Shown here: positions 1 to 64,000 of the stretch, piece after piece | Layout: each line of letters starts with the position of its first letter | Position numbering within the stretch: the stretch's first letter is position 1 | NCBI GenBank assembly: GCA_950097015.1 | Contig: CATNEN010000011.1 | Span: 5,642,001-5,706,000 of the forward strand | Reading direction: 5' to 3' | From: Macrostomum hystrix | Lineage: Eukaryota > Animalia > Platyhelminthes | Length of the DNA stretch: 64,000 nucleotides | Made by a program: the position numbers and the translations under genes | The notes under the pieces: model-generated | Database searches by the model: none | What the model was told of the DNA's origin: nothing | What the model saw: the letters and a program-made list of their open reading frames with translations, nothing else

Positions 1-3000
1 CACTGCCAGAGCGGAACTAGCGTCTGCTTCACTAATTCCGAGGCTCTCCGGATTCTCTTCCAGAACCTTCTTCAAGGCTTCACTGCTGGCAGCGAGATCT
101 TCGGCCTGCTTTTCACTCAGCTTCTTGTCTTTGCCGTCGCCAGCGAGCCAAGACAGCGCCTTCAGTTTGCTGGCTGCCTGGCCGACCTCTTCCACAGCGG
201 CGTCCTTCTCTGCTTCACTCGGCGACTTGGACGACTCGGCTTCCTTCTTTTTCGTCTTGTCAGTCTTCTTCTTTTTCTTGGAGAGCTGAGCGAGCGCCTT
301 GCCGAGCTGCTTCTTTTCAGCGTCCGACAGAGCGTCCAACGGCTTGTCCTTGACGCTGTGTAGCAGCGCTGCAAGCACTGCCTTTTCCTCCTCGCTGAGT
401 CCACTGTCACCAGAAGCGAGCACGTCATCAATCGCATTCACTGCCTCACTGACCGCATTTCGCTCGGATTCAGTTAGTCCGGCAGCCTTGCTTCCGCGAC
501 GCTTCAGCACGTTCTCAGCCAGCTTTAATGCGTCTCGAGCGTTCTCATCTAGACCGGCCTTCTCTGCAGCACTCTTCTCTAATGGACCATCCGATGCCTT
601 TTGCAGTGCATCTCTCAGAGCGGCCTGCTCCACTGGAGTCAGTGCAACAGTCTTGCCACTCTGCTCGGCGTCCTCCACCTTCTTCATCGCCTGAGCCAAT
701 GCACCTGTCTCGTCAGCAGCAGCGTCTAGGGACTTCTGAAGGGCTTTAGCAATGCCCTTTGCCGTCTCGGCGTCGACCTGTCCGTCCGTCTTCGCCAGAT
801 CCGACAGCGCCTTCTTGCTTGCATCAGCCTGCTTCACCTGCTCTAGGCTCTCCTCGACGGCCTTGGCTACCTTGCCCAGAGCGTCTAGCTGCTCAGCCGT
901 CATCGTGTCGCCGGCCTTCTTGCTCTCCAGGGCGCTCAGCACTGCCAGAGCGGAACTAGCGTCTGCTTCACTAATTCCGAGGCTCTCCGGATTCTCTTCC
1001 AGAACCTTCTTCAAGGCTTCACTGCTGGCAGCGAGATCTTCGGCCTGCTTTTCACTCAGCTTCTTGTCTTTGCCGTCGCCAGCGAGCCAAGACAGCGCCT
1101 TCAGTTTGCTGGCTGCCTGGCCGACCTCTTCCACAGCGGCGTCCTTCTCTGCCTCACTCGGCGACTTGGACGACTCGGCTTCCTTCTTTTTCGTCTTGTC
1201 AGTCTTCTTCTTTTTCTTGGAGAGCTGAGCGAGCGCCTTGCCGAGCTGCTTCTTTTCAGCGTCCGACAGAGCGTCCAACGGCTTGTCCTTGACGCTGTGT
1301 AGCAGCGCTGCAAGCACTGCCTTTTCCTCCTCGCTGAGTCCACTGTCACCAGAAGCGAGCACGTCATCGATCGCATTCACTGCCTCACTGACCGCATTTC
1401 GCTCGGATTCAGTTAGTTCGGCAGCCTTGCTTCCGCGACGCTTCAGCACGTTCTCAGCCAGCTTTAATGCGTCTCGAGCGTTCTCATCTAGACCGGCCTT
1501 CTCTGCAGCACTCTTCTCTAATGGACCATCCGATGCCTTTTGCAGTGCATCTCTCAGAGCGGCCTGCTCCTCTGGAGTCAGTGCAACAGTCTTGCCACTC
1601 TGCTCGGCGTCCTCCACCTTCTTCATCGCCTGAGCCAATGCACCTGTCTCGTCAGCAGCAGCGTCTAGGGACTTCTGAAGGGCTTTAGCAATGCCCTTTG
1701 CCGTCTCGGCGTCGACCTGTCCGTCCGTCTTCGCCAGATCCGACAGCGCCTCCTTGCTTGCATCAGCCTGCTTCACCTGCTCTAGGCTCTCCTCGACGGC
1801 CTTGGCTACCTTGCCCAGAGCGTCTAGCTGCTCAGCCGTCATCGTGTCGCCGGCCTTCTTGCTCTCCAGGGCGCTCAGCACTGCCAGAGCGGAACTAGCG
1901 TCTGCTTCACTAATTCCGAGGCTCTCCGGATTCTCTTCCAGAACCTTCTTCAAGGCTTCACTGCTGGCAGCGAGATCTTCGGCCTGCTTTTCACTCAGCT
2001 TCTTGTCTTTGCCGTCGCCAGCGAGCCAAGACAGCGCCTTCAGTTTGCTGGCTGCCTGGCCGACCTCTTCCACAGCGGCGTCCTTCTCTGCCTCACTCGG
2101 CGACTTGGACGACTCGGCTTCCTTCTTTTTCGTCTTGTCAGTCTTCTTCTTTTTCTTGGAGAGCTGAGCGAGCGCCTTGCCGAGCTGCTTCTTTTCAGCG
2201 TCCGACAGAGCGTCCAACGGCTTGTCCTTGACGCTGTGTAGCAGCGCTGCAAGCACTGCCTTTTCCTCCTCGCTGAGTCCACTGTCACCAGAAGCGAGCA
2301 CGTCATCAATCGCATTCACTGCCTCACTGACCGCATTTCGCTCGGATTCAGTTAGTCCGGCAGCCTTGCTTCCGCGACGCTTCAGCACGTTCTCAGCCAG
2401 CTTTAATGCGTCTCGAGCGTTCTCATCTAGACCGGCCTTCTCTGCAGCACTCTTCTCTAATGGACCATCCGATGCCTTTTGCAGTGCATCTCTCAGAGCG
2501 GCCTGCTCCTCTGGAGTCAGTGCAACAGTCTTGCCACTCTGCTCGGCGTCCTCCACCTTCTTCATCGCCTGAGCCAATGCACCTGTCTCGTCAGCAGCAG
2601 CGTCTAGGGACTTCTGAAGGGCTTTAGCAATGCCCTTTGCCGTCTCGGCGTCGACCTGTCCGTCCGTCTTCGCCAGATCCGACAGCGCCTCCTTGCTTGC
2701 ATCAGCCTGCTTCACCTGCTCTAGGCTCTCCTCGACGGCCTTGGCTACCTTGCCCAGAGCGTCTAGCTGCTCAGCCGTCATCGTGTCGCCGGCCTTCTTG
2801 CTCTCCAGGGCGCTCAGCACTGCCAGAGCGGAACTAGCGTCTGCTTCACTAATTCCGAGGCTCTCCGGATTCTCTTCCAGAACCTTCTTCAAGGCTTCAC
2901 TGCTGGCAGCGAGATCTTCGGCCTGCTTTTCACTCAGCTTCTTGTCTTTGCCGTCGCCAGCGAGCCAAGACAGCGCCTTCAGTTTGCTGGCTGCCTGGCC

Positions 3001-6000
3001 GACCTCTTCCACAGCGGCGTCCTTCTCTGCCTCACTCGTCGACTTGGACGACTCGGCTTCCTTCTTTTTCGTCTTGTCAGTCTTCTTCTTTTTCTTGGAG
3101 AGCTGAGCGAGCGCCTTGCCGAGCTGCTTCTTTTCAGCGTCCGACAGAGCGTCCAACGGCTTGTCCTTGACGCTGTGTAGCAGCGCTGCAAGCACTGCCT
3201 TTTCCTCCTCGCTGAGTCCACTGTCACCAGAAGCGAGCACGTCATCGATCGCATTCACTGCCTCACTGACCGCATTTCGCTCGGATTCAGTTAGTTCGGC
3301 AGCCTTGCTTCCGCGACGCTTCAGCACGTTCTCAGCCAGCTTTAATGCGTCTCGAGCGTTCTCATCTAGACCGGCCTTCTCTGCAGCACTCTTCTCTAAT
3401 GGACCATCCGATGCCTTTTGCAGTGCATCTCTCAGAGCGGCCTGCTCCTCTGGAGTCAGTGCAACAGTCTTGCCACTCTGCTCGGCGTCCTCCACCTTCT
3501 TCATGGCCTGAGCCAATGCACCTGTCTCGTCAGCAGCAGCGTCTAGGGACTTCTGAAGGGCTTTAGCAATGCCCTTTGCCGTCTCGGCGTCGACCTGTCC
3601 GTCCGTCTTCGCCAGATCCGACAGCGCCTCCTTGCTTGCATCAGCCTGCTTCACCTGCTCTAGGCTCTCCTCGACGGCCTTGGCTACCTTGCCCAGAGCG
3701 TCTAGCTGCTCAGCCGTCATCGTGTCGCCGGCCTTCTTGCTCTCCAGGGCGCTCAGCACTGCCAGAGCGGAACTAGCGTCTGCTTCACTAATTCCGAGGC
3801 TCTCCGGATTCTCTTCCAGAACCTTCTTCAAGGCTTCACTGCTGGCAGCGAGATCTTCGGCCTGCTTTTCACTCAGCTTCTTGTCTTTGCCGTCGCCAGC
3901 GAGCCAAGACAGCGCCTTCAGTTTGCTGGCTGCCTGGCCGACCTCTTCCACAGCGGCGTCCTTCTCTGCTTCACTCGGCGACTTGGACGACTCGGCTTCC
4001 TTCTTTTTCGTCTTGTCAGTCTTCTTCTTTTTCTTGGAGAGCTGAGCGAGCGCCTTGCCGAGCTGCTTCTTTTCAGCGTCCGACAGAGCGTCCAACGGCT
4101 TGTCCTTGACGCTGTGTAGCAGCGCTGCAAGCACTGCCTTTTCCTCCTCGCTGAGTCCACTGTCACCAGAAGCGAGCACGTCATCAATCGCATTCACTGC
4201 CTCACTGACCGCATTTCGCTCGGATTCAGTTAGTCCGGCAGCCTTGCTTCCGCGACGCTTCAGCACGTTCTCAGCCAGCTTTAATGCGTCTCGAGCGTTC
4301 TCATCTAGACCGGCCTTCTCTGCAGCACTCTTCTCTAATGGACCATCCGATGCCTTTTGCAGTGCATCTCTCAGAGCGGCCTGCTCCACTGGAGTCAGTG
4401 CAACAGTCTTGCCACTCTGCTCGGCGTCCTCCACCTTCTTCATCGCCTGAGCCAATGCACCTGTCTCGTCAGCAGCAGCGTCTAGGGACTTCTGAAGGGC
4501 TTTAGCAATGCCCTTTGCCGTCTCGGCGTCGACCTGTCCGTCCGTCTTCGCCAGATCCGACAGCGCCTCCTTGCTTGCATCAGCCTGCTTCACCTGCTCT
4601 AGGCTCTCCTCGACGGCCTTGGCTACCTTGCCCAGAGCGTCTAGCTGCTCAGCCGTCATCGTGTCGCCGGCCTTCTTGCTCTCCAGGGCGCTCAGCACTG
4701 CCAGAGCGGAACTAGCGTCTGCTTCACTAATTCCGAGGCTCTCCGGATTCTCTTCCAGAACCTTCTTCAAGGCTTCACTGCTGGCAGCGAGATCTTCGGC
4801 CTGCTTTTCACTCAGCTTCTTGTCTTTGCCGTCGCCAGCGAGCCAAGACAGCGCCTTCAGTTTGCTGGCTGCCTGGCCGACCTCTTCCACAGCGGCGTCC
4901 TTCTCTGCCTCACTCGGCGACTTGGACGACTCGGCTTCCTTCTTTTTCGTCTTGTCAGTCTTCTTCTTTTTCTTGGAGAGCTGAGCGAGCGCCTTGCCGA
5001 GCTGCTTCTTTTCAGCGTCCGACAGAGCGTCCAACGGCTTGTCCTTGACGCTGTGTAGCAGCGCTGCAAGCACTGCCTTTTCCTCCTCGCTGAGTCCACT
5101 GTCACCAGAAGCGAGCACGTCATCGATCGCATTCACTGCCTCACTGACCGCATTTCGCTCGGATTCAGTTAGTTCGGCAGCCTTGCTTCCGCGACGCTTC
5201 AGCACGTTCTCAGCCAGCTTTAATGCGTCTCGAGCGTTCTCATCTAGACCGGCCTTCTCTGCAGCACTCTTCTCTAATGGACCATCCGATGCCTTTTGCA
5301 GTGCATCTCTCAGAGCGGCCTGCTCCTCTGGAGTCAGTGCAACAGTCTTGCCACTCTGCTCGGCGTCCTCCACCTTCTTCATCGCCTGAGCCAATGCACC
5401 TGTCTCGTCAGCAGCAGCGTCTAGGGACTTCTGAAGGGCTTTAGCAATGCCCTTTGCCGTCTCGGCGTCGACCTGTCCGTCCGTCTTCGCCAGATCCGAC
5501 AGCGCCTCCTTGCTTGCATCAGCCTGCTTCACCTGCTCTAGGCTCTCCTCGACGGCCTTGGCTACCTTGCCCAGAGCGTCTAGCTGCTCAGCCGTCATCG
5601 TGTCGCCGGCCTTCTTGCTCTCCAGGGCGCTCAGCACTGCCAGAGCGGAACTAGCGTCTGCTTCACTAATTCCGAGGCTCTCCGGATTCTCTTCCAGAAC
5701 CTTCTTCAAGGCTTCACTGCTGGCAGCGAGATCTTCGGCCTGCTTTTCACTCAGCTTCTTGTCTTTGCCGTCGCCAGCGAGCCAAGACAGCGCCTTCAGT
5801 TTGCTGGCTGCCTGGCCGACCTCTTCCACAGCGGCGTCCTTCTCTGCCTCACTCGGCGACTTGGACGACTCGGCTTCCTTCTTTTTCGTCTTGTCAGTCT
5901 TCTTCTTTTTCTTGGAGAGCTGAGCGAGCGCCTTGCCGAGCTGCTTCTTTTCAGCGTCCGACAGAGCGTCCAACGGCTTGTCCTTGACGCTGTGTAGCAG

Positions 6001-9000
6001 CGCTGCAAGCACTGCCTTTTCCTCCTCGCTGAGTCCACTGTCACCAGAAGCGAGCACGTCATCAATCGCATTCACTGCCTCACTGACCGCATTTCGCTCG
6101 GATTCAGTTAGTCCGGCAGCCTTGCTTCCGCGACGCTTCAGCACGTTCTCAGCCAGCTTTAATGCGTCTCGAGCGTTCTCATCTAGACCGGCCTTCTCTG
6201 CAGCACTCTTCTCTAATGGACCATCCGATGCCTTTTGCAGTGCATCTCTCAGAGCGGCCTGCTCCTCTGGAGTCAGTGCAACAGTCTTGCCACTCTGCTC
6301 GGCGTCCTCCACCTTCTTCATCGCCTGAGCCAATGCACCTGTCTCGTCAGCAGCAGCGTCTAGGGACTTCTGAAGGGCTTTAGCAATGCCCTTTGCCGTC
6401 TCGGCGTCGACCTGTCCGTCCGTCTTCGCCAGATCCGACAGCGCCTCCTTGCTTGCATCAGCCTGCTTCACCTGCTCTAGGCTCTCCTCGACGGCCTTGG
6501 CTACCTTGCCCAGAGCGTCTAGCTGCTCAGCCGTCATCGTGTCGCCGGCCTTCTTGCTCTCCAGGGCGCTCAGCACTGCCAGAGCGGAACTAGCGTCTGC
6601 TTCACTAATTCCGAGGCTCTCCGGATTCTCTTCCAGAACCTTCTTCAAGGCTTCACTGCTGGCAGCGAGATCTTCGGCCTGCTTTTCACTCAGCTTCTTG
6701 TCTTTGCCGTCGCCAGCGAGCCAAGACAGCGCCTTCAGTTTGCTGGCTGCCTGGCCGACCTCTTCCACAGCGGCGTCCTTCTCTGCCTCACTCGGCGACT
6801 TGGACGACTCGGCTTCCTTCTTTTTCGTCTTGTCAGTCTTCTTCTTTTTCTTGGAGAGCTGAGCGAGCGCCTTGCCGAGCTGCTTCTTTTCAGCGTCCGA
6901 CAGAGCGTCCAACGGCTTGTCCTTGACGCTGTGTAGCAGCGCTGCAAGCACTGCCTTTTCCTCCTCGCTGAGTCCACTGTCACCAGAAGCGAGCACGTCA
7001 TCGATCGCATTCACTGCCTCACTGACCGCATTTCGCTCGGATTCAGTTAGTTCGGCAGCCTTGCTTCCGCGACGCTTCAGCACGTTCTCAGCCAGCTTTA
7101 ATGCGTCTCGAGCGTTCTCATCTAGACCGGCCTTCTCTGCAGCACTCTTCTCTAATGGACCATCCGATGCCTTTTGCAGTGCATCTCTCAGAGCGGCCTG
7201 CTCCTCTGGAGTCAGTGCAACAGTCTTGCCACTCTGCTCGGCGTCCTCCACCTTCTTCATCGCCTGAGCCAATGCACCTGTCTCGTCAGCAGCAGCGTCT
7301 AGGGACTTCTGAAGGGCTTTAGCAATGCCCTTTGCCGTCTCGGCGTCGACCTGTCCGTCCGTCTTCGCCAGATCCGACAGCGCCTCCTTGCTTGCATCAG
7401 CCTGCTTCACCTGCTCTAGGCTCTCCTCGACGGCCTTGGCTACCTTGCCCAGAGCGTCTAGCTGCTCAGCCGTCATCGTGTCGCCGGCCTTCTTGCTCTC
7501 CAGGGCGCTCAGCACTGCCAGAGCGGAACTAGCGTCTGCTTCACTAATTCCGAGGCTCTCCGGATTCTCTTCCAGAACCTTCTTCAAGGCTTCACTGCTG
7601 GCAGCGAGATCTTCGGCCTGCTTTTCACTCAGCTTCTTGTCTTTGCCGTCGCCAGCGAGCCAAGACAGCGCCTTCAGTTTGCTGGCTGCCTGGCCGACCT
7701 CTTCCACAGCGGCGTCCTTCTCTGCCTCACTCGGCGACTTGGACGACTCGGCTTCCTTCTTTTTCGTCTTGTCAGTCTTCTTCTTTTTCTTGGAGAGCTG
7801 AGCGAGCGCCTTGCCGAGCTGCTTCTTTTCAGCGTCCGACAGAGCGTCCAACGGCTTGTCCTTGACGCTGTGTAGCAGCGCTGCAAGCACTGCCTTTTCC
7901 TCCTCGCTGAGTCCACTGTCACCAGAAGCGAGCACGTCATCAATCGCATTCACTGCCTCACTGACCGCATTTCGCTCGGATTCAGTTAGTCCGGCAGCCT
8001 TGCTTCCGCGACGCTTCAGCACGTTCTCAGCCAGCTTTAATGCGTCTCGAGCGTTCTCATCTAGACCGGCCTTCTCTGCAGCACTCTTCTCTAATGGACC
8101 ATCCGATGCCTTTTGCAGTGCATCTCTCAGAGCGGCCTGCTCCACTGGAGTCAGTGCAACAGTCTTGCCACTCTGCTCGGCGTCCTCCACCTTCTTCATC
8201 GCCTGAGCCAATGCACCTGTCTCGTCAGCAGCAGCGTCTAGGGACTTCTGAAGGGCTTTAGCAATGCCCTTTGCCGTCTCGGCGTCGACCTGTCCGTCCG
8301 TCTTCGCCAGATCCGACAGCGCCTCCTTGCTTGCATCAGCCTGCTTCACCTGCTCTAGGCTGTCCTTGACGGCTTGGGCCACCATGCCCAGAGCGTCTAG
8401 CTGCTCAGCCGTCATCGTGTCGCCGGCCTTCTTGCTCTCCAGGGCGCTCAGCACTGCCAGAGCGGAACTAGCGTCTGCTTCACTAATTCCGAGGCTCTCC
8501 GGATTCTCTTCCAGAACCTTCTTCAAGGCTTCACTGCTGGCAGCGAGATCTTCGGCCTGCTTTTCACTCAGCTTCTTGTCTTTGCCGTCGCCAGCGAGCC
8601 AAGACAGCGCCTTCAGTTTGCTGGCTGCCTGGCCGACCTCTTCCACAGCGGCGTCCTTCTCTGCCTCACTCGGCGACTTGGACGACTCGGCTTCCTTCTT
8701 TTTCGTCTTGTCAGTCTTCTTCTTTTTCTTGGAGAGCTGAGCGAGCGCCTTGCCGAGCTGCTTCTTTTCAGCGTCCGACAGAGCGTCCAACGGCTTGTCC
8801 TTGACGCTGTGTAGCAGCGCTGCAAGCACTGCCTTTTCCTCCTCGCTGAGTCCACTGTCACCAGAAGCGAGCACGTCATCGATCGCATTCACTGCCTCAC
8901 TGACCGCATTTCGCTCGGATTCAGTTAGTTCGGCAGCCTTGCTTCCGCGACGCTTCAGCACGTTCTCAGCCAGCTTTAATGCGTCTCGAGCGTTCTCATC

Positions 9001-12000
9001 TAGACCGGCCTTCTCTGCAGCACTCTTCTCTAATGGACCATCCGATGCCTTTTGCAGTGCATCTCTCAGAGCGGCCTGCTCCTCTGGAGTCAGTGCAACA
9101 GTCTTGCCACTCTGCTCGGCGTCCTCCACCTTCTTCATCGCCTGAGCCAATGCACCTGTCTCGTCAGCAGCAGCGTCTAGGGACTTCTGAAGGGCTTTAG
9201 CAATGCCCTTTGCCGTCTCGGCGTCGACCTGTCCGTCCGTCTTCGCCAGATCCGACAGCGCCTCCTTGCTTGCATCAGCCTGCTTCACCTGCTCTAGGCT
9301 GTCCTTGACGGCTTGGGCCACCATGCCCAGAGAGTCTAGCTGCTCAGCCGTCATCGTGTCGCCGGCCTTCTTGCTCTCCAGGGCGCTCAGCACTGCCAGA
9401 GCGGAACTAGCGTCTGCTTCACTAATTCCGAGGCTCTCCGGATTCTCTTCCAGAACCTTCTTCATGGCTTCACTGCTGGCAGCGAGATCTTCGGCCTGCT
9501 TTTCACTCAGCTTCTTGTCTTTGCCGTCGCCAGCGAGCCAAGACAGCGCCTTCAGTTTGCTGGCTGCCTGGCCGACCTCTTCCACAGCGGCGTCCTTCTC
9601 TGCCTCACTCGGCGACTTGGACGACTCGGCTTCCTTCTTTTTCGTCTTGTCAGTCTTTTTCGATTTCTTGGAGAGCTGAGCGAGCGCCTTGCCGAGCTGC
9701 TTCTTTTCAGCGTCCGACAGAGCGTCCAACGGCTTGTCCTTGACGCTGTGTAGCAGCGCTGCAAGCACTGCCTTTTCCTCCTCGCTGAGTCCACTGTCAC
9801 CAGAAGCGAGCACGTCATCGATCGCATTCACTGCCTCACTGACCGCATTTCGCTCGGATTCAGTTAGTTCGGCAGCCCTGCTTCCGCGACGCTTCAGCAC
9901 GTTCTCAGCCAGCTTTAATGCGTCTCGAGCGTTCTCATCTAGACCGGCCTTCTCTGCAGCACTCTTCTCTAATGGACCATCCGATGCCTTTTGCAGTGCA
10001 TCTCTCAGAGCGGCCTGCTCCACTGGAGTCAGTGCAACAGTCTTGCCACTCTGCTCGGCGTCCTCCACCTTCTTCATCGCCTGAGCCAATGCACCTGTCT
10101 CGTCAGCAGCAGCGTCTAGGGACTTCTGAAGGGCTTTAGCAATGCCCTTTGCCGTCTCGGCGTCGACCTGTCCGTCCGTCTTCGCCAGATCCGACAGCGC
10201 CTCCTTGCTTGCATCAGCCTGCTTCACCTGCTCTAGGCTGTCCTTGACGGCTTGGGCCACCATGCCCAGAGCGTCTAGCTGCTCAGCCGTCATCGTGTCG
10301 CCGGCCTTCTTGCTCTCCAGGGCGCTCAGCACTGCCAGAGCGGAACTAGCGTCTGCTTCACTAATTCCGAGGCTCTCCGGATTCTCTTCCAGAACCTTCT
10401 TCAAGGCTTCACTGCTGGCAGCGAGATCTTCGGCCTGCTTTTCACTCAGCTTCTTGTCTTTGCCGTCGCCAGCGAGCCAAGACAGCGCCTTCAGTTTGCT
10501 GGCTGCCTGGCCGACCTCTTCCACAGCGGCGTCCTTCTCTGCCTCACTCGGCGACTTGGACGACTCGGCTTCCTTCTTTTTCGTCTTGTCAGTCTTCTTC
10601 TTTTTCTTGGAGAGCTGAGCGAGCGCCTTGCCGAGCTGCTTCTTTTCAGCGTCCGACAGAGCGTCCAACGGCTTGTCCTTGACGCTGTGTAGCAGCGCTG
10701 CAAGCACTGCCTTTTCCTCCTCGCTGAGTCCACTGTCACCAGAAGCGAGCACGTCATCGATCGCATTCACTGCCTCACTGACCGCATTTCGCTCGGATTC
10801 AGTTAGTTCGGCAGCCTTGCTTCCGCGACGCTTCAGCACGTTCTCAGCCAGCTTTAATGCGTCTCGAGCGTTCTCATCTAGACCGGCCTTCTCTGCAGCA
10901 CTCTTCTCTAATGGACCATCCGATGCCTTTTGCAGTGCATCTCTCAGAGCGGCCTGCTCCTCTGGAGTCAGTGCAACAGTCTTGCCACTCTGCTCGGCGT
11001 CCTCCACCTTCTTCATGGCCTGAGCCAATGCACCTGTCTCGTCAGCAGCAGCGTCTAGGGACTTCTGAAGGGCTTTAGCAATGCCCTTTGCCGTCTCGGC
11101 GTCGACCTGTCCGTCCGTCTTCGCCAGATCCGACAGCGCCTCCTTGCTTGCATCAGCCTGCTTCACCTGCTCTAGGCTGTCCTTGACGGCTTGGGCCACC
11201 ATGCCCAGAGCGTCTAGCTGCTCAGCCGTCATCGTGTCGCCGGCCTTCTTGCTCTCCAGGGCGCTCAGCACTGCCAGAGCGGAACTAGCGTCTGCTTCAC
11301 TAATTCCGAGGCTCTCCGGATTCTCTTCCAGAACCTTCTTCAAGGCTTCACTGCTGGCAGCGAGATCTTCGGCCTGCTTTTCACTCAGCTTCTTGTCTTT
11401 GCCGTCGCCAGCGAGCCAAGACAGCGCCTTCAGTTTGCTGGCTGCCTGGCCGACCTCTTCCACAGCGGCGTCCTTCTCTGCCTCACTCGGCGACTTGGAC
11501 GACTCGGCTTCCTTCTTTTTCGTCTTGTCAGTCTTCTTCTTTTTCTTGGAGAGCTGAGCGAGCGCCTTGCCGAGCTGCTTCTTTTCAGCGTCCGACAGAG
11601 CATCCAACGGCTTGTCCTTGACGCTGTGTAGCAGCGCTGCAAGCACTGCCTTTTCCTCCTCGCTGAGTCCACTGTCACCAGAAGCGAGCACGTCATCGAT
11701 CGCATTCACTGCCTCACTGACCGCATTTCGCTCGGATTCAGTTAGTTCGGCAGCCTTGCTTCCGCGACGCTTCAGCACGTTCTCAGCCAGCTTTAATGCG
11801 TCTCGAGCGTTCTCATCTAGACCGGCCTTCTCTGCAGCACTCTTCTCTAATGGACCATCCGATGCCTTTTGCAGTGCATCTCTCAGAGCGGCCTGCTCCT
11901 CTGGAGTCAGTGCAACAGTCTTGCCACTCTGCTCGGCGTCCTCCACCTTCTTCATCGGCCTGAGCCAATGCACCTGTCTCGTCAGCAGCAGCGTCTAGGG

Positions 12001-15000
12001 ACTTCTGAAGGGCTTTAGCAATGCCCTTTGCCGTCTCGGCGTCGACCTGTCCGTCCGTCTTCGCCAGATCCGACAGCGCCTCCTTGCTTGCATCAGCCTG
12101 CTTCACCTGCTCTAGGCTGTCCTTGACGGCTTGGGCCACCATGCCCAGAGCGTCTAGCTGCTCAGCCGTCATCGTGTCGCCGGCCTTCTTGCTCTCCAGG
12201 GCGCTCAGCACTGCCAGAGCGGAACTAGCGTCTGCTTCACTAATTCCGAGGCTCTCCGGATTCTCTTCCAGAACCTTCTTCAAGGCTTCACTGCTGGCAG
12301 CGAGATCTTCGGCCTGCTTTTCACTCAGCTTCTTGTCTTTGCCGTCGCCAGCGAGCCAAGACAGCGCCTTCAGTTTGCTGGCTGCCTGGCCGACCTCTTC
12401 CACAGCGGCGTCCTTCTCTGCCTCACTCGGCGACTTGGACGACTCGGCTTCCTTCTTTTTCGTCTTGTCAGTCTTCTTCTTTTTCTTGGAGAGCTGAGCG
12501 AGCGCCTTGCCGAGCTGCTTCTTTTCAGCGTCCGACAGAGCATCCAACGGCTTGTCCTTGACGCTGTGTAGCAGCGCTGCAAGCACTGCCTTTTCCTCCT
12601 CGCTGAGTCCACTGTCACCAGAAGCGAGCACGTCATCGATCGCATTCACTGCCTCACTGACCGCATTTCGCTCGGATTCAGTTAGTTCGGCAGCCTTGCT
12701 TCCGCGACGCTTCAGCACGTTCTCAGCCAGCTTTAATGCGTCTCGAGCGTTCTCATCTAGACCGGCCTTCTCTGCAGCACTCTTCTCTAATGGACCATCC
12801 GATGCCTTTTGCAGTGCATCTCTCAGAGCGGCCTGCTCCACTGGAGTCAGTGCAACAGTCTTGCCACTCTGCTCGGCGTCCTCCACCTTCTTCATCGCCT
12901 GAGCCAATGCACCTGTCTCGTCAGCAGCAGCGTACTAGGGACTTCTGAAGGGCTTTAGCAATGCCCTTTGCCGTCTCGGCGTCGACCTGTCCGTCCGTCT
13001 TCGCCAGATCCGACAGCGCCTCCTTGCTTGCATCAGCCTGCTTCACCTGCTCTAGGCTGTCCTTGACGGCTTGGGCCACCATGCCCAGAGCGTCTAGCTG
13101 CTCAGCCGTCATCGTGTCGCCGGCCTTCTTGCTCTCCAGGGCGCTCAGCACTGCCAGAGCGGAACTAGCGTCTGCTTCACTAATTCCGAGGCTCTCCGGA
13201 TTCTCTTCCAGAACCTTCTTCAATGGCTTCACTGCTGGCAGCGAGATCTTCGGCCTGCTTTTCACTCAGCTTCTTGTCTTTGCCGTCGCCAGCGAGCCAA
13301 GACAGCGCCTTCAGTTTGCTGGCTGCCTGGCCGACCTCTTCCACAGCGGCGTCCTTCTCTGCCTCACTCGGCGACTTGGACGACTCGGCTTCCTTCTTTT
13401 TCGTCTTGTCAGTCTTTTTCGATTTCTTGGAGAGCTGAGCGAGCGCCTTGCCGAGCTGCTTCTTATCAGCGTCCGACAGAGCGTCCAACGGCTTCTCCTT
13501 GACGCTGTGTAGCAGCGCTGCAAGCACTGCCTTTTCCTCCTCGCTGAGTCCACTGTCACCAGAAGCGAGCACGTCATCGATCGCATTCACTGCCTCACTG
13601 ACCGCATTTCGCTCGGATTCAGTTAGTTCGGCAGCCTTGCTTCCGCGACGCTTCAGCACGTTCTCAGCCAGCTTTAATGCGTCTCGAGCGTTCTCATCTA
13701 GACCGGCCTTCTCTGCAGCACTCTTCTCTAATGGACCATCCGATGCCTTTTGCAGTGCATCTCTCAGAGCGGCCTGCTCCTCTGGAGTCAGTGCAACAGT
13801 CTTGCCACTCTGCTCGGCGTCCTCCACCTTCTTCATCGCCTGAGCCAATGCACCTGTCTCGTCAGCAGCAGCGTCTAGGGACTTCTGAAGGGCTTTAGCA
13901 ATGCCCTTTAGCCGTCTCGGCGTCGACCTGTCCGTCCGTCTTCGCCAGATCCGACAGCGCCTCCTTGCTTGCATCAGCCTGCTTCACCTGCTCTAGGCTG
14001 TCCTTGACGGCTTGGGCCACCATGCCCAGAGCGTCTAGCTGCTCAGCCGTCATCGTGTCGCCGGCCTTCTTGCTCTCCAGGGCGCTCAGCACTGCCAGAG
14101 CGGAACTAGCGTCTGCTTCACTAATTCCGAGGCTCTCCGGATTCTCTTCCAGAACCTTCTTCATGGCTTCACTGCTGGCAGCGAGATCTTCGGCCTGCTT
14201 TTCACTCAGCTTCTTGTCTTTGCCGTCGCCAGCGAGCCAAGACAGCGCCTTCAGTTTGCTGGCTGCCTGGCCGACCTCTTCCACAGCGGCGTCCTTCTCT
14301 GCCTCACTCGGCGACTTGGACGACTCGGCTTCCTTCTTTTTCGTCTTGTCAGTCTTCTTCGATTTTCTTGGAGAGCTGAGCGAGCGCCTTGCCGAGCTGC
14401 TTCTTATCAGCGTCCGACAGAGCGTCCAACGGCTTGTCCTTGACGCTGTGTAGCAGCGCTGCAAGCACTGCCTTTTCCTCCTCGCTGAGTCCACTGTCAC
14501 CAGAAGCGAGCACGTCATCGATCGCATTCACTGCCTCACTGACCGCATTTCGCTCGGATTCAGTTAGTTCGGCAGCCTTGCTTCCGCGACGCTTCAGCAC
14601 GTTCTCAGCCAGCTTTAATGCGTCTCGAGCGTTCTCATCTAGACCGGCCTTCTCTGCAGCACTCTTCTCTAATGGACCATCCGATGCCTTTTGCAGTGCA
14701 TCTCTCAGAGCGGCCTGCTCCTCTGGAGTCAGTGCAACAGTCTTGCCACTCTGCTCGGCGTCCTCCACCTTCTTCATGGCCTGAGCCAATGCACCTGTCT
14801 CGTCAGCAGCAGCGTCTAGGGACTTCTGAAGGGCTTTAGCAATGCCCTTTGCCGTCTCGGCGTCGACCTGTCCGTCCGTCTTCGCCAGATCCGACAGCGC
14901 CTCCTTGCTTGCATCAGCCTGCTTCACCTGCTCTAGGCTGTCCTTGACGGCTTGGGCCACCATGCCCAGAGCGTCTAGCTGCTCAGCCGTCATCGTGTCG

Positions 15001-18000
15001 CCGGCCTTCTTGCTCTCCAGGGCGCTCAGCACTGCCAGAGCGGAACTAGCGTCTGCTTCACTAATTCCGAGGCTCTCCGGATTCTCTTCCAGAACCTTCT
15101 TCAAGGCTTCACTGCTGGCAGCGAGATCTTCGGCCTGCTTTTCACTCAGCTTCTTGTCTTTGCCGTCGCCAGCGAGCCAAGACAGCGCCTTCAGTTTGCT
15201 GGCTGCCTGGCCGACCTCTTCCACAGCGGCGTCCTTCTCTGCCTCACTCGGCGACTTGGACGACTCGGCTTCCTTCTTTTTCGTCTTGTCAGTCTTCTTC
15301 TTTTTCTTGGAGAGCTGAGCGAGCGCCTTGCCGAGCTGCTTCTTTTCAGCGTCCGACAGAGCATCCAACGGCTTGTCCTTGACGCTGTGTAGCAGCGCTG
15401 CAAGCACTGCCTTTTCCTCCTCGCTGAGTCCACTGTCACCAGAAGCGAGCACGTCATCGATCGCATTCACTGCCTCACTGACCGCATTTCGCTCGGATTC
15501 AGTTAGTTCGGCAGCCTTGCTTCCGCGACGCTTCAGCACGTTCTCAGCCAGCTTTAATGCGTCTCGAGCGTTCTCATCTAGACCGGCCTTCTCTGCAGCA
15601 CTCTTCTCTAATGGACCATCCGATGCCTTTTGCAGTGCATCTCTCAGAGCGGCCTGCTCCACTGGAGTCAGTGCAACAGTCTTGCCACTCTGCTCGGCGT
15701 CCTCCACCTTCTTCATCGCCTGAGCCAATGCACCTGTCTCGTCAGCAGCAGCGACTAGGGACTTCTGAAGGGCTTTAGCAATGCCCTTTGCCGTCTCGGC
15801 GTCGACCTGTCCGTCCGTCTTCGCCAGATCCGACAGCGCCTCCTTGCTTGCATCAGCCTGCTTCACCTGCTCTAGGCTGTCCTTGACGGCTTGGGCCACC
15901 ATGCCCAGAGCGTCTAGCTGCTCAGCCGTCATCGTGTCGCCGGCCTTCTTGCTCTCCAGGGCGCTCAGCACTGCCAGAGCGGAACTAGCGTCTGCTTCAC
16001 TAATTCCGAGGCTCTCCGGATTCTCTTCCAGAACCTTCTTCAAGGCTTCACTGCTGGCAGCGAGATCTTCGGCCTGCTTTTCACTCAGCTTCTTGTCTTT
16101 GCCGTCGCCAGCGAGCCAAGACAGCGCCTTCAGTTTGCTGGCTGCCTGGCCGACCTCTTCCACAGCGGCGTCCTTCTCTGCCTCACTCGGCGACTTGGAC
16201 GACTCGGCTTCCTTCTTTTTCGTCTTGTCAGTCTTCTTCTTTTTCTTGGAGAGCTGAGCGAGCGCCTTGCCGAGCTGCTTCTTTTCAGCGTCCGACAGAG
16301 CATCCAACGGCTTGTCCTTGACGCTGTGTAGCAGCGCTGCAAGCACTGCCTTTTCCTCCTCGCTGAGTCCACTGTCACCAGAAGCGAGCACGTCATCGAT
16401 CGCATTCACTGCCTCACTGACCGCATTTCGCTCGGATTCAGTTAGTTCGGCAGCCTTGCTTCCGCGACGCTTCAGCACGTTCTCAGCCAGCTTTAATGCG
16501 TCTCGAGCGTTCTCATCTAGACCGGCCTTCTCTGCAGCACTCTTCTCTAATGGACCATCCGATGCCTTTTGCAGTGCATCTCTCAGAGCGGCCTGCTCCT
16601 CTGGAGTCAGTGCAACAGTCTTGCCACTCTGCTCGGCGTCCTCCACCTTCTTCATGGCCTGAGCCAATGCACCTGTCTCGTCAGCAGCAGCGTCTAGGGA
16701 CTTCTGAAGGGCTTTAGCAATGCCCTTTGCCGTCTCGGCGTCGACCTGTCCGTCCGTCTTCGCCAGATCCGACAGCGCCTCCTTGCTTGCATCAGCCTGC
16801 TTCACCTGCTCTAGGCTGTCCTTGACGGCTTGGGCCACCATGCCCAGAGCGTCTAGCTGCTCAGCCGTCATCGTGTCGCCGGCCTTCTTGCTCTCCAGGG
16901 CGCTCAGCACTGCCAGAGCGGAACTAGCGTCTGCTTCACTAATTCCGAGGCTCTCCGGATTCTCTTCCAGAACCTTCTTCAAGGCTTCACTGCTGGCAGC
17001 GAGATCTTCGGCCTGCTTTTCACTCAGCTTCTTGTCTTTGCCGTCGCCAGCGAGCCAAGACAGCGCCTTCAGTTTGCTGGCTGCCTGGCCGACCTCTTCC
17101 ACAGCGGCGTCCTTCTCTGCCTCACTCGGCGACTTGGACGACTCGGCTTCCTTCTTTTTCGTCTTGTCAGTCTTCTTCTTTTTCTTGGAGAGCTGAGCGA
17201 GCGCCTTGCCGAGCTGCTTCTTTTCAGCGTCCGACAGAGCGTCCAACGGCTTGTCCTTGACGCTGTGTAGCAGCGCTGCAAGCACTGCCTTTTCCTCCTC
17301 GCTGAGTCCACTGTCACCAGAAGCGAGCACGTCATCGATCGCATTCACTGCCTCACTGACCGCATTTCGCTCGGATTCAGTTAGTTCGGCAGCCTTGCTT
17401 CCGCGACGCTTCAGCACGTTCTCAGCCAGCTTTAATGCGTCTCGAGCGTTCTCATCTAGACCGGCCTTCTCTGCAGCACTCTTCTCTAATGGACCATCCG
17501 ATGCCTTTTGCAGTGCATCTCTCAGAGCGGCCTGCTCCACTGGAGTCAGTGCAACAGTCTTGCCACTCTGCTCGGCGTCCTCCACCTTCTTCATCGCCTG
17601 AGCCAATGCACCTGTCTCGTCAGCAGCAGCGTCTAGGGACTTCTGAAGGGCTTTAGCAATGCCCTTTGCCGTCTCGGCGTCGACCTGTCCGTCCGTCTTC
17701 GCCAGATCCGACAGCGCCTCCTTGCTTGCATCAGCCTGCTTCACCTGCTCTAGGCTGTCCTTGACGGCTTGGGCCACCATGCCCAGAGCGTCTAGCTGCT
17801 CAGCCGTCATCGTGTCGCCGGCCTTCTTGCTCTCCAGGGCGCTCAGCACTGCCAGAGCGGAACTAGCGTCTGCTTCACTAATTCCGAGGCTCTCCGGATT
17901 CTCTTCCAGAACCTTCTTCAAGGCTTCACTGCTGGCAGCGAGATCTTCGGCCTGCTTTTCACTCAGCTTCTTGTCTTTGCCGTCGCCAGCGAGCCAAGAC

Positions 18001-21000
18001 AGCGCCTTCAGTTTGCTGGCTGCCTGGCCGACCTCTTCCACAGCGGCGTCCTTCTCTGCCTCACTCGGCGACTTGGACGACTCGGCTTCCTTCTTTTTCG
18101 TCTTGTCAGTCTTCTTCTTTTTCTTGGAGAGCTGAGCGAGCGCCAATGCCGAGCTGCTTCTTTTCAGCGTCCGACAGAGCGTCCAACGGCTTGTCCTTGA
18201 CGCTGTGTAGCAGCGCTGCAAGCACTGCCTTTTCCTCCTCGCTGAGTCCACTGTCACCAGAAGCGAGCACGTCATCGATCGCATTCACTGCCTCACTGAC
18301 CGCATTTCGCTCGGATTCAGTTAGTTCGGCAGCCTTGCTTCCGCGACGCTTCAGCACGTTCTCAGCCAGCTTTAATGCGTCTCGAGCGTTCTCATCTAGA
18401 CCGGCCTTCTCTGCAGCACTCTTCTCTAATGGACCATCCGATGCCTTTTGCAGTGCATCTCTCAGAGCGGCCTGCTCCACTGGAGTCAGTGCAACAGTCT
18501 TGCCACTCTGCTCGGCGTCCTCCACCTTCTTCATCGCCTGAGCCAATGCACCTGTCTCGTCAGCAGCAGCGTCTAGGGACTTCTGAAGGGCTTTAGCAAT
18601 GCCCTTTGCCGTCTCGGCGTCGACCTGTCCGTCCGTCTTCGCCAGATCCGACAGCGCCTCCTTGCTTGCATCAGCCTGCTTCACCTGCTCTAGGCTGTCC
18701 TTGACGGCTTGGGCCACCATGCCCAGAGCGTCTAGCTGCTCAGCCGTCATCGTGTCGCCGGCCTTCTTGCTCTCCAGGGCGCTCAGCACTGCCAGAGCGG
18801 AACTAGCGTATGCTTCACTAATTCCGAGGCTCTCCGGATTCTCTTCCAGAACCTTCTTCATGGCTTCACTGCTGGCAGCGAGATCTTCGGCCTGCTTTTC
18901 ACTCAGCTTCTTGTCTTTGCCGTCGCCAGCGAGCCAAGACAGCGCCTTCAGTTTGCTGGCTGCCTGGCCGACCTCTTCCACAGCGGCGTCCTTCTCTGCC
19001 TCACTCGGCGACTTGGACGACTCGGCTTCCTTCTTTTTCGTCTTGTCAGTCTTCTTCTTTTTCTTGGAGAGCTGAGCGAGCGCCTTGCCGAGCTGCTTCT
19101 TTTCAGCGTCCGACAGAGCATCCAACGGCTTGTCCTTGACGCTGTGTAGCAGCGCTGCAAGCACTGCCTTTTCCTCCTCGCTGAGTCCACTGTCACTAGA
19201 AGCGAGCACGTCATCGATCGCATTCACTGCCTCACTGACCGCATTTCGCTCGGATTCAGTTAGTTCGGCAGCCTTGCTTCCGCGACGCTTCAGCACGTTC
19301 TCAGCCAGCTTTAATGCGTCTCGAGCGTTCTCATCTAGACCGGCCTTCTCTGCAGCACTCTTCTCTAATGGACCATCCGATGCCTTTTGCAGTGCATCTC
19401 TCAGAGCGGCCTGCTCCACTGGAGTCAGTGCAACAGTCTTGCCACTCTGCTCGGCGTCCTCCACCTTCTTCATCGCCTGAGCCAATGCACCTGTCTCGTC
19501 AGCAGCAGCGTCTAGGGACTTCTGAAGGGCTTTAGCAATGCCCTTTGCCGTCTCGGCGTCGACCTGTCCGTCCGTCTTCGCCAGATCCGACAGCGCCTCC
19601 TTGCTTGCATCAGCCTGCTTCACCTGCTCTAGGCTGTCCTTGACGGCTTGGGCCACCATGCCCAGAGCGTCTAGCTGCTCAGCCGTCATCGTGTCGCCGG
19701 CCTTCTTGCTCTCCAGGGCGCTCAGCACTGCCAGAGCGGAACTAGCGTCTGCTTCACTAATTCCGAGGCTCTCCGGATTCTCTTCCAGAACCTTCTTCAA
19801 GGCTTCACTGCTGGCAGCGAGATCTTCGGCCTGCTTTTCACTCAGCTTCTTGTCTTTGCCGTCGCCAGCGAGCCAAGACAGCGCCTTCAGTTTGCTGGCT
19901 GCCTGGCCGACCTCTTCCACAGCGGCGTCCTTCTCTGCCTCACTCGGCGACTTGGACGACTCGGCTTCCTTCTTTTTCGTCTTGTCAGTCTTCTTCTTTT
20001 TCTTGGAGAGCTGAGCGAGCGCCTTGCCGAGCTGCTTCTTTTCAGCGTCCGACAGAGCGTCCAACGGCTTGTCCTTGACGCTGTGTAGCAGCGCTGCAAG
20101 CACTGCCTTTTCCTCCTCGCTGAGTCCACTGTCACCAGAAGCGAGCACGTCATCGATCGCATTCACTGCCTCACTGACCGCATTTCGCTCGGATTCAGTT
20201 AGTTCGGCAGCCTTGCTTCCGCGACGCTTCAGCACGTTCTCAGCCAGCTTTAATGCGTCTCGAGCGTTCTCATCTAGACCGGCCTTCTCTGCAGCACTCT
20301 TCTCTAATGGACCATCCGATGCCTTTTGCAGTGCATCTCTCAGAGCGGCCTGCTCCTCTGGAGTCAGTGCAACAGTCTTGCCACTCTGCTCGGCGTCCTC
20401 CACCTTCTTCATCGCCTGAGCCAATGCACCTGTCTCGTCAGCAGCAGCGTCTAGGGACTTCTGAAGGGCTTTAGCAATGCCCTTTGCCGTCTCGGCGTCG
20501 ACCTGTCCGTCCGTCTTCGCCAGATCCGACAGCGCCTCCTTGCTTGCATCAGCCTGCTTCACCTGCTCTAGGCTGTCCTTGACGGCTTGGGCCACCATGC
20601 CCAGAGCGTCTAGCTGCTCAGCCGTCATCGTGTCGCCGGCCTTCTTGCTCTCCAGGGCGCTCAGCACTGCCAGAGCGGAACTAGCGTCTGCTTCACTAAT
20701 TCCGAGGCTCTCCGGATTCTCTTCCAGAACCTTCTTCAAGGCTTCACTGCTGGCAGCGAGATCTTCGGCCTGCTTTTCACTCAGCTTCTTGTCTTTGCCG
20801 TCGCCAGCGAGCCAAGACAGCGCCTTCAGTTTGCTGGCTGCCTGGCCGACCTCTTCCACAGCGGCGTCCTTCTCTGCCTCACTCGGCGACTTGGACGACT
20901 CGGCTTCCTTCTTTTTCGTCTTGTCAGTCTTCTTCTTTTTCTTGGAGAGCTGAGCGAGCGCCTTGCCGAGCTGCTTCTTTTCAGCGTCCGACAGAGCATC

Positions 21001-24000
21001 CAACGGCTTGTCCTTGACGCTGTGTAGCAGCGCTGCAAGCACTGCCTTTTCCTCCTCGCTGAGTCCACTGTCACCAGAAGCGAGCACGTCATCGATCGCA
21101 TTCACTGCCTCACTGACCGCATTTCGCTCGGATTCAGTTAGTTCGGCAGCCTTGCTTCCGCGACGCTTCAGCACGTTCTCAGCCAGCTTTAATGCGTCTC
21201 GAGCGTTCTCATCTAGACCGGCCTTCTCTGCAGCACTCTTCTCTAATGGACCATCCGATGCCTTTTGCAGTGCATCTCTCAGAGCGGCCTGCTCCACTGG
21301 AGTCAGTGCAACAGTCTTGCCACTCTGCTCGGCGTCCTCCACCTTCTTCATCGCCTGAGCCAATGCACCTGTCTCGTCAGCAGCAGCGTCTAGGGACTTC
21401 TGAAGGGCTTTAGCAATGCCCTTTGCCGTCTCGGCGTCGACCTGTCCGTCCGTCTTCGCCAGATCCGACAGCGCCTCCTTGCTTGCATCAGCCTGCTTCA
21501 CCTGCTCTAGGCTGTCCTTGACGGCTTGGGCCACCATGCCCAGAGCGTCTAGCTGCTCAGCCGTCATCGTGTCGCCGGCCTTCTTGCTCTCCAGGGCGCT
21601 CAGCACTGCCAGAGCGGAACTAGCGTCTGCTTCACTAATTCCGAGGCTCTCCGGATTCTCTTCCAGAACCTTCTTCAAGGCTTCACTGCTGGCAGCGAGA
21701 TCTTCGGCCTGCTTTTCACTCAGCTTCTTGTCTTTGCCGTCGCCAGCGAGCCAAGACAGCGCCTTCAGTTTGCTGGCTGCCTGGCCGACCTCTTCCACAG
21801 CGGCGTCCTTCTCTGCCTCACTCGGCGACTTGGACGACTCGGCTTCCTTCTTTTTCGTCTTGTCAGTCTTCTTCTTTTTCTTGGAGAGCTGAGCGAGCGC
21901 CTTGCCGAGCTGCTTCTTTTCAGCGTCCGACAGAGCGTCCAACGGCTTGTCCTTGACGCTGTGTAGCAGCGCTGCAAGCACTGCCTTTTCCTCCTCGCTG
22001 AGTCCACTGTCACCAGAAGCGAGCACGTCATCGATCGCATTCACTGCCTCACTGACCGCATTTCGCTCGGATTCAGTTAGTTCGGCAGCCTTGCTTCCGC
22101 GACGCTTCAGCACGTTCTCAGCCAGCTTTAATGCGTCTCGAGCGTTCTCATCTAGACCGGCCTTCTCTGCAGCACTCTTCTCTAATGGACCATCCGATGC
22201 CTTTTGCAGTGCATCTCTCAGAGCGGCCTGCTCCTCTGGAGTCAGTGCAACAGTCTTGCCACTCTGCTCGGCGTCCTCCACCTTCTTCATCGCCTGAGCC
22301 AATGCACCTGTCTCGTCAGCAGCAGCGACTAGGGACTTCTGAAGGGCTTTAGCAATGCCCTTTGCCGTCTCGGCGTCGACCTGTCCGTCCGTCTTCGCCA
22401 GATCCGACAGCGCCTCCTTGCTTGCATCAGCCTGCTTCACCTGCTCTAGGCTGTCCTTGACGGCTTGGGCCACCATGCCCAGAGCGTCTAGCTGCTCAGC
22501 CGTCATCGTGTCGCCGGCCTTCTTGCTCTCCAGGGCGCTCAGCACTGCCAGAGCGGAACTAGCGTCTGCTTCACTAATTCCGAGGCTCTCCGGATTCTCT
22601 TCCAGAACCTTCTTCAAGGCTTCACTGCTGGCAGCGAGATCTTCGGCCTGCTTTTCACTCAGCTTCTTGTCTTTGCCGTCGCCAGCGAGCCAAGACAGCG
22701 CCTTCAGTTTGCTGGCTGCCTGGCCGACCTCTTCCACAGCGGCGTCCTTCTCTGCCTCACTCGGCGACTTGGACGACTCGGCTTCCTTCTTTTTCGTCTT
22801 GTCAGTCTTCTTCTTTTTCTTGGAGAGCTGAGCGAGCGCCTTGCCGAGCTGCTTCTTTTCAGCGTCCGACAGAGCGTCCAACGGCTTGTCCTTGACGCTG
22901 TGTAGCAGCGCTGCAAGCACTGCCTTTTCCTCCTCGCTGAGTCCACTGTCACCAGAAGCGAGCACGTCATCGATCGCATTCACTGCCTCACTGACCGCAT
23001 TTCGCTCGGATTCAGTTAGTTCGGCAGCCTTGCTTCCGCGACGCTTCAGCACGTTCTCAGCCAGCTTTAATGCGTCTCGAGCGTTCTCATCTAGACCGGC
23101 CTTCTCTGCAGCACTCTTCTCTAATGGACCATCCGATGCCTTTTGCAGTGCATCTCTCAGAGCGGCCTGCTCCTCTGGAGTCAGTGCAACAGTCTTGCCA
23201 CTCTGCTCGGCGTCCTCCACCTTCTTCATCGCCTGAGCCAATGCACCTGTCTCGTCAGCAGCAGCGACTAGGGACTTCTGAAGGGCTTTAGCAATGCCCT
23301 TTGCCGTCTCGGCGTCGACCTGTCCGTCCGTCTTCGCCAGATCCGACAGCGCCTCCTTGCTTGCATCAGCCTGCTTCACCTGCTCTAGGCTGTCCTTGAC
23401 GGCTTGGGCCACCATGCCCAGAGCGTCTAGCTGCTCAGCCGTCATCGTGTCGCCGGCCTTCTTGCTCTCCAGGGCGCTCAGCACTGCCAGAGCGGAACTA
23501 GCGTCTGCTTCACTAATTCCGAGGCTCTCCGGATTCTCTTCCAGAACCTTCTTCATGGCTTCACTGCTGGCAGCGAGATCTTCGGCCTGCTTTTCACTCA
23601 GCTTCTTGTCTTTGCCGTCGCCAGCGAGCCAAGACAGCGCCTTCAGTTTGCTGGCTGCCTGGCCGACCTCTTCCACAGCGGCGTCCTTCTCTGCCTCACT
23701 CGGCGACTTGGACGACTCGGCTTCCTTCTTTTTCGTCTTGTCAGTCTTCTTCTTTTTCTTGGAGAGCTGAGCGAGCGCCAAGCCGAGCTGCTTCTTTTCA
23801 GCGTCCGACAGAGCGTCCAACGGCTTGTCCTTGACGCTGTGTAGCAGCGCTGCAAGCACTGCCTTTTCCTCCTCGCTGAGTCCACTGTCACCAGAAGCGA
23901 GCACGTCATCGATCGCATTCACTGCCTCACTGACCGCATTTCGCTCGGATTCAGTTAGTTCGGCAGCCTTGCTTCCGCGACGCTTCAGCACGTTCTCAGC

Positions 24001-27000
24001 CAGCTTTAATGCGTCTCGAGCGTTCTCATCTAGACCGGCCTTCTCTGCAGCACTCTTCTCTAATGGACCATCCGATGCCTTTTGCAGTGCATCTCTCAGA
24101 GCGGCCTGCTCCTCTGGAGTCAGTGCAACAGTCTTGCCACTCTGCTCGGCGTCCTCCACCTTCTTCATGGCCTGAGCCAATGCACCTGTCTCGTCAGCAG
24201 CAGCGTCTAGGGACTTCTGAAGGGCTTTAGCAATGCCCTTTGCCGTCTCGGCGTCGACCTGTCCGTCCGTCTTCGCCAGATCCGACAGCGCCTCCTTGCT
24301 TGCATCAGCCTGCTTCACCTGCTCTAGGCTGTCCTTGACGGCTTGGGCCACCATGCCCAGAGCGTCTAGCTGCTCAGCCGTCATCGTGTCGCCGGCCTTC
24401 TTGCTCTCCAGGGCGCTCAGCACTGCCAGAGCGGAACTAGCGTCTGCTTCACTAATTCCGAGGCTCTCCGGATTCTCTTCCAGAACCTTCTTCAAGGCTT
24501 CACTGCTGGCAGCGAGATCTTCGGCCTGCTTTTCACTCAGCTTCTTGTCTTTGCCGTCGCCAGCGAGCCAAGACAGCGCCTTCAGTTTGCTGGCTGCCTG
24601 GCCGACCTCTTCCACAGCGGCGTCCTTCTCTGCCTCACTCGGCGACTTGGACGACTCGGCTTCCTTCTTTTTCGTCTTGTCAGTCTTCTTCTTTTTCTTG
24701 GAGAGCTGAGCGAGCGCCTTGCCGAGCTGCTTCTTTTCAGCGTCCGACAGAGCATCCAACGGCTTGTCCTTGACGCTGTGTAGCAGCGCTGCAAGCACTG
24801 CCTTTTCCTCCTCGCTGAGTCCACTGTCACCAGAAGCGAGCACGTCATCGATCGCATTCACTGCCTCACTGACCGCATTTCGCTCGGATTCAGTTAGTTC
24901 GGCAGCCTTGCTTCCGCGACGCTTCAGCACGTTCTCAGCCAGCTTTAATGCGTCTCGAGCGTTCTCATCTAGACCGGCCTTCTCTGCAGCACTCTTCTCT
25001 AATGGACCATCCGATGCCTTTTGCAGTGCATCTCTCAGAGCGGCCTGCTCCTCTGGAGTCAGTGCAACAGTCTTGCCACTCTGCTCGGCGTCCTCCACCT
25101 TCTTCATGGCCTGAGCCAATGCACCTGTCTCGTCAGCAGCAGCGTCTAGGGACTTCTGAAGGGCTTTAGCAATGCCCTTTGCCGTCTCGGCGTCGACCTG
25201 TCCGTCCGTCTTCGCCAGATCCGACAGCGCCTCCTTGCTTGCATCAGCCTGCTTCACCTGCTCTAGGCTGTCCTTGACGGCTTGGGCCACCATGCCCAGA
25301 GCGTCTAGCTGCTCAGCCGTCATCGTGTCGCCGGCCTTCTTGCTCTCCAGGGCGCTCAGCACTGCCAGAGCGGAACTAGCGTCTGCTTCACTAATTCCGA
25401 GGCTCTCCGGATTCTCTTCCAGAACCTTCTTCAAGGCTTCACTGCTGGCAGCGAGATCTTCGGCCTGCTTTTCACTCAGCTTCTTGTCTTTGCCGTCGCC
25501 AGCGAGCCAAGACAGCGCCTTCAGTTTGCTGGCTGCCTGGCCGACCTCTTCCACAGCGGCGTCCTTCTCTGCCTCACTCGGCGACTTGGACGACTCGGCT
25601 TCCTTCTTTTTCGTCTTGTCAGTCTTCTTCTTTTTCTTGGAGAGCTGAGCGAGCGCCTTGCCGAGCTGCTTCTTTTCAGCGTCCGACAGAGCATCCAACG
25701 GCTTGTCCTTGACGCTGTGTAGCAGCGCTGCAAGCACTGCCTTTTCCTCCTCGCTGAGTCCACTGTCACCAGAAGCGAGCACGTCATCGATCGCATTCAC
25801 TGCCTCACTGACCGCATTTCGCTCGGATTCAGTTAGTTCGGCAGCCTTGCTTCCGCGACGCTTCAGCACGTTCTCAGCCAGCTTTAATGCGTCTCGAGCG
25901 TTCTCATCTAGACCGGCCTTCTCTGCAGCACTCTTCTCTAATGGACCATCCGATGCCTTTTGCAGTGCATCTCTCAGAGCGGCCTGCTCCACTGGAGTCA
26001 GTGCAACAGTCTTGCCACTCTGCTCGGCGTCCTCCACCTTCTTCATCGCCTGAGCCAATGCACCTGTCTCGTCAGCAGCAGCGTCTAGGGACTTCTGAAG
26101 GGCTTTAGCAATGCCCTTTGCCGTCTCGGCGTCGACCTGTCCGTCCGTCTTCGCCAGATCCGACAGCGCCTCCTTGCTTGCATCAGCCTGCTTCACCTGC
26201 TCTAGGCTGTCCTTGACGGCTTGGGCCACCATGCCCAGAGCGTCTAGCTGCTCAGCCGTCATCGTGTCGCCGGCCTTCTTGCTCTCCAGGGCGCTCAGCA
26301 CTGCCAGAGCGGAACTAGCGTCTGCTTCACTAATTCCGAGGCTCTCCGGATTCTCTTCCAGAACCTTCTTCAAGGCTTCACTGCTGGCAGCGAGATCTTC
26401 GGCCTGCTTTTCACTCAGCTTCTTGTCTTTGCCGTCGCCAGCGAGCCAAGACAGCGCCTTCAGTTTGCTGGCTGCCTGGCCGACCTCTTCCACAGCGGCG
26501 TCCTTCTCTGCCTCACTCGGCGACTTGGACGACTCGGCTTCCTTCTTTTTCGTCTTGTCAGTCTTCTTCTTTTTCTTGGAGAGCTGAGCGAGCGCCTTGC
26601 CGAGCTGCTTCTTTTCAGCGTCCGACAGAGCGTCCAACGGCTTGTCCTTGACGCTGTGTAGCAGCGCTGCAAGCACTGCCTTTTCCTCCTCGCTGAGTCC
26701 ACTGTCACCAGAAGCGAGCACGTCATCGATCGCATTCACTGCCTCACTGACCGCATTTCGCTCGGATTCAGTTAGTTCGGCAGCCTCGCTTCCGCGACGC
26801 TTCAGCACGTTCTCAGCTAGCTTTAATGCGTCTCGAGCGTTCTCATCTAGACCGGCCTTCTCTGCAGCACTCTTCTCTAATGGACCATCCGATGCCTTTT
26901 GCAGTGCATCTCTCAGAGCGGCCTGCTCCACTGGAGTCAGTGCAACAGTCTTGCCACTCTGCTCGGTGTCCTCCACCTTCTTCATGGCCTGAGCCAATGC

Positions 27001-30000
27001 ACCTGTCTCGTCAGCAGCAGCGTCTAGGGACTTCTGAAGGGCTTTAGCAATGCCCTTTGCCGTCTCGGCGTCGACCTGTCCGTCCGTCTTCGCCAGATCC
27101 GACAGCGCCTCCTTGCTTGCATCAGCCTGCTTCACCTGCTCTAGGCTCTCCTCGACGGCCTTGGCTACCTTGCCCAGAGCGTCTAGCTGCTCAGCCGTCA
27201 TCGTGTCGCCGGCCTTCTTGCTCTCCAGGGCGCTCAGCACTGCCAGAGCGGAACTAGCATCTGCTTCACTAATTCCGAGGCTCTCCGGATTCTCTTCCAG
27301 AACCTTCTTCAAGGCTTCACTGCTGGCAGCGAGATCTTCGGCCTGCTTTTCACTCAGCTTCTTGTCTTTGCCGTCGCCAGCGAGCCAAGACAGCGCCTTC
27401 AGTTTGCTGGCTGCCTGGCCGACCTCTTCCACAGCGGCGTCCTTCTCTGCCTCACTCGGCGACTTGGACGAATCGGCTTCCTTCTTTTTCGTCTTGTCAG
27501 TCTTCTTCTTTTTCTTGGAGAGCTGAGCGAGCGCCTTGCCGAGCTGCTTCTTTTCAGCGTCCGACAGAGCGTCCAACGGCTTGTCCTTGACGCTGTGTAG
27601 CAGCGCTGCAAGCACTGCCTTTTCCTCCTCGCTGAGTCCACTGTCACCAGAAGCGAGCACGTCATCGATCGCATTCACTGCCTCACTGACCGCATTTCGC
27701 TCGGATTCAGTTAGTTCGGCAGCCTCGCTTCCGCGACGCTTCAGCACGTTCTCAGCTAGCTTTAATGCGTCTCGAGCGTTCTCATCTAGACCGGCCTTCT
27801 CTGCAGCACTCTTCTCTAATGGACCATCCGATGCCTTTTGCAGTGCATCTCTCAGAGCGGCCTGCTCCACTGGAGTCAGTGCAACAGTCTTGCCACTCTG
27901 CTCGGTGTCCTCCACCTTCTTCATGGCCTGAGCCAATGCACCTGTCTCGTCAGCAGCAGCGTCTAGGGACTTCTGAAGGGCTTTAGCAATGCCCTTTGCC
28001 GTCTCGGCGTCGACCTGTCCGTCCGTCTTCGCCAGATCCGACAGCGCCTCCTTGCTTGCATCAGCCTGCTTCACCTGCTCTAGGCTCTCCTCGACGGCCT
28101 TGGCTACCTTGCCCAGAGCGTCTAGCTGCTCAGCCGTCATCGTGTCGCCGGCCTTCTTGCTCTCCAGGGCGCTCAGCACTGCCAGAGCGGAACTAGCATC
28201 TGCTTCACTAATTCCGAGGCTCTCCGGATTCTCTTCCAGAACCTTCTTCATGGCTTCACTGCTGGCAGCGAGATCTTCGGCCTGCTTTTCACTCAGCTTC
28301 TTGTCTTTGCCGTCGCCAGCGAGCCAAGACAGCGCCTTCAGTTTGCTGGCTGCCTGGCCGACCTCTTCCACAGCGGCGTCCTTCTCTGCCTCACTCGGCG
28401 ACTTGGACGACTCGGCTTCCTTCTTTTTCGTCTTGTCAGTCTTCTTCTTTTTCTTGGAGAGCTGAGCGAGCGCCTTGCCGAGCTGCTTCTTTTCAGCGTC
28501 CGACAGAGCGTCCAACGGCTTGTCCTTGACGCTGTGTAGCAGCGCTGCAAGCACTGCCTTTTCCTCCTCGCTGAGTCCACTGTCACCAGAAGCGAGCACG
28601 TCATCGATCGCATTCACTGCCTCACTGACCGCATTTCGCTCGGATTCAGTTAGTTCGGCAGCCTCGCTTCCGCGACGCTTCAGCACGTTCTCAGCTAGCT
28701 TTAATGCGTCTCGAGCGTTCTCATCTAGACCGGCCTTCTCTGCAGCACTCTTCTCTAATGGACCATCCGATGCCTTTTGCAGTGCATCTCTCAGAGCGGC
28801 CTGCTCCTCTGGAGTCAGTGCAACAGTCTTGCCACTCTGCTCGGCGTCCTCCACCTTCTTCATCGCCTGAGCCAATGCACCTGTCTCGTCAGCAGCAGCG
28901 TCTAGGGACTTCTGAAGGGCTTTAGCAATGCCCTTTGCCGTCTCGGCGTCGACCTGTCCGTCCGTCTTCGCCAGATCCGACAGCGCCTCCTTGCTTGCAT
29001 CAGCCTGCTTCACCTGCTCTAGGCTCTCCTCGACGGCCTTGGCTACCTTGCCCAGAGCGTCTAGCTGCTCAGCCGTCATCGTGTCGCCGGCCTTCTTGCT
29101 CTCCAGGGCGCTCAGCACTGCCAGAGCGGAACTAGCGTCTGCTTCACTAATTCCGAGGCTCTCCGGATTCTCTTCCAGAACCTTCTTCAAGGCTTCACTG
29201 CTGGCAGCGAGATCTTCGGCCTGCTTTTCACTCAGCTTCTTGTCTTTGCCGTCGCCAGCGAGCCAAGACAGCGCCTTCAGTTTGCTGGCTGCCTGGCCGA
29301 CCTCTTCCACAGCGGCGTCCTTCTCTGCCTCACTCGGCGACTTGGACGACTCGGCTTCCTTCTTTTTCGTCTTGTCAGTCTTCTTCTTTTTCTTGGAGAG
29401 CTGAGCGAGCGCCTTGCCGAGCTGCTTCTTTTCAGCGTCCGACAGAGCGTCCAACGGCTTGTCCTTGACGCTGTGTAGCAGCGCTGCAAGCACTGCCTTT
29501 TCCTCCTCGCTGAGTCCACTGTCACCAGAAGCGAGCACGTCATCGATCGCATTCACTGCCTCACTGACCGCATTTCGCTCGGATTCAGTTAGTTCGGCAG
29601 CCTTGCTTCCGCGACGCTTCAGCACGTTCTCAGCCAGCTTTAATGCGTCTCGAGCGTTCTCATCTAGACCGGCCTTCTCTGCAGCACTCTTCTCTAATGG
29701 ACCATCCGATGCCTTTTGCAGTGCATCTCTCAGAGCGGCCTGCTCCTCTGGAGTCAGTGCAACAGTCTTGCCACTCTGCTCGGCGTCCTCCACCTTCTTC
29801 ATCGCCTGAGCCAATGCACCTGTCTCGTCAGCAGCAGCGTCTAGGGACTTCTGAAGGGCTTTAGCAATGCCCTTTGCCGTCTCGGCGTCGACCTGTCCGT
29901 CCGTCTTCGCCAGATCCGACAGCGCCTCCTTGCTTGCATCAGCCTGCTTCACCTGCTCTAGGCTGTCCTTGACGGCTTGGGCCACCATGCCCAGAGAGTC

Positions 30001-33000
30001 TAGCTGCTCAGCCGTCATCGTGTCGCCGGCCTTCTTGCTCTCCAGGGCGCTCAGCACTGCCAGAGCGGAACTAGCGTCTGCTTCACTAATTCCGAGGCTC
30101 TCCGGATTCTCTTCCAGAACCTTCTTCATGGCTTCACTGCTGGCAGCGAGATCTTCGGCCTGCTTTTCACTCAGCTTCTTGTCTTTGCCGTCGCCAGCGA
30201 GCCAAGACAGCGCCTTCAGTTTGCTGGCTGCCTGGCCGACTTCTTCCACAGCGGCGTCCTTCTCTGCCTCACTCGGCGACTTGGACGAATCGGCTTCCTT
30301 CTTTTTCGTCTTGTCAGTCTTCTTCGATTTCTTGGAGAGCTGAGCGAGCGCCTTGCCGAGCTGCTTCTTTTCAGCGTCCGACAGAGCGTCCAACGGCTTG
30401 TCCTTGACGCTGTGTAGCAGCGCTGCAAGCACTGCCTTTTCCTCCTCGCTGAGTCCACTGTCACCAGAAGCGAGCACGTCATCGATCGCATTCACTGCCT
30501 CACTGACCGCATTTCGCTCGGATTCAGTTAGTTCGGCAGCCCTGCTTCCGCGACGCTTCAGCACGTTCTCAGCCAGCTTTAATGCGTCTCGAGCGTTCTC
30601 ATCTAGACCGGCCTTCTCTGCAGCACTCTTCTCTAATGGACCATCCGATGCCTTTTGCAGTGCATCTCTCAGAGCGGCCTGCTCCTCTGGAGTCAGTGCA
30701 ACAGTCTTGCCACTCTGCTCGGCGTCCTCCACCTTCTTCATGGCCTGAGCCAATGCACCTGTCTCGTCAGCAGCAGCGTCTAGGGACTTCTGAAGGGCTT
30801 TAGCAATGCCCTTTGCCGTCTCGGCGTCGACCTGTCCGTCCGTCTTCGCCAGATCCGACAGCGCCTCCTTGCTTGCATCAGCCTGCTTCACCTGCTCTAG
30901 GCTGTCCTTGACGGCTTGGGCCACCATGCCCAGAGCGTCTAGCTGCTCAGCCGTCATCGTGTCGCCGGCCTTCTTGCTCTCCAGGGCGCTCAGCACTGCC
31001 AGAGCGGAACTAGCGTCTGCTTCACTAATTCCGAGGCTCTCCGGATTCTCTTCCAGAACCTTCTTCATGGCTTCACTGCTGGCAGCGAGATCTTCGGCCT
31101 GCTTTTCACTCAGCTTCTTGTCTTTGCCGTCGCCAGCGAGCCAAGACAGCGCCTTCAGTTTGCTGGCTGCCTGGCCGACCTCTTCCACAGCGGCGTCCTT
31201 CTCTGCCTCACTCGGCGACTTGGACGAATCGGCTTCCTTCTTTTTCGTCTTGTCAGTCTTCTTCTTTTTCTTGGAGAGCTGAGCGAGCGCCTTGCCGAGC
31301 TGCTTCTTTTCAGCGTCCGACAGAGCGTCCAACGGCTTGTCCTTGACGCTGTGTAGCAGCGCTGCAAGCACTGCCTTTTCCTCCTCGCTGAGTCCACTGT
31401 CACCAGAAGCGAGCACGTCATCGATCGCATTCACTGCCTCACTGACCGCATTTCGCTCCGATTCAGTTAGTTCGGCAGCCTTGCTTCCGCGACGCTTCAG
31501 CACGTTCTCAGCCAGCTTTAATGCGTCTCGAGCGTTCTCATCTAGACCGGCCTTCTCTGCAGCACTCTTCTCTAATGGACCATCCGATGCCTTTTGCAGT
31601 GCATCTCTCAGAGCGGCCTGCTCCTCTGGAGTCAGTGCAACAGTCTTGCCACTCTGCTCGGCGTCCTCCACCTTCTTCATCGCCTGAGCCAATGCACCTG
31701 TCTCGTCAGCAGCAGCGTCTAGGGACTTCTGAAGGGCTTTAGCAATGCCCTTTGCCGTCTCGGCGTCGACCTGTCCGTCCGTCTTCGCCAGATCCGACAG
31801 CGCCTCCTTGCTTGCATCAGCCTGCTTCACCTGCTCTAGGATCTCCTCGACGGCCTTGGCTACCTTGCCCAGAGCGTCTAGCTGCTCAGCCGTCATCGTG
31901 TCGCCGGCCTTCTTGCTCTCCAGGGCGCTCAGCACTGCCAGAGCGGAACTAGCGTCTGCTTCACTAATTCCGAGGCTCTCCGGATTCTCTTCCAGAACCT
32001 TCTTCATGGCTTCACTGCTGGCAGCGAGATCTTCGGCCTGCTTTTCACTCAGCTTCTTGTCTTTGCCGTCGCCAGCGAGCCAAGACAGCGCCTTCAGTTT
32101 GCTGGCTGCCTGGCCGACCTCTTCCACAGCGGCGTCCTTCTCTGCCTCACTCGGCGACTTGGACGAATCGGCTTCCTTCTTTTTCGTCTTGTCAGTCTTC
32201 TTCGATTTCTTGGAGAGCTGAGCGAGCGCCTTGCCGAGCTGCTTCTTTTCAGCGTCCGACAGAGCGTCCAACGGCTTGTCCTTGACGCTGTGTAGCAGCG
32301 CTGCAAGCACTGCCTTTTCCTCCTCGCTGAGTCCACTGTCACCAGAAGCGAGCACGTCATCAATCGCATTCACTGCCTCACTGACCGCATTTCGCTCGGA
32401 TTCAGTTAGTCCGGCAGCCTTGCTTCCGCGACGCTTCAGCACGTTCTCAGCCAGCTTTAATGCGTCTCGAGCGTTCTCATCTAGACCGGCCTTCTCTGCA
32501 GCACTCTTCTCTAATGGACCATCCGATGCCTTTTGCAGTGCATCTCTCAGAGCGGCCTGCTCCTCTGGAGTCAGTGCAACAGTCTTGCCACTCTGCTCGG
32601 CGTCCTCCACCTTCTTCATCGCCTGAGCCAATGCACCTGTCTCGTCAGCAGCAGCGTCTAGGGACTTCTGAAGGGCTTTAGCAATGCCCTTTGCCGTCTC
32701 GGCGTCGACCTGTCCGTCCGTCTTCGCCAGATCCGACAGCGCCTCCTTGCTTGCATCAGCCTGCTTCACCTGCTCTAGGCTGTCCTTGACGGCTTGGGCC
32801 ACCATGCCCAGAGCGTCTAGCTGCTCAGCCGTCATCGTGTCGCCGGCCTTCTTGCTCTCCAGGGCGCTCAGCACTGCCAGAGCGGAACTAGCGTCTGCTT
32901 CACTAATTCCGAGGCTCTCCGGATTCTCTTCCAGAACCTTCTTCATGGCTTCACTGCTGGCAGCGAGATCTTCGGCCTGCTTTTCACTCAGCTTCTTGTC

Positions 33001-36000
33001 TTTGCCGTCGCCAGCGAGCCAAGACAGCGCCTTCAGTTTGCTGGCTGCCTGGCCGACCTCTTCCACAGCGGCGTCCTTCTCTGCCTCACTCGGCGACTTG
33101 GACGACTCGGCTTCCTTCTTTTTCGTCTTGTCAGTCTTCTTCTTTTTCTTGGAGAGCTGAGCGAGCGCCTTGCCGAGCTGCTTCTTTTCAGCGTCCGACA
33201 GAGCGTCCAACGGCTTGTCCTTGACGCTGTGTAGCAGCGCTGCAAGCACTGCCTTTTCCTCCTCGCTGAGTCCACTGTCACCAGAAGCGAGCACGTCATC
33301 GATCGCATTCACTGCCTCACTGACCGCATTTCGCTCGGATTCAGTTAGTTCGACAGCCTTGCTTCCGCGACGCTTCAGCACGTTCTCAGCCAGCTTTAAT
33401 GCGTCTCGAGCGTTCTCATCTAGACCGGCCTTCTCTGCAGCACTCTTCTCTAATGGACCATCTGATGCCTTTTGCAGTGCATCTCTCAGAGCGGCCTGCT
33501 CCTCTGGAGTCAGTGCAACAGTCTTGCCACTCTGCTCGGCGTCCTCCACCTTCTTCATCGCCTGAGCCAATGCACCTGTCTCGTCAGCAGCAGCGTCTAG
33601 GGACTTCTGAAGGGCTTTAGCAATGCCCTTTGCCGTCTCGGCGTCGACCTGTCCGTCCGTCTTCGCCAGATCCGACAGCGCCTCCTTGCTTGCATCAGCC
33701 TGCTTCACCTGCTCTAGGCTGTCCTTGACGGCTTGGGCCACCATGCCCAGAGAGTCTAGCTGCTCAGCCGTCATCGTGTCGCCGGCCTTCTTGCTCTCCA
33801 GGGCGCTCAGCACTGCCAGAGCGGAACTAGCGTCTGCTTCACTAATTCCGAGGCTCTCCGGATTCTCTTCCAGAACCTTCTTCATGGCTTCACTGCTGGC
33901 AGCGAGATCTTCGGCCTGCTTTTCACTCAGCTTCTTGTCTTTGCCGTCGCCAGCGAGCCAAGACAGCGCCTTCAGTTTGCTGGCTGCCTGGCCGACCTCT
34001 TCCACAGCGGCGTCCTTCTCTGCCTCACTCGGCGACTTGGACGAATCGGCTTCCTTCTTTTTCGTCTTGTCAGTCTTCTTCTTTTTCTTGGAGAGCTGAG
34101 CGAGCGCCTTGCCGAGCTGCTTCTTTTCAGCGTCCGACAGAGCGTCCAACGGCTTGTCCTTGACGCTGTGTAGCAGCGCTGCAAGCACTGCCTTTTCCTC
34201 CTCGCTGAGTCCACTGTCACCAGAAGCGAGCACGTCATCGATCGCATTCACTGCCTCACTGACCGCATTTCGCTCGGATTCAGTTAGTTCGGCAGCCTTG
34301 CTTCCGCGACGCTTCAGCACGTTCTCAGCCAGCTTTAATGCGTCTCGAGCGTTCTCATCTAGACCGGCCTTCTCTGCAGCACTCTTCTCTAATGGACCAT
34401 CCGATGCCTTTTGCAGTGCATCTCTCAGAGCGGCCTGCTCCACTGGAGTCAGTGCAACAGTCTTGCCACTCTGCTCGGCGTCCTCCACCTTCTTCATCGC
34501 CTGAGCCAATGCACCTGTCTCGTCAGCAGCAGCGTCTAGGGACTTCTGAAGGGCTTTAGCAATGCCCTTTGCCGTCTCGGCGTCGACCTGTCCGTCCGTC
34601 TTCGCCAGATCCGACAGCGCCTCCTTGCTTGCATCAGCCTGCTTCACCTGCTCTAGGCTGTCCTTGACGGCTTGGGCCACCATGCCCAGAGCGTCTAGCT
34701 GCTCAGCCGTCATCGTGTCGCCGGCCTTCTTGCTCTCCAGGGCGCTCAGCACTGCCAGAGCGGAACTAGCGTCTGCTTCACTAATTCCGAGGCTCTCCGG
34801 ATTCTCTTCCAGAACCTTCTTCATGGCTTCACTGCTGGCAGCGAGATCTTCGGCCTGCTTTTCACTCAGCTTCTTGTCTTTGCCGTCGCCAGCGAGCCAA
34901 GACAGCGCCTTCAGTTTGCTGGCTGCCTGGCCGACCTCTTCCACAGCGGCGTCCTTCTCTGCCTCACTCGGCGACTTGGACGACTCGGCTTCCTTCTTTT
35001 TCGTCTTGTCAGTCTTCTTCTTTTTCTTGGAGAGCTGAGCGAGCGCCTTGCCGAGCTGCTTCTTTTCAGCGTCCGACAGAGCATCCAACGGCTTGTCCTT
35101 GACGCTGTGTAGCAGCGCTGCAAGCACTGCCTTTTCCTCCTCGCTGAGTCCACTGTCACCAGAAGCGAGCACGTCATCGATCGCATTCACTGCCTCACTG
35201 ACCGCATTTCGCTCGGATTCAGTTAGTTCGGCAGCCTTGCTTCCGCGACGCTTCAGCACGTTCTCAGCCAGCTTTAATGCGTCTCGAGCGTTCTCATCTA
35301 GACCGGCCTTCTCTGCAGCACTCTTCTCTAATGGACCATCCGATGCCTTTTGCAGTGCATCTCTCAGAGCGGCCTGCTCCACTGGAGTCAGTGCAACAGT
35401 CTTGCCACTCTGCTCGGCGTCCTCCACCTTCTTCATCGCCTGAGCCAATGCACCTGTCTCGTCAGCAGCAGCGACTAGGGACTTCTGAAGGGCTTTAGCA
35501 ATGCCCTTTGCCGTCTCGGCGTCGACCTGTCCGTCCGTCTTCGCCAGATCCGACAGCGCCTCCTTGCTTGCATCAGCCTGCTTCACCTGCTCTAGGCTGT
35601 CCTTGACGGCTTGGGCCACCATGCCCAGAGCGTCTAGCTGCTCAGCCGTCATCGTGTCGCCGGCCTTCTTGCTCTCCAGGGCGCTCAGCACTGCCAGAGC
35701 GGAACTAGCGTCTGCTTCACTAATTCCGAGGCTCTCCGGATTCTCTTCCAGAACCTTCTTCATGGCTTCACTGCTGGCAGCGAGATCTTCGGCCTGCTTT
35801 TCACTCAGCTTCTTGTCTTTGCCGTCGCCAGCGAGCCAAGACAGCGCCTTCAGTTTGCTGGCTGCCTGGCCGACCTCTTCCACAGCGGCGTCCTTCTCTG
35901 CCTCACTCGGCGACTTGGACGACTCGGCTTCCTTCTTTTTCGTCTTGTCAGTCTTCTTCTTTTTCTTGGAGAGCTGAGCGAGCGCCTTGCCGAGCTGCTT

Positions 36001-37663
36001 CTTTTCAGCGTCCGACAGAGCGTCCAACGGCTTGTCCTTGACGCTGTGTAGCAGCGCTGCAAGCACTGCCTTTTCCTCCTCGCTGAGTCCACTGTCACCA
36101 GAAGCGAGCACGTCATCGATCGCATTCACTGCCTCACTGACCGCATTTCGCTCGGATTCAGTTAGTTCGGCAGCCTTGCTTCCGCGACGCTTCAGCACGT
36201 TCTCAGCCAGCTTTAATGCGTCTCGAGCGTTCTCATCTAGACCGGCCTTCTCTGCAGCACTCTTCTCTAATGGACCATCCGATGCCTTTTGCAGTGCATC
36301 TCTCAGAGCGGCCTGCTCCACTGGAGTCAGTGCAACAGTCTTGCCACTCTGCTCGGCGTCCTCCACCTTCTTCATCGCCTGAGCCAATGCACCTGTCTCG
36401 TCAGCAGCAGCGACTAGGGACTTCTGAAGGGCTTTAGCAATGCCCTTTGCCGTCTCGGCGTCGACCTGTCCGTCCGTCTTCGCCAGATCCGACAGCGCCT
36501 CCTTGCTTGCATCAGCCTGCTTCACCTGCTCTAGGCTGTCCTTGACGGCTTGGGCCACCATGCCCAGAGCGTCTAGCTGCTCAGCCGTCATCGTGTCGCC
36601 GGCCTTCTTGCTCTCCAGGGCGCTCAGCACTGCCAGAGCGGAACTAGCGTCTGCTTCACTAATTCCGAGGCTCTCCGGATTCTCTTCCAGAACCTTCTTC
36701 ATGGCTTCACTGCTGGCAGCGAGATCTTCGGCCTGCTTTTCACTCAGCTTCTTGTCTTTGCCGTCGCCAGCGAGCCAAGACAGCGCCTTCAGTTTGCTGG
36801 CTGCCTGGCCGACCTCTTCCACAGCGGCGTCCTTCTCTGCCTCACTCGGCGACTTGGACGACTCGGCTTCCTTCTTTTTCGTCTTGTCAGTCTTCTTCTT
36901 TTTCTTGGAGAGCTGAGCGAGCGCCTTGCCGAGCTGCTTCTTTTCAGCGTCCGACAGAGCGTCCAACGGCTTGTCCTTGACGCTGTGTAGCAGCGCTGCA
37001 AGCACTGCCTTTTCCTCCTCGCTGAGTCCACTGTCACCAGAAGCGAGCACGTCATCGATCGCATTCACTGCCTCACTGACCGCATTTCGCTCGGATTCAG
37101 TTAGTTCGGCAGCCTTGCTTCCGCGACGCTTCAGCACGTTCTCAGCCAGCTTTAATGCGTCTCGAGCGTTCTCATCTAGACCGGCCTTCTCTGCAGCACT
37201 CTTCTCTAATGGACCATCCGATGCCTTTTGCAGTGCATCTCTCAGAGCGGCCTGCTCCTCTGGAGTCAGTGCAACAGTCTTGCCACTCTGCTCGGCGTCC
37301 TCCACCTTCTTCATGGCCTGAGCCAATGCACCTGTCTCGTCAGCAGCAGCGTCTAGGGACTTCTGAAGGGCTTTAGCAATGCCCTTTGCCGTCTCGGCGT
37401 CGACCTGTCCGTCCGTCTTCGCCAGATCCGACAGCGCCTCCTTGCTTGCATCAGCCTGCTTCACCTGCTCTAGGCTCTCCTCGACGGCCTTGGCTACCTT
37501 GCCCAGAGCGTCTAGCTGCTCAGCCGTCATCGTGTCGCCGGCCTTCTTGCTCTCCAGGGCGCTCAGCACTGCCAGAGCGGAACTAGCGTCTGCTTCACTA
37601 ATTCCGAGGCTCTCCGGATTCTCTTCCAGAACCTTCTTCATGGCTTCACTGCTGGCAGCGAGA
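1..37663 (-). repeat. Coding tandem array, 939-bp unit, about 40 copies in window, continuing off the left edge
   Basis: Equivalent positions recur at 752, 1691, 2630 ... 37379. That span is 36627 nt = 39 x 939 + 6. Units differ by only a handful of substitutions. Confidence 0.98.
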
Positions 37664-40600
37664 CTTTTGGCCTGTTCTTCACTCAGCTTTTTGTCTATGC
37701 CATCTACCGCCAGCCAAGATATCGCGATTATTGTTTCTGCTGCATTTGTTGCATTGCTTAGCATTGTCGTTTGCTCTTGTGTGTTTTCCTCCTCAAAATC
37801 GGTTACTTTGCCTGTTCGTTTTTTATCGGATTTTTTCTTTTTCTTCGTAATTATTTGGAGTGCCTGGCTTAGTTGGTTCTTCTGATCGCTGTCGAGTTCA
37901 TTTATTGGGGTGTCTTCTATACTTTGAATAGTGTCCTGAATTTTGGATCGTTCAATCTTAGTTAGGCCGCTTGTTTCCACTGCAAGTATTTTTTTTGTGG
38001 CTTGGATTGCTTCGGCTAAAGCATTTTCATCGTCAGGTGATATTGGCTCTTCTGAGCTGTTTTTCTTTCGGAGGACCTCTGCTCCGTCCTTGATGGTTTC
38101 ACGCGTCTGCTCGTCGAGGCCTGCTTTTTCTGCCGCGCTTTTTTCTAATGGCGCAGCGCGTGCCTTTCTCTCCAAGAATTGGCGCAGAAGCTTAAGTTCG
38201 GTCAAAGTGAAGTTTGTGAACTTGCCTTCTGCCATGCAGCCTTTTAGGTTCGCTAGGATTCCTTGTAGGTCACTGTTGTCGTGCGTCTTGTCACTCTCGA
38301 CAAGAGTTACAATGCACTGCGATAGCTTTGCGATGCGGCTGTAGTCCTTCATTGCTATGAACCGGTTAATGAATTGAAGCTCTCCAAGCAGCCAGATGCT
38401 CAGATCAGCATTCTGTGTGTCATGAACGTTGTCGTGTATTATGTCAGCAATTTTAGCAAGTGAACTAATTTCCTCTCTTGAGAATCTTGCGCCCTTCTCT
38501 TTTTGCTGCAGGCCTTTCATCACTGTGAGCGCTCTCACGGTCTCAAGCCCTGTAAGGCCGAGATCAGTTGGCGAGTCCCGGAGAGACTTAAGCAGTGTAT
38601 TGAAATTGGTCGAAAGGCGTGTTGAGTCCTCTCTGCTTATATCTTTGCGAGGCTTGATGTCCGTTACAAGCATGTCCTGAATGCTAGTAATCGCTTTCAT
38701 GGCTTTGTCGTACATCGCCATTCTGCGGTCCACGGGATTGCGGAAGACGCGAGATCTGTTCGAAACCTGATCAAGCATGTGCGACAGGGTGCGGTTGTCA
38801 GTCCGATTGCGAAATTCGTTGCGACGGACGCGCCGGAGCTGCTGCTTGAGCTTGCTCTGCATTGGAATCGCCAGGTTCATGCTGCCGGTGGCTCGCCTTA
38901 GGTAGTCGCAGCACTCGTGGAGCACCATCTTTTCGGTGTCACCATGATGCTCAAAGTCCAGTAAGGTTTTAGTAGAAGCGATGGCCAGCTTGACGGATCT
39001 CTCGTCGATCGTGATGTCATCCACTTGTACTCGGTTCAATGTTGCAACACCTCTCAAAATTGTGTCACTCTCTGTCATGTCGATGTACCGATCGTCATCA
39101 GCTCTATTTAGCACTGATTGAATGGCGTCCAATGTTGAAACCATTATTGTTCGATCGTACGGTCCAGGAACTTTATTCATTACGGCTTCTATAATTACTT
39201 TCAGTTTAGTCAAATTGCGCATGTCATCATCTGTTGGAGTGATCGGTGTCGTGTAGATTTCGCTGCCCCTGTCTCTGAGAAGAACTTCCAACTGTTGCAA
39301 GAAGTAGCGGTCCCTAAAGGACAGATTCGCAACATCCGACACGCTTGGCGGTCGAGCAGAAGCCACGTACTCTTTGAGTTCACTAACCATTTCAGTGGAA
39401 ACCTTGGCGCACTTATCATTTTCAGCCAGTTGTTCGACATGGGTGCGAAAAGTCTCCAACTTTCGTGTCGGCATGTCGATGCGAAAGTGCAGCGCGTAAT
39501 GCAGCTTTCGCACCTCGTCGCGAGGCAAGAAAATATAATCTCGCTGAGAATTGTGCAGCTTAAATAGTTCCAGCAGGATGTCAGCAATGCGCTGGTTCGA
39601 CTGCTGCATTAGCCGAGACACGCGCACTCGATTGGCTTCGTCCAGAATCTCGATGACACTGGATAGGAAAGTCTCTGGGTCCAGAATGTTGTGCGAAACA
39701 GCACTGCACAAGCGTTCTATGCAGTAGCTGTTTAGCGGCGACAAGCTAATCTGATTTGAGTGATCTTTCTTAGTGAGGATCGCTAGACGGCGGGTAATAT
39801 CGAGAACTGCGTTGTTCAAGGCTGCCTCGCCGTCAGGTGTTTTGCAGGCTTCATAGCAGAGGCGCATCTCACACACAAGCTGTGAGACGTCAATGCCTAA
39901 TCGTTCGTCCATTTCAACAACCTGATTGGCGATAGAATCATGAAGACTTACAGCCAACTCGGTCAAGGCAATGAGAAGTGGATCAACTTCGCCGCCAACA
40001 GCGCCCTGGGGCTCCTTCGATGCCAGCTCGAGCAGTTCTTCGGCAGCACGCAGCCGCTCAGGTAGCTCGCTGTTTGGCTGTAATCCAGCTTCCAACGCTA
40101 CTTGGGTCATCTGAACAAGGTTATCTAGCATAGTTGGGAAGTCAGCATCTAAAGGTGGTTCCTCGTAAATCAGGGCGATGTCGCGCAACTTGTACAGCTG
40201 TTGGCGAAGAGCGTCTAACTGCTGCGAAGCGTCAGTCGGACGCGGCGGTGCATTAATATTGCGCTCGTAGGTGTCTAAAATTTCTACAGGCGGTGGTCCG
40301 CCAACGACAGCCGGCTGAAGACGCCGCTGTTGCCTGGCCGAGCTTATCGCCGAGTCATTCAGCGAGTTGCTTGCTTGCCGGGCTGGCTGGGACAAGTCAC
40401 GATTGATCCTTCTAAGAAGTACTTCAGCCATGTACTCCTTACCGAATTTATCGATTCCAGGAAATCGCACAACATCCCAGAGATTGTAACGCTCTTCGTC
40501 ACTGAGTTCAACCAGACGGAGAAGAGTCGACAGTAGCTCAGAGATGTCCATCTCCAACAAGTGACGACGGATGTCATCAGAATGCACCGTTAACAGCTGC

Positions 40601-42449
40601 TCACGAAGCTCCTCGCGCGGGCAAGTAGCCGCAGCAGCTGGGCTTAACACCGATGGAGCAACAATTACGATGCTTGGAAGCAGCATTGCCCCGTCGACCT
40701 CAGCTAGGTCTAGCTTAGGCTCATCAGCAGGCTGTGACGCTACAGTTACCGCGAATTTCGGAATTCGCAAGAATTCAAACCGTTCTCCAAGATCATATGC
40801 TTTGCCCAGCTCACTATGAGGAAGCTCAGACTCTAGGCAGAAGCCTTTCTCCGTGAGTCGGTGCCGGCCGTCCTTCGATGCGTCGAAAACTATTTCGGTG
40901 CGCAGAGTTCGCATGTTCGTATCCACAACGTCCAAAGTCGTGCACGTGATCGATGGGCCGAGCGTCACCTTGTGCATTGCTCGGGTTGCGACTCTGCGAG
41001 CTGCTACCTTTTTCTGGCCCAGCGGCCGCACAGAGTGAATCAGCTGAAACTTCGGCGCATCATCGCCAGTTTCGTTATTCTCTCCAGCCAGCTTTGAAGC
41101 GTCCAAAGCTGGCAGAATCACTGGAACGAATGAGCTTTGATTTTCTTTTGAATTGGCAGGAGTTACTGGCGGCGATCTTGGCGGCGAAGGTGAAGCCGGC
41201 TTGGCGAAAGTGGCTTGAAGTAAAGTCGAAGAGAAGCCCAACTGTGGCTGAGAAACTTCACTAACAGGATCTTGCCGGTTCTCAACGGTTACTATTTCTG
41301 TCGCTTCAGCCCTGTAGCTGTACTCGAGGTTGCGAGTTTCAGCACGACGCTTTTGCCGACTTCGCTCGGCGGCCGCAATCTCCAGCTCGTCTGGCGGCGG
41401 CTCGTCCACAATTAGCAGGGCTTCCTCGCTGCGTCGCAGGCGCTGCCGCTCTTGCATTTGTCGGCGCCGCTCGCGCACATTCTCCATGCGCAGATCCTGA
41501 TGAGATATAGCTCCGGCCGGCCTCATTAGTTGGAGTCGATCGCGGCGTAGATCGCTAGTCGCCGGCTGTTCGCTAAGTGTCTGATGCACCTTGGCAACCA
41601 GATCAGCAATCGAGCTGCCGCCAGAGGCTCCAGTAGCGGCCGAATTGCGACGAAACGGCGATGGCGAGGAGGCAGTCTCAATAAGTGGCGCAACGTGAGG
41701 CGGCGGGCGTGGCCTCTGACTGGGCAGATTTTCTAGGATCTCGCTGATGCGCTGGTGCCTCTCAGCAACCGTGCCAAGGCCCAGTCGAGGCGCGCTTGCG
41801 TAGCGCATCCTGTACTGCTCGATGCCATCCTGATCGCCAGTGACCAGGGCTGTAGCACCCCTTTGAAAGATGCCACGCGGGTCTTGAATCTCGTAGTCGC
41901 CGCTGGACGAGCCGCCAGACGAGCGGGCCGCTTGCGCCACGCTGCTTGGTGGAGCCGGCGGTGTTGGATGGATGGCATTTCCCGGCCAGGCGGACCGCTT
42001 TACCTCGAAGTCGGACGCGCTTAGCGTCGGCATTGACGTCGCCTGTTCGATTGGCGACACGCATGCGTCTCGTCGCTCTGGGAGCTGCTGCTGATGCTGC
42101 GGCTGGGTCGACTCAAACACAGAGCTTGCCGCCGACCAGCGCAACTGACTGTGGCTGCTCTGCCTGTTGGCCGCTGTGCTAGACGATGACGATGACGATG
42201 ACGACTCGCTCGAGTGTCGTCGCCGCGACCCTTTGGCCTGCTGCTTCTGCCGCTGCTGCTCCGACTGCGGCTGCGGTTGTTCATGCGATGCGGGGCGCTT
42301 TGGTCGCAGCTTCACCGAAGGCGGTCGCTGGCCGCCCGCTTCCGCTAACGAGGCCGACGATGGGCCGGTATTAACTCGCTTGTGGATTCGGGCCGGCGGT
42401 GGCTGCTGCTGCTGCATGCCGGCCAATGCTGATGGACTCTTTGAGTCGC
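1..42449 (-). CDS. Giant exon (>=42.4 kb): about 1270 aa unique, diverged repeat unit, about 40 x 313-aa repeats. Open to the window edge apart from six +1 insertions.
   Basis: Acceptor tctctctcctttgtacag|GC GAC in phase 1 leads into the 8106-aa ORF (18106-42426). Further ORF pieces (14349-18284, 13895-14527, 13180-13974, 12921-13265, 11813-12907) continue the same repeat. Positions 1-11955 repeat the same stop-free unit. Confidence 0.85.
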
Positions 42450-45400
42450 CTGTACAAAGGAGAGAGATGACTGCGAATGAAGTTCTACGAGTATGATGAC
42501 CGTGAATTTATGCACTGTAGGCAACACAATCACACTAGTTAATATCAATCAATCAAGGGGTTGGAGCCTACTGGTTTGAGCGTCGGACTCACGAGTTGAA
42601 GGTCCAGGGTTCGATTCCCGACTGCACTGGAACAATTAGTGTCCTTTAGCAAGACACTTAACTCTACATTACTTTAGTTAACTCAGTTGTTAAATGGCTG
42701 CCAGCATCATCTGGAGTAGTTGAGGGTTGGTGTGGCGTCCCCCCCCAGTCTATGGACTGAACATGCGGCTGTGGGGTCGGCTGCATTTCTGGCCGAGTTG
42801 GGGTAGGTAATAAATAATTACAATTATCATCATTTTTACTAATTTACGCAGCTACAATATGAATTAATTGGAGTGTGCTTTGCATGGTCAAGCCGACCAA
42901 TATACACTCGCAGTAAAAATTAATTTGCCTTCAACTTAAACTCTAAAAAGAGAATTACAGTGACAGACAAAGAACGAATGAAGGCATTAGAAATACTCAA
43001 CACGGGTATCCTAGGTCAACCTGACCCGAGCGGCTGCGTAGAGCTTAGAGAAAGAAATCGAGATCCCCCACCTCAGAGTTGGCACACAGACCCGCAGTCA
43101 CTAAAACAGGCATAAGCACAACACACAATGAGATCAGAGCCACATTCCGTTTGTATTCGAAGGCACGTTGGAAAGAAAACAATTGATTTACACTGTTAAA
43201 CTTTAGTCTCTAATAAAAAAACTTATTTTTACTCATTTAGATACAAATTGATTTCAATGCAGTCGCACGGTAGAAAATAATGATATAATTGCAGGAGAAC
43301 TGCGGGCAATGGCCCATCATTCGGTAACACTAGACTCGCAGCCAGCTAGTAGGCCCATTCTACCAATTTCGCTGACTCCTGAGCACACACACATATATAC
43401 TGTACACAGGCACACTGTAAGCCTTGCAAATACGCTTCAGAACATTGTATTTGCATGGCTCACATGATTCGCGTACACGACGAGGCGTCCGTGGATCGAT
43501 ACGGCCCAGGAATGTGAGGAAGAAGTTCGGCGAGCGTTCGCTGGGGAGCGTGTGCGTGTGGGACAAAGAAACAGCTGCCCCTGTGTTAGCAATCTCCCAG
43601 CGTTTCTCCCTCTCTCCCCATTCTGCCTCTGTTGTGCGCGCTGCTTGAATTTAAATACACTGGAAGCGAGATCGGCAGAGCTTCGCTGCCGCTTTTCATG
43701 TGACTCCGGAGTCCACACAGAAACGGGCCTCTGGCCCGTGGAGCGTTTATCTCTCTGTTGCTGTGGCAGAAGGTAACAGGAAGGCAAAACTTTCCTGTTA
43801 TACACACGCTCACACAGGTGTGTACATCTGCCATTACTTTCTCATCGTCAGGCAGTGTACACTCTCACTGTGCCTTGGAGGTACTTTAATTAGCTGTAAT
43901 TTTAGCCGGAAATCACATTGAAATTACCTCGTCGGCGCCGGAGAAATAAATCTGTCACTGCCACAGCCAAAGCAGGCAGCAGAGGTCTCACACTGCGACC
44001 GGCGAGTGTGATTAAGGAGGCCGCATTTCTGTGCGACATGACACGAAATTAATTCCACGCGAATGGAATATTGTATTGGGCCTTTAAAAAATAGAAGAAA
44101 ATGTACATCAGCTCTCTTCAGTCACATTTTTACTGCTTCAGTTTTTTTCGCTGTTATCTAATTCGCCACAGACAACTGTTAGCATGCACTGTTCACAGTG
44201 CAAAACTTCTCGGCTAGACTCACTTTCTATGCATTCCGTGCCTCACGATTGAGTACATTGCATTACAGCAAAATGGCTCAGTGAAAATTAGCTATCTAGA
44301 TCTAAACGCGCTTGAACTGAGAAGGACTGAGATTGTCGAAATATCTTTGAGAATGCTCAGCATTTTAGTGCAGAGCAGTACTGAATAACTAAAACATGCA
44401 GATGACACTTTAGCTGAATCTCGGTGAAGGATCAGGAATAATGGAGGATAAGTATCCTCAGTGAAAGATCAGGGATAATGGAGGATAAGTATCCTCAGTG
44501 AAGGATCAGGGATAATGGAGGATAAGTATCCTCAGTGAAGGATCAGGAATAATGGAGGATAAGTATCCTCAGTGAAAGATCAGGGATAATGGAGGGTAAG
44601 TATCCTCAGTGAAGGATCAGGAATAATGGAGGATAAGTATCCTCAGTGAAAGATCAGGGATAATGGAGGATAAGTATCCTCAGTGAAGGATCAGGAATAA
44701 TGGAGGATAAGTATCCTCAGTGAAGGATCAGGGATAATGGAGGATAAGTATCCTCAGTGAAAGATCAGGGATAATGGAGGGTAAGTATCCTCAGTGAAAG
44801 ATCAGGGATAATGGAGGATAAGTATCCTCAGTGAAGGATCAGGGACAATGGAGGGTAAGTATCCTCAGTGAAGGATCAGGAATAATGGAGGGTAAGTATC
44901 CTCAGTGAAGGATCAGGGATAATGGAGGATAAGTATCCTCAGTGAAAGATCAGGGATAATGGAGGATAAGTATCCTCAGTGAAGGATCAGGGATAATGGA
45001 GGATAAGTATCCTCAGTGAAGGATCAGGGACAATGGAGGGTAAGTATCCTCAGTGAAGGATCAGGGATAATGGAGGATAAGTATCCTCAGTGAAGGATCA
45101 GGGACAATGGAGGGTAAGTATCCTCAGTGAAGGATCAGGGATAATGGAGGATAAGTATCCTCAGTGAAAGATCAGGGACAATGGAGGATAAGTATCCTCA
45201 GTGAAGGATCAGGGACAATGGAGGGTAAGTATCCTCAGTGAAGGATCAGGGATAATGGAGGATAAGTATCCTCAGTGAAAGATCAGGGACAATGGAGGAT
45301 AAGTATCCTCAGTGAAAGATCAGGGATAATGGAGGATAAGTATCCTCAGTGAAGGATCAGGGATAATGGAGGATAAGTATCCTCAGTGAAGGATCAGGGA

Positions 45401-48400
45401 TAATGGAGGATAAGTATCCTCAGTGAAGGATCAGGGACAATGGAGGGTAAGTATCCTCAGTGAAGGATCAGGGACAATGGAGGGTAAGTATCCTCAGTGA
45501 AGGATCAGGGACAATGGAGGATAAGTATCCTCAGTGAAAGATCAGGGATAATGGAGGGTAAGTATCCTCAGTGAAGGATCAGGGATAATGGAGGATAAGT
45601 ATCCTCAGTGAAGGATCAGGGACAATGGAGGGTAAGTATCCTCAGTGAAGGATCAGGGGTAATGGAGGATAAGCTATGACACCTCAGTGAAGGATCAGGG
45701 GTAATTGAGGATAAGCTATGACACCTCAGTGATGGATCAGGGGTAATGGAGGATAAGCTATGACACCTCAGTGATGGATCAGGGGTAATGGAGGATAAGC
45801 TATGACACCTCAGTGATGGATCAGGGGTAATGGAGGTTAAGCTATGACACCTCAGTGATGGATCAGGGGTAATGGAGGTTAAGCTATGACACCTCAGTGA
45901 AGGATCAGGGGTAATGGAGGATAAGCTATGACACCTCAGTGATGGATCAGGGGTAATGGAGGTTAAGCTATGACACCTCAGTGAAGGATCAGGGGTAATG
46001 GAGGTTAAGCTATGACACCTCAGTGAAGGATCAGGGGTAATGGAGGTTAAGCTATGACACCTCAGTGATGGATCAGGGGTAATGGAGGTTAAGCTATGAC
46101 ACCTCAGTGATGGATCAGGGGTAATGGAGGTTAAGCTATGACACCTCAGTGAAGGATCAGGGGTAATGGAGGATAAGCTATGACACCTCAGTGAAGGATC
46201 AGGGGTAATGGAGGATAAGCTATGACACCTCAGTGATGGATCAGGGGTAATGGAGGATAAGCTATGACACCTCAGTGATGGATCAGGGGTAATGGAGGTT
46301 AAGCTATGACACCTCAGTGAAGGATCAGGGGTAATGGAGGATAAGCTATGACACCTCAGTGAAGGATCAGGGGTAATGGAGGTTAAGCTATGACACCTCA
46401 GTGAAGCACTATATGACCACAAACGATCGATTCACCTATGTCACCTGTTGTTGTCGGCGCGAATCGGACACGTTTAACTGGCAAATTGTAGCGCTTGCAG
46501 CGGCAGCGGCGGCAGCAAATGCTGTTGGTATCCTTTTTAACTAGATAGAACTTTTTCATGGGACTCTTAATTTTGGCTTTTCGTTTTGTGTCAAGGTCAC
46601 ATCATATACACTCAGAAATATCCAGTCGCTGCTATACATAATTCGACATTTATGTGAAGTCTGCGGCACCTAAATGCTCCAATAGTGGTTCCCTCATGCA
46701 TTATGCATTAAAAATTATAGAACCAAACCAACGGAAGACTGTCGGCGAGGTTGGCTGTTTGACGTTGTCATGACAACACAAAGAGAGGCCAAGAGAGGCT
46801 AAAACGTTTTTTTGCGATAGAGACTGCAATTACGAAGCTTAATAACAAGCTCTTTACTTTCATTAAACTCTTTACTCGCATATGGTGTAATTTCTCGTAA
46901 ATTTGTCGTAATCGCTTTGAAATTATGATTTTTATACGAAGCACCTTAGAAAGTTAGGACAAATCAAACACACTTAAAGGTGTAATGATCAATAAAATAC
47001 ACTAGATCAAAATTGAGCCATTATAAGGCTTCAGCAACGTATTATGGTATAAACGATCACTCAGCGATAATGGCATGTCTATGGCACAAACTGCGCCAAT
47101 CCGCCATGAACCAGAAGCTGACAAAATTTGGACGCTTATATTTGTTTCTTTTAATTATCAATTAAAGTATTTTACCAACCGGTAAAAGCATTATAAGGCT
47201 TCAGGCCATAGACAAATCAACTCCCCCTATAACGCCGTTGCTTGTCGACCGACAGCCGCCAGATAGCGGCTGTTGATTTGTCTTTGATTTGTAGGGGGAG
47301 TTGATTTGTCTATGGCCTGAAGCCTTATAATGCTTTTACCGGTTGGCTGCCTCGCAGTTAATGGCGATTACGATCTCGGCGCTACGCGCCTCGATCGACC
47401 GCCATTAACTTGCTCGGCACCCAACCGGTAAAGTTCCATTATTCCATTGAGCCAAAATTGAGTCAAGATCAAGGTAGCTAATGAACCATTAAAATACCTT
47501 AGATCAATAATGAACCATTAAAATACCTTAGATCAATAATGAACCATTAAAATACCCTAGATCGATAATGAACCATTAAAATAGCCTAGATCGATAATGA
47601 ACCATTAAAAAACCCTAGATCGATAATGAACCATTAAAATACCCTAGATCAATAATGAATCATTAAAAAACCCTGGATCGATAATGAACCATTATAAAAC
47701 CCTAGATCAATAATGAACCATTAAAATACCCTAGATCGATAATGAACCATTAAAATAGCCTAGATCGATAATGAACCATTAAAAAGCCCTAGATCGATAA
47801 TGAACCATTAAAAAACCCTAGATCGATAATGAACTATTAAAAAACCCTAGATCAATAATGAACCATTAAAAAACCCTAGATCAATAATGAACCATTAAAA
47901 TAGCCTAGATCAATAATGAACCATTAAAAAACCCTAGATCGATAATGAACCATTAAAAACCCTAGATCGATAATGAACCATTAAAAACCCTAGATCGATA
48001 ATGAACCATTAAAATACCCTAGATCAATAATGAACCATTAAAATAGCCTAGATCAATAATGAACCATTAAAATAGCCTAGATCAATAATGAACCATTAAA
48101 ATACCCTAGATCAATAATGAACCATTAAAATACCCTAGATCGATAATGAACCATTAAAATACCCTAGATCAATAATGAACCATTACGCTCGTAGAATACC
48201 TTAAATCGATAATGAAAACTCGTAAGAACGAATCATAAAAGTTAAAATCAAATTACAGATGAGCACTTACAAGTAAGAGCAGTTCTAAGTGTGGGTTTTA
48301 ATGTGGCAGTTATAAAAATTCAACAATTTTATACATTCAAGTATGGAATTGATATATATTAAGCTTGAAGATGCTAATTGTGCCAAAGGCGCCAAAAGCT

Positions 48401-51400
48401 GCTTGAAAAAACCGAGGCTACTAGCTGAAAGATCATTTTAAATAGGCAAGATGAAGATAATGAATGGCAGCGAAGGAATTTTGGCATTAGCTAGTGAGTG
48501 CAGAGGGTGGCGTGTTTTTTTCTTAATTTTTCATTTCGAGTCCCAAAATGATTGCACGGGCACATACTGATGGCAAGCGCGACCTACAAGCACACAAGCA
48601 ATAAGGACTGTGAATGGCACATTGTTCAAATATGACTGAATAAATTAAAGAAAAGAAAGACAAGTTTAGAAGAAAAAAACGGGAAATTCGCTGCTTATTC
48701 AGCCCAGAAAGAAAAGCTTGTGTTGTGACTAAACTTAAATTCTTCAACTCACCAGCGGTAGAGCGCAGTATAGTCAACCGCGGCGAAGCTGACTCCTGTG
48801 TACTCTGCGACCCCGCACTGTCGGATACCGAGGGCCTGACAGAGGATTGTTGAATGGAGAAAGACATCTCATTTGCAAATTCCATAACATTATAAACGCT
48901 TAAAAGTTAGTCAATGTGAAACTGGGTGGGAATAATAATTTTAATTATAAATGCATTGGCTTTAGATCAGGGTATTCATCAAATTTACTAAAAAACTACC
49001 AATTATAATTAGTGGACAAGTAATATAGTTAAGTTGAAATTCGAATGAAATGTCACTTTTACTTCTATGCCTTTACTTCGCGGGGCTTTTTTGTGGGGGG
49101 AGAGTTTATGAATGTACATTGCCCAATGTACATACAATGTACATTTATTTTAGAGACAAAATTTTCCTTTCCGCCAGCGGAGCCCTCAGTTTGGCCAGGC
49201 CCAGGCCAGGCCAGCGGTGCTACTAAAGCGCCCCCAGGCCCTTCCTAATTGCACTCATTTCGGATTTTTCCGTATCCGAAAGTTTTCATGTCATCAAAAA
49301 ATCCCTGTCTCATCTCACCACAGCCAATGCTATCTGCTGTCAGTCTTTAGATTTTTAAATTATATATTGCTACCGGCCCCTAATTTATCCCTGCAAACAG
49401 TAAAGCTAAGAAGAGCGATTTCTGGTCTCATTCTTTCTAGTTCCATGATACTCGGACTTGACGTCGGAGAAAATCAAGCTTATCTAATAACCTTTTCACG
49501 ATCCCAGATCGTCCGCTCACCCAGCAGTTGCGACCGTCTCAATCTTGGCCTGCCGCAGCTCCTCTTCCTCACTCTTCTCGTTCTCGTCGGTTTTCTCCAC
49601 ATTGCTCGTCGGTGTCGCCTCCAGCGCAGCCGGTTGAACAGCCGTGGCAGCATTTCCGCTGTCCAGACTGTCCAGGCTGCCTTCCGCCTCATCAGCGGTA
49701 TCGACTGCCGCATTAGCTTCCTCCTCACCAGCAGCTTCTGCGGCGGCTTTTCGCTCCCTCTCTCGCTGCTCTCGCTTCTCCTCGGCGCTGGAGATATCGG
49801 CGCCTTCCAGGCTGTCCTCCATCAGAGCAGCCGGGCGAGCCATTGGCACCGGGCCGCTCTGCTCCGTGTACACGTTTGACGCGTGCGGCAGGGGCCGAGC
49901 CCCCGCCCCAATGGACTTCGGGCTGCGTTGCAAATCGGGCATCGACACAAAGTTGCGCTCGATGTCATCTAAGCAGACCAGGCCTTCGCTGGCTCGCCGA
50001 GGATGTAGCTGATCGTCCGGCTGCGATGATGGATCGATTGTCAGCTGCTGAACTGACGACGATACGGTGGCCATCGGCAGCATAGGCCGTTGCTGTTGCT
50101 GCTTCTGTTGCACAGGTTGTGCTGCAGGTTCAGCCTCTAGCGAGTCTTCCGAGTGCGTATCCTCATTGTCGTCGTTATCTTCTGGACCAGCTCCCTGGCC
50201 AGACGGTTTCCCGCCGGGACGATCTTGACGGAACTCGACGGATCGCCTTGGTGCTGGCTCGTGCGGCATGAGAAATTCGAGGCTGACTTGCCTGTAGGGC
50301 GAAAACTCGATGGCAGTCACCTGACGGCTGCCCTCGGGCTGCACAACCTGTGGCTGTGGTTGCTTCTCCTGCGGCTTCTGCCTCTGCCGCTCCCGCAGGT
50401 GTCCCCCACTGCGTCGCTTCGATGATGCCACCGAGGACTTGCCAGGCACGGCCAGCGCTCCAGCCGGCAGGCTCCGCCGATTTCCTGGATCGAACTCGTA
50501 ACCGCCGGCAGCTTTCGCACCCTGTCTCTCAGCAGTCAGATCATCGACAGACTCCTCTGGCACACTGAGCAGACTGGAACCACCGCTCAGGCGAGCCGCT
50601 GCAGCAGACGGTGTCGAGGCGGCAACTGGCCCAGTTGTCCGGCTGACAACCGCGCCACCCAGGTAGCGACCGTCTGGCCCGAACTTTGTCTGAACTCGCC
50701 GACTGCCTCCGCGACGCAGCGGCACTGTCGTCTCCTCGACTGTCGCTTCTGCAGTGCTCGAATCAGGAGTCTGTGGCAGCTCGAGATGCGGTGCACTCTG
50801 TGCCGACCTCATGCGAACGGCGCCTTCGCTGCCGCCTCCGCTGGCTGTCCGTCTGCGAGCCAGCTCTGCCTGCGGTGGAGGCCCTGGATAGAGCCGCGAA
50901 GTAACCGCCTGGGCGCGCTTCGACGTGGCTGGACGCTTTTTTACCACCGTGGAGCTTTGCTTCGAAACCCCAGAGGCACCTTCGGCTGCTAGAGGGGTCG
51001 CGTCGCCAGCTGTGCTTTCCGCTGATTCATCAGCCTCGAGGGCCTCTGCAGACATGCCAAGGTCGTTATCTGAGCGCACCTTGGAGAGCTGACGTCCGGT
51101 TGGCTTCCGCCTCGTTGTAGATGACGATGGCAGCTGATGCTTCTTCAACACATCGTCGGTCTTGCGATCAACGTACAGCTCCAGCGCTTTGCGTCGACGC
51201 TCCAGCGCGTCTGCGCGCTCTGTTTGAGAGAGAAGCGCTGCCTGGCGCTGCTCTAGGACTTCGGCGTGTCGCCGCCTTGCCTCCTCCAGTTCAGCCTGTG
51301 GGTTTAAATTGTGTTGATGCTTGTTAAGACCTTGAAAAACTCCAGCTTCTAACAATGAGTCTCACCTGTTCGGCCTCCAGTAGCGTCTCCAACTCCGTCA

Positions 51401-54400
51401 CTTCCGCTTGCTTCGACTCAGCCGACTGTCGAAGCTCACCTTGGCCGGCGCTGCCCCTCTCACCGCCGAAGACATCTTCGCCGCCTTCTTCGCCGTCGTC
51501 CGCAATTAGCCGATGCCGGATGAAAGCCAGCGATTTCTTGCGAGCGCGCAGTCTGGCCTCCGTCTCGGATACGCGCTGCTCCTGCCGTTCAACCCGCTGG
51601 CCGGCCATTGTCTGCATCGATTCCAGGTCGCTCGAGGCTGCAGATGGTTGTTCGTAATTTGCTACGAGTGGGGATAAATCTTGAACACAGACAGACCCTG
51701 CTGTCCAGAAACTTTTTAAGAGGTCTTTAGGCGACTCACTGAGCGAGCGCTGCATCTCCAGCCGGCTGATGGTCTCCTGCAGCTGTTCCTCCTTCTGTTC
51801 CTCTGTCGATCGCATCTCGTCGTGAGCGCGGAACAGCTCCTCGACATTCTCGCCGAGAGTCTCCTTCAGCTTCACCTCCTCCATGGCGACGACCTCGAGG
51901 TCTCGCCTGTGATTGGTCAGTTACGATAATTATATTGTCTCATTGATTCAACCTTCGTAGATATACAGTAACAAAAAGTTTCAACAAGATCAGGTGAAAA
52001 TTAACATGCCGCTCACCTGGCATGAGACAAACACAGCTCGTCAGTGGAGTACTTGTTCTCGTATTCTTGTCTGAAAGTCGAATAGTTAAGCTCGATTTTC
52101 TTTAAACAAATACCAATCGATTATTTTTACTCCATTGCGCATAATGCGTAAGTCAATATAAAAACCACACCTGACTACTTATTAGCGAACGCATAAAGAA
52201 GTAGGACATCAAAGGCTTCAAACAGAAAAATTAAAAAAGAAAATCCTAAATATTAAAACAAAGTATTTGCATTAGTGCAAGCAGTATTTTCCACTCGAAC
52301 AAAGGTCCCTGAGCTCGATTCCGCATTCATTTGAGGTGCATAATTGTGTAATTAACGCCCTTGTGGGCCAACCTTCAAGGCACAGTGAGAGTGTACACTG
52401 CCTGATCACGGTTAGAATCACGGTTAGAATTATAGTAGTTTTGCTAATCTATTGGTTATATTTTTTCAAGAAAAGTTATAGTCAGGATGTTATATGATTA
52501 TTATGAGTGTTGTCTTTAACCGAAGCCGCAATAACTTTTCAAATATGTCCATTTCACTCACCCGATGTCCAAACTGCTCGTGCTCAGGCTGCCAAAAAAA
52601 TAAAAAGTAACTTTTTATATAACGCCGCATGGTTCTATTATTCTGTATCTTTTTTTAAGTCGTGCGCATCCCATAAATGTGTCCTAAGTGTTTTGTTAAA
52701 TCTCTAAGACTTAGTTTTATTTGCTGTTAACATGTTAACATGCCAGCTATTGCATGCTGGTGCTTTTAAATAAAGTGATAATAGCAGTTTGAATGATGCA
52801 ACATTAGCTGAAAAATGGTCAGTATAGCGAAATGATCTAGTCTAGTCTACATGGGATAACTGCTAGACCCACGGGTTGAGTGGCAGAGCAGTTTAACGCG
52901 TTTTCCTCTCGCCCTGAGTTCGATTCCACGGCGAGGCCACATTCATTTGGGGCTTGTCGTGCAATTTACGGCCTTGAGGGCCAACCTCCAAGTTGGCAGT
53001 GAGAGTGTGCACTGCCTGACGATGAGAAAGTCACGGCAGATGTACACACCCGTGTGAGCGTGTTTCTGCAAACGGTATCTGTGTGCGTGTGTGCTCAGGA
53101 GTCAGTGAATTGGGCAGAATTGCCTCCTCTGTAACACACTAAAAGTGGGGAACGAACCTCGCGCTGGCAGACCGAGACCGGTTTCTGGCTTGTTTGCCTT
53201 CGTCAGTCAGCCATAGCCACACGCAGTCCTCTCCCACCACTCTCAGTGTGCACAGAAGTCTCTTTTAAGCTTGCCATTTTTTATGGCGATACTTTTTAGT
53301 GTTATGTGAGAGTTTTGCAGCCAAGTCTTTGCTTTTCTACTGTTGTCAGTAGTCTGAATGGTATCTCTCACATCCTCGCTGGCTGCGGGTCTAGTGTCAA
53401 CAAACGATGCACCATTGCCAGCAGCCCTCCACAAAGACTCTTCACAAAGACTAGATGCCAAAACAATTCAATAAGTATTGAGCCATTATCTTAAGAGTAC
53501 AATTAACATGCTGTAAAAGATTGTGCTGGATAAATAGTCATTCTATATGTAGCATGCATTACTTAAAGCGTGTGCATAGTGAATTCAGAAAACATTTTAC
53601 AAAGCATTTTACTGCGACTGAGTGTGATATAAAAGTTGAGCACTATTAGCTTTTTTACCTTCCTAATGAGTTCACTGGCAATCTGTAAAATAGCATTCAT
53701 TTCACGCATTTCGGGACGCAATTCTTTTTTAAAGATTTGTCTAGCTCATATAAGAGAATTATTTTTATATAATATAAGTCGATGTTCTTATCGTCTAGCT
53801 ACTAAGAGTAGAAATGTGCGCATTTACTGTACTGAAAGCCGTGCCTCACCTGGAACTTTCGCCCAAGGCCTCGCTGCAGCAGGGCGACTGAGCTCTCTGC
53901 GAGTCCAGGTCATCGGCGGATGAGATCTGGCGGGAGATCGGCTAAAAAGGTTGGTTGGGGATTTTGAGGGTGTCAATCAAACAGGTGAGCCCAAATAGAA
54001 CAGGTGAACTCAAACAGAACATGCGAACTCAAACAGAACAGGTGAACTCAAACAGAACAGGTGAACTCAAACAGAACAGGTGAACTCAAACAGAACAGGT
54101 GAACTCAAACAGAACATGCGAACTCAAACAGAACAGGTGAACTCAAACAGAACAGGTGAACTCAAACAGAACAGGTGAACTCAAACAGAACAGGTGAACT
54201 CAAACAGAACAGGTGAACTCAAACAGAACAGGTGAACTCAAACAGAACAGGTGAACTCAAACAGAACAGGTGAACTCAAACAGAACAGGTGAACTCAAAC
54301 AGAACAGGTAAAGTCAAACAGAACAGGTGAACTCAAACAGAACAGGTGAACTCAAACAGAACAGGTGAACTCAAACAGAACAGGTGAACTCAAACAGAAC

Positions 54401-57400
54401 AGGTGAACTCAAACAGAACAGGTGAACTCAAACAGAACAGGTGAACCCAAATCAAGCAGGCGATCCAAATATTTTTATGAATTCTACAACCCTTAATTAA
54501 GATTCGCTAAAAAATTATATATTTACAATGCTACTATCAGTAGGAGAAACGAGCATCAGTAGACAAACTTTTCACCTGTTTGGGACTGTTGAAGTAGAAA
54601 ATAGCTGGCGACAGGCCGAACCGGATGCTGTCACCGGTGAATAGTTCAACCGTTTCCTCGGTAACTCGCTGCTGTTGAATCAGCACCAAGGCCTGAGAAC
54701 TGCGTTCCAGCATAACGGAGTCTCCGCTGCTAAGTAGACGGCAGTGCTCATCAAGGACGGACGCGTGAACTAGTCCTGTGGCAGTCAGTTGTGAATTGCC
54801 CCGATACAATGAGTTCGAATTCTAAATCCCCTCATTTAGACAAATGATATCATTGTATCGCTCCCGTTCAGGATCCCACACCATTCCAACTATGGATCCG
54901 ATAGTAAATACCATCTAAAGATTCCATAATAAATATCCCATCTGAAGATCCCACATCCTATCTGAAGATCCCACATCTCAACTGAAGATCCCACATCTGA
55001 ACCGAAGATCCCACATTCTAACCGAAGATCCCACGTCCCAACCGAAGATCCCGCATCCGAACCGAAGATCCCACATCCCAACCGGAGATCCCACATCCCA
55101 AATGAAGATCTCACATCTCAACTCAAGATCCCACATCTCAACCGAAGATCCCACATCCCAACCGAAGATCCCACATCCCAAATGAAGATCTCACATCTCA
55201 ACTCAAGATCCCACATCTCAACCGAAGATCCCACATCCCAACCGAAGATCCCACATCCCAAATGAAGATCTCACATCTCAACTGAAGATCCCACATCTCA
55301 ACTGAAGATCCCACATCCCATCTGAAGATCCCACATCCCATCTGAAGATCCCACATCCCAACCGAAGATCCCACATCCCATCTGAAGATCCCACATCCCA
55401 ACCGAAGATCCCACATCCCAACCGAAGATCCCACATCCCATCTGAAGATCCCACATCCCATCTGAAGATCCCACATCCCAACTGAAGATCCCACATCCCA
55501 TCTGAAGATCCCACATCCCATCTGAAGATCCCACATCTCAACCGAAGATCCCACATCCGAACCGAAGATCTCACATCTCAACTGAAGATCCCACATCCCA
55601 TCTGAAGATCCCACATCCCTTCTGAAGATCCCACATCCTATCTGAAGATCCCACATCCCATCTGAAGATCCCACATCCCATCTGAAGATCCCACATCCTA
55701 TCTGAAGATCCCACATCCCATCTGAAGATCCCACATCCCATCTGAAGATCCCACATCCCATCTGAAGATCCCACATCCTATCTGAAGATCCCACATCCCA
55801 TCTGAAGATCCCACATCCCATCTGAAGATCCCACATCCCAAATGAAGATCCCACATCCCATCTGAAGATCCCACATCCCATCTGAAGATCCCACATCCCA
55901 TCTGAAGATCCCACATCCCAAATGAAGATCCCACATCCCATCTGAAGATCCCACATCCCATCTGAAGATCCCACATCCCATCTGAAGATCCCACATCCCA
56001 TCTGAAGATCCCACATCCCATCTGAAGATCCCACATCCCAACTGAAGATCCCACATCCCAAATGAAGATCCCACATCCCATCTGAAGATCCCACATCCCA
56101 TCTGAAGATCCCACATCCGAACCGAAGATCTCACATCTCAACTGAAGATCCCACATCTCAACTGAAGATCCCACATCCCATCTGAAGATCCCACATCCCA
56201 TCTGAAGATCCCACATCCCATCTGAAGATCCCACATCCCGACTGAAGATCCCACATCCCATCTGAAGATCCCACATCCCATCTGAAGATCCCACATCCCA
56301 TCTGAAGATCCCACATCCCATCTGAAGATCCCACATCCCATCTGAAGATCCCACATCCCATCTGAAGATCCCACATCCCATCTGAAGATCCCACATCCCA
56401 AATGAAGATCCCACATCCCATCTGAAGATCCCACATCCCATCTGAAGATTTCACACCATCACGGAACTTACTCAGATGGGCATCAGTCCCGCTGCCAACA
56501 ATGGTGACCTGTCGCTCCAGAGGGAAATAGTGAATGCCCGGACTATCCGGCAGGTTAGTGCACAGCAGGTGTGGCACCTGGGCTTCGAGGACGATTCCGC
56601 CGGTGACACTCTCGCGCACAACCAGCTGCTCGGGCGAAATACAAGCGTGGGATTTTTAGAGCATAAATAGAACTTAATTAGATAAAAGCTTGCTCAATTA
56701 GCTACAGAGGATAATATGGTAAGCTAGCAAAAGGAATTTTATAAGGTTAACTTGTTTTTCACATACTAGTGATAAGAGATCCGTAGCCAGGGGTCAAGGG
56801 GTCTGCCCCCACCCCGAAAGCTGACAAAACTATGTGGCACACAACCACCTGGTTGTGGCGCCCCTGGTTGTGGCGCCCCTGGTTGTGGCGCCCCCTGGTT
56901 GTGGCGCCCCCTGGTTGTGGCGCCCCCTGGTTGTGGCGCCCCCTGGTTGTGGCGCCCCCTGGTTGTGGCGCCCCCTGGTTGTGGCGCCCCCTGGTTGTGG
57001 CGCCCCCTGGTTGTGGCGCCCCCTGGTTGTGGCGCCCCCCCCCAGAGGCGCGGTCTCCCTAGAAAAAATCCTGGCTATAGTTTGTTTCGAGGGCAAAAAT
57101 CTCAGTTTTGAATTATAAACCCGGACTTGTGTTTTGTACTTGAGTTGTTTGGAAGTTACAGAATAGGTAACGATTGTGCGAGGGACACTTCGAGGAATTC
57201 ATGACATTGATTAAAGCATCAAATTCGAGATAGACATAACATGGTTTTCAGGTAGTAAAAATTTAATCACTAAAAAGTAGGCGCAAAGTTAGCAGCCTTA
57301 CATATAGACATTGCGGTTAGGTTTAGCTGTGGTCCATTGTACAAACTCCATTATCTGTCATCTGTCGATGACTCCAACAATGATGACGATAAACTCACTC

Positions 57401-60400
57401 CATGGCCTTGATCAACCCCAATCCGGCAGCCATCTCACTCCATGGCCTTGACCAATCCCAATCCGGCAGCCATCTCACTCCATGGCCTTGACCAATCCCA
57501 ATCTGACAGCCATCTCTCCTGGCCAACCCAAATCCGACAACCACCTCACTCCATGGCCTTGATCAACCCCCAATCTGACAGCCATCTCACTCCATGGCCT
57601 TGACCAACCCCAATTTGACAGCCATCTCTCCTGGCCAACCCAAATCCGACAGCCACCTCACTCCATGGCCTTGACCAACCCAAATCTGACAGCCATCTCA
57701 GTCCATGGCCTTGACTGACCCAAATCTGACAGCCATCTCACTCCATGGCCTTGATCAACCCCCAATCCGACAGCCACCTCACTCCATGGCCTTGACCAAC
57801 CCCAATCTGACAGCCATCTCTCCTGGCCAACCCAAATCCGACAACCACCTCACTCCATGGCCTTGACCAACCCTAATCTGACAGCCACCTCACTCCATGG
57901 CCTTGACCAACCCTAATCTGACAGCCACCTCACTCCATGGCCTTGACTAACCCCAATCTGACAGCCATCTCACTCCATGGCCTTGACTGACCCAAATCTG
58001 ACAGCCATCTCACTCCATGGCCTTGATCAACCCCCAATCCGACAGCCACCTCACTCCATGGCCTTGACCAACCCCAATCTGACTTATCAAGCATTTAAAG
58101 TTTTTAATCCAGTTTTCAATCGAGCTCAAAAGTACATTGAAAGTCTAGCAATCTTTAGTATTGACAAAATTTAAGACCGTAACAGTATTATTATATAATA
58201 GCGAGGCGTCTAGGTAAACTAGAAATATGAAAGGTATAGTTAATTAGTGTCCAGTCGCTTGAGAATAAAAAATGCGCTTAGATTAAGTAAGAATAATCAA
58301 TACCTCAAAGTCTTCGAATGCGCCACGCGCCTGTTGAAAGTAATTTTGACAAATAAAATTTGAAGAAAAAAAACTGTTGAGCAGTTTTACGCTTTCCTTG
58401 AAAAATCAAACTCCTACTGAACTCACCCGATCCTGCCAGCGCCGTCGCCACTCTTGAGTCAGGATTTCGGCCTGAGGAAAATAATAACAAAATAGAAATT
58501 GTATTCAAGCTATTAAACTGACAAAACATGTCAAACAAAATGAAAGCTTGGTTTAAGTACCATCCATGGGCACTGCCAGTTGCTAAGCTGATATCATATC
58601 TCACGCTAAACCAAACCCGCATAGAAGGAATTTTGAGTCGTTTACTAATTCTGAGTACAAGCTGTAAAACACACACACACCACAAGCTGAACAACCATTA
58701 GGCAGCGATAAAGTAATAAAATATTGTTTTTGTGTCACTTTGTCGCCATTAAATAGTTTTCTTAGAATTACTGAATGCCAAGTTTTGTTTAAATGCTGTC
58801 GAATGGGACAAACGAATGCTTTGACTGCTCAATTCGTTTGAGTGAGGCAGAACTAACAATTGTTTCGAAAATAATGTGGATTATTATAACAAAGATAAGT
58901 AAAATTGTTGTTTTCTATGCTAAAGCATTAATTCTACTCTACTTTTTTGTCTCTCTGCTCGAATAGTGTGTCCACTCTCTCTCTCTCTCTCTCTCTCTGC
59001 TTTAACTGTGTGTCTACTCTACCTCTCTCTACTCTAACAGTGTGTCTACTCACCCTCTCTCTCTCTGCTCTGTGTCTACTCTACCTCTCTCTACTCTAAC
59101 AGTGTGTCTACTCACCCTCTCTCTCTCTGCTTTAACTGTGTGTCTACTCTACCTCTCTCTACTCTAACAGTGTGTCTACTCACCCTCTCTCTCTCTGCTC
59201 TGTGTCTACTCTACCTCTCTCTACTCTAACAGTGTGTCTACTCACCCTCTCTCTCTACTCTAACTGTGTGTCTACTCTCCCTCTCTCTACTCTAACAGTG
59301 TGTCTACTCACCCTCTCTCTCTACTCTAACTGTGTGTCTACTCTCCCTCTCTCTCTACTCTAACTGTGTGTCTACTCTCCTTCTCTCTACTCTAACTATG
59401 TGTCTACTCTCCCTCTCTCTACTCTAACTGTGTGTCTACTCTCCCTCTCTCTACTCTAACTATGTGTCTACTCTCCCTCTCTCTACTCTAACTGTGTGTC
59501 TACTCTCCCTCTCTCTACTCTAACTGTGTGTCTACTCTCCCTCTCTCTACTCTAACTGTGTGTCTACTCTCCCTCTCTCTACTCTAACTGTGTGTCTACT
59601 CTCCCTCTCTCTACTCTAACTGTGTGTCTACTCTCCCTCTCTCTACTCTAACTGTGTGTCTACTCTCCCTCTCTCTACTCTAACTGTGTGTCTACTCTCC
59701 CTCTCTCTACTTTAACTTCTTAGACAGGTTTTTCTTAAATTTTAAAGTTAAATTTGTTAATTATCGCACACATCAACTCACCTCTTGATTCTTCTCAGAA
59801 AGAATCACCTGCAGATTGTCCATGCTTTGCACGCGCTGAAATGGTTTTGTTTAAGAAATTAAGCATTTTTCGTGCTTTTTCTGCATTTTTCTACTTTAAG
59901 TAGTCCGAAAATATAATATATGTTATTTTTAAGAAGCGGCAAGAAAAGTCTAAGACAACAGCAACTTTTTAGAAAACTTTTTATAGCATATAGCTGCCTA
60001 TGATGAAAGGTTTTTACGAAAATTCTGATAAGCATGTAAAGCTTCCACTTATGACAAAATTTAATGTAACTGTCAGTTTTTGTTTATTTCAAGCGACAAC
60101 CTGCTATGGCAGTTTTGTTTAAATTGTGCTCGCTCAGCACAAAACCGACCCGTGGAATACCTCGAAAACAATAAAACAAAAGAGGAAAATGTTTCACGCT
60201 GCCCACTCGAGTTGAAACAGCTTTGTGTGGGCGTCAAGTTTGATAATAATTCAACAAACCAGAACGAAATATTCATATTTTTCGTAGCGAAGACAAGCAA
60301 TGAAGCACAGAGTTGTCCAATGTTTCAACTTGCACTCAAATCTCTATTGGCGAGCTCATTGTGTAGGCGTTGAATTTCAGTTCTCAGCTGGCTGATCAGC

Positions 60401-62882
60401 TTGGCTGTTGGGTCCTGAAATAAAATCATATAATGTTAATTAAAATATAATAATAATAATAATAATTGATTACACCTGCCCCAATTGGGTCAGATGTGCA
60501 GCCGACAGCACAGCCGCAGCTAATGCGCGGCGCATCTGAAGGCTGCGTACGGCTGTTCAGTCCACGGACTGGGGGGACGCCACACCCACCTTCAATTATC
60601 CCAGCTGATGCTGGTACCCATTTAACAGCTGGGTGAACTGAAGCAATGCAGAGTTAAGTGTCTTGCTAAAGGACGCAAATTGTTCCAGTGGAGTCGGGAA
60701 TCGAACCCCCGACCTTCAAGTCGTGAGTCCGACGCCCTAACCACTAGGCTACAACCTAGTTAATTAAACTTGCTATAGTTCAACTGTCGATACTTAGTTA
60801 AACAAATTATTTCATTCAGATTAGGAAATACTGAAATTAGTTTATTAACCTTTTTATCAGATTTTAATCAGAGTATTTACATTATTGCTGCGATATTTTG
60901 TAATCATTACATTGCTTTAGATTAGTTTTGTTATATTAGTCTACGTAAATTGATTTTTAATTACCGAAATTCAGAAGAAATTAAAAATACATATTTTTGT
61001 CTCAAATATATTCATACGTTTTCAAACTACAATTTCTTGACTAAGTTTTGTTTATCTAGCAGCAAATGTGTTAAAAACACAGTTTAGATGAAAAATAGTA
61101 AAAAATGTTAAAAGTACTTTTGGTTTTTTACTTTCATCGTTTTAAAAAGAGAAACAATCACACCTCATTAACAGACGGCCTGTTGACAATGTTCTTGGCT
61201 TGCTGAGCATAGCGCAGTGTGTTGATTGTCTCATTGTAATAGATATCAGCTGGTGTCACGGCTGTAAGGCGTTATTAATCAGATCGGTTTAACAAAAGGA
61301 GTTATTTTAAAAAGCCTATTATTATTCTTCATTTAAGACCAACGACCGCACCCAATTTTTTTGCTAATTCTTTTCTTCACATTTCATTGCAATTAAAAGA
61401 TAAATGAGCTAATTACAAAGGCTAATTCTCTGTCCCTCCTTTAGAGCAGAAGAAGAATAAAATTTTCACATATTTTTTCTGGTTTTCTCTTTGAAAGAAT
61501 TCGCTTTTCAAGAAACTAACACACACACACACGCACGCACACACGCACACACGCACGCACACTACTCAGAAAGCTGGGTCGTGACCCGACAAACATGCCT
61601 GAGCAGCTGACAAACAGTGCCGTAGGTGATAGATTCACTGTAGAAACTTTCCTCTCACACCATTGAATTTAACAGCAGGACCATTTCGCCGCCCGTTTTT
61701 ATACCAAAGGCGGAATTCCCTCCCCCCTGAAATTATTTTGGCAGCGCCAGAATGCTAACAGCGTTGGGTGGTGGCTGATTGGTTGGCAGACTAGGCGAGG
61801 GTGTCCTGTGGTTGAGCTGCGCCTAATATTTTGGCTTGATCAGTGAAATTGGTGAAATTCGCGTCAGGGTGTCCATAGCGACCTAGTTCTGCCTGTTGTA
61901 GCCCTTGAAGGTCCAGCAGTCCGTCTAGATCAGGGGTAGGCAAACTTATTTGCTGGTGGGCCAAAGAGAGAGCTTAAAAGACGACAGCGGGCCGCATTGA
62001 CTGTATAAATATGAGATAGAGGAGAGATGAGACACAGGAAAGATGGGACACGAGAGAGATGAGACACGGGAGAGATAAGATAGGGAAGAGATTAGACACG
62101 GGAGAGATTAGACACGGGAGAGATTAGACACGGGAGAGATTAGACACGGGAGAGATTAGATACGAGAGCGATGAGACACGGGAGAGATTAGACACGAGAG
62201 AGATTAGACACGAGAGAGATGAAACAGGACACTGTAGATGTCAGAAGGGGCAACGGGCCGGATTTGGGAGCTTCGAGGGCCGCATCTGGCCCGCGGGCCG
62301 GAGTTTGCCGACCCCTGGTCTAGATAATGGTAGGTGACCACCGAAGACGGAGATGATGCAGGCACACTCGGGTGACATGCTGATCAATTTTGAAAGCCTG
62401 GCAAGGCCGCACTGAGGCGCAGTGCTAATTCGTGTATAGGTGTGTGTGAAATACACTAGCGCCAGAACCATTGAATATCTCGACGGTGCAAAGAGCAGGC
62501 GACATGATTCTTGCTTCAGAAGATGCGCAACAAAAAGTTAGCCCATGTCCTTGAGTTTCGTGTGCTTGCGTTGTTAGGTTCGGGTGCAGACCCGCTTTAA
62601 TAGTTCCACCTAAGCTCGTACGTCTATAAGTTAAGCTCTATAAGGTGTCATAACTCCGACTAATGGGCTAGCTAAAAACAATGATAAATGTCAATAAATC
62701 AACAGTTCACTCACTGGCGATCATTGTGGTGTTAGAATTTCCACCCAGCGAGTCTTTGATCAGCCAGGTGAGCACTGAGTCCCTGTAGGGGATGTGGATG
62801 TGTCGCCTCCGGGATCGCCTCTGATCTTCAGTCTGATCCGAGCTCACCCGCTGCTCATTCCAGGTCATGAGGGACTGGTTGG
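1..62882 (-). CDS. Giant kinesin-3 gene (KIF16B/STARD9-like): motor C-terminus, neck coil, FHA, coiled coil and giant tandem-repeat tail. Partial at both ends; >=14 exons in window.
   Basis: Hand-spliced exons join in consistent phase and give ...[77 protein letters not shown]...[11 protein letters not shown]...[13 protein letters not shown]...EHC...[17 protein letters not shown]. This is the kinesin-3 order motor end, neck coil, FHA. Subfamily assignment is from remembered KIF16B/STARD9 motifs, not a database search. Confidence 0.85.
37664..38620 (-). repeat. Diverged founder-like copy of the 313-aa unit
   Basis: [19 protein letters not shown]... aligns with [19 protein letters not shown].... 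[14 protein letters not shown] is identical, and [18 protein letters not shown] aligns with [18 protein letters not shown]. Confidence 0.85.
42559..42830 (+). mobile_element. tRNA-derived SINE, family 1 (CORE-like central domain)
   Basis: tRNA-like head with B box GGTTCGATTCC, central GTCCTTTAGCAAGACACTTAACTC...GTTAAATGG, and an AAT-rich tail. Homologous to the copy at 60445-60758. Confidence 0.8.
43350..43900 (-). mobile_element. SINE-like family 2 copy interrupted by about 370 bp of extra sequence
   Basis: The reverse complement carries CAGTGAGAGTGTACACTGCCTGACGATGAGAAAGT..GGCAGATGTACACACC.GTGTGAGCGTGT and GTGTGTGCTCAGGAGTCAG. These blocks are about 20 nt apart in the 52873-53140 copy. Confidence 0.55.
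44421..45640. repeat. Intronic 37-bp minisatellite (CCTCAGTGAAGGATCAGGGATAATGGAGGATAAGTAT), about 33 copies
   Basis: Period read directly, e.g. CCTCA at 44456 and 44493. Confidence 0.95.
45641..46406. repeat. Intronic 42-bp minisatellite (CCTCAGTGAAGGATCAGGGGTAATGGAGGATAAGCTATGACA), about 18 copies
   Basis: Directly abuts the 37-mer and is a length variant of it. It gives rise to the spurious ([14 protein letters not shown])n ORF. Confidence 0.95.
46445..46540 (-). CDS. 96-nt exon (V)[31 protein letters not shown]
   Basis: ttctatctag|TT AAA ... ACA G|GTGACA, phase 1-1. An alternative in-frame donor ATAG|GTGAAT lies 9 nt further on. GC-rich island in an AT-rich intron. Confidence 0.65.
47175..47430. 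repeat. Long inverted repeat (55-bp perfect arms) plus an adjacent imperfect hairpin; palindromic/MITE-like element
   Basis: 47175-47229 is the exact reverse complement of 47292-47346. A second hairpin at 47339-47429 is bounded by CCGGTTGG/CCAACCGG and contains AGTTAATGGCG/CGCCATTAACT. Confidence 0.85.
47480..48215. repeat. Intronic 28-29-bp AT-rich minisatellite (AATGAACCATTAAAATACCCTAGATCGAT), about 25 copies
   Basis: Period read directly (ATGAACC at 47481 and 47510). Confidence 0.95.
48753..48835 (-). CDS. Exon [27 protein letters not shown]
   Basis: ctctgtcag|G CCC ... GCT G|GTGAGT, 83 nt, phase 2 to 1. This exon is needed to reconcile phases. Confidence 0.75.
49521..51295 (-). CDS. Large exon: coiled coil followed by S/P/A/E-rich disordered region
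   Basis: Main part of ORF 49517-51355. A 70-nt intron at 51296-51365 ends in CCCACAG|GCT. Donor GCT GG|GTGAGC. Confidence 0.85.
51366..51906 (-). CDS. Coiled-coil exon ([17 protein letters not shown]...LLEAEQ)
   Basis: ORF 51324-51884 extended to the acceptor CTGACCAATCACAG|G. Donor CAG|GTGAGA. E/Q/R-rich heptads. Confidence 0.85.
52017..52070 (-). CDS. Microexon [17 protein letters not shown]
   Basis: ctttcag|A CAA ... GCC AG|GTGAGC, 54 nt, phase 2-2. Confidence 0.7.
52270..52405 (+). mobile_element. SINE-like family 2, 3'-truncated copy
   Basis: B-box-like GAGCTCGATTCC followed by GGGCCAACCTTCAAGGCACAGTGAGAGTGTACACTGCCTGA, shared with the 52873 and 43350 copies. Confidence 0.55.
52873..53140 (+). 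mobile_element. SINE-like family 2 copy
   Basis: A-box-like GAGTGGCAGAGCAG, B box GAGTTCGATTCC, then the conserved body shared with two other copies in the window. Confidence 0.6.
53850..53941 (-). CDS. Exon [30 protein letters not shown]
   Basis: cttttttag|CCG ... TCC AG|GTGAGG, 92 nt, phase 0 to 2. Fits neighbouring phases. Confidence 0.75.
53981..54450. repeat. Intronic 19-bp minisatellite (ACAGGTGAACTCAAACAGA), about 24 copies
   Basis: Period read directly (GTGAACTCAA at 54061 and 54080). Confidence 0.95.
54576..54775 (-). CDS. FHA domain, second exon
   Basis: cacag|GA CTA... gives [66 protein letters not shown], then |GTGAAA. The EHC and G-x-I-x-FG...F-x-FN-x-P motifs are typical of kinesin-3 FHA. 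Confidence 0.85.
54936..56450. repeat. Intronic 20-bp minisatellite (TCTGAAGATCCCACATCCCA), about 75 copies
   Basis: Columns align within the 60-nt lines. It fills most of the intron that splits the FHA domain. Confidence 0.97.
56472..56625 (-). CDS. FHA domain, first exon
   Basis: [51 protein letters not shown]. Donor CTG A|GTAAGT. Acceptor GAGCAG| is a possible NAGNAG. Confidence 0.85.
56848..57042. repeat. GC-rich 15-16-bp minisatellite (GGTTGTGGCGCCCCCT), about 12 copies
   Basis: Period read directly (GGTT at 56881 and 56897). Confidence 0.92.
57394..58082. repeat. Imperfect 40-41-bp minisatellite (CTCACTCCATGGCCTTGACCAACCCCAATCTGACAGCCAT) with recurrent short deletion variants
   Basis: Repeated CTCCATGGCCTTGA core. 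A short variant CTCTCCTGGCCAACCCAAATCCGAC recurs three times. Confidence 0.9.
58427..58471 (-). CDS. Microexon [15 protein letters not shown] (kinesin-3 LTxxWxxKW motif)
   Basis: tttcctcag|GCC ... CGG|GTGAGT, 45 nt, phase 0-0. The W-x3-W motif precedes the FHA domain in kinesin-3. Confidence 0.85.
58975..59715. repeat. (CT)n microsatellite grading into a 32-bp CT-rich minisatellite
   Basis: Pure CT run at about 58975-58997, then CTCTACTCTAACTGTGTGTCTACTCTCCCTCT units (ACTCTAAC at 59581 and 59613). Confidence 0.92.
59782..59835 (-). CDS. Coiled-coil microexon [18 protein letters not shown]
   Basis: tttcag|CGC ... GAG|GTGAGT, 54 nt, phase 0-0. The other two frames contain TGA. Confidence 0.75.
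60334..60414 (-). CDS. Neck-coil exon [27 protein letters not shown]
   Basis: Acceptor tttcag|GAC. Matches the kinesin-3 neck coil (EDPNxKLIRELRxEIxRL type). The 3' end requires a phase-0 donor, and the only candidate is AGT|GCAAGT. Confidence 0.85.
60445..60758 (-). mobile_element. tRNA-derived SINE, family 1, full length with target-site duplication
   Basis: Head GGTTGTAGCCTAGTGGTTAGGGCGTCGGACTCACGACTTGAAGGTCGGGGGTTCGATTCCCGACTCC with A and B boxes, CORE-like body and (ATT)n tail. Flanked by the direct repeat GTTAATTAAA at 60435-60444 and 60759-60768. Confidence 0.88.
61164..61261 (-). CDS. Kinesin motor exon: switch II-proximal helix 6 and neck linker
   Basis: ttacag|CC GTG ACA CCA... 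gives (T)[32 protein letters not shown], then |GTGTGA. 98 nt, phase 1 to 0. Confidence 0.92.
61931..62317. mobile_element. Non-autonomous hAT (Charlie-type) DNA transposon / MITE, 387 bp
   Basis: TIRs CAGGGGTAGGCAAACT and AGTTTGCCGACCCCTG (15/16 match). Perfect 8-bp TSD GTCTAGAT at 61923-61930 and 62318-62325, fitting the NTCTAGAN target preference of Charlie-type hATs. Confidence 0.93.
62030..62225. repeat. 16-bp purine-rich minisatellite (GGGAGAGATTAGACAC) inside the hAT MITE
   Basis: Period read directly (62101, 62117). Confidence 0.88.
62715..62882 (-). CDS. Kinesin motor exon: loop 12, HIPYRDS, LxxSLGGNS
   Basis: Translates [55 protein letters not shown]. Donor GCC A|GTGAGT at 62715/62714 is firm. 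The 5' boundary (CCATTCAG| at 62883) is tentative because the frame stays open to about 62988. Confidence 0.85.
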
Positions 62883-62928
62883 CTGAATGGTGCGGATGGC
62901 GCGAGCAATGGTTTAGACTGCGATTCTT

Positions 62929-64000
62929 AGTAAGATTTCTGCTGCGATTCTTGCTTCGATTCTTGCTATGACTCTGCTTCGATTCTTGCTACGATTCCTG
63001 CTTTGATTCTTGCTACTATTCCTGATGCTGTTCTTCCTACGATTCCTGATGCGGTTCTTCCTACGATTCCTGATGCGGTTCTTCCTACGATTCCTGATGC
63101 GGTTCTTCCTACGATTCCTGATGCGGTTCTTCCTACGATTCCTGCTTCGATTCTTCCTACGATTCCTGCTTTGATTCTTCCTACGATTCCTGATGCGGTT
63201 CTTCCTACGATTCCTGATGCGGTTCTTCCTACGATTCCTGATGCGGTTCTTCCTACGATTCCTGATGCGGTTCTTCCTACGATTCCTGATGCGGTTCTTC
63301 CTACGATTCCTGATGCGGTTCTTCCTACGATTTCTGATGCGGTTCTTCTTGCGATTTCTGCTTCGATTCTTGCTACGATTCCTGATGCGGTTCTTCCTAC
63401 GATTCCTGCTTCGATTCTTCCTACGATTCCTGCTTCGATTCTTGCTACTATTCCTGATGTGGTTCTTCCTACGATTCCTGATGCGGTTCTTCCTACGATT
63501 CCTGATGCGGTTCTTCCTACGATTCCTGATGCGGTTCTTCCTACGATTCCTGATGCGGTTCTTCCTACGATTCCTGATGCGGTTCTTCCTACGATTCCTG
63601 ATGCGGTTCTTCCTACGATTCCTGATGCGGTTCTTCCTACGATTCCTGATGCGGTTCTTCCTACGATTCCTGATGCGGTTCTTCCTACGATTCCTGATGC
63701 GGTTCTTCCTACGATTTCTGATGCGGTTCTTCTTGCGATTTCTGCTTCGATTCTTGCTACGATTCCTGATGCGGTTCTTCCTACGATTTCTGATGCGGTT
63801 CTTCCTACGATTTCTGATGCGGTTCTTCCTACGATTTCTGATGCGGTTCTTCCTACGATTTCTGATGCGGTTCTTCCTACGATTTCTGATGCGGTTCTTC
63901 TTGCGATTTCTGCTTCGATTCTTGCTACGATTCCTGATGCGGTTCTTCCTACGATTCCTGCTTCGATTCTTCCTACGATTCCTGCTTCGATTCTTGCTAC
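62929..64000. repeat. 12/24-bp tandem repeat (ATTCCTGATGCGGTTCTTCCTACG), continuing off the right edge; intronic or coding
   Basis: The 24-mer consists of two related 12-mers. One minus-strand frame is stop-free from about 62978 to 64000 and reads (RRKNRIRN)n. Confidence 0.95.

Follow-up and report, generated by a model that had tools for sequence, protein, structure and literature searches.

A giant 939-bp repeat exon beside kinesin-3-type exons in the flatworm Macrostomum hystrix: a candidate gene for a very large kinesin

The locus examined here raises the question of whether one minus-strand gene of the flatworm Macrostomum hystrix joins a kinesin-3-type head to a tail of dozens of near-identical modules. 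A preliminary description, made from the DNA letters, had proposed such a protein, a kinesin-3 predicted to exceed 15,000 residues. We followed up this proposal by computational analysis of the same 64,000-nt stretch of contig CATNEN010000011.1 (here called the window), and the features on which the argument turns are listed in Table 1.

Table 1. Minus-strand features of the window, ordered by position. A slash marks an exon end.
Feature	Position	Strand	Description
Tandem array	1..37839	-	~40 units of 939 bp, 313 codons each
Six 1-nt insertions	11957, 12934, 13224, 13910, 14361, 18145	-	Break the array frame
Old diverged module copy	37840..38646	-	30.6% identical to the consensus over 268 aa
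Unique head of the giant exon	38647..42449	-	1,267 aa, transcribed
Acceptor AG of the giant exon	42450..42451	-	Strong polypyrimidine tract before it
Small exon of the preliminary description	46540-46445	-	96 nt, in-frame, optional, doubtful
Exon B	48835-48753	-	83 nt; ends CTG/GTGAGT; in phase with E9 and the giant exon
TGA	49517..49519	-	Inside the GTGAGC donor; ends the kinesin frame if donor 49521 is unused
E9	51295-49521	-	1,775 nt; disordered acidic/Ser/Gln-rich tail
E8	51906-51366	-	541 nt; coiled-coil-like, conserved in M. lignano
E7	53941-53850	-	92 nt
FHA profile match (PF00498)	54540-54821	-
E6	54775-54576	-	FHA second half
E5	56628-56472	-	"PHLL" linker and FHA first half; 71% identical to the start of A0A1I8JIW6
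E4c	58330-58304	-	Small coiled-coil exon
E4b	58471-58427	-	Small coiled-coil exon (15 residues)
E4	59835-59782	-	Small coiled-coil exon
E3	60414-60334	-	Neck coil (begins with a 21-residue stretch); donor GCAAGT, GC-AG intron
E2	61261-61164	-	Last motor helix and neck linker (31 residues)
E1	62882-62715	-	Motor end: NQSL, basic loop RRSRRRH, then a 20-residue stretch
Kinesin profile match (PF00225)	62710-62988	-	Profile positions 253-302

RESULTS

A recent array of 313-codon modules in one open frame

From position 1 to ~37.8 kb, the window is a uniform array with a GC content of 58% and a strong strand skew. The region from 42.5 to 64 kb is AT-richer, with GC-rich islands and many minisatellites; one of these, with a 24-bp unit, occupies positions 62940 to 64000. 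A scan for copies across the 64-kb window recovered 40 head-to-tail copies of 939 bp (35 of them exactly that length) and showed that the array extends past the window start. Measured with the unit at 20001-20939 as reference, copies are 98.6 to 100% identical; the first array copy (37839-36901) is 90% identical to the consensus at the DNA level. Each unit is a single open 313-codon frame on the minus strand, so that the tandem array of at least 40 modules of 313 residues put forward in the preliminary description was confirmed.

The array frame carries on upstream, through unique sequence, to position 42507. Within this stretch, and in the same frame, lies an older copy of the module whose similarity to the consensus unit is highly significant (composition-corrected E value of 6e-23) at 30.6% identity, which indicates that the module already existed as protein when the recent amplification took place. 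For the first array copy compared with the consensus, dN/dS is 0.55. Among the 35 regular copies, only 35 sites are variable, 12 synonymous and 23 non-synonymous; the resulting pN/pS of 0.58 rests on counts too small to decide whether it lies below 1. Variants form blocks that are ordered along the array, and these look like what would be expected of real local duplications. The GC3 of the array exon is 0.65, similar to that of the other exons, and Rfam gave no match in 37000-64000.

We considered whether the array is instead a non-coding satellite that is open by chance. Being very recent and homogenised, its copies provide non-independent evidence of openness; against this reading, however, the unit length is a multiple of three with a 313-codon open frame, the array frame is continuous with a unique open frame of 1,576 codons, the upstream protein copy at 30% identity is older than the array, GC3 matches that of the other exons, and RNA is found for the neighboring part of that exon (see below). 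We regard a satellite as extremely improbable.

The encoded module is 19% Ala, 14% Lys, 12% Leu, and 11% Glu, has a net charge of -13, and contains no Phe, Tyr, or Cys. An AlphaFold2 model of two units was all-helical, with ~12 short helices per unit (mean pLDDT of 70) and a low-confidence Lys-rich linker (10 residues) between units. The module has no detectable homologue: a single unit matched no Pfam family, a Foldseek search with the two-unit model recovered generic helical bundles only (vinculin, HPt arrays; TM of <0.2), and a search of the ESM Atlas returned nothing above 0.76. A Pfam ARM_CPL3 match obtained with three units disappeared when a single unit was used and was taken as compositional.

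The unique head of the giant exon comprises ~430 Ser/Pro/Gln-rich, low-complexity residues followed by an all-helical part; AlphaFold2 modelled it as helical at low confidence (pLDDT of 38). The head belongs to no Pfam family, and an exhaustive HMMER search with 1,200 of its residues against 1.84 billion representatives gave 0 matches. A word-indexed search with the head and with its first 60 residues, the latter aimed at junction-crossing transcript fragments, also returned nothing. An in-frame ATG at 42417 lies 10 codons into the exon, and no signal peptide was predicted at this candidate start.

Six single-base insertions interrupt the array frame

The array frame is open over 18109-42507 and again over 1-11994 and is interrupted between these stretches. 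By aligning four units of odd length to the reference unit, we located six 1-nt insertions; there are no deletions, and none of the insertions falls within a homopolymer. As assembled, the giant exon that starts at 42449 meets its first stop at 18108, after 8,113 codons. When the six bases are removed, 14,147 stop-free codons run from 42449 to the window start. The coding length of about 15,300 codons given in the preliminary description presupposes that those bases are removed; as assembled, the frame is broken.

For published Macrostomum genomes, PacBio reads were assembled with canu, and polishing with Arrow and Pilon followed (PMC10468722). Because the changes are insertions only and are clustered in 6 kb of near-identical repeat, they are probably uncorrected long-read errors. 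The same clustering could also be read as the mark of an array that is decaying or mis-assembled, in which the frameshifts are real or the copy number is a product of assembly. This would cap the giant exon at 8,113 codons (~21 modules) and the product far below 15,000 residues, and it would be compatible with either one gene or two. Near-identical 939-bp repeats over 40 kb are indeed hard to assemble and polish, and a pN/pS of ~0.58 among copies is not clearly below 1; but all six changes are insertions, no stop-creating substitution occurs in the 14,147 codons, 35 of the 40 units retain exactly 939 bp, and the blocks of variant haplotypes follow an order along the array. On these grounds we consider decay or mis-assembly unlikely and retain the six insertions as probable sequencing errors.

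Kinesin-3-type and FHA exons at the other end of the window

Pfam profiles supported the proposed motor end and FHA domain (PF00225, E value of 5e-11; PF00498, E value of 1.3e-5). Only the last ~85 motor residues fall inside the window; the P-loop, switch I, and switch II would be located past position 64000, on the far side of the 24-bp minisatellite. Their best matches among solved structures are KIF13B, a KIF1C-like protein, KIF14, and KIF1A (E values of 2e-10 to 1e-8), and the C-terminus lies outside the window; these matches do not establish the KIF16B/STARD9 subtype named in the preliminary description. Exon E2 matches kinesin helix alpha-6 and the neck linker. A basic loop 12 (K-loop), RRSRRRH, is present ahead of a stretch of 13 residues at the IPYRDS position and aligns with the KNKNK loop of KIF13B. 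The neck coil in E3 is followed by the FHA domain, which is the kinesin-3 layout. No Pfam match to CAP-Gly, PH, PX, or START was found in the in-window pieces scanned, the C-terminus being beyond the window.

The near-universal motif SLxxLGxVIxAL of alpha-4, the switch-II helix at the microtubule interface, is absent from E1, where a different sequence (14 residues) occupies its place; in the 12 residues of the alpha-4 region, WNEQRVSS stands instead of LGxVIxAL. When the motor end is aligned to solved motors with phmmer, the alignments begin only past this motif. A frameshift was considered as the cause and rejected, as the other frames run into stops. With so degenerate an alpha-4 motif, the designation "motor" is not assured.

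Downstream of the motor end, conservation in Macrostomum lignano was used as a guide. A 614-residue open frame (49520-51361) is 59% identical to M. lignano A0A1I8HTB2, annotated as an FHA domain-containing protein; with A0A1I8JIW6, a member of the same cluster, the match reaches into the first FHA exon. No record was found for the genomic locus of this M. lignano homologue. Other cluster mates were unrelated bacterial 50-mers and were discarded. Taken together, E5 to E9 match M. lignano FHA domain-containing proteins at 57 to 71% identity, with E9 57 to 60% identical to both models. Both end at the last full codon of E9. Because their 5′ ends, too, are truncated at exon borders, the two models may be no more than fragments. 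E8 may contain an optional in-frame 78-nt intron at 51739-51662. A literature search on Macrostomum with STARD9 or kinesin found nothing relevant.

An in-phase chain into the giant exon

Exons were placed from the M. lignano and kinesin matches together with splice motifs, and the chain that they form is an in silico prediction. Twelve exons from 62882 to 48753 total 3,321 nt. For E3, a GT donor was dropped in favor of GCAAGT, which restores phase. Joined to the giant exon at 42449, the 12 exons contain 0 stops. The reading from E9 through exon B into the giant exon is in phase, while E9 joined directly to 42449 is not.

GT/AG splice sites are present, as the preliminary description had it, at 49521, 48835, 46445, and 42449. 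Its phase-consistent chain was likewise reproduced, at 3,417 nt rather than 3,441 nt when the optional 96-nt exon is added, which keeps the frame. The step from 46445 to 42449, on the other hand, proved not to be required: the junction from 48753 to 42449 is already in phase, so that the 96-nt exon is not needed. This exon encodes a Cys/Arg-rich peptide unlike its neighbors.

The frame of E9 ends in G/GTGAGC, the donor type of nearly all introns of the kinesin gene. Any GTGAGC donor in phase 2 brings a stop with it at once; taken alone, the TGA at this position is therefore hardly informative. Two separate genes are nevertheless a serious alternative. In that arrangement, the kinesin-3/FHA protein would end at this TGA or in an unrecognised terminal exon after exon B, the giant repeat mRNA would begin by spliced-leader trans-splicing at 42449 (or 48835) and be translated from the ATG at 42417, and the match in phase would be due to chance. 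An AATAAA at 49149, ~370 nt downstream of the TGA, would suit an end there, but a natural stop would not be expected to fall within a consensus donor, as this one does: we estimate that only ~5% of natural stops would resemble G/GTGAGC, which supports use of the E9 donor. That both M. lignano models stop at the end of E9 is also what two genes would predict, but these models are plainly truncated at 5′ exon borders too. No homologue of the giant-exon head was found joined to any kinesin among the 1.84 billion representatives or in the word-indexed search, which again favors separate genes; set against this, in-phase reading across the two junctions would arise by chance in ~2 of 9 cases.

Exon B bears on the same choice. 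It is a GC-rich island in which the GC content rises from 33% to 60% precisely where a good acceptor lies, and with this compositional switch it looks internal. For its donor to be used, an acceptor must lie downstream, and RNA supports none but 42449. On the side of two genes, ~20 to 30% of Macrostomum genes are trans-spliced to a leader that ends in ATG (PMC10468722), and the giant exon has its own in-frame ATG after 10 codons.

RNA across the giant exon and its acceptor

RNA evidence was drawn from Logan contigs of four 2020 runs from one organism. We placed contigs on 42300-48299; exon B, 6.3 kb from 42449, falls outside that stretch. The contigs were taken as RNA because the exon side of 42449 is covered at a depth of 2 to 4 and the intron is mostly empty. 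A 175-nt contig of run X4 tracks the genome over 42300-42450 and then continues for 8 to 16 letters that do not fit, and a contig of run X1 stops at 42445. With one contig leaving the genome at 42450 and the other stopping at 42445, we conclude that splicing does use the predicted acceptor at 42449.

No upstream partner of 42449 was seen among the contigs of the four runs on 42300-48299. The preliminary description had named reads across the 46445-to-42449 junction as a check; that joint did not appear in the contigs of the four runs, and none of them covers 46445-46540. RNA was also absent from 42700-43299 in the four runs, and RNA consequently gives no support to a private first exon a short way upstream of 42449. 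The remaining contig matches were high-depth repeats (42500-42699 and 43300-43899) and mismatched pieces (47019-47438).

Sampled words of 38000-42449 were present at 71 to 89% in the four runs, and those of E8-E9 at 22 to 53%. As a rough estimate, with k-mers seen once dropped, the depth of the giant-exon head is ~1.6- to 3.8-fold that of the kinesin exons. The better coverage of the head (0.71 to 0.89 versus 0.22 to 0.53 of sampled words) favors two genes, as does the use of acceptor 42449 with no partner seen on 42300-48299, a stretch that excludes exon B. Running against two genes, RNA 31-mers of the 37-bp minisatellite intron are present, and they suggest that the primary transcript begins well upstream of 46.2 kb. 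Weighing these points with those from the exon chain, we regard two genes as a real possibility, though on the doubtful side.

DISCUSSION

On balance, the evidence tips slightly toward a single mRNA that joins the kinesin/FHA exons to the giant repeat exon. Such a transcript would come from one very long minus-strand gene that encodes a kinesin-3-type head, a neck coil, an FHA domain, and a disordered or coiled tail of ~900 residues, and whose kinesin exons would be spliced via the 83-nt exon B to a terminal-side exon of >42 kb. The giant exon would contribute the orphan head of 1,267 residues, the single old copy of the module, and ~40 near-identical modules, the array having probably expanded in recent time, through unequal exchange, from an older state with two copies. 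The modules may form helical bundles strung into a long and flexible chain, along which basic patches recur at regular intervals. Speculatively, this chain could serve the kinesin head as a very large multivalent tether or spacer, perhaps one that follows the acidic microtubule surface.

The full form of the proposal is put forward more tentatively, at a little under an even chance: one kinesin-3 chain exceeding 15,000 residues, with a tail of recently amplified 313-residue helical modules separated by regularly spaced polylysine linkers, would be the largest motor protein known and might serve, in some type of flatworm cell, as a tether or ruler that is bound to microtubules and works on the micrometre scale.

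If the two parts are joined, the kinesin would be about three times as large as STARD9 and would carry a type of tail that no described motor has. It would exemplify a protein that gained ~13,000 residues by very recent tandem amplification, and it would offer a natural test case for the effect of tail length and multivalent basic patches on motor tethering. Even as a separate gene, the 14,000-codon orphan repeat gene, with an expressed head and no homologue among billions of proteins, would add to the giant repeat proteins of Macrostomum. The locus also illustrates how annotation can miss such a gene when six bases in a repeat are left uncorrected.

Several known proteins invite comparison. 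The Leishmania K39 kinesin-related protein has a kinesin head followed by a long tail of 39-aa tandem repeats. Its repeats are short, whereas those of the flatworm are folded-looking helical modules of 313 aa; the lineages are unrelated, and the link to a head is predicted in the flatworm. K39 is thus an analogue in principle only. The flatworm head resembles KIF13B, KIF14, and KIF1A in the basic loop before the 20-residue stretch of E1, the neck linker, the neck coil, and the FHA domain. It differs from them in alpha-4, where WNEQRVSS stands for LGxVIxAL, and in the absence of CAP-Gly, PH, and PX from the window.

For size, the closest case is from the same genus. Mlig-ap2, an adhesive protein of M. 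lignano, is 14,794 aa long, is repetitive over large regions, and lacks homologues outside flatworms (PMC6410801). Macrostomum therefore does make proteins this large. Mlig-ap2 is secreted and Cys-rich, with domains of the vWD, TSP, and EGF types, whereas the module described here is all-helical and lacks Cys, Phe, and Tyr.

STARD9 (KIF16A), a vertebrate kinesin-3 of ~4,700 aa, shares with the flatworm locus the order of motor, FHA, and then a very long, mostly disordered middle. Most of the STARD9 middle is encoded by one giant exon. The STARD9 motor is described as carrying a loop insertion (PMC4310736). Beyond motor and FHA, no sequence match was found between STARD9 and the flatworm protein, and STARD9 is without an array of near-identical 313-aa modules; the flatworm protein, if joined, would be the larger by that ~3-fold. 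The C-terminus of the flatworm protein, where a START domain would be sought, falls outside the window. STARD9 is the nearest known analogue in layout.

Expressed repeats upstream of the giant exon

In the intron upstream of 42449, where the giant repeat exon, a putative part of the kinesin-3/FHA gene, begins, two stretches (42500-42699 and 43300-43899) had RNA contig depths of hundreds to thousands in all four RNA runs. One of the two is a tRNA-like SINE fragment, and joints at 43389-43818 exchange ~415 bp for ~25 other letters, in several variants. Both stretches are expressed repeat families rather than exons of this gene.

Splice sites and minisatellites

The donor of the neck-coil exon E3 was read as GC because any GT donor puts the next exon out of phase. 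At the NAGNAG acceptor of the first FHA exon, either choice keeps the frame, and the products differ by one Gln. Within the coiled-coil-like exon E8, a 78-nt stretch missing from both Macrostomum lignano homologues (A0A1I8HTB2 and A0A1I8JIW6) is a possible optional intron.

Minisatellites (units of 16 to 40 bp, up to 76 copies) occur in most of the larger introns, with at least one in 8 of the 12 drawn and also in the intron upstream of E1, the exon encoding the end of the motor. The 24-bp minisatellite that lies just before E1 has no stop in any of the three minus frames, and one of these frames is rich in Lys/Arg/Asn.

Features of the exons and introns
Feature	Position	Strand	Remark
GC donor AGT/GCAAGT, end of E3	60334	-	GC-AG intron
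78-nt stretch within E8	51662-51739	-	good splice sites, in frame, open
NAGNAG acceptor (gagcag), start of first FHA exon	56625-56630	-
Minisatellite	44420-46387
Minisatellite	47479-48185
Minisatellite	53980-54451
Minisatellite	54935-56449
Minisatellite	56848-57039
Minisatellite	57394-58083
Minisatellite	58985-59717
Minisatellite	62021-62220
Minisatellite	62940-64000		24-bp unit

Reading frames of the array and the motor

Each 939-bp repeat unit also carries, on the plus strand (752-37885), a 158-codon open frame starting with ATG. The skewed composition of the antisense strand is the most likely source of this frame.

In E1 (62715-62882, minus strand), WNEQRVSS stands in place of the kinesin alpha-4 (switch II helix) motif LGxVIxAL, while NQSL and an 11-residue motif, which flank it, are both retained. 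The kinesin head may be a noncanonical or inactive motor.
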